A stretch of DNA of 64,000 nucleotides from Octopus vulgaris (taxonomy: Eukaryota): the NCBI GenBank assembly GCA_951406725.2, contig OX597838.1, forward strand, positions 20,770,001 through 20,834,000, read 5' to 3'. A model generated the notes under the pieces. That model saw nothing but the letters and a program-made list of their open reading frames with translations. It did no database searches and had not been told where the DNA came from. Shown here one piece after another: positions 1 through 64,000 of the stretch. The position numbers were made by a program, and so were the translations under genes. Each line of letters opens with the position of its first letter. The first letter of the stretch is position 1.

Positions 1-667
1 AGTAACCTATCTTTATTTTGGCTGTAAATTTTGGTTTGAAAATTTCAACTCGCATGCCAGAAAATATGGTACATGGCTATGCCCTTCACCACACACATTT
101 GAAGTTATGAACTTGTGTGGTGTTCTTGGGTTCACGGTTCTCATTGAGCTGTTTATGATTGTCCTAACCTCAGTGAATTTATGCACACTTTCCTCTCAAC
201 CTTCTATATCTAATCACTCAAAAACTGCCATATCACAAACAGAACTTATAATGGCAAAGTACCAAATTAAATATAATTTTAGCTCTCAAACATCTGTGTC
301 ACAATTGAAGCTTTATTGATCATCTCTTTGCATTTTATTGATCATCTCTCTTCATTTAGTTGGAGCCAGTTTAAATTTATTAAATTGATAAAGCTAGTGT
401 TTTTATAGTAAGACCTGTCTTCTTGCATTTAAGACCAGTCTGTTCTTCATTATTGCCATTCTCTTATTGTGTAACCTATTTTTATGAAGTAGTATTAGTC
501 TGCCTGTGATGATACCCTCATCTTATGCTAAGACCAGTCTGCACTTGATGATTGTCATTCTCTTATGGTGTAACCTAGTTTCTTGAACTAAGATTAGAGA
601 ATTAGTGTTGTAAAGACTGAGACATTGGTCTTCTTAAGAAAGTTTTCGCAGAGCACTCTGCATATTC

Positions 668-962
668 GTGGAGGCACATGGCCTAGTGGTTAAAGCAGCG
701 GACTCGCGGTCGAGGGATCGCAGGTTTGAATCTCAGACCGGGTGGTGTGTGTGTTTATGAATGAAACACCTAAGCTCCACGCGGCTCCAGCAGACGGTAA
801 TGGCGAACCTCTGCTGACTCTTTCGCCACAACTTTCTCTCACTCTTTCCTCCTGCATCTTGCAGCTCACCTGTGACGGACCAGCGTCCTGTCCAGGTGGG
901 GAACCTGTACGCCAAGAAACCGGCCCTTATGAGCCAGGCATGGCTCGAGAAGGAAGGAACAA
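668..962 (+). mobile_element. tRNA-derived SINE, family S1
   Basis: Head ggaggcacatggcctagtggttaaagcagcggactcgcggtc...ggtttgaatc with A/B-box-like motifs. Near-identical inverted copy at 47795-48097, flanked by tttctttaag repeats. Confidence 0.85.
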
Positions 963-1254
963 ATGTTAGTGGGACATTGCTGAAACAAGTGGAGATGTAT
1001 CTCAGAGCTGTATTCTTGAGAGATGGGAAGCAGGGGGCTGAATTGGATGCTTAGAATTGCAGGTGTTGGCACAGTGATGCGTCAGCTCCACCATTCAGTC
1101 CTCAGAAAAGGAGAGGTTGGTAACAAAAAGGCAAAACTTGCAATTTCCCATTTGGTTTCGATACCTATCCTCACCTATGGTCATGAAGGATAGGTAATAA
1201 CCTGAACGAGTGCAATCATGAATACAAGCAGCTGAAATGGGGGTTTCTCTGGAA

Positions 1255-1513
1255 CAGTGGTACTCAACCATTTTTTCTCTGTGTAACCCCTTGGTTCTTA
1301 TTTTACTCTACTGAACCTCCATAGCCATTCAATGTTTTAAAAATCCTATTGTATTTTTATAATGAAATATTATTCGGAATTGAATCAAAGAGAAAAGAAG
1401 TTAAAATAATCTGTGTATTGTAGAAGTGTAACCAATTTATTGCACATAAATTGGAAAGACAAAATCTTATATGGACCCCCAAGGGCCATATGGACTCCGG
1501 TTGAGAACTGCTG
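1255..1513. mobile_element. hAT-type MITE
   Basis: TIRs cagtggtactcaacc / ggttgagaactgctg and an 8-bp TSD ctctggaa/ctctggag. Confidence 0.8.
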
Positions 1514-1559
1514 CTCTGGAGGGTCTCAGAAGTAATGTTACTTGACAAGGTGTATAACT

Positions 1560-1948
1560 CGGAGATCAGGGAGTTTCTCCCAGTTGAGTTGCTACTTCTT
1601 TGCATTGAGGGTTCACAACCCTAGTACTATTGGCTGGGTCATGCCCTCCGTTATCGACCAGGAGAATTCATCTACGAAGCAATTGCCCCAGCTCCCCTTC
1701 AGGGTTGGCGAAAGCGATGTGGTGGACAACAAAAAACTTGGCTGATGACAGTCAAGGCTGATCTGGAACCCAACCTAGACCCCCATATCTACGGCATTCG
1801 CCGCTGGAATAAGGAGTGGTTGGAGATCATGCGGTCGTTAGCCTCAAATCATCAGGCCTGGTTGGCATTTGTGAGAGATGCAGCATTGAGGATGAATGAA
1901 GCCAGCTCAACCCACCCTGGGTGAATGCTGTCAAGTCAAGTCAGTCAG
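1560..1948 (+). mobile_element. 3' end of an RTE-clade LINE
   Basis: Frame 1631-1924 reads WLGHALRYRPGEFIYEAIAPAPLQGWRKRCGGQQKTWLMTVKADLEP...YGIRRWNKEW...HPG*, a typical RTE C-terminus, followed by a (caagt)n tail. Confidence 0.8.
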
Positions 1949-2889
1949 ATGAGAATGTTGCAGGAAAGAATCACAAGACAGATTTTTTTTTTGCTGAGCT
2001 AACAGGTAGGAGACCTAGGAGTTGAACGAGATGGTTGAATAATATCCCTAGTCTCAGTTGGTCATGCTTGGGAATCCAATCAGAAAGCGTAATGATGGTT
2101 GTTTTTGATAGGACCCTATGAAGGAGGTGTCTGAGGATGTTACTTCCATGATCCTCCCAGGATAGTTGAAGATGTATGGATGGATGAATACTCTGCCTTT
2201 AATAATACCTTCCTTTCGTAGTAAAACCAGTCTGTCCTTGATAATTATCATTCTCTTATAGTGTAACCTGTTTTTATGAACTGCAGTTAGGCTGCTTTTG
2301 ATTATACCCTCTTATGCTAAGACTAGTCTGCTCTTAATAATTACCGAACTCTTGGAGTAAGATCCATTATCTCTTGATAAGGCCTGTCATCTCAAATTAA
2401 GCCGGGTGTCCTCTAAGACCAAACAGCCAAAGAGCAGCAATTTGTTTTAATGTGGTAGCATATCTCAAGCCAGCACTTGCTGGATTTTAATACGTAACAT
2501 TTGTAAATCTGGGAAGATATGATTATGTGACTGCAATTGCCTTGGCTGCAGGTCATACAGGAAAGATGTGGACTGTGACCACCACTTGTTTTGGCCGCAT
2601 ATCAGAACAGGAAATGAGCTCTGTAATTGTAAATCTAACCTCAGTTTCTAAGGTCACGTCTAACCGCCTTATTTTATGACTTTTCTCCTCCTCCTTTCCT
2701 CTCTGTCTCTTCTTCTTCTTCTTCTTCTTCTTTCCTCTCTTGCTCTCACATCACCCATCATTCACCAGTTCATTAATTACTATTGATTTCAACTGAATCT
2801 TTTTCCCATTGTCTAGTGTGCACAAGTCAAGCAGGTACTAGATTTGAACTTCGTTGTTCTTGTTGTGTAGCTTTGTTTATGCTGTTTAA

Positions 2890-3153
2890 CCCTTTGGCAT
2901 TCGGATTACTGTCAAACGTAAGGCTTATTTAATCCCTTTGTTTTCAATTAATCATGCATTATCTTGGAGCTTTGAGATTTCAATGATGTGATTTGTTTAT
3001 TTTTAGAATGACATTGTAGAGTAGGTGTGAGAGGCCAGATCTGACTTGTTTCAACATAAAACAAAATAGAATATTTGAGCCTGGTGTGACTGATTTGAAT
3101 ATATACCAGGTAGAGTATTTGGGCTGGATATGGCTAGTTTAAATGCTAAAGGG
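2890..3153. mobile_element. TTAA-flanked piggyBac-type MITE, family A
   Basis: TTAA|CCCTTTGGCATT...AATGCTAAAGGG|TTAA. Further copies at 19568-19788, 29898-31117 (interrupted) and 35739-36357 (interrupted). Confidence 0.8.
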
Positions 3154-4052
3154 TTAACCCTAAATTTAGCTGCTGTTTCTAGTAAGCTGAACAACAATGT
3201 AGAACAGTCAAGGACACCCTGCAACTAGAGGAACTTTCTGAATAGTAAACCTAACAAAAGATTATACTCTCTTTACTCTTTTACTTGTTTCAGTCATTTG
3301 ACTGCAGCCATGCTGGAGCACCGCCTTTAGTCGAGCAAATTGACCCCGGGACTTATTCTTTGTAAGCCCAGTACTTATTCTATCGGTCTCTTTTGCCGAA
3401 CCGCTAAGTGACGGGAATGTAAACACACCAACATCGGTTGTCATCAAAAACACCATCAACGTCACCATCATCGTCATTATCACTGCCCTCATCTCCACCA
3501 CCCCTGGCCACCATCATTCTTGCTATCAACCTCTTTACCATTAACTATAAAGCAGTCTTCAATAATGGTCCAAAATTGCTGTTCCTCACAATCATACATT
3601 ATTTTTCAAAATTTCTTCTGGTCTCTCATAAGCCAATGAGAGTGCTCCTAAGTGGTCACACAACCTGCTAGAATTAGCAGCCAATTCTTCATCAAACCTA
3701 ACTGCATTTAAAAAAGAAGCATATATTGATGTAGTCATGAACACACCTAACTTGAAAATTAATGAAGTGGTCATGGTTGGAATGCCTTTGATCTTAAGTT
3801 TGCTCAGTCATGGTTGTCCTGGGTAAATATCACCTTCACTACCACCGTCATCATCTTGGTCGTATCCTCGTCCATCATTGTTTTAATGGTCATTTTTTTT
3901 TTCTTTTTTTACTATTTTATATCTCTGTTGGCCTGGATTAAGTTGATCCTCAGTTGAAGAGGATCTTTTTGTCTTGTTAGTTACACAGCATCCATTCTCG
4001 CTAGTGCCACGAGCAAAACAACCCAGTACACTCAGTAGAGTAGTTGGTATTA

Positions 4053-4282
4053 AGAAGGGCGAGCTGGCAGAAACGTTAGCACGCCGGGCGAAATGCTTTG
4101 TGGTATTTCGTCTACCGTTACGTTCTGAGTTCAAATTCCGCCGAGGTCGACTTTGCCTTTCATCCTTTCGAGGTCGATAAATCAAGTACCAGTTACGCAC
4201 TGGGGTCGATATAATCGACTTAATCCCCTTGTTTGTCCCCTCTGTGTTTAGCCCCTTGTGGGTAGTAAAGAAATAGGTATTA
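4053..4282 (+). mobile_element. SINE family S3
   Basis: ggcgagctggcagaaacgttagc...gagttcaaattcc (B-box-like)...gtcgactttgcctttcatcctttc...aagtaccag. More than 15 copies occur in the window. Confidence 0.85.
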
Positions 4283-5244
4283 AGAAGGGCACCCAGCTGT
4301 AGGAACCATGTTTCAATGCAGACATAGAAGCATGGATTGGTCCCCCGATTCTTTGGATCCTGGTGAACCATCCACACCATGTCAGCATAGAAGATAGATA
4401 TTAAGTAATGATTCTCACTCACCCTCTCGCTCACTCGCTCGCTCACTCACTCACTCACTCACTCACTCACTCACTCACTCACTCACCCACTCTCTCTCTC
4501 ATACATGCTCCTATTAGTATTCTTAATACCAATGCTTTGCTTCTCATTCAAATACAAATCTTTCGTTTTTATAGGCAACAGCTGGAAATAGGGTGCATAC
4601 ATTCTCTATGTACCTGACTTCAAGTATATGATTTTGATACTTTAAACTGCATTCTTTGGCTATATATGAGGCATAACCAATAGTGTATAATACATATATA
4701 GTGTCACTCAAACATATGGCAAATTATTTATATAAAACCATTAAGTTTACCTTGTGTATATATATATATATAATGTTCAGCCCCTCCTACTTTGTAACAT
4801 GCTGAGAGATGGGTAGTGATGAAGTTAATAGATGTATATTGAGCTTCAAGGGGTGGGGATGACAGACCCTTGCACATGGCAGTTAAAATTAGAAAATGCG
4901 AGCTGATGAAGAAACTATTATGCGATTACTTAAAATGCTAGAAATGGCAACCGAATCTCCATAAAATTCTACTCTACCATCTTGGCGCTCTGTTGGTTTC
5001 AGCAATGGGTATTCGGTTGTTTGATCAACCAAACTACCTGCACTCTCTTTATTCTTTTTTTTTTCTCTTTTACTTGTTTCAGTCTTTTGACTGCGGCCAT
5101 GCTGGAGCACTGCCCTTTTACTCGAGCAAATCGACCACCAGGACTTATTCTTTGTAAGCCTAGTACTTATTCTATCGGTCTTTCTTTCGCCGAACTGCTA
5201 AGTTACGGGGACGTAAACACACCAGCATTGTTCGTTATGTAATA

Positions 5245-5453
5245 TGAGGAGGTGATGAAAAAGTACATGGCTTTAGGGGTATTGCGAAGGACTTTGCTGG
5301 AGGCCCGACCTTCCGAGTTCTTTTACAGGGCTTCGAAAAACTGAAGGACTGCTGCAATAAGTGTGAGAAAGGAATATGTTGAATAAAATCTTAACTAATC
5401 CTCCTGTATTTTTTTTTTTGCCCAGAGCCAGGAACTTTTCAGGCATCCCTTTG
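5245..5453. mobile_element. Mariner/Tc1-type MITE
   Basis: TA-flanked, with degenerate TIRs tgaggaggtgatgaaaaagtacatggct / agccaggaacttttcaggcatccctttg. Confidence 0.6.
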
Positions 5454-6737
5454 TAAATATATGCAATTGTTGATCAGCATCAGATCATGTTTTGCTTCAG
5501 TGGATTTACGGGTGGCCCTGAAACCATGTGGTTGGGAAGTGAACTACTAAACTATGCAGCCACGTCTGCTCTTACACATTCTATATGATAGAAATAACAG
5601 CCAAATACCCTCCAAATCACACTTTACCATTTGAAGAAAAAAATTAAAAAAGGTTGACTCACATTACATGATGTTGTCCTAGATGCACCAATCGACTAAA
5701 AGCTGGGGTTGATCACAGCTGTGACAAACAGCATAGATCTGATGAATCATGGTCTATATAATATGAAAAAAAGAAATTAAAAAAAAACACAACATTCAAC
5801 CCACAAATAATCTGTTTCAAAGATCAGACAGTGATGATGATTATATACATTTCCAGACACAAACAAACAAGAATGCCTCCAGGTCTGCTCTCATCATAGC
5901 TGACCAGGGATTTAACATTTACCTCACTAATAAGTCTTCAGAGCTCACACTTTGACCTTTGTAATACATACATGCATACGGTTTGTTTGTTTGTTTGTAT
6001 ATATGTATGTATGTATGTATCACTCAATCAGTCACTCAATCAATCAAATGTATTTACTAATCCATACAAGAAGTTGCAGCATAGAAGAAATAAATTATCT
6101 GCTGAACTAAGCTTTTGATGTGACCTCCTTTCGTGGATGTCACATGACCTTAATACACAGACAGAGAACTGACTGAAAATTCCCTTAACACATCACATGA
6201 CTGTCCTCAACCAATCAATCTGTATATTAGCTGATAGCAATCTGAGCCATGTTCCCTCAATAAAAAATGGATGGGTTTTATATCACAGCCAGAAGCAATA
6301 CAATTTGTGACACAGTTCTACATCCTTCAAAACTTACACTTTTGTGAAACCGGTTAAATATATTAATTTTTATACAAATTAATCTTAGACACTCTCTCTT
6401 TATTTCTTATATATTGATTCAGTCCCACTGCATGACACCTTAGGCAAGTGTCTTCTATAGCTTTGGACCAACCAAATATACATACATGCTTATATAAATA
6501 ATAATAATAATACATATAAATATATATGGAAGCCTTTTTGTCTATGTTTGTCTACCACCACTGATTGACAACCGGTGTTGGTGTATTTACATCCCTGTAA
6601 CTTAGCAGTTCAGCAGAAGAGACTGATAGAAGTAACAGGCTGAAAAATAAGTACTGGGGTCGATTTGTTTGAATCAAATTCTTTAAGGCCATTCTCCCAG
6701 CATGGTTGCAATCTGATTACTAAAATATATATATATA

Positions 6738-7078
6738 TATTATATTAAATTAGAGATAAAACCACTATTAGGCAAATCATACAATGAAAAACTTAAGCCA
6801 ATACATAAGATTATTTAATTTATATTATTTAAATATATATCAAAATTATTAAAAAAGATAATTAATATAACGCTACGATCGTTTCATGGCTGTTCAATTC
6901 TTAAAATTTTCGAGTTACAGTCATTCTTCAGGTGGTTTACATATTTAACTTGGCGAGGTTTAATCAATTAATAATTTTGATATTTAAATAATATAAATTA
7001 ATTAATCTTCTGTATTGGCTTAAGTTTTTCATTGTATAATTTGCCTAATGGTGGTTTTATCTCTAATTTAATATAATA
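6738..7078 (-). mobile_element. Fold-back Penelope-like pLTR element in (TA)n
   Basis: Inverted arms of about 115 bp (6738-6852 and 6966-7078) with a hammerhead motif in the spacer. Confidence 0.75.
6869..6937 (-). ncRNA. Minimal type-I hammerhead ribozyme motif
   Basis: Minus strand: aaccac CTGAAGA atgactgt...acagccat GAAAC gatc GTA gcgtt. The core is intact, stem II is long, stem III is palindromic and stem I is weak. Confidence 0.7.
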
Positions 7079-7594
7079 TATATATATATATATATATATA
7101 AAAAGAATGCCTTTGAATTTGTTCCAACAGAGTCAATCTGAGGTGTAGACAACAACTTCTGAGTCATAAGTATGTTGTTGCTTTGTCCCCCTTATCAGGT
7201 CTAAACTAGACAGCACTATGGTCAAAAGCATTCCAGCCATGACCATCTTGTCTTTTTATAAATATCTCAGACAGTGTTATTCAAGTTTGTCCTTGTCTGT
7301 GTTTCAGGTAACTAGGGTGGTACTAGGCTGCTATTTCTGGCCAGTTAAGCTCTCTAATAAATCTTCTTGAGAGGTCAAAGTTTAATCTTAATTATCACTC
7401 CATCACAAGAATTCCCCCTCTGGGTCTGCTTGATCACAAACCAACTTGGAGTTGGCTACACAACACAAAATGCTTCAAATTCCAGCATATACAAAGCAAA
7501 AGGCCATTAGCGTACGATAATTAACAGTATTGCATTTATACTTATGTAGTCAATGAGTATTCTGTCCCAGAATACATTATCATTAGAGTTGATT

Positions 7595-7815
7595 ACTGTT
7601 GTTATTTAGCCACAGATGGCACCCAATCCGAACTAGACCACTGATCAAAAGCAATTCACCCATGACCATCCAGTCTTAATTTTTTTCTTTTTCAAAGTAT
7701 TACTGTAAACTTAGTATGGTATCCTTTTTTTTTTTAAGATGGTAGGATGTGATTTGAGAAAAACTTGGTTGCTTTTTTCGAGCAAGTTGAGCAACTCCAT
7801 AGATGTTCCCTTGTT
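7595..7815 (-). mobile_element. Old degenerate interspersed repeat (probable SINE 3' part)
   Basis: gttgtt..ttagcc...gatcaaa.gcattccagc..tgaccatc...gtgatttgag...tttggctgctatttc recurs at about 3640, 7170, 11785, 15800, 19270, 47650, 49490 and 50400. Confidence 0.55.
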
Positions 7816-8742
7816 CATTAATTATGGCTGAAGTTAATTACTGACAAGCTACTAATACTTTCTGTGGTGCTTGTTCAAAATGTTTATCATCAGAATGGTG
7901 GCATTTTGATAAGGTGAGGGTCACAGTTTTGAGTTAGGGTTAGGGTTTGTGTCATCTCAAATTAGTTTTGTTGGCTTGTCATTGGTTTTCAAGGGTTTTT
8001 AATTAATTACATTTACCCTAGTAAGGTACTGGCATGGGTGTGTAGTAACAAGTTTGCTTCTCAACCACATGGTTTTGTGTTCAATTCCACTCTGTGGCAC
8101 CTTGGGCAACTGTCTTCTGCTATAGCCCCAAGTTGACCACAGCCTTCTGTCAGTGGATTTGGCTGACAGAAACTGAAAGGAATCTGTTGTATGTTTATAT
8201 ATTTTCTGTTATTTTGTTAAATACTGGCTGTATTAATCCTGGTTTCTGCAATCAGGGAGGACAGGGATCTTAGTTTTCTTGCTTTGATTTCTTCCTTCTT
8301 GTTCCATTTTTTGCATCAATCTTCTTCACGTATTTTTTCTTTTCATATTTTTTTCTTATTTTCTCATTGTCCAGTGTCCTTGTTTTTGAAATATATATAA
8401 AGCATAAAACAGAACCTGAAGATTGATTGGAGATACATGGTTGTATTTTGTAAATATGCCTAAAGTATCACCAAAGCATGAAACTATTATTAGCTTTTTC
8501 AGTTGTGTATTAAATTGATATTTATCTCTCACTGGATGGAGTACTTTTTGTGTTGATTCTTCCTATATTGGATCTATAAACCATATATATATACACACAC
8601 ACACTTCCCAACCACATGGTTCTGGGTTCAGTCCTACTGCGTGGCACCTTAGGAAAGTGTCTTCTACTATATAAAGCCTTGGGCCAACCAAAGCCTTGTG
8701 AGTGGATTTGGTAGATGGAAACTGAAAGAAGCCCGTTGTGTG

Positions 8743-8773
<31 letters not shown>

Positions 8774-9466
8774 TTGTGTTGTCCCCCACCATCGCTTGGT
8801 GACTGATGTTGGTGTGTTTACGTTCTGAAACTTAGTGGTTTGGCAAAAGAGACTGATAGAATAAGTACTAGGCTTACAAAGAATATAAGTCCTGGGGTTG
8901 CATGGTTGCAATCAAATAACTGAAACAAAAATAAAAGAAAAAATATATAATGTGTGTATATTGAGGGGTGGGGGAGGTACTGTCTACTTGCCTTGAAATC
9001 TTTTGATATTTGTAAATGAGAGTTACAGTCAATGGAGTGGTGTCTTTCATTTCCAACCTTAACCAGAGGAATATTAATTTATTTGAAAATAGCTGAGGGC
9101 TGGAGACAGAAAGGGTATCCAACCATAGAAAATCTGCCTCAACAAATTCCATCCAACCCATGCTAGCACAGAAAAGTGGACATCAAAACAAGGAGGATGT
9201 TGGTGTCACACAGCTCTGCGTCATAAAATTAGTACCTTTTCAAATTATGGCTTCTGCACAGTCTCATCTCTGTTAAATTCCATCCACATGATGGTTAGTT
9301 AGTCAACTTAAATCTACAGTAAACAACACTTAAGATGCCAGTGATACTGTGGGATTGAATCTGGAAGCTTGAGGCTTCAAAGAAAACTTAACAAGAATTG
9401 CATAGAAACAGTGACTCGAGTGGCTCAAAATTTGATACCTCATGAAATAAATTTAAATGAATTTAA

Positions 9467-10244
9467 CCTCTTTACTGTGGACGTCAGATATATCTGCTCA
9501 AAATTTCATTGCTCTTACTTAAGTGCAAAAAGCAGTTTTGTATACCAATCTGTCTTTTGTTGAAGAATGTCACGTTTGAAACTATTTTTATGTATGTATG
9601 GATGGATGGTGGTTATGAGAGGTTAGGGTGTCAGTGAGACCCAAAGGTATCAGGTAATGCTGAATAAGTGCTATGCATAGACCATAGTTAAGTTCCAGGT
9701 TCAGTGATTATGTGAGTAAGGGGTCCAACTTAGGTCATATATCAGCATGTGTATATAAAAAATTTCTTTTCCGTAATGAGATAAAAAAACCAAGGCTGTG
9801 TAGATTTTAAAACATTTAGAAATAGGTCTTACAGCTGTTTCCGGGATATTTTATATATTCCTTCATCGGAGACGGTGTGAGAAAATGGTTGAGCGATAGT
9901 TAATATAGATACGATACGAAATAGAGAGTGAGGTGGAGGAATGAAAATAGATTTGAGATATGCAGGGATATTGTATTTGTAGATCCATTATTTAGGCAGA
10001 ATGGTATATATATAAGATTCCAGTATTCTATGAGTAAAATCCAATAGTATTTAAAATTGGTCATTTCAAGTATAGAGTTTATACACAGTGTTATTGAATC
10101 AAGGGTTTTATTTAAAGTGACCTAAAAGTAGGGGATGTGTGTATTTATCTTTCTATCATTGTACCTTTTGACTTACCCTCCCTCCTTTGTATCTTTTTGT
10201 CTCCAATGTCATGTTTGAAACTACTTAATTTCACAGTTAAAGGG
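9467..10244. mobile_element. TTAA-flanked MITE (family C) carrying nested insertions
   Basis: TTAA|CCTCTTTACTGTG...CACAGTTAAAGGG|TTAA. A related terminus lies at 33692-33724. Confidence 0.6.
9826..9873 (-). ncRNA. Minimal hammerhead motif in a Penelope-like fragment
   Basis: Minus strand: GTCT CCGATGA a ggaatat-ataaa-atatccc g GAAAC agct GTA AGAC. Stem I is GTCT/AGAC, stem III is palindromic, and there is one core change (U4>C). Confidence 0.7.
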
Positions 10245-10650
10245 TTAAAGATGTTGATTCATTTTATCAATCTCTACTGAATTAAGTGACACTTGACATA
10301 AAGAGGCACATCTCAAAAGACCAGTTCTCACCAGTAAAATTCAATATGAACACATTCCACCCATCCCCTTGTGCTTGAGAAATTTTTGTCAAGCCAAGTG
10401 AAATTGCAATTGTGGCCAGTGCTGGAGACGCATAAAAAGCATCCTTGCTGTTGACATGTAAAAGGCACTCATGGTAGTAACACATAAAAGGCATCCACTA
10501 CATTCTTGGAGTGGTGGTGTTAGGAAGGGCTTCCAAGTGTGGAAACCAAGCCAAATCAGACTGGAACCTGGTACAGCTTACCAGTTCCATTTAGACTGTC
10601 TAACCCAGGCCAGCATGGAAAGCAGATGCTAAGTAATAATAATGATGATA

Positions 10651-10703
<53 letters not shown>

Positions 10704-10707
<4 letters not shown>

Positions 10708-11050
10708 CACCATTCGAGTGTGATCGTTACCAGCATCGCCTTACTGGCACTTGTGAAAAAACATTCGAGCGAGGTCATTGCCAGTGCCGCTGGACTGACT
10801 CCTGTGCAGGTGGCACATAAAAAACACCATTTGAGCGTGGCCGTTGCCAGTACCGCCTGACTGGCCCTTGTGCCGGTGGCAAATAAAAGCATCCACTACA
10901 CTCTCGGAGTGGTTGGCATTAGGAAGGGCATCCAGCTGTAGAAACTCTGTCAGATCAGACTGGAGCCTGATGCAGCCATCTGGTTCACCAGACCCCAGTC
11001 AAATCGTCCAACCCATGCTAGCATGGAAAGCAGACGTTAAACGATGATGA
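10704..11050 (+). mobile_element. 3' end/3'UTR of an RTE-type LINE (repeat S4) with internal ~65-bp repeats and a (TGA)n tail
   Basis: ...aggaagggcatccagctgtagaaac...aacccatgctagcatggaaagcagacgttaaacgatgatga. Copies at 20047-20570(-), 27890-28258, 39168-39418(-), 53246-53610, 57851-58275(-), 60976-61180(-) and 62630-62988. The copy at 27950 continues from the RTE ORF end seen at 14700-14850. Confidence 0.75.
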
Positions 11051-11075
11051 TAGTTGCCATGAAGATCGTTAGCCA

Positions 11076-11242
11076 CTACACACATTTTTTTCTCTCCTTG
11101 TTTTTTCTGCGCCCCTTTCTGTAGAAGAGCGTAGGCTCGAAACGTAAAAGACTTTTTCTATTCCTGAGCGTTATACTAATACATCTGTTTGTTTTGTACA
11201 CCACCTGTCTTCGTCTTTGTTTTTTTTTTCGTAAACTCTCCC

Positions 11243-11243
<1 letters not shown>
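11076..11243 (+). mobile_element. Penelope-like pLTR fragment with a degenerate hammerhead (11115-11150)
   Basis: CTTT CTGTAGA a GAGC gtag GCTC GAAAC GTA AAAG; the fragment ends in (TA)n. Confidence 0.6.
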
Positions 11244-11273
<30 letters not shown>

Positions 11274-11729
11274 GATGGCATCTGTACAGTTTCTGTTTAC
11301 TAAACTCCACTCACAAAGTGTTGGCCCGCCCAATGTACCAAGCTGTGAGGTTGAATTTAGAAGCTTGTTGCTGCAACGCAAAGTTCCTAGCAACAAGACT
11401 ACACCAGCACATATGTCTGCAACTTCTTGATTTGTTTATTTTCACTTAGTGCTAACTGAAAGGCAGGAGATAATCAAGAACCATCTTTAATGAAATTACC
11501 TAGAATAGAGCCCCTGTCTTCTTCTATGTGCTGGTAACTTCACAGTGCACATTCCAGCAGCACTGTAATCAACAAGACAAAATCATTAACATAACCAATG
11601 ATTGTATTACGGACACTGTCGAAAATAAGTTAATGAAAGTTTAACGACCCATTGCTAAAATATCTCAATCAATCCCTTGTTAGATTGGTTTTGTTAAGTC
11701 ATCTGGTTCAAGTCAAACTGTCATCAGTG

Positions 11730-11771
<42 letters not shown>

Positions 11772-12523
11772 AGGGAGAAGCTGTGATTTGTTGTTTAAGT
11801 CTCAGGTCAGCCTATGCCAAGAAGATAATTGATCACAGGCACTCCAACTGTGACCATCATCCAAGTTCTTTTTCTTTATTATCCTTGGCATAGTACACAC
11901 AGTACACACTAGATCACATTGCCCAATGATTTTCTTCATTCTTTTTCAAGTTGCCATGGTTGTGCGTATTTTTATTAATAATTAAGCGCAGGCATGGTTG
12001 TGCAGTAAGAAGCTTGCTTCCCAACCACATGGTTCCAGGTTCAATCCCACTCTGTGGCACCCCTTTGTACAGCCATGTAATGACACGCATGCTTTTCTCA
12101 GCCTATTATCTTTTCTTTCTCTCCAAATCTTTCCTCTTTCTGACAAAGAGCCATGCTTGAAACATCACACTCCCTCTTTTTTAATCTATCTTAAACTGAG
12201 CACTGACCTGATACATTCACTGTGTACATCCTTTTGACTTTTGTTGTGTTTATTTTTCTTTCATGCATACATACATACATACATACAGTCACATGTGTAT
12301 ATCTTTATAAATACATGTATGTGTATTTATCTTTCTATCATTGTACCTTTTGACTTTCCCCTCATTCTTCATATCCATTTATCTGTAACTTTTTATCTTT
12401 TTCCTTTTTGCGTCTTATCTACTCCTACTCTTGTTATCTATATATGGCTCTTCCTCTTTCTCACTCTCACTCATCTGCACCCCTTCTTTATATCCTTCCC
12501 CCCATGCATATATGTATATATAC

Positions 12524-12557
<34 letters not shown>

Positions 12558-12561
<4 letters not shown>

Positions 12562-12875
12562 GTAAATGTAATATGTGACAATTATTTGGTAGCCATGATA
12601 AACCTCCGAGTTTCGGATGTCGGGGCAAAAATCCACGACGCCATCTTTTCAGGTATCCGGCCATCGGAAAAAACATAGCAATTTTTACTATTGGCCGGAT
12701 AACTGAAGAGATGGCGGCGTGGATTTCCGCCCCGACATCCGTACTCTGAGGTTTAACATGGCTACTGAATAATTGTCACATATTACATTTATAGATAAAT
12801 TCCTCTATTTACGTAGTGATGTCTCATAATATCGAGGTCTCTTTCATTCTTTTGTTGTCTTATCATTTTTTCTAT

Positions 12876-12878
<3 letters not shown>
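12558..12878 (+). mobile_element. Fold-back Penelope-like element with a hammerhead motif in each arm
   Basis: Inverted arms at 12558-12664 and 12691-12796, flanked by (TA)n on both sides. CTGAAGA at 12703-12709 (+) and GAAAC at 12610-12614 (-). Confidence 0.75.
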
Positions 12879-12916
<38 letters not shown>

Positions 12917-13279
12917 AATATGAGGATTATCTTTGCATTAATCTGGCAAGAATGACCAAGTCTATACTTTGTGGAAGAGGTCTAATAAGACTGAAATATG
13001 TTAGGAGTTGTGACTCATATTTGTGAAAACCAGATTAAAATAATATCATTCATTAAGCTAATGGTTTCTTCTCACTACGTAAATATAATTAATGTATTTG
13101 ATTTTTTTCCTTCACTTCTTCACTATAATTGTACTTTGGAATTTGATTTGGTGGAACTCAAAAGTTATCATACAAAGTTGTACACAGATAGAACAAAAGA
13201 AATGATAAAGGAGAGCAAGACAATAATCCATCCGACACACACATTTGTGTGTGTGTGTTTGTATTACATTTTATTTTCT

Positions 13280-13471
13280 TTACTTACTTGTTTCAGTCAT
13301 TTGACTGCGACCATGCTGGAGCACCACCTTTTAGCCGAGCAAATCAACCCCAGGACTTATTCTTTAGAAGCCTAGTACTTATTCTATCGGTGACTTTTGC
13401 CGAACCGCTAAGTTACGGGGACGTAAACACACCAGCATCGGTTGTCAAGCAATGTTAAGGGGGACAAACAC

Positions 13472-13503
<32 letters not shown>

Positions 13504-13888
13504 TCATATATACAATGGGCTTCTCTCAGTTTCCGTCTACCAAATCCACTCACAACGGCTTAAGACAAAGGGATTAAGTCGATTCCATCGACCCCCCCCC
13601 CCTCCAGTGTGTAACTGGTACTTAATTTATCGACCCCAAAAGGATGAAAGGTAAAGTCGACGTCGGCGGAATTTGAACTCAGAATGTAACAGCAGACAAA
13701 ATACCACTAAGCATTTTGCCTGACGTGCTAACGTTTCTGCCAGCTCGTTTGTCATTACCTTCTGCTGGAGTCGCATGGAGCTTTGGTGTTTCGCTCATAA
13801 ACACACACATTGCCTGGTCCGAGATTCGAACCCGTGATCCCTCAACCGCGAGTCCACTGCTCTAACCACTAGGCCATGTGCCTCTACA
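13280..13888 (-). mobile_element. Chimera of three SINE families (S1 head, S3, S2 3' part)
   Basis: Abrupt switches between families at about 13553-13560 and 13747; all three parts are on the minus strand. Confidence 0.7.
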
Positions 13889-14689
13889 TATATATTATAT
13901 AGGCATATGCATACATATAGCCACTATCAGCACTGTTAGATAACTGTTCTTAATTTCAACACCCACCTCTGTTAGTCCGCATCATACAATCATACAATCA
14001 ACAGTCAACCATTCATCCTACTTTGCTGCTACTTTTCCTCCACTCCCTTCCCCTTCTCTTTTTTCCTCACCCTCTCTCCTTCATCTCTCCTTCATCCCTT
14101 CTGTCCCTCTCCCTCTCTCCCCGTTCATAGTGGTGGTGTGGTAGTCTGCATATCTTCTCTCCTTTGCTAAGTGCGATCCTATTCCGTGTTATCAAATTTC
14201 GGAAATAGATCTGCAAAAATTTCGGCTAACTTTTTTTTTTTTTTTTCCATTCCTTCTTCTGTTCCTTGGATCCATTCCTTTCTGCTTGTTTTTTTCCCCC
14301 CACAATCTTCTCCCCTTCTTGCATTTGTCCCCTTCTTTTTTTTTTCATGCCCTTTTTTTTTGTTTTTTTTTTTCCCCTGCTATCCTTCTTTCCATTCTTT
14401 CCTTTTCCTCCTCTTCCCTCTCTCCCTCACTAATTTCTGTGCTCCTACCACCCACCACCTTGCCCATCCCCACTTGTGCCTCCTGTCTGACGCCTCATAT
14501 CCTCTCTTAGTCTTACTGCATGAGTGTTGGTGACAACTCATTACTGTCTCCACGGATACACCCACTCCACCTCATTGTCACTGAACTCCACTCATTGCCA
14601 GCTTGTTTGTTTGTTGGTTGTTGCTGCTGTTAATCTTGAGACAAAAATATGGTTCAAATCCTGTTAAAACCAGCTATTTTGCAATGCCA

Positions 14690-14850
14690 CAGACTGTTTA
14701 ATCAAGGAACCTGTAGTAGAGAGAAACCCAGGAAGACATGGGATGAGGTGTTGAAGCATGACCTTGGAATTTTGAACCTCACAGAGGCAATGACTAGTGA
14801 CCGAGACCTTTGGTTATGTGTTCTGCTTAAGAGGACCCATCAAACCACAA
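14690..14850 (+). mobile_element. RTE LINE ORF C-terminal fragment
   Basis: GTCSREKPRKTWDEVLKHDLGILNLTEAMTSDRDLW fits the RTE GRP-KTW...DR-W motif. Confidence 0.7.
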
Positions 14851-15095
14851 CTTTTGAATGTGTAAGAGACATTATTAAGGGCAAGTTCACTGTGACATCT
14901 TGGCTGTAAAACTACACTGAAGATTTCCATCAAGATGGCATTTAGATCTGCCATCATGGATGAGTAAAAGAGGGCATACTTAGACTTCTGCATATTCAGT
15001 TGATTATAGCTGTTCATGGTGGACATATTTAGTAATATTTCCCCTTATGTTATAACAAACGTACAGTTTCATACTTCTATCTTTCCAACAAGTAA

Positions 15096-15403
15096 GTGGA
15101 GGTGCAATGGCCCAGTGGTTAGGGCAGCGGACTCGCGGTCGGAGGATTGCGGTTTTGATTCCCAGACCGGGCATTGTGTGTGTTTATTGAGAGAAAACAC
15201 CTAAAAGCTCCACGAAGCTCTGGCAGGGGGTGGTGGTGACCCCCTGTTGTACTCTTTCGCCACACCCTTCTCTCACTCTCTCTTCCTGTTTCTTGAGTAA
15301 CGCTGTGATGGACTGGTGTCCCGTCCAGCTGGGAGGAACACATATGCCACAGAAACCGGGAAACCGGGCCTATGAGCCTGGTTAGGCTTGAAAAGGGCGA
15401 CGA
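15096..15403 (+). mobile_element. tRNA-derived SINE S1 with TSD
   Basis: tRNA-like head; 12-bp duplication atctttccaaca at 15079-15090 and 15404-15415. Confidence 0.85.
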
Positions 15404-16254
15404 ATCTTTCCAACACAGGCTTTGGAACACTTCAACAGTCTCAGTTTAGCTGCTTGATCCTTTATATTTTTTAGTGTGTGCGTGTGTGTAACACATGTAC
15501 CCAATTAATTCCAATTACCCCATTCAGGTTAGATTTGTAATGATATATTCTAGGCTGAAACCTATTTCTACCTTATTCTTGTACACTTTGGCAAGACTTA
15601 TCACTGAAGGACCTAGAAATTATGTGTGCTATTATGTGTCTGTATCTATCTGTCTCTATCAGCGTTTTAGGTGAGTCATCAGTAAAATCTGATAGCAATC
15701 ACACAACATACGGTCTAGATTGAAACTTTGCATTGAGTCTGTGCCAACCATCAGTGATAATTCTGTTGGATTTACTCTGATATAATTCACCCCACATAGA
15801 GAGGCTCTATGTGGTCAACTTGCTAGAAATAGCAGCCTAACTTATGTCAGATCTCATTATGCTATCTTGAAAAAAAGACATTGAATATTAGGTTTCATAA
15901 AAAAAAAATAAAAGACTTCATGCTCTTGATCATAGGCTTGCTTCATGCTCTTGGTCATGCATGCCTGCTGTTGACCTGGGGCTAGTCCTACTTAGCTCTG
16001 CTGCAATTGCCTGCAGAAACACTGGGTTACTTGAGAAGAAAATTCAATGTGAAACCTGTTGTGTTACACTCGTTTAATCATTTGCTGTATCATATTATAT
16101 TGTCCCAGTTGCTGTGGTGAATCTACATTGTTAATATCAGATGTCTAAACGTTTACCTTCATGTTATAGATGTTTCTGAGCAGAACTGATGTGAGTTACT
16201 CAACAACTGCAGCAGTTTAATTCTATGATTCACATATACTTAACACATGATAAT

Positions 16255-16497
16255 GCGGAGGCACGTGGCTTAGTGGTTAGGGTGTCAGCATCATGAGTGT
16301 AAGATTGTGGTTTCGATTCCTGGACCGGGTGACGTGTTGTGTTCTTGAGCAAAACACTTCATTTCACGTTGCTCCAGTCCACTCAGCTGGCAAAAATGAG
16401 TAACGCTGCGATGGACTGGCATCTCGTCCAGCTGGGGGACACATATGCCATTGAAACCGGGCTCATGAACCTGGGTAGGCTTTAAAAAGGGCGAAAG

Positions 16498-16542
<45 letters not shown>

Positions 16543-16785
16543 GAGGTGCGTGGCTTAGTGGTTAGGGTGTCCGCATCATGAGTATAAGATTGTGGTTTCG
16601 ATTCCTGGACCGGGTGACGTGTTGTGTTCTTGAGCAAAACACTTCATTTCACGTTGCTCCAGTCCACTCAACTGGCAAAAATGAGTAACGCTGCGATGGA
16701 CTGGCGTCCTGTCCTGCTGGGGGACACATACACCATTGAAACTGGCCTCATGAGCCTGGGTAGGCTTTAAAAAAGGCGAAAGATT
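16255..16785 (+). mobile_element. Tandem pair of near-identical S1-related SINEs
   Basis: Copies at 16255-16498 and 16541-16783, separated by (TA)n(TG)n; acacatgata occurs on both outer flanks. Confidence 0.85.
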
Positions 16786-17111
16786 TATTATTTTATTTAC
16801 TTACACATGATATGTCTCGATTGGTACACTATAAAATTACACTGAAGACATGCCTTGATTGGCACATTGTATTACACTTAACCCTATCACTCTGTGTTTC
16901 TGGTATAGCAGGAATAGCTTAAATGTGATCTCTGCCAGATTCCCGTTTAAGCGATAATGAGCAACACACATAGGAAATTAAAATACTAAAAATAGTCAGC
17001 TGATCACATTGCAGCTTTGTAGTCATGTGTGCTTATGGCTCATTATTAGTGGTGTCCCCATCATAGCTGTTGTTTACTTCTGTTTTTAATTGAAAAAAAA
17101 AAATAAAGGGT

Positions 17112-17446
17112 AATTGCAGCGTGGAAGGTGTTTATAAGCCATTTAAGAAACACACAAAATCCGTTAGATTCACTTCAACATTTAAATTTAATTTGTCAAA
17201 ATATTTTCGTCACTTTGAGTCTGCGACCTGTTCACTAACAAAATTCCGTGCTGGGAATTTTGACAGTGAATAGGTCATGGCTCAAAGCGCTGAAAATATT
17301 TTGACAAATTAAATTTAAATGTTGAAGTGAATCTAACGGATTTTGTGTGTTTCTTAAATGGCTTATAAGCACCTTCGTGCTGCAATTGTTTTCGTTCCAG
17401 CACACGATCTCAGATCAGGTCACCTGCTATGCAAGTACATCTCCGT
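17112..17446 (+). mobile_element. Long fold-back element (probable Penelope-like inverted pLTR)
   Basis: Inverted arms of about 135 bp (17112-17247 and 17254-17387) with a 6-nt loop, plus a 60-nt unpaired tail. Confidence 0.7.
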
Positions 17447-17924
17447 AAAAAAAAAAAAAAAAATCAAGATATTTTTGCAATGAAACAAGTGTGTGATGAA
17501 CCCCAGCACTTCATCTGGTAAACGAGCAACTCCTAGACTCTTTGCAGTTGAGGACATTATTCTTCAGGTGAAGAGTTTACCCTTACACAGACAACAAGAG
17601 TAATTTGGACAATCAAACTGGTGAAAGTAATGAGGAAAGTTGTGATTTGCTTGAACAAACATGGTTTTTCAGAGATAGGCCTATTATCATTGTTCCCCTA
17701 AATTTATTTTTATGATTCTGTTCAATAGTTTGCCAGCAATTGTTTACTCTTGAGCTGTAATAGGCAACTATTTATTTTTTTGCTGAGGAACCTTGGGGGT
17801 GGGGGCTGGGGTAAAGTTAGACACAAGGGCCCATATCTGAGAGGGTTAAGACATGCTTTGACTGTCAAACTGTACCATTATCAAAGACTCTGCTATATTG
17901 TACTGTATCTAAGACAGTGTAGCT

Positions 17925-18158
17925 CGGTGGTTTCCAAAGTGGACAGTACTGTCTCCCCCTGGAGGTGGTACCTTGAAGAAAAGTGGGGCGATAATGGACT
18001 GGTCAAAAGGGCATTGGACATAAAACCAACAAAATAATGTGTAAATTAGGTTAAGTTTTATTTGTGAAATACAATTATTTTGAATTTGCTGCAGAAAGTG
18101 GGTTGAGGGGCACTAGATGCCAAGGGGGCGGCAACCCCAAAAAGTATGGAAACCCCTG
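17925..18158. mobile_element. hAT-type MITE
   Basis: TIRs cggtggtttccaaa / tatggaaacccctg; imperfect 8-bp TSD gtgtagct/gcgtaact. Confidence 0.6.
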
Positions 18159-18595
18159 GCGTAACTGTTACATTATACCATGTCTAAGCCAGTGTCTAAG
18201 ACAGTCTAACCATCACATTGTCTATGGCCTTTCATAGTAGATATGGTGTGTATCAAAGCAGATATTACTCTTCTAAGTCATAATCAGTCACACATCTTAA
18301 GTCATGTCCTGACAATAATACTATGTCGAACACAATCATGCCTAAGGTATGTCTTGACTGCCGCACTTTTAACACGTTCTGACAGTCAAACTCAACTGCG
18401 CTTAGGACATGTTTACAATACTAATACACCTGAGCCCTTGTCTGTCTGGTAGGTACACAATACCACACCCAAGACATGTTTTAACTAACACACTTTATTA
18501 CATGCACTGACTAACGTGCTAAATATATATATTCTCTCTTAAAGCATATGGCAATTTGTTTACATAGAACAATGTTTAAATTTACCATTATATAC

Positions 18596-18599
<4 letters not shown>

Positions 18600-18643
<44 letters not shown>

Positions 18644-18660
18644 TGTTAGGCTGTTTGTAT

Positions 18661-18706
<46 letters not shown>

Positions 18707-18873
18707 AGCATATATTTATATATATGCTTATTAGGCTGTTTGTATTGTGTGTGTGTGTATATATATATATGTGCTTGTTAGGGTGTTTGTATTGCGTGTG
18801 TGTGTGTGTGTATGTATATATATATGTATATTTACATACATGTTTGTTAGGCTGTTTGTATTGCGTGTTTGTT

Positions 18874-18935
<62 letters not shown>

Positions 18936-19111
18936 TGTTTGTTAGGCTGTTTGTATTGTGTGTAACCCATGCTAGCATGGAAAACGGACCCTAAACGATG
19001 ATGATGATGATGATATATACACAAGCATATATTTATATATATGCTTATTAGGCTGTTTGTATTGTGTGTGTGTGTGCTTGTTAGGCTGTTTGTATTGCGT
19101 GTTTGTGTGTG

Positions 19112-19146
<35 letters not shown>
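18600..19146. repeat. Compound satellite: about 7 copies of tgYttRttaggctgtttgtattgYgtg interleaved with (TG)n/(TA)n
   Basis: The motif recurs at about 18640, 18725, 18772, 18841, 18936, 19042 and 19075. An S4 tail is inserted at about 18965-19012. Confidence 0.85.
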
Positions 19147-19149
<3 letters not shown>

Positions 19150-20208
19150 TAATATTCTGCATCTTCTGCTTTGTAACCTGCTGAGCGATAGAGCTGAGTT
19201 GTTTATGACAAGACACTGAATAGAAGATGTAAGATGAGCTTCAGGAGGAGCATGGTGAGGTATACTGCACAAGGAGAACCCCCATGCTCACAGGAGTTAC
19301 TAGAAATAGGAGTTTAAACATCGTGACATCACACTCTGCCATCTTAAACAGGAAGCGTACATCAGACAATATTCCAGATATATAAGAGGTGATCATAAGT
19401 GGATCATAGGTCTCTAGTTAGCCCTGGTGATGTATAACCAATGACATTTGGTTGTAGAGCCCCAGGGTTAATTGGAGACTAAACAACGGCAATTGTAACA
19501 CTGAAATAGAAAAAAAAAAAACTGAAGCAGGGAAGCTAGGCTGAAGTTTTTTTTGTGTGGTTATTAACCCTTTAGTGTTTAAACTGGCCAAATCTGGCCC
19601 AATATATTCTACATATTTTATATTGAAACTGGCCATATCCAGCCTCTCACACCTAACCTGCATTGACATTCTAAAAATAAACAATCACATCACTGAAACC
19701 TCAATGCTTTAAGATAATGCATGATTTATTCAAAACAATTTGAGTGAAAAAGCATTACATTCAACAGAGTAATCTGAATACTAAGGGGTTTAATTTCCTC
19801 ACTCACAGTTTGTGAGTCTAGTCTGGTGGTTTGAGTGTTGCACTCATGATTGTAAGATTGTGGTTTCAATTCCTGGACTGAGTGATGCATTGTGTTCTTG
19901 CCCAAACACTTCATTTTATATTGTTCCTGTCCACTCAACTGTAAATAAGTAACCCTGTGATGGATTGGCATCCCATTCAAGGCAAATGTTATGACCTGTC
20001 TCTTGTATACCATGGGGACTGGGTTACTGGCCCTATGACTGAGACAGTCATCATCATTTAACTTCTGTTTTCCATGCTGGCATGGGCTAGATGGTTTGAT
20101 TGGAGCTGGTTAGCTGAAGAGCTGCACCAGGCTCCAGTAGTTTCTTTTGCTTTGGTTTCTACGGCTGAATGCCCTTCCTAATGCCAACCACTGCACAGTG
20201 TACTGAGT

Positions 20209-20568
20209 GTCTTTTACATGTCACTGGCACAGGTGCCTTTTTCGTGTCACTGGCATGGGTGCCTTATACGTGTCACTGGCATGGTTGCCTTTTGTGTGTC
20301 ACTAGCATGGTTGCCTTTTGTGTGTCACCGGCATGGTTGCCTTTTGTGTGTCACCGGCAAGGTTGCCTTTTGTGTGTCACCGACATGGGTGCCTTTTACG
20401 TGTCACCGGCATGGTTGCCTTTTGCGTGTTACCGGCATAGTTGCCTTTTGCGTGTCACCGGCACAGGTACCTTTTGCATGTCACCGGCACGGGTGCCTTT
20501 TGCGTGTCACCGGCACGGGTGCCTTTTGCGTGTCACCGGCACGGGTGCCTTTTGCATGTCATCGGCAT
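20209..20568. repeat. 26-bp minisatellite (about 14 copies) inside a minus-strand S4/RTE 3' repeat
   Basis: Unit tgtcaccggcaYggKtgccttttgYg, head-to-tail with no spacers. Confidence 0.9.
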
Positions 20569-21322
20569 CAACCAATAAGTATGCTGCCAGCTTTCTCAGG
20601 AACACTCAGTTCAAGAGGGGGTCCCTAGGTTCTAAAAGGCTCCGTCTGCTTGGCACTGGAACTCTAGGCGAGGCTCCGTCTCCAAAGGGTTAAAATTGTA
20701 AACCAGTATTTCTCAGCCTTTTTTGACTTAATTGTGCACTGTAGATCAAAGTGACTATTATTAGAGCACTTAAAATAGAAAAATAATTTTTTTCAGAAAA
20801 CCTGTTTGAAAGGGAAAACTTAAAAAAGAATTATAAAGGAAACTATTGACGACCTTGAGTTATGAACTTTTTTACCATGGGTGTCACCTTGTGCAGTATA
20901 CTTCCACTGTAATTGTATGAACCTAAAATGTGTCATCATTTAATCTCTGTGGACCAAAAACCATTCAGTATTTTTACATGTAACTTTTGTCGTTTATTTA
21001 CATTGTGATCACATGTCTACTGGTAAATAATGTATGTACGGTGTGCCAACAAAGCAGTCACTGAGCCAACTCGTGTCATATAGTCTGGCTATTGCCATGG
21101 AGAAGAATATCTAAACAGCTGCACAAAGCATAACTTGCAAACGCTTAAAAGTCTAACAATATACACCATTCAATTATATATACAGCAATTAACTACAACA
21201 TTCAAACTTTTTAGCTCTTATTTCTAGCGGTGTAGGTGTTTTAACACCCTAGTCATATCTAATGATAATATAGTTTTTCCTTTTTGGTAAAACATTGCAC
21301 ACTGCTGTCTATATTAAAATAT

Positions 21323-21382
<60 letters not shown>

Positions 21383-22010
21383 ATAGGAGCAAAACGCCCC
21401 CCCGCCCAATGGACGGTGCACAGTTTAAACCAAATTCTCTCAAAACAACTTGTCTGACCTTCCCATAGGCCTCCCCTTTGAGAAACACTGATTTAACCTA
21501 AATTTGAGACACCAGCAAAAGAAGAAATAAAGATAGACTTTTTTCTATTCCAAAGAAAAACAATTTCCCACGGCTTTATCGATCGCATTCTCACCTGGAA
21601 TCGAGTTTTGTAATTTTTTCAAGATTTATACATACCCTCATACCGTAGGTATCTACATATCAAATTTGAGCACAATCGGATGGAGGATGCCCGAGATCTC
21701 AGGAGACACACACACAGACAGAACGGATTTTATACAATATATATATGCTTCTGTAAATGAAAACCTTACCTGTTATTGTGGTTTTGTGGCACGAAGCAAA
21801 GCAGGCCTGGCTGTTCACTCAAGAAAACACATAATAAATGACCCAGAAGTTCTTGTGCAAACTGAGTCTTCAACTTATTCCATTTGCCCGAAGGTTTGCA
21901 AGGCACCAGTAGGCCTCAAGAGACACACATGGGTCCTTAGAACACGATTACCACTTTAATTTACTGAACCCTCATTTATCGTTCACAACAGAGAGTCCAT
22001 CATAAATATA

Positions 22011-22576
22011 TTGGGTTGTCCAGAAAGTTTGTGCCGATTTTTAAAGGAAAGAAAAAGGTCAATAAATACTTGCCATTACATTTTGAATCAACCAAATATG
22101 AACCATTTTGTTGCACAATGTGTCTCCATCTTTCCTTTAACTTGAAAATACCCTCTTCCCAGAATTGAAGTGGTTTCATGGCAAAGAATTCATCTAGGTC
22201 TCTTTTTATGTCATCCAAGGAATTGAAATTTTTACCATTAAGACTATTCTGCTGAGACATGAATAAGTGGAAATCCGAAGGAGCAGTATCTGGTGAATAT
22301 GGAGGGTGGGGTAACACATCCCAGCCGAGCTGCAGCAATTTTTGTCTGGTTCTCAAAACATCAAATGCCGAAAATGAACTTTCTTATCTTCCATTTTAAA
22401 TGGTTATAGAATTAACACAGGTTATAGGAACATAAACCTTCTTCCACGAAAAGATAGCTTAAACTGTGCTCTAAATGGAGGTGTGGTCAAATCCTATTTT
22501 ATGGACTCAACCATGTTCTAAAATAAGTCGAGAGGTAAGCTACTATAAATCGGCACAAACTTTCCGGACAACCCAA
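22011..22576 (-). mobile_element. Internally deleted mariner transposon
   Basis: TA-flanked TIRs of about 30 bp (ttgggttgtccagaaagtttgtgccgattt). Transposase start MEDKKVHFRHLM (ATG at 22394) is fused out of frame to the C-terminus LGWDVLPHPPYSPDTAPSDFHLF (mariner YSPDLAP-D motif). Confidence 0.93.
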
Positions 22577-23250
22577 TATATATGTAACAACGTGAACAAA
22601 AATGGAGAAAATCGCATCTTTAATTGGTGATTACATCATACATTACTGATAATTGTTTCTATCGTGCTAGCATATCTTGATACGTGAAAGAAATAGAAAA
22701 TTCCAGTCAAATTAATATATCCAAAAATATATGCTAATACAAAGTTATCAAGGCAATCCAAAATGGGTTAAATTCAGAGTGAACTAAGAAAATATCTCTA
22801 ATAGATGAGCGCACACAGACAGAACGTTATGAAGAAATATAATATTCTAAGAAATGCCAGTTTAACATTTAACTTTTGATGACGTCAGTAGATAATGAAT
22901 GAATAAAGAATAAACATTAGAATTCTATTTTCACAACAATTAGAGACATAGAAATGCTACATCATGACAATTAGTTAGCCATCTATTAAATATGCTAAAA
23001 AAGATTTTTAGAAAAATTATGCATATTAGATTATAGGGAAAGCAATTATAATTAGTGGGTTATTTAGTATTAGATGTTAATTCTACTTGCATTTATTGGT
23101 ATCTGATTGTTTTGATAGTCTTTTGTTCTTTTACTGGTTTCAATCATTTGGCTGTGGCCATGCTGGAGCACTGCCTCGAACCGCTAAGTTATGGGGATGT
23201 AAACACACCAACACCAGTTATCAAGTGGTGATGGTGGAGGACAAGCACAG

Positions 23251-23283
<33 letters not shown>

Positions 23284-23699
23284 TATGTATAAGATGGGCT
23301 TCTTTCAGTTTCTGTCTATCAAATCCACTCACAAAGTTTTGGTTGACCTGAGGCTATAGTACAAGACACTTGCCCATGGTGCCATACAGTGGGATTGAAC
23401 CTGGAACCATGCAGTTGGGAAACAAGCATCTTATCACACAGCCACGGTTAACCAAATTTCTTTATAACAGTTCGGCTTCATCTGTGGAAGAAGCACTATT
23501 GACGTCATTTACCCAAGGTGCCATGGAGTGGGACTAAACCTGGCCATATGGTTGGGAAGCAGATTTCTTGCCAAACAGCTATGCTTGCACCTCTTATGTA
23601 TATGTGTGTATGTATGTTGTGTTTTGTGTGTGTAATCTTTGTAAACAAATGGTTCCTTTTGTTGCCATTTGTTCCAGTTCTCCATGTAAGCATACCTGG

Positions 23700-23990
23700 G
23701 CTGTTTGTTGTTCAAATCAGCCCAGGCTTCACTGCTCGTGGGGCTGAGAAAAGCAAACTGTAAAAGTATCGGTTACTCTCTGACAGATTTATGGTTGAGC
23801 CTGTGGCAGTGGAGGCCTCTGGTGTCCTCAGCCCCTGGACCACATTCCTGCTCACTGCTATCAGAGCAGGAATGTCTGTCCGCAAGTGCAAGCCCTGTGA
23901 GATGTTTGTGTTTGGGTAAATGGTGCTAAGTTGAAACCTTTCAACATGTGTGTTGGACTTTGGCAGGGTGTGTATGGCCACCTCTCCTGT
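23700..23990 (+). mobile_element. Relic restriction-like endonuclease domain of a CRE-like non-LTR retrotransposon
   Basis: SPGFTARGAEKSKL*KYRLLSDRFMVEPVAVEASGVLSP resembles the A..AE..K..KY..L...F.P.AVET.G..GP motif of RLE-bearing non-LTR elements. Stop codons are present. Confidence 0.55.
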
Positions 23991-24469
23991 CCATAATTTC
24001 TATGATCTGGATTGACATCCGCAACTGTTGTGGTAGAGGTGGTTCACAGTCGGTAGATTTGAGGGAAATTTGGCTGTTGTTTCTTGGACATTGAATGACA
24101 ACATAGAGGCTTTCTCATTCTCATTTGGTTTCTTCTGTATTGTAGGAGTTGGTCTTGGCAACTTACTGACAGCTGCTGCTTTCTTCAGGGAAAAAAACTA
24201 TATAATTTTATTTAAAAAAAAATCAAGCTAACAAATAGAAGCAAAAATCTAAAATCCTAAACTCTATTCTATTGATTATCTTAATCAGACAATTTTCTTG
24301 ATGAAAAGCCGTTGTCCTTGAGAAAGTGTTTTATTTTGGCACAATTCATATGTATTGTATCATATTCTTGAATGTTATTGATTTGATTTTATAGATCTGG
24401 TAGTTCCGAGATTATTATGGCAAACAAAATAGGACAGAAGAAATTGTATAAAAATAATAATAATTATAA

Positions 24470-24980
24470 TGGTTCTTTCTAATTTTGGCACAAGGCTAGC
24501 AGTTTTTGAGGGGAGGGGACAGTTGACTACATTGAACCCAGTGCTCAACTGGTACTTATTTAATCGAGCCTGAGAGGATGAAAGCTAAAGGCGACCTTAG
24601 GGGCCATTTGAAGTCAGAATGAAAAGAGCCGGAAGACATGCCACTAAACAGTTTGTCCAGCACAGTAACAATTCCGGCTGGTCATTGCTTTTATCATTAT
24701 GATTATCATTATTATTATTATTATTAGTAGTAGTAGTTGTAGTAGTATTTGTTTTAAGGTAGCAGGCTGGCAGAAGCATTAGCACACTGGGCAAAGTGCT
24801 TAACATTATTTCGTTTTTCTTTACGATCTTAAGTAGAAATTCCTCTGAGGTCAACTTTGCCTCTCATCCTTTTGGGGTTGATGAGATAAGTACCAGTTAT
24901 GCACTGGGATCGATATAATCGACTACCCTCTCCCCCCAAATTTCAGGCCTTGTGCCTTTAGTAGAAAGGATTATTATTAC

Positions 24981-25016
<36 letters not shown>

Positions 25017-25037
25017 TATTATTATTATTATTATTAC

Positions 25038-25080
<43 letters not shown>

Positions 25081-25190
25081 GATATGGCAGCAAGCTGGCG
25101 GAATCGTTAGTATGTTGGATAAGATGCTTAGTGGTATTTCATCTGCCTTAACATTCTGAGTTCAAATTCCGCTGAGGTCGACTTTGCATT
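24470..25190. mobile_element. Three S3 SINEs (one -, two +) around (TAT)n/(TAG)n microsatellites
   Basis: S3 motifs at 24470-24685(-), 24755-24970(+) and 25083-25190(+). A long (TTA)n tract spans 24971-25080. Confidence 0.75.
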
Positions 25191-25428
25191 CTCCCCTTTT
25201 CTCCTTTTCCTTTTCTTTTCTTCTATTCCTTTTTTTTTTTCCTTTCCTCCTTATTCTTCATTCCACTACCACCACCTGCTTATCCCCCTCCTCTCCCTTC
25301 TTTGTGATGGTGGTGAATAGCAGAACGACTGGTTTTTCTTTCTGGATTAACTCCTCCCATTTCTCTTAATCCTTTACTTTCTTAACAGACCTTGAACAAA
25401 AAGAAAAAAAAATCATTATAATAGACAT

Positions 25429-25790
25429 AGGTGCAGGAGTGGCTGTGTGGTAAGTAGCTTGCTTCCCAACCACATAGTTCCAGGTTCAGTCCTACTGCGT
25501 GGCACCTTGGGCAAGTGTCTTCTGCTATAGCCTCGAGTCGACCAAAGCCTTGTTAGTGGATTTCGTAGACGGAAACCGAAAGAAGCCGGTCATATATGTA
25601 TTTATGTGTCTGTGTTTGTACCCCCACCATCACTTGACAACCGATGTTGGTGTGTTTACATCTCCGTAACTTAGCGGTGTGGCGAAAGATATCAATAGAA
25701 TAAGTACTGGGCTTAAAATGAATAATTTGTTCGACTAAAGGTGTTGCTCCAGAATGGCCGCAGTCAGACTGAAACAGTTAAAAAAGTATA
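25429..25790 (+). mobile_element. tRNA-derived CORE-like SINE, family S2, with an internal microsatellite
   Basis: Head tggctgtgtggtaag...ggttcagtccc, CORE-like ccttgggcaagtg, internal (TA)(TG)n and tail gactgaaaca. More than 20 copies or fragments occur in the window. Confidence 0.85.
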
Positions 25791-26281
25791 TTAAAACAAC
25801 ACAAAACCAAAAACTATTTCCCCCCCCCCCCCCGTATTCTAACATACTTCTGAAATACTTCATCACTATAAGAGGCCTACAAAGGCATGCAAGTGGTATG
25901 AAAATGACCTATAAATAACAGATTATATTATTCATAACACATCTAACTTCAAGGTTAATGAGTTACAGGAAGTTTGGTACAATTTTACCTGAGACTGTTT
26001 TCAGTTGGAAGCTTAATTCATACAATTTTTTTTCTTTCTTGGCTTCTTTTTTTTTCTTACATGTTGTTGCTGTAGTATTTGCTGATTTTCTACATAGTGT
26101 TAGTGTTAAGGAAGCTTGGTCTTCTTTCTCATGTTACTTCCATTTCTTCACCTGCTGCTATTCGGAAAAAAATTGTTAGTATTTATATATTTATTAGTCT
26201 GTTTTTTTGAAACTAGGAAAATACTGTCTGTCTATAAGTATGATGCACTAAATAGTTACATAAATAAAAAAAAAAAATTGC

Positions 26282-26316
<35 letters not shown>

Positions 26317-26317
<1 letters not shown>

Positions 26318-26555
26318 GAGTGAGAGAGCAGTGCATGCCATCAAAGTGACACTGGGATAAAATATACAAAGCCCAGTATACCCATCATGACTACCCGTCT
26401 GATAAGGGTACACCAGGCACATGCATCACGACCATATGTGAGTGATATGATGATCTCATTTCAAGATAAACAGTGCATGACCTTGCAGGTTGGACCCAGT
26501 TAGAATTTTCTTCAGGTTGAGTAGCCTATCCCACTCAAAAGGTCCCTGAATAAGG

Positions 26556-26612
<57 letters not shown>

Positions 26613-27160
26613 GAGTGAGAGAGCAGTGCATGCCATTAAAGTGACACTGGGGTAAAATATACAAAGCCCAGTATACCCATCATGACTACCTGTCTGATAA
26701 GGCATATGCATCACAACCATATGTGCATGATATGGGGATCTCATATCAAGATAAACAGTGCATGACCTTGCAGGTGGGACCCAGTTAGAATTTTCTTCAG
26801 GTTGAGTATCCCATCCCACTCAAAAGGTCCCTGAATAAGGGTTGTTTAAGGCTGTTGAATGGAACATCCATGTTTCCAAAGGTGAATTATCCAAACACCA
26901 AATAATTCCTCTCAACACATGGCTATGATGCTCCCCCATAACTCCTGCTCATGATCAGAGATGCACATATCGTCAGTCACTAAAGGAGATATGCTCAACT
27001 GGTTAAGGTCAAACAACTGACAAGTAAATCTATGGTATTGAGCAGAATATTTGCTGTAGCCCATTTTTTATACCAAGACAAAACAATGTACATGATAATA
27101 CTTTCAATCAATTAAGATCAGAAGACATGAGAACCACTGCCTGGTATTGCATCAGGGCAA
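26317..27160. repeat. Unclassified interspersed repeat in (TTA)n with a 240-bp tandem duplication of one end
   Basis: 26317-26557 is repeated at 26612-26843; each copy is preceded by (TTA)n. Confidence 0.75.
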
Positions 27161-27572
27161 TTATTATTATTGCAATAATTATGCACCAACCCAATAATAA
27201 CAATAATAATAGCAATAATAATAATTATTATCTCCTTTCATGAGAATGTATGTGTATGTAAGAGGAAGGCAGCTAAAGAGGGAATGAGATTTTTGTTAAA
27301 GAGTTAGAGATATGGTAAGAGGTTTTCATTCATAATTTTTTATGAACAAGTCACTGAATTTGTAAACAAACTTTTATAGAACTGTGTGTGTGTGGTGTCT
27401 CCATGTGCATGTGTGGTAGCCTTTATCAATGTCATGTCTTTTTGCCTAAGTGTTATGTGTATATATATATGTATGTGTCTCTAAGGGCGTCTGTGTCTTT
27501 TCGTATCTGTGTGTGCTGTTTGTATGATGAATGACTTGTCTTTGTAACTAGGAGTTGCAAGTATGATTGTTT

Positions 27573-27609
<37 letters not shown>

Positions 27610-28480
27610 TTTGATGTGTGTATGTGGGTTCTTTTCATTTTCTTTGTCATCAGAAATGAAAAATTTTATGTAATGTGTTGGTATGATAATGAATAAAATA
27701 CTTTTGTTTTGTGGTTTCTAGGGATCAAATTCACTTGAAATTAAAATTTTTTCTGTGTGTACAATGGCTTGTGTCTATAGGCATATAGGTTGAAACATTT
27801 TATTGTGACAATGTGTAGTTTAGTCTAAAAATAAGGAACACATAATAACAAACAAAATTTGAATTTTAGTGAAATTGTAGTCAAAATTGTAGTTTCACGT
27901 AACTGGCACACATGCCGGTGGTACATAAAAAAGCACCCTTTGAACATTGGGCCTCACGGAGGCAATGATTAGTGATCAAAATCTTTGGCAATATGCTGTG
28001 CTGGCAAAGACCAGTCAAGCCAAGTGAAATTGTAGTCTTAGCTGATGCTGGTGTCAAGTATCTGATAACAGTGCTGGTGGTACATAAAAAGCACCCATTA
28101 CACTCTTGGAGTGGTTGGTGTTAGGGAGGGCATCCATCTGTAGAAACCATGCCAAGTCAGATTGGAACCTGGTGCAGCTCTCCAGCTTACAAGTTTCGGT
28201 CAAATCATCTAATCCATGCCATCATAGAAAGCAGATGCTGAATGGTGATGATGATGATAGATAGGCAGGATTGGTAGTGCTTTGCACAAAATGCCTTGCA
28301 ATATCAATCCTAGCTCTTTATGTTCTGAGTTCAAATCCCACCAATAGCCACTTTGCCTTTTATCTTCATGGAAACAATAAGAAACAAGATATCTTCCACC
28401 AAACCTTAGTCACAATTTATGTACCTAACACTAGCTTAATGATAACTAAATTATTTTACTAAATTCTTTGTTATATTTAA

Positions 28481-28699
28481 CCCTTTTGATATCAACCTGG
28501 CTAAAACCTCCTCTGGCTCTGTAGTACAAATGTCTTGTTTTCAAAAGTTCTGAACTAAAATCTACCACCAAATTTTAGTCAAAATTTATGTTCCTAATAC
28601 TAGCTTAATGATAACCAAGTTATTTTACTAAATTCTTTGTTATATTTAATGTAATTGAAAGAAACATAGTATCGCACCAGAAATATGGTAATGAAAGGA
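28481..28699. mobile_element. TTAA-flanked MITE, family B
   Basis: Same internal sequence as 37540-37751 and 54803-55022. Preceded by a partial copy at about 28388-28480. Confidence 0.75.
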
Positions 28700-29524
28700 T
28701 TAAGTATGGGTCGTGGTGATGTGGGATTTTGACTATACATGGTCAACAACATCAAGCAGAATTAGCAGTGTCAAAACAAATGAGTGGAAGCATGTTCCTT
28801 TCTGGCTAAAGCGTTAAACTTACGATCTTTAGGCTGGGTGTTCTATTCTTGGACCGAGAGGCTGGTTGTGTTCTTGAGCAAGGCACTTCTATTTCGCATT
28901 ATTCTAGTTCACTCAGTGGAATATGACTATCGGCAATGGCTGGATCAATCCTGTGACAGATTGGCATTCTTTACAGGGGTGTCATGCACTCTCGATGGCT
29001 GAACACAATAGGAACCCGGATAAGCTTCCTCCTAACAAGTCTGTAACATAAGGCAGACTTTAGACTAAATGACTCTGACAGCATTTAGTTACATCTATTT
29101 ACATTCCTAAGTTTAACTTTTTGACTGCGTAATTAAATTTCATGGTCATTGCCATTAATGGTGTTAATTAACTACCAAAAAATAGAATAGATATTTTCTG
29201 CTTCTGCAAAAAAACATATCTATTCTTGCAGAAGATACTTTTTCAGTATCTCCTGTAAATACAGTTTTCGTATCTACCACTAAAAGTATTTGATTCTTGC
29301 TCTGTAAAAGAGATATTAGCTGATGTGAAAAAAATTAAGAAAACCTAAAAAAAAAAATCATCTTTCAAAAAGAGTGGCACTCAGGGTATCTCTGCTTCCC
29401 ACACGAAAGTTCAGTCCCACTGCATGGCACCTTGGGCAAGTGTCTTCTACTATAGCCTCGGGCCGACCAAAGCCTCGTGAGTGGATTTGGTAGATGGAAA
29501 CTGAAAGAAATCCGTCGTATATAT

Positions 29525-29568
<44 letters not shown>

Positions 29569-30075
29569 ATGTTTGTGTTTCTGTGTTTGTCACCCCAACA
29601 TCGCTTGATAACCGATGCTGGTGTGTTTACATCCCCATAACTTAGCAGTTCGGCAAAAGAGACCGATAGAATAAGTACTAGGCTTACAAAGAATAAGTCC
29701 TGGGGTTGATTTGCTCGACTAAAGGCGGTGCTCCAGCATGGCCACAGTCACATGACTGAAACAAGTAAAAGAGTAACAGATGGGTCAAATGACAACCTTT
29801 TTCTTTTTTCTAAAGTTGTGGGGTAATACCACTTTCCATAGTTAACAGTATCAAAAATTTGAGCAGATTTATTTGCTTTCCATGTTCAAAGGGTTAGCCC
29901 TGTAGTGTTCAGAGTATTCTATCAAACATAATGCTTACTGATTCATGCATCATCTCATATCCTTGAGATTTAGATGATGTGATTGTTTAATGTAGAATAA
30001 CATTGTTGGTTAGGTGTGAGAGCCTGGATCTGGTCAGTTTGAACATGAAACAGATGGAATATTTTGACTAAATGC

Positions 30076-31090
30076 TTTTTTTTTTTTGTTGGCATCCTTT
30101 TGTCTCAGGAGACAATGGAGTTGGGCATAAACTAATCCAGTCTGGTTTTTACATTTCATGTCCTCTCCAGTTTTGTGCAGGCCTGGGCTAGATGTAAGAA
30201 TATCCTGGGTAGCCCAATCGTCAGGATTTCCTCTCTCGACCTTGCTGACGTAGTGCAAAGGAGTGCAGAGCATTACGTTTGGCACCGGCTTGGTTGCAGG
30301 AGCTGCCGGAAGAGTGTCGAGACGAACACTAAACTGCCTACAGGGCTCCACTCTGGATTTCTTTGAAGGTTGTCTCCTTCCCATAACCCTGGATAGGGGT
30401 CCATACCGGGTACTGTCAGCCAGAGCCAGCTGAGCCCGGTACTCATGTCACGCAGGGTCGTCACTCCTTGAAGTATTGAAGAAAATCGTTACCCACTACC
30501 TAAATTAGGGCTCCACTCTGGATTTCTTTGAAGGTTGTCTCCTTCCCGTAACCCTGGATAGGGGCCCATACTGGGTACTGTCAGCTGGAGCCAGCTGAGC
30601 CTGGGACTCGTGTCAGGTAGGGTCGTCACTCCCTGAAGTAGTGGAGAAAATCGCTACCCACTACCTAAATTAGGGCTCCACTCTGGATTTCTTTGAAGGT
30701 TGTCTCTTTCCCGTAACCCTGGATAGGGGCCCATACCAGGTACTGTCAGCTGGAGCCAGCTGAGCCTGGGACTCGTGTCAGGTAGGGTCGTCACTCCCTG
30801 AAGTAGTGGAGAAAATCGCTACCCACTACCTAAATTAGGGCTCCACTCTGGATTTCTTTGAAGGTTGTCTCTTTCCCGTAACCCTGGATAGGGGCCCATA
30901 CCAGGTACTGTCAGCTGGAGCCAGCTGAGCCTGGGACTCATGTCAGGCAGGGTCGTCACTCCCTGAAGTAGTGGAGAAAATCGCTACCCACTACCTAAAT
31001 TAGGGCTCCACCCTGGATTTCTTTGAAGGTTGTCTCCTTCCCATAACCCTGGATAGGGGCCCATACCGGAGCCAGCTGAGACCGGGACTG
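30076..31090 (+). mobile_element. RTE-LINE 5'UTR-like insertion inside a family-A MITE
   Basis: T12 followed by gttggcatcc...gtttggcaccggcttggttgcaggagctgccggaag...gggctccactctggattt, resembling RTE-clade 5' regions as I recall them. The MITE resumes at ggatatggctgg. Confidence 0.55.
30342..31090. repeat. 165-bp tandem repeat, about 4.5 copies
   Basis: Units start at 30342, 30507, 30672, 30837 and 31002; copies 2-4 are nearly identical. Confidence 0.95.
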
Positions 31091-32059
31091 GATATGGCTG
31101 GTTTAAATGCTAGAGGGTTAAACATTGTTGAGGTTGACTTAACCATTAATTTTTCTGGTGGCGGTAAACCCAATATAAATTGAGAGAGTGGATCAGCTAA
31201 ATACTCCTCTTGCAGCTTCTAAACGTGTGTTTCTGTGTATTTCAATGTTAGAAATAGTGTTAATTACTCCAGTTCTGGTTTATTTTGCAGAAATAGCCAA
31301 GAACTTTGGTAAATTCAGTCAAGAGATAAGATAAAGAAATTAATAACTTGAGAAATTTCTTTGAAATTTACATTTATCTATATTTCATTTTTTTTATCTT
31401 GCACATTAGCAAATAAATACTTATGCGTAAATTAAATTAAAAACATTTTTTTTTCTTGTTTATATTTATCAAAACTTGGAAAATATCCTTTCTACATCTG
31501 TTATTAATAAGATGAATCTTTAAGTTTTGATATTGGCACTAGAACAGTTTCTCTCTCTCACTCTCTCTCCTTCTCCTTTCCCTGTCTCCCCCTCTCTCTC
31601 AGCTGCTGCAGCAGTGGAAGAAAAACAAATAAAATAAACTTATATTCCTACCTATCTGCATATTAGAGAGAGAAAGAGAATTACACAGGTTAGAGAGAGA
31701 GGGAAGGGACACACAGGTTAGAGAGAGGGAAGGGACACACAGGTTAGAGAGGTTAGAGAGAGAGAGAGAGAGAGAGAGAAGAGTACATAGGTTTGAGAGA
31801 GATTAAGTGCATAAGAAACAGATTTACAGACACAGTTTAGAGGAGGCAGACACGCACCTTTCTCTACCTTCTATGTCTGTCTCTCTCACATTCTGATACT
31901 GTGTGTGCATATGTAAGAGAGAGAGAGAATTTTTGGGTAACACAATATTGGCCTTAGCTAAGCTAATATATTTTGTGTGGAGATTCCTTTTTCGCCTTCA
32001 AGACTCAAGAGAAGGCCAAGTGTAACATGCTGTGGTTGTTAGCAGTTCTGTTGCCCAGT

Positions 32060-32456
32060 GCAGGAGTGGCTGTGTGGTAAGTAGCTTGCTAACCAACGAC
32101 ATGGTTCCGGGTTCAGTCCCACTGCATGGCATCTTGGGCAAGTGTCTTCTGCTATAGCCCCAGGCCGACCAATGCCTTGTGAGTGGATTTGGTAGACGGA
32201 AACTGAAAGAAGCCTGTCGTATATATGTATATATATATGTGTGTGTTTGTGTGTCTGTGTTTGTCCCCCTAGCATTGCTTGACAACCGATGCTGCTGTGT
32301 TTACGTCCCCGTCACTTAGCGGTTTGGCAAAAGAGACCGATAGAATAAGTACTGGGCTTACAAAGAATAAGTCCCGGGGTCGATTTGCTTGACTACAGGC
32401 AGTGCTCCAGCATGGCCGCAGTCAAATGACTGAAACAAGTAAAAGAGTAAAGAGTA
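32060..32456 (+). mobile_element. S2 SINE, nearly full length
   Basis: Complete head, internal microsatellite and tail. Confidence 0.9.
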
Positions 32457-32565
32457 GTGCACTTCAGTAGTAACCCATTAAATAGGTTGGCAAGTCATGA
32501 GATATAGTAAATCAATCATCAGTACATAACTGGTACTTTAGTTTACTGATTGTGAATGAGTGTGT

Positions 32566-33145
32566 AAGGCGGCGAGCTGGCAGAAACGTTAGCACGCCAG
32601 GCGAATTGCTTAGCGGTATTTTGTCTGCCGCTACGTTCTGAGTTCAAATTCCGCCGAGGTCGACTTTGCCTTTCATCCTTTCGGGGTCGATAAATTAAGT
32701 ACCAGTTACGTACTGGGGTCGATATAATCAACTTAATCTGTCGTCTGTCCTTGTTTGTCTCCTCTGTGTTTAGCCCTTTGTGGGTAGTAAAGAAATAGGT
32801 ATTTCATCTGTCTTTGCATTCTGAGTTCAAATTCCGCCAAGGTCGACTTAGCCTTTCATCCTTTCGGGGTCGATAAATTAAGTACCAGTTACGTACTGGG
32901 GTCGATATAATCAACTTAATCTGTCGTCTGTCCTTGTTTGTCTCCTCTGTGTTTAGCCCTTTGTGGGTAGTAAAGAAATAGGTATTTCATCTGTCTTTGC
33001 ATTCTGAGTTCAAATTCCGCCAAGGTCGACTTAGCCTTTCATCCTTTTGGGGTTGATAAATTAAGTACCAGTTACGTACTGGGGTCGATCTAATTGACTG
33101 TCCCCCCTCCCACAAAATTTCAGGCCTTGTGCCTAGAGTAGAAAA
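32566..33145 (+). mobile_element. Trimeric S3 SINE (183-bp period) with an 18-bp TSD
   Basis: ttctgagttcaaattcc at 32636, 32819 and 33002; gattgtgaatgagtgtgt at 32548-32565 and 33146-33163. Confidence 0.9.
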
Positions 33146-33870
33146 GATTGTGAATGAGTGTGTGCACACATGTAACAAAATCGTTTACTTAACATGCATG
33201 TACACATACTGTTCACACACACAACACACAATTCATAGTCTTTCTTTGAAAAATCTTGCCCAGGCCTGTACATACAACTCTAAATAACACACAAAGCTGT
33301 TAAATTCACTTGAAATTTATTTCACAAGGAGTCAAAAATATCCACCACACAGCTGCAACTTGGTCACTGACATAGTTCCATTGCAACTGTTGCTGCGAAA
33401 CCGTCAGGAACAAGGTCTCAATTATGCACTGAAAATTTCTGCACCTCATCAAATAATTTAAATGGAAACCGAATTTAACCCTTTCTCTGTGAAACAAAAT
33501 TTCATAGTTATTCCAGTAATGATGCTAAATATCTAACAAAAAAGGAGAATTGGTATTTTCTGCAAGTCATGCCGCCTCAGTAAACTTTACATATCTCAAC
33601 AGAAAATAGTTTCAAAATGACATTCCTTAACAAAAGATGGATTGGTATATAAAAACGGCATTCTGCAGTTTAGGATAATTAAATTTTGAATGGATATATC
33701 TGCTTCCTGCAGTAAAAAGGTTAATAGCTTTGAATGTTGTTAAATGTTATCAATTCCTTTGGTACCAATGTACCTGAGACTGCTCTTGGTTCTATGATAG
33801 AGGCACCCTGTTTTGAAGTGGTCTATACTAAAACCTTCCATCAAAGTTCCACATTAATTTATGTTCCAAA

Positions 33871-34033
33871 TAGGCGTAGGAGTGGCTGTGTGGTAAGTAG
33901 CTTGCTTATGAACCACATGGTTCCGGGTTCAGTCCCACTGCGTGGCACCTACTATAGCGTCTTCTACTATAGCCTCGGGCCGACCAGAGCCTTGTGAGTG
34001 GATTTGGTAGATGGAAACTGAAAGATGCCCGTC

Positions 34034-34093
<60 letters not shown>

Positions 34094-34312
34094 GTGTGTG
34101 TATATGTTTGTGTGTCTGTGTTTGTCCCCCCAACATCGCTTGACAACCGATGCTGGTGTGTTTACATCCCTGTAACTTAGCGGTTCGGCAAAAGAGACCG
34201 ATATAATAAGTACTAGGCTTACAAAGAATAAGTCCTGAGGTTGATTTGCTTGACTAAAGGTGGTGCTCCAGCATGGCCACAGTCACATGACTGAAACAAG
34301 TAAAAGAGTAAA
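33871..34312 (+). mobile_element. S2 SINE, full length
   Basis: aggcgtaggagtggctgtgtgg head through to the gtaaaagagtaaaaga tail. Confidence 0.9.
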
Positions 34313-35738
34313 AGATGGGTCAAATGACAACCTCATCACACTGACATGATGCTGCCACTGTTTGTCTTTTGTATCATTTCTACCACTGGAAGTGCTGTGA
34401 TGAACTTTTCCCCTTAGTTCCAGATCCCTTTGTCCCATCTTGCCGGACTCAAAACTCACAGCGTCTTCATTCAGATGCTGTCGTGCCTCCATAAATAAGG
34501 AAATCTTTCTATGGTTGTAGCTTTTTGCCTCGAACTTTCAGACTTTGGAATTCTCTTCAATCTCATTGTTTTTCTCCTTTTCATGACCTGAACTTTTTCA
34601 AATTGAAAGTAAATTCATTGCTTTCATTTTAACTTCCTCTTCTCCATAATCTGTTATACTTAGTAACTTTTTGCCTTGTTTCGGACTTTGAAAAAAAAAA
34701 ATGATAGAAAAGAAAAAAAAAAAGTAAAAACAGCTCTTCCATGATTAAGTTGCTTTAGTTCCAGCACACAGCACTCGGATCATCTCTTGCTATTTATTGC
34801 TAGACAAGTTCAAATCAGAAATGTTTATAAATTTTGTAAACTTTGTATTATTAACAAGACTTGTGTCATAAAAGAATTTTATTCTGAAAAAGTGTCACCA
34901 AGGAGAAAAGTTTAGAAAGGTCTACACAAACCTTTTGGCAAGATATCCGCTTTCCTCTAAATGGAAGAAAAAAAAAAATTCCAATTTTAAATTCAGGATG
35001 TTTGTATGTTGTCTAGAAGACTTCTTCAGGATGTTGGTATTGTTTTGTTTATATTTCCATGTTCTCAGAAACTGCAAGGCCATTTTTATTTTTCTGCTGA
35101 AGGGAGTGGAAAATAAGTGTTTGCAGGCATGAAGAATTGCTGCATATTGCACTCAATGACAAGGAATAACAGTCGAGAGAGAGATGGATGGATGATGGTG
35201 TGGTCGTTTTGATACTATGAATGGGTGTTAAATACCAGGATATGGTCTTGAGAGAACGGAAAGGAATGAGAACAGGACCTTGGTTGAGATTTTTTTCATT
35301 AAAAACATAACATCATAACTATCCATTGGAGATAGAGAAAGGGTGGTGGTGGTAACCATTAAGTGAAATAATTAGGATGTTGAAAGCTGAGGAAACTGCA
35401 GAGCCTTTAGGGTATGATGGCAAAAATGTCAAAACTGGCTGGGGACAGGAAATAGCTAATTAATAATTGTACAAGATTATTTGCTGATAGGGTTATCTAT
35501 GAATGGCATGCCACCATCGTTGTCAACTATCTACTGCAGAGGTCAAGGACAGCATACACTGGACAGCTGGGATAATGAGAGATCTGTCTACATAGAGAAG
35601 GTAAAGATGTTGGGTAGTCCTTGGGCAGCTCTGATAGAAAAGATATATAATCGAATGCATTCTTGTTGAGACCATCATTCTCTCTTTATTTAGACATGAT
35701 AAATCTAAAACATCCAAGATACCCCTACCTCTTTTTAA

Positions 35739-36357
35739 CCCTTTAGCATTTAACCCTCTCGTTACTGTATTTAGTTTGAGATGCTCTGTGTTTCTTTCAA
35801 TTACTTATAATTTCAATTCATCATCATCATCATCGTTTAGCGTCTGCTTTCCATGCTGGCATGGGTTGGACGGTGCAACTGGGGTCTGGGAAGCCAGATG
35901 GCTGCACCAGGCCCAGTCTGATCTGGCAATGTTTCTACGGCTGGATAATAATATTCAATTCAATTCAATATATAATTTCAATTCAAATTAAATTCAATAT
36001 AACAAAGAATTTAGTAAAATAACTTAGTTATCATTAAGCTAGTGTTAGGAACATAAATTGGTGGAAAATTTTAATCCAAAACTTATGAATACAAAACATT
36101 AGTACTCGGAGCCAGAGTTGGTTTCAGCCGGGTTGGTAACGAAAGGGTTAAACCAGCCATATCCAGCCCAAATATTCTTCTTGTTTTCTGTTCAAACTAG
36201 CGAGATTTGATCTTTCACCACCTACCTTACAATGTTTTTCTGAAAATAAACAACCATATCATCAAAATCTCGAAGCTATGAGATGATACATGATAAATTC
36301 AAAACAATGCGAATAAGTAAGCATTATGTTTGACAAAGTAACCTGAGTGCTGAAGGG
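35739..36357. mobile_element. Triple nest: MITE A > MITE B (35754-36147) > S4 fragment (35819-35946)
   Basis: The inner MITE sits in a duplicated TTAA within the terminus of the outer MITE. Confidence 0.85.
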
Positions 36358-36877
36358 TTAAAGATAGGGGCATTTGGTTTGAGGGATTTAGTTGCTGTTT
36401 TGGCAGTTTGAATGACCCCACGAAGACTTCCTTGTTGATCTTTTGCTATTGTTGGTATTATTGTTTTTTATTTTGTTCTGAGAAATTAGGCAGGTGTATC
36501 TTTTATTTATTTCATTCATTTGACTGTGGCCATGCTGGGGCTCTGCCTTGAAGGGTTTTAGTCCGACAAATCAACCCCCAAGCTATTTTTTTTGTTAAGC
36601 CTGGTACTTATTCTATCAATCTCTTACGCTGAATTGCTAAGTTACAGGGATGTAAACACACCAACACCAATTGTCAATTGGTGGTGGGGGACGAACACAG
36701 ACACTGATGTATACACATTCATATACATATATACATGCAATGGGCTTTTTTCAGTTTTCATCTATCAAATCCACTCACAAGGCTTTGGTCAGCCCGAGGC
36801 TATAGTAGATGACACTTGCCCAAGGTGCCATGCAATGACTCTGTGTGTATGCAAAAGGGAGGTCTGTGAATGTTCCT

Positions 36878-36913
<36 letters not shown>

Positions 36914-37539
36914 AATGGAAGTGGGATGGTGAGCATTCAATGCTGAAAAGAAAAATCAAACAGTGTTTCAACTCTGTGAATATGTGTGTGCATGTACAAA
37001 GGAAATATGTGAATATTTGTATATGAACCAGCATTCTTTCAGTAACAAATGATGCTCGATGTCACATCTGTAAAGACAACCACTAGATAACATTGACAAG
37101 TGTATAAATTTGATTTGCCATCCATATTTATAAATAAAATACTGAAATTTTTGATGGCACGGGGCCAGCTGCTATAATATAATCCTTAATATAATGAGGC
37201 TACACTAAGTGTATCTAGTGTTTGTAACTGAAACTCTGCTAATCCTTCCTTTAGCCATCCATCACACTCTCCCTCAGTAACTCAAATCTCACACTGATGC
37301 TAATCACTTCTCAGAAAGAATGAAATAGAGAACGGAGGAAAGAGTTTTCTTGTAAATGTGAATATCTTCCGGTCAGTTGCTATGTCACTGCCCAGCAATA
37401 CTTTTCCCCTCTTGTAAAAGTGACATCAGTGTCGGCCTGTCTCGGTGTTAAACAGAGATTCTTCTACACAGTTATTTGATATGCTGAAAATAGTAGTCAT
37501 ATCTCAACCTTGTTTGCTAGAATAGAAAACAGACATTAA

Positions 37540-37751
37540 CCCTTTTGTTACTGTATTTATTTCTGTGTTTCTTTTAATTACTTTAAATATAACAAAGAAT
37601 TTAGTAAAATAACTTAGTTATCATTAAACTAGTGTTAGGAATATAAATTGTGACTAAAGTTTGGTGATATATTCTAATGCAAAACTTATGAAAACAAGAC
37701 ATTTGTACTACAGAGCCAGAGCCAGTTTTGGCCGGGTTGGTAACAAAAGGG
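37540..37751. mobile_element. TTAA-flanked MITE, family B
   Basis: TTAA|CCCTTTTGTTAC...GTAACAAAAGGG|TTAA with perfect 12-bp TIRs. Confidence 0.88.
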
Positions 37752-38807
37752 TTAAATGATGATGGTATTTGCTGGACAATTCATTTCCTTAAATCTGAAA
37801 AGAATGTACAATGTGATGCTGTTTGTATACAAAAAAAAAGTGAGATCTTATGTGTACAGAGAGGAAAGTTTGCTTGGTGGGAGGTGTTTGTCCTAGTATG
37901 AAAACATGATAGTGATGATAATAACGACGTGTTGAGTATATCAGACAACTGACGAACACTTTGCTCCGTTAAAAGCAGCCACTATATAATAAGCTGTAGT
38001 ACTTGACAGCTCCTGTAGATAATGACAACCTCAGTGACTACACAGGGCAAGACAAAGAGCTTATTATATTACATAAATGATTATATCTGTCAGCAGCATA
38101 TACCAGCAGAATTTTTTTTGTGACCCAGTTTGAATTTTCAATTGGAACCACATCACATAGCAAAGTTCTGTGACTGCAGATGATTTCTTTTTTTTTAATA
38201 ACAAATCAATATAAGTCAATCAAGTTTTAATTTACAAATAGAAAAAAAAAACATTTTTACAAAACCAGCATCTATTTTCTTTTTTTTTTTTTTACGGGCC
38301 CTCTGCCCTCTGTTTTTCCCATAGCAACCATCTAAAACTAAAGAAATTACAATGAAGTGTTTGACCTTTTTCACCCAATAAACAAATTGAAGAGTGTGAC
38401 AAGACAGCTGTTGTAGAAAATGTCAGCCTTAATGGGGGATTCGAAGAACAGTCTGTTTGCATGTTTGCAGGACACTGTTGATATGATGGGACCTTCTATA
38501 TATTAACCTTTTCCTATAAACACACCAACACAAAACAAACCAACTAATGTTGTTGCTGCTTCTTTTTTTTTTTGTTTTTGTTAATTAGAAATTTTTTTAC
38601 TTTACATTATGATTATTTGTGTGTATATATACATGTGTGTTTGTGTGTCTCTGTGTGCTTATATAATGTGTATGTGTGTGTAGATCAGACTGGAGCCTTG
38701 TGCAGCCTCCTGGCTTCCCAGTCCCCGGTCGAACTGTCCAACCCATGCTAGCATGGAAAATGGATGTTAAATGATGTTGATACACACACACACACACACA
38801 CATATTG

Positions 38808-39142
38808 GAGACCCCCCTCAGTCACAAATGACCATGGGATTGCACCTAGAAAGTTACCCTCCGAGGCACAAGTCCGGGCAAGGTTGTTTATGGAAGACCA
38901 GATGTCACCCAAGCATACTGGCTTCCCCTCTCCATGCCACCGATGTTATCTGAGGGAAAGGCAAGGGCCTATACAGCTTGGCACCAGTGATGTTGCAACT
39001 CATTTCTACAGCTGAGTGAACTGGAGCAATGTGAAATAAAGTGTCTTGCTCACGAACACAACACACAGCTCGATCTGGGAATCGAACACACAACCTCATG
39101 ATTGTAAGTTTGACACTCTAACCACTGAGCCATGTGCCTTCA
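38808..39142 (-). mobile_element. tRNA-derived SINE (S1-related subfamily)
   Basis: Inverted homologue of 58295-58635; tRNA-like head ggcacatggctcagtggttagag. Confidence 0.8.
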
Positions 39143-39435
39143 CACACACACACACACATACATATATTATCATCATCATCATCATCATCGTTTAATGCCC
39201 ATTGTGCATGCTGGCATGGGTTAGATGGTTTGACCAGGGCTGGAAGCCTGAAAGGCTGCACCAGACTCCAGTCTGATCTGGCATGGTTTCTATGGCTCTT
39301 CCTGACACCAACCACTCTAAGAGTGTAATGGATACTTTTATGTGCCACTGGCATGACTGCGGTTTTACCTGGCTTGATTGGTCTTCTTCTCAAGCATGAC
39401 ATAATGCCAAAGGTCTCAAATATATATATATATAT

Positions 39436-39476
39436 AGTCTGATGATGGCTTAACTGGCCAGAACTTCAAAGTCACT
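39436..39476 (+). ncRNA. Degenerate minimal hammerhead motif in a (TA)n-flanked element (39436-39590)
   Basis: AGT CTGATGA TGGC ttaactg GCCA GAA-C TT ca AA GTC ACT. All three stems and the GUC triplet are present, but one A is missing from GAAA. Confidence 0.65.
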
Positions 39477-40679
39477 GTCAACAGCACTCTTGTATAAGAA
39501 TAATAAATTTGTTTTTTTATAAAAGTATAGAGTAATCCATCAGATTAATGTAAAATTGTTTTTATTATAACTAATCATAAGAACAAACAATATATATATA
39601 GCGCGAGAGAGAGAGAGAGAGAGAGATTTTTGTGCCCACTTTTCTATGCTTGTATGGGTTACATGGTACTTTTTGTAACAATGTCTTACAGATGGGTGCT
39701 CTCCCTGATGCCAACACTTTTAGTTACTCTTTTTTACATGCAAAGATACAGTGTCCCTATGCTAAAGACCAGTAAAAAAAACAAAAAAAAAAACCAGAAA
39801 AAAACAGGCACTCTGTCGGTTATGATGACAAGGGTTCCAGTTGATCTGATCGAAAAAACTTGCTCATGAAATTAACGGGCAAGTGGCTGAGCACTCCACA
39901 GACACATGTACCCTTAATGTAGTTCTCTTGGAGATTCAGCATGGCACAGAATGTGACAAAGCCGGCCCTTTGAAATACAGACACTACTCATTTTTGCCAG
40001 CTGAGTGGACTGGAGCAACAGGAAAATAAAGTGTCCTGCTCAAGGACTTGCTCAAGGCCAGGACTTACAGCCAAAAATGGTAGGTTGACTTGTACACCAG
40101 GACAGCTTTGCAGAGCTGAAAATTCCTAGTAAAATGCAGCAGAATTTGGAAAGATATTAATAACACTTGAATGTTTACACGACACACTATTTTGATTTTT
40201 ATTGCGAAAATTACATTATGATCAATCACATTCCAGCTGTAACTATTCAGTCAATTTTTCTATGTGCTGGGAAGACACGACCGCAATACTCTTTTACTCT
40301 TTTACTTGTTTCAGTCATTTGACTGCGGCCATGCTGGAGCACCGCCTTTAGTCGAGCAAATTGACCCCGGGACTTATTCTTTGTAAGCCCAGTACTTATT
40401 CTATCGGTCTCTTTTTGCTGAACCGCTAAGTGACAGGGACGTAAACACACCAGCATCGGTTGTCAAGCAATTGTTGTGAGAAAAGGTTGCTATTTCTAGC
40501 AGGTCAAGCAATTGTATAGAAGCTCTCTCATTGGTTCATTTTCGGCTGTACATGTGTTTGTGTGTACAGGTAATTTCACTAGCATGTGTTGTGCATAGCT
40601 TCTTCTTTTTCCTCTCCCCCCTCTTTCAATTATCTGCTGTGTAGAAAAAGAAATGCTGTTTATCAAATTGGTTTCTCTT

Positions 40680-41270
40680 TTTCACACACACACACACACA
40701 CATTTTCACCCTCACTTTCTCTCTCCCCTCCATTCATCCTATCCTCTTTCTCACACTCGCAAACTCTCTCACACTTCCCCCTTTCCTCCCTCCCTCTCAC
40801 ACACACACTCCCCCTCCTTCCCTCTCACTCACACACTCCCCCTACTTCCCTCTCACTCACACACTCCCCCTCCTTCCCGCTCACTCACACACTCCCCTCC
40901 TTCCCTCTCCCTCTCTTACACTCTTCCTCCCCCTCTCTCTAGCAACACTGTCTTCCTTTCTCCTCCAACTTTCTCTTTCTTTCTCCTCCAACACTCCCTC
41001 GCATGGAACAGTCCTGCTCTCTCTTATGCAACACTATCTCCCCCCTCTCATCTAACACTCCTCTCTCTCTCTCGCAACACTCCTCTCTCTCGCAACACTC
41101 ACTACCACTCTTACAGCTCTTTCCTTCTCTCTCATGTATTCTCCCCCTCTCTCTCTCCTCTTTCTCTTTCTCTCCAACAAAACCCTCTTCCTTCCCCTAT
41201 CAGACACTCAAGGCACTTACTGTTTTCCTCCCACATCCTCTCCCCCCATACCCTCCACTCCAGTTAGCAT
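40680..41270. repeat. Pyrimidine-rich (CT/CA) low-complexity tract with ~23-bp subrepeats
   Basis: ccctctcactcacacactcccc repeats. Similar tracts lie at 14030-14470 and 46400-47030. Confidence 0.8.
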
Positions 41271-41467
41271 ATTAGTTAAGTCAATCAGCATAATATATCT
41301 CATTGTCAGGAATGTTAACTTTACTTTGGTGGGGAAATTCTTAGCGGAATAATAACTTAGTACCACCGCCACTACTACTACTCATTAACCACCACCACCA
41401 CCACCTTGACTACAAACACTGCCATCACTTCTGTTACTACCACCATTACCACCATTACCACTATTCT

Positions 41468-41519
<52 letters not shown>

Positions 41520-42042
41520 GCTGCTGCTGCTTACATACATATACTAACACACTTCTGTTCCTTAGTTTTATGCCTCCACCACTACATAATCGTTTTCTGG
41601 AAGTAGACTTTCCATTCTCATTGTTGGTTTGTTCTTTGAGAGATTTCGAAACTTTTCCATTGTAATTTCCAAATTTCCGTACATGCCAGCGACTTACTTA
41701 AAGCTTTAAATGAGCCAATGTTGACCTGCTTGAAAAAAAAAAATAGCTAAATCTCCTAATTACATAATCATATGCCACACTGTCTTAAAAAAAAAAAAAA
41801 AAAAGCGGATATGTCTAGAATGAACTAATTAACCAACTAACAGTTTAGGAGGAAGGAAAAAAAATATTTTTCAATGTCACGAATGCTTTTTTTAAACTGT
41901 AAACTAATTTCTCTCTGTAAGAAATGTTTAACTTTTTAAACTTAATTTGTCCTGAATTATTGCTATGCTGGTAATTCCAAAGAAGAATGAAATAGTACTA
42001 TACATGGCTGCCGAGGACTAGAAGTTTTAAGATTTTTATAAT

Positions 42043-42427
42043 ACTCTTTTACTCTTTTACTTGTTTCAGTCATTTGAGCAAATCGACCCCGGGACTTATT
42101 CTTTGTAAGCCCAGTACTTATTCTTTCGGTCTCTTTTGCCGAACCGCTAAGTGACGGGGACGTAAACACACTAGCATCAGTTGTCAAGCAATGCTAGGGG
42201 GACAAACACAGACACACAAACATATACACACACACTTATATATATATATATATACATATATACGACAGGCTTCTTTCAGTTTCCGTCTACCAAATCCACT
42301 CACAAGGCATTGGTTGGCCCAGGGCTATAGCAGAAGACACTTGCCCAAGGTGCCACGCAGTGGGACTGAACCCGGAACCATGTGGTTGGTTAGCAAGCTA
42401 CTTACCACACAGCCACTTCTGCGCCTA
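42043..42427 (-). mobile_element. S2 SINE
   Basis: Reverse complement of the S2 consensus with a small internal deletion. Confidence 0.88.
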
Positions 42428-43009
42428 TGTATAAAAAAAAAAACATTCAATGTGTATACTTTGTACATCTTACTTGCTCTTCGATGGAAATTCAAAACCT
42501 TCAATTCCATCTCAACTTCACTTAATCTAGAAATGGTTGTCTCCCCTTTGGTAGCTGACCACCAGGGTTACACTAAAGTTAGGATTGCTAAGGCTGGAAC
42601 TCTCGAACCAGGGTCCCACTGTTGGATGCAGTCTAAAGCCATGGCCAGGACTTATGTATAGTAAATCCAGCGTCCAGGGGTAGATTACATCAAATATTTC
42701 ATCATGTTACAGAATGAGTGAGATCTTTCACCTAACGAGGCTGGCTGGATGAATTCTTTGCTACCAAAATTGTATTTAATAAAATGTAGTCTTTGTGTAT
42801 TGAAGCTATCTGTGGTGTAGGTTGTTGTTGTGGTGGTGGCGATGGGGTTGTTGCGAATCAACAGAACAGTTGTATCTCTTAATCACCCACTTCCGCTCTC
42901 TCTATTTCCTTTACGGTTCTGATGTATATTTTTGTTTTTCCATATCAAACAGTACTACTTCAGTGTTGTCTCACTTACGTAAGCCAGTAAAGTAGTTGAT
43001 TTCGAAATT

Positions 43010-44473
43010 CGACACAAGGCCAGCATTTTTAGGGGGGAGGGGATAAGTTGATTACATCGACCCCAGTGCTTAACTGGTGCTTATTTCAGCGACTTCGAAA
43101 GATTGAAAAGCAAGTCAACCTCAGTGGAATATGAACTCAGAGTGTGAAGACAGATGAAATGGCGCTAAACGTTTTGCCTGGCATGCTAACAATTCTGCCA
43201 GCTCGCCATATTAGTTATATCAATATTCCACTAATGCCTTTTATCCTTTCAGGGTTGATAAATTAAGTACCAGTTACGTACTGGGATCAATCTAATTGAC
43301 TGCCTCCCTTCCCCAAAATTTCGGGCCTTGTGCCTAGAGTAGAAAAGAAAAGTTTCAAGGCGTCGAGCTGACAGAAATGTTAGCACACTGGGTGAAATAC
43401 TTAGCGGTACTTTGTCTGTCTTTACATTCTGAGTTCAAATTCTGCCAAGGTTGACTTTACCTTTTATTCTTTCGGGGTCGATAAATTAAGTCCCAGTTAC
43501 GTATTGGGGTTGATCTAATCGACTGCCCCCCCCTTCCCCAAAATTTTGGGCCTTGTGCTTAGAGTAGAAAAGAATAACCCCTTTCTACTAAAGGCAGGCA
43601 CAAGGATTGAAATTTGCAGGGAGGGGACTAGTCAATTACATCGACCCCAGTACGCAACTGGTACTTAATTTATTGACCCTGAAAGGATGAAAGGCAAAGT
43701 CAACCTCAGCGGAATTTGAACTCAGAACATAGTGATGGGCAAAATTCTGCTCAGCATTTCTTCCAGTATGCTAACAATTCTGCCAGCTCGCTGCCTTTTG
43801 CCACTTTAATAATAATGGCTTCAAATTTTGGCACAAGGCCAGCAATTACAGGGAGGGGCATGTGTTGATTACATTGATCCCACTGCTTAACTGGTACTTG
43901 TTTTATTGACCCCAAAAGGTTGAAAGGTGAAGTCAACCTCGATGGAATTTGAACTCAGAATATGAAGAATGATGAAATATTGCTATGCATTTTTGCCTGG
44001 TGTGCTAATGATTCTGCCAGCTTGCCACCATAATAATAATAATAATAATAATAATGATAATAATAATAATTTTCTTATGTTTTCTTAAACATTCTCTAGA
44101 ACAATACTATGTGCAAAACCAAATTATGACACCCTTGGCATAACGCCAACATGAACTTCTACATTGTTGTCTCTTGAGGTCCCTGGGTTAGACTTGGAGT
44201 CAACTTGTACAAATACAATGCAAAAGTCAAACATATAATAATAATAATAATAATAATCTTTTCTACTGGAGGCACATGGCTTCAAATCTGGTGAGGAGAG
44301 GATTGGTTGATTACATCAACCCCAGTGTTTCACTGGTACTTAATTTATTGACCCTGGAAGGATGACAAGCAAAGCTGACCTTGGAAGAATTTGAACTCAG
44401 AACGTAGTGACGGGCGAAATGCCGCTAAGCATTTTGTGTGGTGTGCTAACGATTCTCCCAGCTCGCTGCCTTA
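43010..44473. mobile_element. Cluster of six S3 SINEs in mixed orientation
   Basis: (-)43010-43207, (+)43235-43350, (+)43358-43575, (-)43580-43797, (-)43820-44028 and (-)44258-44473. Confidence 0.8.
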
Positions 44474-44754
44474 ATAATAATAATAATGGGGAGAGAAAGA
44501 GAGAGAGAGAGTGAAAGGCAATATGAAGTGTAAATCTTCTAATTAGATTAGATGAGGTCAAAAAGCAATATTCTCATACAGCTTTAATTAGAGCTCTGTT
44601 ATTTAGTATAGACACAGTGTGGTGAACTTGATAAATTAATAATGTAATGAACACTTTGGTATATGGCACAAGATTTAAACTCATTGATGGCATTTCATTG
44701 TGATTCAGGCTAAAACTGTCTATATAATTGACTTCATCTAGCTGTCAGAAATGG

Positions 44755-45400
44755 GTGGCATCAGATCAAACTGCTTCATCTTTTGACCTCATTCCACCAA
44801 CCAGTTCATTAAGCTGCCAAGAATACATACCAGATCAATGTGGTTCAGTTCCAGACCACTGTCTATCAGTCACAGGAATAGGTATGGAATCTATCCAGTT
44901 TAGGTTCTTATGTTAGATCAAGAACATATGCATCATCACTGTGAGTCAGCCTCTGATCACTGTTCACCAATTAGTTTATCTAATTGTCAGCAGCATCTAG
45001 CAGCTCATTATGTTTCTGTATCAGAGCCTAGTCAATTAATTTGTTCTTTCTAAATGGCAGGAATAGATGCTAGCTAAGTCAAGCTGGTTCTGTTTTAGAC
45101 CATAATCTTCCCATCACCTCTAGATGACAGGAATAGTTACCAGATCAAACTGGTTCAGTCTTAGACCACAGCCTACCCATCAGTTCATGTATCTGTCAAT
45201 AGCAGGTACCAGATCAATATTGTTCAGTCTCAGACCACAATCTACCAATCGGTTCACTTTGTTATTAGTAATAGATCTCAGATCAATGTGGTTTAATCTC
45301 AAAATCCAATCCACATATCAATTTACCTAGATGAAAGAATAAGTATAAAATCAATCTAGTTAGTCCAGCCAAATACTATAGTTCTCCAGCTTTTCTCTAC
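44755..45400. repeat. Degenerate minisatellite of about 65 bp
   Basis: Recurrent cagatcaa...gttcagtct.agaccac...c.atcagttca motifs. Confidence 0.6.
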
Positions 45401-48400
45401 AACCTATGATTGGATCTCAACTCCTTTTCAAATCACTATATACTCTACATGTGTAAATATGTGTGATGGTTACTCAGTGTCTTTATGTGTATATGCAATA
45501 TTTAATTCCATGTTAAAGCAGCAAGCTGGTGGAATCATTAGCATGCTGGAATAAATGCTTAGCGGCATTTTGTTCATCTTAACATTCTGAGTTCAAATTC
45601 TTATTTCTTTATTGCCCACGAGGGGCTAAACAAAGAAGGGACAAACAAGGACAGAAAAAGGGATTAAGTCGATTACATCGACCCCAGTGTGTAACTGGTA
45701 CTTGATTTATCGACCCCGAAAGGATGAAAGGCAAAGTTGACCCCAGCGAAATTTGAACTCAGAACATAACGGCAGATGAAATAGCGCTAAGCATTTCGCC
45801 CAGCGTGCTACCATTTCTGCCAATTTGCCAAGGTAAATTTTTGCCTTTCATCTTTCACAGTTCATAAAATAAGTATCAGTTGGGCATTGGGGTTGCTGTA
45901 ATCAACTTACCCTCTGCTCTTCATGTACATTGGGGTCACCCACCTTTAAGTGGTGCAGTTCCTATTATCTCTGATTTGAGAGCTAGCTGCTGTAGGTTCA
46001 ACCACAAGCTGCATTATTGCTAGCACTGAGTGGTGTCTATTGCAAACATTGTTAATTATTAAATGATCCATTCTATCTGGTGCAAGTCGGTCCTCTTGAC
46101 ATAATGGCCACCATTCTTTGGAGCTTGCTGGTGTCATGCCACCTCCACTCAAACACTACCAACCCATTGGATTCGGCACCTCTCACCACTCATGTCATGT
46201 CCATAAATAAGGTCTTGGTTAATGGTAACTGAAAGTCCATTGTATATATACGTGTGGGTGTATGTGTGTGTATATATGTAGTCTTTTACTTTTTTTACTT
46301 GTCTTTGTCACTTGATTGCGGCCATGCTAGAGCACCACCTTTGGTCAAACAAATCAAACCCAGAGCTTATTCCTTGTAGCCCTAGTACTTATTCTATTGG
46401 TCTCTCTCTCTCTCTCTCTCTCTCCTTTCCCCTCTCTCTCTTCTTTCCTCTCTCTCTCCTTTACTCTCTATTTCTCTTCCCCTCCCCCTCCACTGCCTTC
46501 CTTTCTTCTACCTTGTCTTCCTTTATCTCTGCTCTTCTCTTCACAACTCTCCCTTGCTAGATGTTTCAACATCCTTGCTCTCATCTGAAATGAATTTCAC
46601 TGTTTTTCCCATTTTCTTGCATTCCCTTCATTCTTCACCTCTCTTTCTCTCTCTTTCACATACACACACACACACATACACACACAACCTCTTTCATTCT
46701 TTCACTCGCTCTCTTTCATTCACTTCTCTCTACTTCTTCCCCTTTTTAATCCCTATTTCCTCCAGAGAGTTTGTCTCTTTCCTACATATGGTTTATCTTT
46801 CCAATTCAAATTGTTACTCCAACCTAATTTCCCTTTTTTTCCCCTCTTCCTTCCACTGCACTTCTTCCTCCTTCTCCTCCTCCCTCTCCTCTTCTCTCTC
46901 TTCCATCTCTGTCCTTCTTTCTCTCACCATTCCCATCTCTCCCCCCTTTATTGCTTTTTACTCTCCCTACCTCTCTCCCTTTTGTTCTCTTCCCTAAACC
47001 AAACACCACACACACACACACACATACACACACTTGAACTTCAGAAGTAAGAATAAAAATAAAAACAGAAAAAATATTAAGGAAAAGGTTGGGTCCCAGA
47101 AGCACATCGCATCACAACACAAACCCAGTCACCAAGCTGACTGTAATTGAATAACTCTGTGAAACGACAATGACAAGTCATCTATAAGACCAGAAGGAGA
47201 GAGAGAACGAGAGAGCAGCTTAGGAATCCTCTTGTTGCTACTACTGCTGCTGCTCCTTTGGTATTATGATGTTGCATATTTAACTGTGTTCAAGTGTGTG
47301 CTCGACTGCTAAGATTGATGGACAGATGGACTGATAAAATTGAGACCAACTAGTAGCAACTAAATATTTTCGCAGAGGAAGAAATTAGATAGGGATGGTT
47401 GCGTGAATAGTATTTTTTGCAAAACTTGTAATATTTACGGAGTAGATTTAGTATATTTATCTTCCCTTTCTTTATCTTGTTTGCTAACCTTTTTAAAAAA
47501 AAAAATATTTTTTTACATATCTTGTTTCAGTCATTAGATTGTGGCCATGCTGGGGCACCACCTTGAAGGGTTTCTTTTTTAGTTGAACAAATCGACCCTG
47601 GGACTTTTGTTGGTTAATTTTAAGGTCTGAAAGAAAATCCTGTGTTATTGTATTAGCTTAGTCTCAGGTCAACCTAAATTGTGCAAAGACAAACTTTTTG
47701 GATCAAGGGCATTCCAGCTATGACCACTCCGTCTTTTTTTTTTGCTTTGTTTTTTTGCTTGTTATGCAGTTCTGCTGTTGTATTTTTTCTTTAAGTTTGT
47801 TCCTTCTCGAGCCATGCCTGGCCCATAAGAGCCGGTTTCTCAGTTTCCTTGGCGTATAGGTTCCCCACCTGGATGGGACGCTGGCCCATCGCAGGTGAGC
47901 TGCAAGATGCAGGAGGAAAGAGTGAGAGAAAATTGTGGCGAAAGAGTCAGCAGAAGTTTGCCATTACGTTCTGCCGGAGCCGCGTGGAGCTTAGGTGTTT
48001 CGTTCATAAATACACACATCGCCTGGTCTGAGATTCGAACCTGCGATCCCTTGACTGCATATCCGCTGCTCTAACCACTAGGCTATGTGCCTCCACATCT
48101 TTTCTTTAAGACAGTGATGTGATTTAAGAGAGATTTAGCTGTTATTTCTGAAAGATCAAGGTTGAGTGATCATATTGAGGCCCCTCATTAGCTTAACCCT
48201 TCACCTGTTCAAAAACATTCTCATAAATTTGTCTTAGCTGTCTATGTTTCAGACTTTTTTCAGCTTTTTAGCCCGTGTTTCACACGCCCACAGTAAATAT
48301 AAAGCTTTCCTTTCATAAGTCCCAAGTCAACTCTTGGAGTTTGAAAAAATCTGGAATGTGTATTACATACGATGCATACACACCAGGGAAATATGTCTTG

Positions 48401-49938
48401 TGTTTCACAGAATGAACAAAGGGCCAAGAACCTCATGTTGTGGTAGTGATGATGTTGTTGTTTTACCCTAGGTCAGCCCTGATCCGGTGGATCTACTGTT
48501 AAAAGCATTGCAGCTTTTATTCAGATTATATACATTTTATTCTTTTAATTTGTTTCAGTCATTTGACTGCGCTCATGCTGGAGCACCGCCTTTAGTCGAA
48601 CAAATCGACCCCAGGACTTATTCTTTGTAAGCCTAGTACTTATTCTATCTGCCTCTTTTGCCGAACTGCTATGCTACGTTGACGTAAACACACCAACATT
48701 GGTTGTGAAGCGATGGTGGGGTGACAAACACACACACATATATGACAGGCTTCTTTCAGTTTCCGTCTACCAAATCCACTCACAATGCTTTGGTCAGCCC
48801 GAGGCTATAGTAAGAAGTCAATTGTCCAAGGTGCCACGCTGTGGGACTGAACCCAGGATCATGTGGTTGGGAACAAGCTTCTTACCACGCCTATCCAATT
48901 TTCGTGCACTTCTTCCTTTGTGTGTGTGTCTTGTTTATCATCAAGTCGACCTTGATCCAATGGACTTTTGATTTAAAGTGATTCCAATCGTGAGTCTTGT
49001 GGCTTTTATTCACAGAGATAATGTATCTAAAACAACATTATTTAACATATATTTTTATTTCTTATCTTTTACTTGTCATGTGACTGCGTCCATACTGGAG
49101 CACAACCTTAAAGAGTTCTCTCGAACAAATTAACTTCATTACTCTTTTTTACTCTTTTACTTGGGGGCTGTATATAGCTTGTTTAAATGCTGAAGGGTTA
49201 AGCCTGGTACTTATTCTAACAGTGTATTATGCTGAACTGCTAAGTTACAGGGACATAAACAAAGCAACACTGATTGTTACCTGGTGGAGGAGGGAAAAAA
49301 CAGAAATCCCCTTATAGATTTACACACACACACACACTTCTGTCTATCAAGTACTCTCACAAAGCTTTTGTTGGCCTGGGGCCATAGTAGAAGACTTATC
49401 CAAGGTGCTGTGCAGTGGGACTGAACCCAAGACCACATGGTTGGGAAGCAAGCTTCTTACCCTTGTAGTCAAGCCTACACCTGTAGTTATTGTTGTTTAA
49501 TCTTGTGTCAATCCTGATATTGCAGCTTACAACCAAATGTATTCCAGTTGTCAGCAGCCCGGTTTTTATCCAAGCCTTATCTAATGTTTATTATAGTATT
49601 GTTGTTGTTGGTGGTGGTGGTGTTTAGCCCCATATTAGCTCTGAACAAACAGATCTATTATCAAAAGCATTCCAGCTATGGCCATACCTACTTTTCAAGA
49701 AGAATCTTTAACTGCATTATCTAGTTTATCTTTCCTGCATTAAGATATTGGAGCAGGGAGTGATGTGAAGATTTAGTTACTTTCAGCTTGTTGAATGATG
49801 AAGGAAAAGCCCCCACATTGGGCTAGCTGTAGTTGTAGCTGTTTAGCTCCCATATCAGCACTGATTCAGCAGATATACTGTAAAAGAAATGCCAGCCGGG
49901 ATCATCTCATCCCCACTTTTTATTTCTACCCAACATAT

Positions 49939-50371
49939 AGGTGTAGGAGTGACTGTGTGGTAAGTAGCTTGCTTATGAACCATATGGTTCCGGGTTCAGT
50001 CCCATTGCGTGACACCTTGGGCAAGTGTCTTCTACTATAGCCTCGGGCCGACCAAAGCCTTGTGAGTGGATTTGGTAGACGGAAACTGAAAGAAGCCCAT
50101 CGTATATATGTATGTATATATACACACACACACACATATATGTATATATATATATATATATACATATGTGTGTGTCTGTATTTGTCCCCCCCCAACATCA
50201 CTTCACAACTGATGCTGATATGTTTACGTCCCTGTAACTTAGTGGTTTGGCAAAAGAGACCGATAGAGTAAGTACTAGGCTTACAAAGAATAAGTCCTGG
50301 GGTCGATTTGCTCAACTAAAAGCGGTGCTCCAGCATGGCCACACTCAAATGACTGAAACAAGTAAAAGAGT
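49939..50371 (+). mobile_element. S2 SINE, full length
   Basis: Head, internal microsatellite and tail are all present. Confidence 0.9.
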
Positions 50372-53300
50372 ATATCAAAAATATACATAAACCAATGTGA
50401 CCTTCCTTTTTTAAGGCAGTACAATTTGCTTTGATTGAGATTTGGCTGTTAATGCTGAGCCTCAGATCAGTTCTTGTCCAGCAAAGGCAATACCAAAGAC
50501 GTTTCAGTAATGATCTTTCCACCTTTCACTCGGACAGTGTAACTAGGGCTACGCTACATTGGTTAATGTGTTCTTCTTTTTAAAGATAGGAGGGTTTTGT
50601 TCCATGCAGATTTGGCTGTTGTTGCTCAGCACCAGGTTAGTTCGGATCCAGCAGGGGCATGATCAGAGAATAATGATCCTCCTGTCTTTCATTCAGACAT
50701 AATGTAACGAGGACTACATTGTTTAATGTACTCCCTTTTACTCTTTTACTTGTTTCTGTCATTTAACTGTGGCTTACTAAGAATAAGTCTTGAAGTCGAT
50801 TTGTTCGACTAAAAGGTGGTGCTCCAGCATGGCTGCAGCCAAATGACTGAAACAAACGAAAGAATAAAAGGATATTGTAGAAGTTTATTGGACAAATTTT
50901 AACATCAAAATCTCACATGGACACCCAGTAGTCCATAGGTAAAACAAAAAAAGTGGTTTAAAACCACTGGTTTCGTGGTTGAAATTAGTGGAGGAAGAAA
51001 AAAAAAAATGCCAATAAGTAGAAAAGGTGTTAAGGTGGAAGAGAAACTGCGGAGGAGAGAGAAAAGGAGGCAGAGAAGTGGTAGATAGGAGTGGGTGGGC
51101 TAGCGAACATCACAAGTGGTGAGATGAAAACATGAATGAGAGGGTGATGATTGAAGTGCCCTGGGAAATGGCAGAGGGAAGGTGGGTACAAGTGGATTGA
51201 TGGAGATGGTGAGGTGAGAGACTGACTGGAGTGAGTAGAGAGATGAATGGATGGAGGAGTGACGGTGGGTGAAGATGGAGCGATGGTGATAGGTCAATAC
51301 AGCCTCTCATCTGGATAATGTTTGCTCATTTATGCAACCACTAGATGGCACTTCTCTTAGATGTTACCACATAATTACTGGAAAAAAAGAAAGGAATGAA
51401 ATAAGGAATGCTTCATAATCTCTTACCATTTACTTGTTTCAGTCATTAGATTGTGGCCATGCTGGGGCACTGCCACAAAGAATTTTTTTTTGCTATAGTT
51501 GAATGAATCGACCTTAGTACTTATTTTTCTGTTAAGCCTTGTACTTATTCTATTGGTCACTTTTGCCAAACTGTTAAGTTACAGGTACATAAGCAAACTA
51601 ACACCTGTTAGCTGTCAAGTGGTACTAGGGAGCAAACATGGACACAAAGACACACACACACACCAGCTTCTGTCTACCAAATCTACTCACAAGCCTGTGG
51701 TTGGCCTGAGGCTATATAGTAGAAGACAATTACCTAAGGTGCCATGCAGTGGGACTGAACATGGAACCATGTGGTTGGGAAGCAAGCTTTTTAACACACA
51801 TTTTTTTTCATTTATTTGTCTCAACTTATACTGTTCCGTTGATTCCAAGAATAATGAAATAATGCTAAACATGGCTACCAACAACTAATAACAACTTGAT
51901 CTTTAAGAAGAAGAAAAAAAAAACATTAACGGATGAAAGGCATGTTAACAATTCAGCCAGCTCGCTGCCTTAATAATAACAATAATAATAGTAATAATAA
52001 TAACAACAATCCTAATTCTGTCTATTGTAAGCAGAAGGCCCGAAATTGTGAGGGGGGAAACAGTCTAATACATTGACCCCAGCATATGACTGGTTTTCTA
52101 TTTTACTGATCCAGAAACATCAAAGGCAAAGCTAAGCTTGGCAGTGTCAATACCTATTGGTTTACTATAATGATTTCAACAACTGTTGCCAGTTTAAGAA
52201 CGACATCTATTCACAGACGTAAAGGTTCTCCCTCGTATATTTGTTGACTTTGCAGTAAACATGCTATTTTGTTGGGTTTTCATGCATGCACATACACACA
52301 CACACACACTCTCTCTCTCTCTTTCATATGAATGAGTAGGTAGGGGTGGCCATATAGCTGTGTGGTCCTTACGAAACAAACAGTCCACAGTTTTTGTTGT
52401 CTTTTTTTTTGCTACTATTTCCTACTTAGTTTTTTTTCTCTTTATATTTTTGCATTTTAAATATATATTTTTTTTACTCCCATTTTTCATATTTATGACT
52501 GGTGTAGATATCCTTTATTATTATTATTATTATTATTTTGTGGGGAAGAGATTGTTTCTACAAGTAAGTACAGATAACCATTCCTACTGCTAAGTACTGA
52601 ACTGTAAAGTCGGAAATGGACGGACACATATGTACACACACATGCACAGGCATTGGTGTTATGATGATGATCATCATCATTGTCATCATCACCATTATCA
52701 TCATCGTCTTCATCATCCCCATCTGATGTTTCTTTTTCTATGCTGGCATGAGTGGAATGGTTCGACATGAACAGACGAACCGGAGGACTGTGCCAAGCTC
52801 CAATCTCTGCTTTAACCTGATTTCTACTGCTGGATGCTCTTTCTAGTGCTGACCATTTCACAGAGTGTAGTGCCTGTTTTTTTCGTGTCACCAGCACTGG
52901 TAGAGTCATCAAGTACCTGCAAGACAAGGTACCCCCCACCCTTCGACCAGCATAAAACCACCTTCCCCTCTACTACAACCGCACTTAGTTAACAGATCTT
53001 CTTCTCCTTTCACTTGCAAGTTACTTAGCAACCTCACCAGTGCCGGTGTTCACCCTGCTGCCAAGAAAAAGCACTCAGTACACTCTGTAAGGTGTTAGGG
53101 TAAGGGTATCCATCTGTGGAAACCATGTCAAAGGAGATACTATTGTCATATTTGTATTTGTTGAACTGTAAGTCTATTGATGTAAAGAACATGAAACAGC
53201 TTTGTTTTTCTATTTCTGTCTTTCTATTTCTTATGCCTGTGCTAGTAGGGTGCCAAGAACACCATCCGATTGTGATCGTTGCCAGAGCAGCCAACTGGCT

Positions 53301-53713
53301 TCCGTACCCGTGGCACGTAAAAGGGCACCATTCAAGCGTGATCATTGCTTCACTGGCACCTCTGTCGGTGGCACGTGTAAAAGATTCAAGCAAGGTCATT
53401 GCCAGTACCGCCTGACTGGCCCCCGTGTAGGTGGCACGTAAAACGCACCCACTACACTTTCAGAGTGGTTGGCGTTAGGAAGGGCATCCAGCTGTAGAAA
53501 CTCTGCCAGATCAAGACTGGAGCCTGGTGCAGCCATCTGGTTGCCAGCCCTCAGTCAAAACCGTCCAACCCATGCCAGCATGGAAAACGGATGTTAAACG
53601 ATGATGATGATATAAGGCTGATTTTTCTTCTATAAGGATTGATGTATATTTGATAATGATTTATTTATTATTAATTACTGTTACTTAATCCTTTTTCTTT
53701 TCTTTGATTTCAG

Positions 53714-53771
53714 AGCTTCCCTCGAAGATGCTGAAAATGATATCGAACTACTGGAAGTTAGATTGGAGAAG
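53714..53771 (+). CDS. ACAP2: Internal coding exon (probable exon 2) of an ACAP/centaurin-beta ArfGAP gene, BAR-domain N-terminus
   Basis: Pyrimidine tract + tttcag acceptor and GAG AAG|gtaaga donor. 58 nt, phase 2 to phase 0, reading (R)ASLEDAENDIELLEVRLEK. This matches vertebrate ACAP2 RAALEEVEGDVAELELKLDK as recalled; probably co-orthologous to ACAP1/2/3. Confidence 0.9.
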
Positions 53772-53959
53772 GTAAGACTTTATTCTCCTCCACTAGATGC
53801 CACTGATCCCTTTTATTTTTCATTTTGCCATAACCCTATGTCACTTTAAGCCTATTTAACTCCAACCCTATTTCTTCTATCTATTTCTGTGTTCTATGTT
53901 GTTTAATATTTTGTATCGTTGGTTTATTTTCCTTGGTTTGAGGTTCATTACGAGAGAGG

Positions 53960-54340
53960 ATGATCATTGATGTCCTATGCCTCTCCAAGGAGTGTAGGCC
54001 ATCAGTGATCTCCCATTACTTGTCTCTGTCCAGGGTCTTCCATTCCAATTGTCCCCAGTTCCATCCACATTTTCTCGCTTTTTGCGATGTTACCACGTAT
54101 TTAGGAACCTTCTTTTCTTTTAATCCAAGATAATCCCCCAGAGAGATTACCATGGATGACATTGTGTTGGGGCCTTCTAATGTTGTGTTCAATCAAGTGC
54201 CACTTTTCTCGCTTGATCTCTCTATTGTGTCTGCTACTGAGCACTAATTCACTTGTCAAAAGCCTCAGTTGTCCTACTTTGAGCCATTGTACTTCACTCA
54301 GTCCCAGGTTGTATCTCTTGCATTTGACAGTGACTTTTGC
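53960..54340 (-). mobile_element. Decayed RTE-type LINE 3' fragment
   Basis: The minus strand gives WGQLEWKTLDRDK*W...GL, an RTE-like C-terminus. Confidence 0.45.
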
Positions 54341-54802
54341 TGTTTTGCCACTCTCATACCTGGTTCTAATATTCTATGAAACAGTGGTGGTTTTGATATG
54401 TCTGTCAAGGAAGTTAAATTCCTTTCCAGTATAGCTCTCCGGGTTACAGAATCATGCAAACTCCCCTACCATCACAAAGGACGGAATTAGAGCAGTGAAT
54501 TCAATTAATTTCCTTGTATAATCACTGGTCTTGTGAGACAGATCAGGATGTGACTTTTAACTGCATCTGGTAGTGGGGATCTGGTTTGGTAGTCCTTAAG
54601 CTTTGAGGAGTGTGAAACCACTTCTTAGCCTCTATTGTTCTCAGGTCTACTCTGACCCAGAGTAGTTGCATCTACCAAGGTAGGTCCCAACTAACTTAAG
54701 TTAGTTATGTTAACTAACATATTAGCACCTGAGCCTGAATGTATAGAATTCATGGGATGCAGCATGGTGGATGTGAACTATTTTGGCAAATAAATATATT
54801 AA

Positions 54803-55022
54803 CCCTTTCATTACCAGCCTGGCCAAAACTGGCTCTGGCTCTGAATTCAAATGTCTTATTTTCATAAGTTTTGAATTAAAATCTTCTACCAAACCTTAGT
54901 CACAACTTATGTTCCTAACACTAGCTGAATGATATCTAAGTTATTTTACTAAATTCTTTGTTATATTTAAAGTAATTGAAAGAAACACAAAGCATCTCAA
55001 AATAAATACAGTAACAAAAGGG
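54803..55022. mobile_element. TTAA-flanked MITE, family B
   Basis: TTAA|CCCTTTCATTAC...GTAACAAAAGGG|TTAA. Confidence 0.85.
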
Positions 55023-55872
55023 TTAAGTCAGTGAGACAACAAACTGTCAATGACCGGTCAATCAACCAGTTCAGTTAGTGAACTATTGCTGTCATTTGTA
55101 GTTGTGGTGTGCATAGACATTTCAGCCAGCAAGATCAATGTGATTAAAAGCCAAGCCAGTTGGCTACGTTACTTTCCTTCATTGGTACGTTTACTGTGGA
55201 AGAGTTGCATTGGTCTGGGCAAATCACCAGTTGTTGATGATCAGTAGTACTTATTACTGTTACATTTTATTTATGAGTCTTGCGAGAACGAGTCAGAATT
55301 CCATTTCCAGGTTTTATATCAACCCAGAACTAAAAGGGTCAGAGCTAAATATTGTAGTTTCCATTACTGTTATACTGTTTGGTGTTGGTGATTTTTAACT
55401 GTCATCTAGAACTTGCATGTGAATTTAGCTCAATGATAGGTTTGCTACTCACCTTGTTTCATCCTCAATGCCCTCAGTTCATTACCAGTTGTTGTTTTAT
55501 TGTTGTCCATCCTGAGATGTACAGTTTAATAACAGGCATGGACAAGCCTTTTTGAGGATGTTAAATGATGAATGTACATACACAGAACCCTACTGCTGTC
55601 GGGGAAATAGTATTGCTGCTCAATATGCAAAATAGGTGTCATTAGCAATTGTATTTGGTGCACTGTCAGTGGAGGGGAACTTATGGGAAAGAGAGTTCAG
55701 GGAAGACTTGGAATGATGTGGTGAGGAGAGATCTGAAGTTGTTGGCATCTCACAGAGGAGATGACCATTGATTGATAGTATATTCTTTTCTATTCTAGGC
55801 ACAAGGCCCGAAATTTTTGGGGAGGGGGCTAGTTGATTAAATTGACCCCAGTACTCAACTGGTACTTAAATT

Positions 55873-56515
55873 GTGGATGCACAAGAAATGCAGATGGACA
55901 ACAGGTAGGCTAATGGAGAAGGTAAACTTCACATGTGAGCGGTGCAAAGGGCCAGTAAGTACTAAACCACGTGCAAAACTGACTCCCTCTAATATTTCTA
56001 CAAGTAGTAGATAGTTTTGTTATCTAGGGGACCTAATTATCATTAGGGGTGGGCGTATTGAAAATGTATTAGCTAGAGTGAGAACTGTCTAGAAAAAGTT
56101 CAGAGAGGACCTCTTTTAGCAACAAAGAGCTTCTCTCTCAGAGTGAGGGGTGGACTGTATAATGCTTGTATGTGAAGCACAATGCTGCATTGTAGTGAGG
56201 GATAGTCCTTGAATGATGAGGATTTGTGTAGGCTAGAAAGACACAAAGAGACTATACTCTGCTGGGTGTGCATCAACATATTTGAGCTGAGAGAAAAACT
56301 GAATATAAGAGGAATCAGAAATAGTGTGCAAGAGAGAAGACTGCATTGGTATAGGCACATGATAAATACGGCTGAGGAGAATTCTATAAAAAAAGTGTTG
56401 CACTGTCAGTGGAGGGAACTTATGAGAAAAAGAGCTCAGGGAGGACTTGGGATGATGTGGCGAGGAGAGATCTGAAGTTTTTGCATCTCACAGAGGAGAT
56501 GACCATTGATTGATT
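55873..56515 (+). mobile_element. Decayed RTE LINE ORF 3' part
   Basis: WMHKKC...FTCERC Cys/His motif, VVDSFCYLGD-like segment and ELREKLNIRGIRNSVQERRLHWYRHM (RLRWFGHV-like); frameshifted. Confidence 0.75.
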
Positions 56516-59256
56516 GATGGTATATTATTTTCTACTCTAGGCACAAGGCCCGAAATTTTGGGGGAGGGGGCTAGTTGATTAAATTGACCTCAGTACACAA
56601 CTGGTACTTAATTTATTGACCCTGAAAGGATGAAAGGCAAAGTCAGCCTCGGTGGTGATTGATGGTATATTGTGTAAGACCTGTCCACTTGGCCAAACTG
56701 GTCTCTGGGTATTCTCAAGTTTATAGTCATGTCTTCATTATGGCATTAGTGTTAGAGATGTCATAACTATGGCACCTTGGGCAAATGTCTTCTACTATTG
56801 CCTCGGGCTGACCAAAGCTTTGTGAGCGCTGGTGTGTTTATGTCCCCGTAACTTAGCAGTTCAGCCAAAGAGACTGATAGAATGAGTACAGGCTTTAGAA
56901 AATTAAGTTCTGGGACCGATACATTTGACTAATTATTATTATTAGTAGTCTCTTGAGTCTGAGAAAGATGGTTCCACAATCTCTTGCTGAACAACCTGCA
57001 CAGGTGATTAGATTGTGATCAAATATTTCTGCTGCACATCATCTCAGTCTTTCCATCAAATTCACATTACCTGTACAGTTACATTGTGTGCCACACATAA
57101 TATATAAAAGTGAAATGAAGTGTTTTGCTGAAGAACACAGCACACCACCTGGTCCAGAAATTGAACCCATGATCTCATGATCACGAGGGCAGTATCCTAC
57201 CCACTGGGCCATGCATCCTCACAGGATAGAGTTAGTGATGTCATAACTATGGCACAGGACACATAGTTATGACATAGAACAGCATTACAGTCATGTCTTA
57301 ACCATGACATGACAGTGGTACACTGGTGTCTCATGTCCTGAGATGTAGAACAGTATTACAACGATGTGGCAAAGAAAACAAATTTAGAACAAGGGGTATA
57401 AGTATAGGTGTGGTAATTAAGATAATCACATGCTAATTAGGATAATACTGGTACTAATTAAGATAATAGTGGTGCTAATTGCAGTGGTGATGAAGATGAT
57501 GGTGATGATTATGATGGAACAGTTGGGTTTACTCTTCTCAGACACATCTGGTTTGAGTCAATGAGTGAATTTCTTGTGGTAGCTCTCAACTTGTACAAAT
57601 TACAGCAAATTCCTCCTCAAGTTACAACTTGCCATTAAAAATATAAAACAACAACAAAAAAATAAAGAAAAAACTCAGAAGAATGCTATAGCTGATGAAA
57701 AGGGCTGACCTGGGGTTAAATAGCAATAACATAGCATGAGTGACATAGTACATTATGTTATAGAATCCTCGTCCTGCTGCAACAGAGCTGGCCTGGGGTT
57801 AGAAAGCATACAACAGGAGAGGGGTTATTTATTCTGCTGATCTTTGGAAATCATCATCATCATCATCGTTTAACGTCCGCTTTCCATGCTAGCATGGGTT
57901 GGACGATTTTGACTGAGGGCTGGCGAATCAGATGGCTGCACCAGGCTCCAGTCTTGATCTGGCAGAGTTTCTACAGCTGGATGCCCTTCCTAACGCCAAT
58001 CACTCCAAAAGTATAGTGGGTGCTTTTACGTGCCACCGGCACGGGGGCCACTCAGGCAGTACTGGCAACGACCTCACTCGAATCCTTTTACTCATACCAC
58101 CAGCACAGGTGCCAGTAAGGTGATGCTGGTAACGATCCCGCTCAAATGGTGCCTTTTACATGCCACTGGCACGGAAGCCAGTTAACCGCTCTGGAAACGA
58201 TCACGCTCGAATGATGCTCTTAGCACCCTACTAGCACGGGGCTCAAGTGCCAGTAAGGCGACGCTGGTAAGGATCACTACACTGGAACGTGGAAAATGCA
58301 TAGCTCAGTAGTTAGAGCGCTGGGCTCACAATCATGAGGTAGTGAGTTCGGTTCTTGGACCAGGCTGTGTGTTGTGTTCTTGAGCAAGACACTTTATTTC
58401 ATATTGCTCCAGTTTACTCAGCTGTAGAAATGAGTTGCAACGTCACTGGTGCCAAGCAGTATTGTCCTTTGCCTTCTTCCCTGGATAACATCAGTGGTGT
58501 GGAAAGGTGTGGCTGGTATGCATGGGCAACTGCTGGTCTCCCATAAACAACCTTGCTCAGTCTTGTGCCTCGGAGGGTAACCTTCTAGGTGCAATTTCAT
58601 GGTCATTCATAACTGAAGTGGGTGTCTTTACCCTTTACAAGGAATGTAAACCTGACATCACCATTTTGCTCAGATGGTGTCATGCAAAGATAGAATGCAA
58701 AAATTTCACGCGTGCGCACCCCTCCCCTCACACTCATTCACTCACTAGTTGGTCCAAAATTCATGTAGTAAAATAGAACCCACAAACATATGGTTATGAA
58801 GCAAACTCCATATCCAAACAACTATGCTGAGATGACTGGCTGTTTGTTGTGCTCAAGAAGACTCGTCCACCTTGGCAAAAATGAGCTCCTAAAAGCTCGT
58901 AATTTTGCCTATATGCACCCCCATCCATTTAAGCTGTTTCCACAACCCATCTTCCCAACACTATACCTCCATCACTCTTCTAACTGCAGCACCATCTTGG
59001 CTTTTGTAATTATAATCAAATGAGAGGAACACATTTCATCCCCTACACTTTTGTGCTCCCAGTTGCCTCTCTCCTTGGAACCACCTCCCTTTGGCAACCA
59101 CCTTGCACTTTCAGTATTGACCCCATATTATTGAACACTATTTCATAATGGCCATGACCCTCACCTCCCATCCCGCTCATCATTTTCTGCGAATACAGAT
59201 TCCATGAAAAAAAAAAAAATGTATACATACTTCAAGAAAGGAAAAATCTGTATAAA

Positions 59257-59701
59257 TCTATACATATAAAGCTGAAGTTGTCTGTGTGTGTGTGTGTGTG
59301 GCAGGTTTGGTAGCCTTCAACTAACACTATCTCCTCCGAGACCCTGTGGTGCAAGTTGACCAAAATTGAGAGTATGATAGAAGAAGGTTTGTTCTTCATT
59401 CCGTAGAAGAAAAAATTCAAATTGGTCCATGTCAAGACCAAAAATTATTTACATCAAAAAGGTGCTTTTTTTTCTATGAAAATCCCTATTTTTTATGATT
59501 TTTTGACTGCTGTGTCACCATTTTTCGGTGTATTTCAACCAGAAAAATGTTCACTTAAAGAGAATAACAAGCTACATAATGCAAAATTTTTTACTTTTCA
59601 AAAAAGATTGAAACTATGTCAAAACTTTAACACGACATCAAAGTCTGCCGTTTTAAGCGCAACTAAAAAACAAACCCGAGCAACGCCGGGCTACACCGCT
59701 A

Positions 59702-59702
<1 letters not shown>
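59257..59702 (+). mobile_element. Non-autonomous Helitron
   Basis: A|TC 5' end, subterminal hairpin CCCGagcaacgcCGGG (59675-59690), CTAG|T 3' end, no TSD. Confidence 0.85.
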
Positions 59703-59738
<36 letters not shown>

Positions 59739-60152
59739 GACATTCATCAACATGGTTTCTAAATTCCACACTTAGAAAGCATCAGCCTACCTGAGACTCT
59801 GCTAAAAGACGTTTGTTCATAGTTTCCGCACAATGGAATCAAAAATCCTTGAAACCACATCGTTAGAAACTGAACTTCCTAATCACACAGCGATGCCTAC
59901 AACACCTATGTTTGAACTATGTTATCATGATGGCTCTTTAATTCCGTGTAAGCATTTCCTTTCCAAAGTATTTCTGCTGCCTTTGTGGGACAAAGGTTTG
60001 TCTGTTAACTTTGGCAGGTCTCATTGCTTGCTTTACTGATAGAAATCAGAGAGAGCTGTTTTCTTATTTAATCCTAACAATTTGGTGTAAAGGCTAATGT
60101 ACATAATAGGCTGCATTTGTTTTCACACTCATTATACAACCACTCATATGCA

Positions 60153-60192
<40 letters not shown>

Positions 60193-60366
60193 ACACCTCA
60201 CAAACACCCCCACTGTGTGTGTGTGTATGTATATATGCATATATATATATATGTAGAGGTATGGTGATGCAAGCAGGAAAAATAGAACTTAAAATATGAG
60301 TATCTATATATTTTTATTATTTAGCGGAAGCAGCGGAGTGATTCATACACATGTACTAAAAAACAC

Positions 60367-60929
60367 AGGCGTGGCTGTGTGGTAAGTAACTTGCTTCCCA
60401 ACCACATGGTTCCGGGTTCAGTCTCACTGCATGGTGCCTTGGGCAAGTGTCTTCTACTATAGCCTCAGGCCGACCAAAGCCTTGTGAGTGGATATGGTAG
60501 GTGGAAACTGAAAGAAGCCCATCGTGTATATATATATGTTTGTTTCCCACCACCATCACTTGACAACTGATGTTGGTGTGTTTACATCTCCGTAACTTAG
60601 TGGCTTGGTAAAAGAGACCGATAGAATATGTAATAGGCTTACAAAGAATAAGTCCTAGGGTTGATTTGATCGACTAAATCCCTTTAAAGCAGTGTTCTAG
60701 CATAGTCGCAGTCAAATAACTGAAGCAAATAAAAGAATATATATATATATATATAGGCGTAGGAGTGGTTGTGTGGTAAGTAGCTTGCTTACCAACCACA
60801 TGGTTCCAGGTTCAGTCTCACTGCGTGGTACCTTGGGCAAGTGTCTTCTATTATAGCCTCGGCCCGACAAAAGCCTTGTTAGTGGATTTGGTTGATGGAA
60901 ACTGAAAGAAGCCCATCCTATATATAAAT

Positions 60930-60977
<48 letters not shown>

Positions 60978-61352
60978 TCATCATCATCGTTTAGCGTCCG
61001 CTTTCCATGCTGGCATGGGTTGGACAGTGCAACTGGGGTCTGGGAAGCCAGAAGGTTGCACCAGGCCCAGTCTGATCTAGCAATGTTTCTACGGCTGGAT
61101 GCCCTTCCTAACGCCAACCACTCCATGAGTGTAGTGGGTGCTTTTTCGTGCCACCGGCACAGGTACCAGACGAGGCTGATATCTATATATGTATGTGTGT
61201 GTGTGTCTGTTTGCCCCTGCCCCACCAGTTCAGCAAAAGAACCTGATAGTGTAAGTACTAGGCTTACAAAAGAATAAGTCCTGTGGTCAATTCATTCAGC
61301 TAAAGGCAGTGCTCCAGCATGGCTGAAGTCACATGACTGAGACAAATTAAAG
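60367..61352 (+). mobile_element. Two tandem S2 SINEs, the second interrupted by an inverted S4 in its internal microsatellite
   Basis: S2 at 60367-60738; S2 head 60756-60920, S4(-) 60976-61180, S2 tail 61200-61352. Confidence 0.8.
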
Positions 61353-63295
61353 AAAAGGAAATACAAATAAAAAAAAAGGTATGGTGATGCAAACAGGAAA
61401 ATAGAATTCAAAATATGACTATATGTATATTTTTATTAATATTTATCAGTAGTAACAGTATAATTCACATTCATGTACAAAAAGGCTCACACATATTTGA
61501 TTTCTCTCTCTCTTTAATATATCTACTGAGAGATATATTTAGCCTGGTACATACAAAGACTTGTAACACATGCATATGCTTAGACTTGTACGTATATATT
61601 TTCGTATAAGGATATACGCAAAGCATGTCAATAGATATATGCTTGTGCACACATGCACAACATATGCATTCATTCTCATCTATTTTTGTTATTTACCTAA
61701 TTATGAGAATTTCCTCAAAGCTTACTTATGATACATCTGGCCTCAGCTGCCATTTCTCACCTCTGACCTTCTTCATGTCATATCTGATCCTGTTTACATT
61801 GAGACTATGTAATTACAAACCTAGGGACATGTGTGTGTGTGTGTGTGTGTGCATGCATGTATATGTCAGGTCACTGTTATTGTTACTACGTATTAAGAAC
61901 AGAGGTAATATTAATACCAAGAGGTAGTATTTATCCCCACTTAAAGACGGATGTTCTGTTAGAACAAACTATACTGTGGTAGATACCACGAGAGACACTC
62001 TCATATAGGCTTTTGGTGCAAAATGTATGTTTGTGCATAATGCACACTTGACGGACTTCTAGTTAAGTTATCATTTTGTTGGTGTCCTAGGTTATGATGT
62101 TGCTTTTGTGTAGTAGTTAGCTCATCTGTACTTTTAGCAACAAATGCAATATTTCCTGTAACATTGTCTGTTGAATCCAAGTTTCAACTTGTCATCTCTC
62201 TCTCTCTCTCTCTTTCTATATATATATATATATATTATAGAGGGCATATATAGGTGGATTTTTTTCTCTTATAATATAAATAAATATATTTAAGTGAAAA
62301 AATTGGTGGATTTTTTCTCTTATGAGGTTTTTCATGCTAACTACTTGATAAATTCTTATGAAGATTTTATCCTATTTTTAAATTGTAATATATATATATA
62401 TGTATGATGGACTCTCCTATCATTAGATGACTTATTAGGGTTTCGACAATTTCTTACCGAACGACCACACAGATGATTTGTTTACACTGATCAAATGTTT
62501 GTGTAGACATAAGCTCACTCCCTCCATCACTTCGACATTACCTGTACAGGTGCAAAAGGTGCCATATGCTAGATGTCGAAATGATTGCAGAGCAATGTGA
62601 AATGAAGTGCTTTGCTCAAGAACACAATGTAAAAAACACCATTCGAGCATGATTGTTACCAGTGGCACTTGTGCCAGTGGCACATTGAAAACAACATTCG
62701 AGCGAGGTCACTGCCAATGCCGCTGGACTGGCTCCTGTGCAGGTGGCACATAAAAGATACCATTTGAGTGTGGCTGTTGCCAGTACCGCCTGACTGGTCC
62801 TCGTGCCGGTGGCACGTAAAAGCACCCACTACACTCTCAGAGTGGTTGGCATTAGGAAGGGCATCCAGCTGTAGGAACTCTGTCAGATCAGATTGGAGCC
62901 TGTTGCAGCCATCTGGTTCGCCAGTCCTCAGTCAAACCGTCCGACCCATGACAGCATGGAAAGCGGACGTTAAATGACGATGAGGATGTATGTAGTATTC
63001 TGTTCAGATTCATATGTCAGTATATGAAATATAATTTTATACTTATAAGAAATTAACCGTGAGTTATTGGCAGTTTTTTTGCAGCCCTTCAAAGCTATTA
63101 TCCTCATTTATTTAACTTGTCTAGCTGAGTCTGTTTTACCTTGCTACCCAACATACCTATCAGGAGTAGCTATAACTACTTCAACATTTCCGAAACTCAG
63201 TGATGTGTATGTGTAGTCAGCTCTGTAATATTGCAATTATTTTGACTATGTTATGAATTTATAATTGTTTTGTTCTTTTCCACTGTATTCCACAG

Positions 63296-63354
63296 CTGGT
63301 GAAGCTTTGTTCCAGTATGATTGAGACAGGAAAAGCATTTCATACTGCAAGCAA
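63296..63354 (+). CDS. ACAP2: Next coding exon (probable exon 3) of the ACAP/centaurin-beta gene
   Basis: ttttcccactgtattccacag acceptor and AGC AA|gtaagt donor. 59 nt, in frame with the previous exon: LVKLCSSMIETGKAFHTAS(K/N), versus ACAP2 LVKLCIAMIDTGKAFCVANK as recalled. Confidence 0.92.
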
Positions 63355-63439
63355 GTAAGTTGCTTTTGATATTCTCTTTTTCATCTTTTCCATCCATACA
63401 CCCATCTACACCACCCACTATTCCTAGGAGGGTTGTAGG

Positions 63440-64000
63440 GGTAGATTCCCCAGGCTACTCCTACTCCATAGGATCCTATCAGAAGCTTTCATATTTATGC
63501 TTTTGGGCTGGATTTCCAAGCACGATCAACTGAGACTGTGGATATTATCCAACCATCTGGTTCTTGGTCTACTCTCAGGACCAGTGTCATGGTCTTTTGT
63601 AGTGCTAATTCTCTTCCCTGCTTTGCAACACTTGGCAGTGAACTCATTCAATGCATGCTGGAAATCACTTTCTGATGAGCTTAGTAGCACCATGTCATTA
63701 TCATCAGATATCATCTGACTGGTTCTACACTCATCAATTATGATACCACTTTCAGAGTGGCTGCACAAGCCAATCCAATCCAATCCAGTTCATAAAAAAT
63801 TATGAAAAGGAAAGGTGACAATATGTACCCCTGCTGCAGTTCAGCACCCATGTTGAACAGTTTCTACTCAACACCATTTCTGCAAGGACAAACATCTGGG
63901 CATTCATATTTTTGTTTTTGGTGGAATTCTGGTTTAAGCATTTTCAGAAAATTTTTGCAAATTTGTGTTGTACACATGAGAGTTCATATGATTATGAAAA
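63440..64000 (-). mobile_element. Decayed RTE LINE reverse-transcriptase fragment
   Basis: ELQQGYILSPFLFIIF...DMVLLSSSESDFQHALNEFTAKCCKAGKRISTTK and RPRTRWLDNI motifs. A related 3' fragment lies at about 2000-2160(+). Confidence 0.75.

Follow-up and report, generated by a model that had tools for sequence, protein, structure and literature searches.

Putative Penelope-like element ends with minimal hammerhead motifs in 64 kb of Octopus vulgaris DNA, one from a repeat family with a reversed 3-8 core pair

The window analysed here is a single stretch of Octopus vulgaris DNA, 64,000 nucleotides long. It contains six small elements, denoted E1 to E6, each of which a sequence-only reading had described as carrying a minimal hammerhead ribozyme motif or a close relative of one. 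The elements and their parts are listed below.

6725–7091, no strand assigned: E1, an asymmetric foldback with arms at 6725–6836 and 6980–7091 (96% identity)
6870–6935, minus strand: E1 minimal hammerhead motif, core CUGAAGA (6931–6925) intact, score 9.6
9826–9873, minus strand: E2 minimal hammerhead motif, core CCGAUGA (9869–9863), H17 at 9830, score 7.9
11116–11150, plus strand: E3 minimal hammerhead motif, core CUGUAGA plus A (11119–11125), H17 at 11146
12554–12877, no strand assigned: E4, a head-to-head foldback (about 12554–12811) with a one-sided extension (about 12812–12877)
17112–17387, no strand assigned: E6, from a very abundant repeat family, a head-to-head foldback with both 3' ends pointing outward
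17192–17242, minus strand: E6 left-arm hammerhead motif, G3-C8 core GUGAACA, top score of 9.7
17259–17308, plus strand: E6 right-arm copy of the motif, core GUGAAUA, G3 at 17266, more decayed
17388–17447, plus strand: E6 tail, one-sided, about 60 nt, common in the family
39435–39589, plus strand: E5, between two (AT)n tracts, hammerhead score 8.3

The long arm of E1, on the minus strand, bears the hammerhead, and the short arm repeats the 3' end of the long one in inverted orientation and is truncated further; (TA)n is found at both ends of the element. The motif combines a stem II of 7/8 pairs, GAAA, the palindrome ACGAUCGU, and a GUA triplet with a stem I decayed to 2/4 pairs, and cleavage is predicted after position 6874. 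E2 has a 4-bp stem I, the palindrome ACAGCUGU, and GUA, with a U4C change in the core. E3 has A6U plus an extra A, a 4-bp stem II, ACGU, and GUA, and the element extends to a (TA)15 tract at 11243–11273. The core of E5 is intact (CUGAUGA, 39439–39445), with H17 at 39473, a GUC triplet, a stem II of 4–5 bp, and the near-palindrome ACUUCAAAGU; its GAAA is short of one A, hence there is no GAAAC. Decay could account for U4C, A6U, and the missing A, but so could traits common to a whole family, E1 to E5 being single copies in the window.

The elements were said to be mutually dissimilar, and blastn finds no similarity among the six. The five other than E6 were also said to share a CUGANGA-like core and GAAAC. 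Among the window copies, core CUGANGA(H) and GAAA are both intact in E1 only; E2, E3, and E6 (G3-C8) depart in the core, E5 is short of one A, and E4 is out of register. Stems I and II abutting the core, a palindromic stem III, and an NUH triplet recur in 5/6 elements (stem I is weak in E1; E4 fails). The 3-8 pair is Watson-Crick, C-G in E1, E2, E3, and E5 and G-C in the left arm and family majority of E6, and an extra base follows A9 in E2, E3, E5, and E6. E1, E2, E3, E5, and E6 thus conform to the minimal type-I hammerhead published for Penelope-like elements (PLEs), four of them with one departure or lesion each, and they lie where motifs had been placed. The 12600/12703 pair, E4, is not confirmed as a hammerhead. 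Lying between (AT)26 and (AT)18, it has core words CUGAA(A/G)A in both arms (12652, minus; 12703, plus) and GAAAC in the left arm only, and its geometry is not canonical: a C ahead of GAAA is left unpaired, stem III is imperfect, and stem I is out of register by one. All three descriptor versions missed E4 in the scan of the window.

At a score of at least 6.4, the third descriptor, which was tuned after the elements had been seen, gives 6 matches in the 64-kb window against a shuffle mean of 0.47 (maximum 3). None of 400 shuffles reaches 6, and the reversed window, a control retaining all palindromes, gives 0 matches. E1, E2, E3, E5, and E6 are five of the six best matches. The sixth (20751, plus strand) is AT-rich and probably due to chance, and descriptor matches at 22646, 16011, 10375, and 62980, all on the plus strand, were treated as chance. 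The first descriptor gives 3 matches (shuffle mean 0.43) and the second 2 (shuffle means 0.17–0.53). E3 is the only element caught by either, because these versions tolerate neither a decayed stem I nor a stem II flanked on each side by an unpaired base, and do not allow a missing A or a G3-C8 pair. Among the 100 matches of an Rfam scan of the window (E ≤ 10) there is no hammerhead family, and the best are repeat or hairpin artefacts. The six element monomers fold no better than shuffles (z from −1.0 to +0.8), and in dimer MFE structures stem III forms a duplex between molecules in only 2 of 8 arms (E1, E2).

Three of the six elements (E1, E4, E6) are head-to-head foldbacks with their 3' ends outward, each thus with an inverted 5'-truncated copy beside the insertion. 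Two of the three foldbacks (E4, E6) are tailed at one end only, for about 60–65 nt; this foldback-plus-tail anatomy is absent from the sequence-only reading. Its claim that most elements lie by (TA)n is upheld, as 5/6 cores lie within 150 nt of a (TA)5+ tract, against a background of 15% (P about 4e-4, the 150-nt threshold having been chosen afterwards). The E6 core is 720 nt from (TA)n, and the loose ends of its family are AT-rich. The proposed PLE link and microsatellite targeting are supported by the geometry of the motifs, their inverted arrangement, the tails, and the nearness of (TA)n, as known from PLEs (Cervera & de la Pena 2014; Craig et al. 2021). The attached idea of non-autonomous families fares less well: E1 to E5 may be 5'-truncated autonomous PLEs, and a hint of a fixed short unit is seen in E6 only.

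The elements had been described as having no coding capacity. The 250 window ORFs kept after leaving out those under 45 aa, mostly repeat, or of low complexity include no RT, GIY-YIG, or above-cutoff Pfam family, and the five Pfam matches are weak and all below cutoff. No parent RT+GIY-YIG ORF was found among them, as would be expected of truncated copies. Nor was a host exon found in the window, so that PLE membership, like the intron location given earlier, is what we infer. A mariner remnant is present; DNA transposons were once active there. The E3 pattern has 0 matches in viral contigs, and E6 patterns have 0 matches in viral, metagenome, and prokaryote collections. Four metagenome loci match an E2-type pattern. 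Three of them have prokaryote- or virus-like ORFs around them that are not of PLE type, the fourth lacks a large ORF, and since none shows a convincing hammerhead by eye, all were rejected as chance.

Solo PLE hammerhead motifs, dispersed in massive and heterogeneous numbers over the genomes of metazoans, have been described before, which makes the present set an ordinary one and no new system. The pLTR hammerheads of metazoan PLEs (Cervera & de la Pena 2014, PMC4209133) are alike in having a short stem I, an extra base following A9, a stem II, a stem III that is palindromic or tiny, solo dispersed copies, opposite-strand pairs, and many unrelated families per genome; opposite-strand pairs 100–700 bp apart and solo truncated motifs are both published. 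A covariant U3-A8 pair is reported there in Schistosoma mansoni, whereas the G3-C8 of E6 is absent from the Fig. S3 rows examined, and E3 differs by A6U. No cephalopod stands in the examined rows of Table S1 or Fig. S3, and a literature search for cephalopod PLE hammerheads found none. A squid genome paper gives 235 Rfam hammerhead-1 matches, and the portion of a 2026 Octopus vulgaris repeat annotation that counts Penelope families leaves ribozymes unmentioned.

According to Craig et al. 2021 (PMC8557442), insertions of EN+ PLEs are 5'-truncated, have an inverted copy next to them and a tail at one end, and lie in (TA)n or AT-rich sequence, and in these features the window elements resemble EN+ PLEs and Naiads (PMC8557442, PMC11167929). 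Their tails are about 60–65 nt, against 30–40 nt published for EN+ PLEs, and Naiads, unlike the window elements, are described as being without canonical hammerheads (PMC8557442). Placement in a PLE clade (Neptune, Poseidon, or other) needs the protein. Animal non-LTR retrozymes, which are reported to derive from pLTRs, are likewise non-coding, with a type-I hammerhead and PLE-pLTR kinship (bioRxiv 10.64898/2026.07.22.740005). Retrozymes, however, are head-to-tail tandem arrays, whereas the window elements are solo or head-to-head.

Probably, the elements are decayed 5'-truncated pLTR ends of several PLE families. An RT/GIY-YIG protein of a PLE, encoded elsewhere, is likely to have placed each of them in AT-rich or (TA)n DNA, and for the five minimal type-I hammerhead motifs cleavage is predicted only in dimeric form or with the aid of a protein. 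The protein would nick both target strands and prime two cDNAs at neighbouring start sites on uncleaved RNA. Stopping early and joining head to head, the two cDNAs would leave two outward arms, one of them tailed. We infer this route from the study of PAc, a PLE of Anolis with two RT start sites and both-strand extension (Frangione et al. 2024, PMC11167929). For foldback copies in the genome no activity is predicted, since their antisense arm would cover the ribozyme by pairing with it.

E6 had been credited with the same geometry and an aberrant core; the geometry stands, and in the core the usual C3-G8 pair is exchanged for G3-C8, the two changes compensating each other. The left arm has G3 at 17235, C8 at 17230, an extra G at 17228, GAAA at 17208–17205, the palindrome AAUAUU, and U17 at 17199, and the right arm has T at the C8 position (17271). 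Family contigs were aligned from sequencing runs of four organisms (16091, 5429, 10787, and 7898 contigs). G3 and C8 are the majority letters in all four, and no variant of 10% or more falls in the left-arm core or GAAA among those listed (40 of 44). Every counted C>G and G>C change is matched by variants listed elsewhere in the element, so that the C3-G8 form is below 10% in 4/4 organisms; right-arm G3>A occurs in one contig in each of two runs. None of the runs listed as carrying the family is of RNA. Majority letters at 17212 (87–92%) and 17237 (99%) mend the two broken pairs of the E6 copy, giving the family majority 7/7 pairs in stem I and 5/5 in stem II, with G10.1-C11.1. A common variant at 17196 (17–42%) retains a U·G pair, variants at 17217, 17220, and 17222 sit in loop II, and no two-sided compensatory change was seen in the contigs of the four organisms. 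The family majority mirrors one master template, not selection on copies. Core depth is about 1/6 of the two-arm peak, and the arms-to-tail ratio of summed depth (1.4–1.8) fits two arms and one tail.

At the level of family majorities, the master template has the G3-C8 core with the other hammerhead positions and stems intact, and U17 would prevent a competing G3-C17 pair; UUU is a poor cleavage triplet. Like engineered C3G/G8C mutants, it probably retained part of its activity. That double mutant is partly active (PMC11167929, PMC8495972, PMC3884650) and partly rescues a PLE hammerhead (PMC11167929), and natural U3-A8 cores are published (Perreault et al. 2011, PMC3088659). A Watson-Crick 3-8 pair is kept in all of these and in E6. 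As opposed to the engineered mutant, the G3-C8 of E6 is the natural majority form of a high-copy repeat in four organisms, and if it cuts RNA it would be an unusual variant found in nature. No natural G3-C8 core was found in print, Lunse, Weinberg & Breaker 2017 and Przybilski & Hammann 2007 lying outside the search.

It is tentatively suggested that a very abundant animal retroelement family, present in at least four related organisms, spread with a working reversed-pair (G3-C8, U17) hammerhead. PAc insertion in vitro can dispense with hammerhead cleavage (PMC11167929), and PLE hammerheads are slow even with a normal core, which would suit E6 being the descendant of a dead or repurposed hammerhead, its fold kept through master-template amplification or recognition by PLE protein. 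The E6 foldback transcript also folds into a single long hairpin (−198 kcal/mol) in which the motif is buried, and two-sided covariation is not seen. Such a descent is nevertheless unlikely: drift alone would hardly produce a pair of changes by which the 3-8 pair is restored exactly while the remaining core positions and the 12 pairs of stems I and II all stay intact, and the engineered double mutant retains part of its activity.

Some elements, E6 above all, could instead be dedicated non-autonomous retroposons, short fixed units of retrozyme or SINE type. In 4/4 runs, 38–70 contigs per run exit E6 at 17253 (loose ends starting CATCT) into AT-rich unrelated sequence with low agreement, and both the abundance of the family and the reported origin of animal retrozymes from pLTRs favour the idea. 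It is made doubtful by the absence from the window of head-to-tail tandem hammerhead units, the defining trait of non-LTR retrozymes, by a depth that falls gradually toward the 5' side, and by the tendency of short-read contigs to break at hairpin centres. It is very improbable that the foldbacks represent DNA transposons of MITE type, with long TIRs and insertion at TA, and that their hammerhead geometry is chance. In favour are the inverted repeats E1 and E4 with TA on their flanks, the lack of an RT in the window, and the mariner remnant; E1 formally fits terminal inverted repeats, and TSDs are unreadable in (TA)n. However, the arms of E1 are unequal in length, E4 and E6 are tailed on one side, E2, E3, and E5 have the motif without an inverted repeat, and motif scores exceed those of shuffles and of the palindrome-keeping reversed window.

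The cluster shows what is published, namely the great number of truncated PLE ends bearing minimal hammerheads in the genomes of animals. In the hammerhead, G8 supplies the general acid. The G3-C8 family matters for that reason, and because the swap is found, in the literature searched, only as a partly rescuing laboratory mutant. With a natural high-copy carrier one can ask directly if efficient cleavage is needed by PLEs, a question that Craig et al. 2021 and Frangione et al. 2024 leave open. Ribozyme searches should permit any pair at 3-8. If the reversed-pair reading is true, CUGANGA descriptors and Rfam overlook entire families of such ribozymes, animal genomic hammerhead counts are therefore underestimates, and some PLE clades scored as hammerhead-less may bear swapped cores. 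The foldback-plus-one-tail anatomy of the E6 family, with its thousands of contigs, provides a genomic readout of the two-start-site priming model.

The six small repeat elements read earlier as hammerhead carriers, denoted E1 to E6, lie in repeat-rich eukaryotic DNA, its repeats probably octopus-like, with a GC content of 33-44%, where self-repeats make up 40% of the window and a listing of tandem repeats runs to 67 rows. None of 250 filtered ORFs in the window has an above-cutoff Pfam family, and no host exon, reverse transcriptase (RT) or GIY-YIG remnant was seen there; the intronic setting given in the sequence-only reading is putative. The elements and their setting are as follows.

6.9 kb: E1
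9.8 kb: E2
11.1 kb: E3
12.6 kb: E4
16257-16788: local tandem array, period 285 bp
17.2 kb: E6, a foldback (17112-17387) with left arm on the minus strand, right arm on the plus strand and one tail
20207-20568: local tandem array, period 26 bp
22003-22383, minus strand: mariner-type transposase remnant resembling animal proteins, ~56-74% identity to SETMAR/mariner proteins among the matches listed
24448-24995: inverted-repeat structure, arms 70 and 123 nt, 71-74%, without a hammerhead match, adjoining (TTA)n/(ATT)n tracts
30342-31067: local tandem array, period 165 bp
32636-33094: local tandem array, period 183 bp
39.4 kb: E5

An Rfam search of the window left E1-E6 undetected, and the first two hammerhead descriptors recovered E3 alone among the six. 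A third descriptor, built on the published consensus of Penelope-like elements (PLEs) and tolerating one lesion and any pair at positions 3-8, scored E1 at 9.6, E5 at 8.3, E2 at 7.9 and E3 at 6.5, with an unrelated AT-rich site (6.7) falling between the last two. The reversed window gave zero matches, and all 400 local dinucleotide shuffles stayed below six matches at a score of 6.4, below four at 7.5 and below two at 9.5, a test that overstates significance because the descriptor was written after the elements had been seen. Monomer folding energies of the motifs are no better than those of shuffles, and dimer minimum-energy folds show intermolecular pairing of the stem III palindrome in two of eight arms (E1 and E2 only).

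The sequence-only reading had proposed one hammerhead architecture shared by elements without sequence similarity. The elements are indeed mutually unrelated, with one copy each within the window, and the third descriptor recovers the architecture in E1, E2, E3, E5 and E6. E4 retains the core words and departs in geometry: a C preceding GAAA is left unpaired, stem III is imperfect and stem I is shifted. E4 is not counted as a confirmed hammerhead. The standard core is altered in four of the remaining five, by U4C (E2), A6U (E3), loss of one A of GAAA (E5) and G3-C8 (E6), while E1 combines an intact core with a weak stem I. The E3 core CUGUAGAA (11119-11126) carries A6U within otherwise intact geometry and could represent another core variant at the family level. 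E6, described earlier as hammerhead geometry with an aberrant core, bears this out: its left arm has the top score (9.7), and its core is GUGAACA, with C3 and G8 exchanged.

Family letters for E6 come from four DNA runs, each labelled as a different organism, whose contigs were aligned to 17106-17446 (16091, 5429, 10787 and 7898 contigs). The left-arm core (17229-17235) and GAAA (17205-17208) show no variant at 10% or more among 40 of 44 rows listed. Rows listed for 17253, 17283 and 17377 explain every C>G and G>C change in the counts of each run; the canonical C3-G8 form is therefore below 10% in each run. Both stem mismatches of the window's left arm are private to that copy, and the majority letters at 17212 (87-92%) and 17237 (99%) fill stem II 5/5 (G10.1-C11.1) and stem I 7/7. 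A variant at 17196 (17-42%) preserves a U.G pair, and three further variable positions fall within loop II. Weighing the other way, two-sided compensatory change is absent from the family alignment, two of the runs each have a single contig with G3>A on the right arm, and the majority sequence reflects a master template rather than ongoing selection. Variants at 17160, 17166, 17186 and 17217 reach 10-39% in runs X1, X4 and X7 and stay below 5% in X12, which suggests subfamily expansion in three of the four organisms.

Summed depth, which is not copy number, has an arms-to-tail ratio of 1.4-1.8 across runs, a rough fit to insertions with two arms and a single tail. Every run has 38-70 contigs that exit the unit at a single position near 17253 and continue in unrelated sequence, hinting at a short template of fixed length, but depth also falls off gradually toward that end. 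No sharp depth edge marks the predicted cut site, so cleaved RNA does not look like the source of the E6 copies.

In E1, E4 and E6, two inverted copies meet head to head with their 3' ends facing outward. The second arm of E1 begins downstream of the hammerhead, so its arms differ in truncation, and surplus bases occur at one end only in E4 (~65) and E6 (~60). In Craig et al. 2021 (PMC8557442), the footprint of PLE insertions is 5' truncation, an inverted copy alongside, a tail of 30-40 bp on one side and a preference for (TA)n; the inverted pairs are alike, whereas the E4 and E6 tails are longer. That most elements abut (TA)n holds, with a (TA)5+ tract within 150 nt of five of six cores against a 15% background, at a threshold chosen afterwards.

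By sequence, the window elements have the geometry that defines minimal hammerheads of PLEs and are predicted to work alike. PLE membership is inferred, since no parent ORF was found. The initial observation is partly confirmed and its interpretation partly supported: geometry, anatomy and (TA)n context favor the PLE link, and the geometry of E4 and the absence of RT or GIY-YIG among the 250 ORFs do not. The cluster as a whole is known biology. Cervera & de la Pena 2014 (PMC4209133) describe thousands of solo minimal hammerheads in a single genome, spread over many families and in part paired on opposite strands, and natural U3-A8 cores are on record there and in Perreault et al. 2011 (PMC3088659). 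A natural G3-C8 core was not found in the literature searched, which lay outside Lunse et al. 2017 (reportedly the most extensive survey of hammerhead variants in PLEs), Przybilski & Hammann 2007, figure-only data and some supplements. What is new rests on the E6 family with this core, the kind of hammerhead itself being known.

Motifs, foldbacks, tails, target context and E6 family letters are observed directly. By analogy with the Anolis PLE PAc, as described in Frangione et al. 2024 (PMC11167929), a PLE protein would nick AT-rich DNA, extend both strands and assist its own hammerhead. Reverse transcription of a mostly uncleaved RNA would begin at two adjacent internal sites, the interval between them becoming the tail, and head-to-head structures as in the window would result if two early-stopped cDNAs were joined through their 5' ends. 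Since the E4 and E6 hammerheads sit on opposite strands, making dimerisation in cis impossible, and the E6 transcript is predicted to fold as one long hairpin, both genomic copies are probably relics without activity. Minimal hammerheads are weakly active even as dimers, per Cervera & de la Pena 2014 (PMC4209133). In PAc, cleavage is lost with C3G or G8C alone and partly returns when the two are combined (PMC11167929); the engineered C3G/G8C double mutant also features in PMC8495972 and PMC3884650. One paper states from data not shown there that the G3-C8 variant is less effective with C17 than with G17; U17, the predicted cleavage-site base of E6, would sidestep a G3-C17 pair.

The two ends of one E6 arm are complementary over ~10 nt (around 17244-17253 and the arm 3' end; region 17112-17253), so the termini of an RNA made from one arm could base-pair with each other. 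The E6 tail opens, within 17388-17435, with a stretch of pyrimidines that closes in CAG, resembling a splice acceptor, followed by ATG. Introns can occur in the pseudo-LTRs of PLEs. A weak match to the start of the tail lies at 34750-34782 (82% over 33 nt, E 0.017), without arms.
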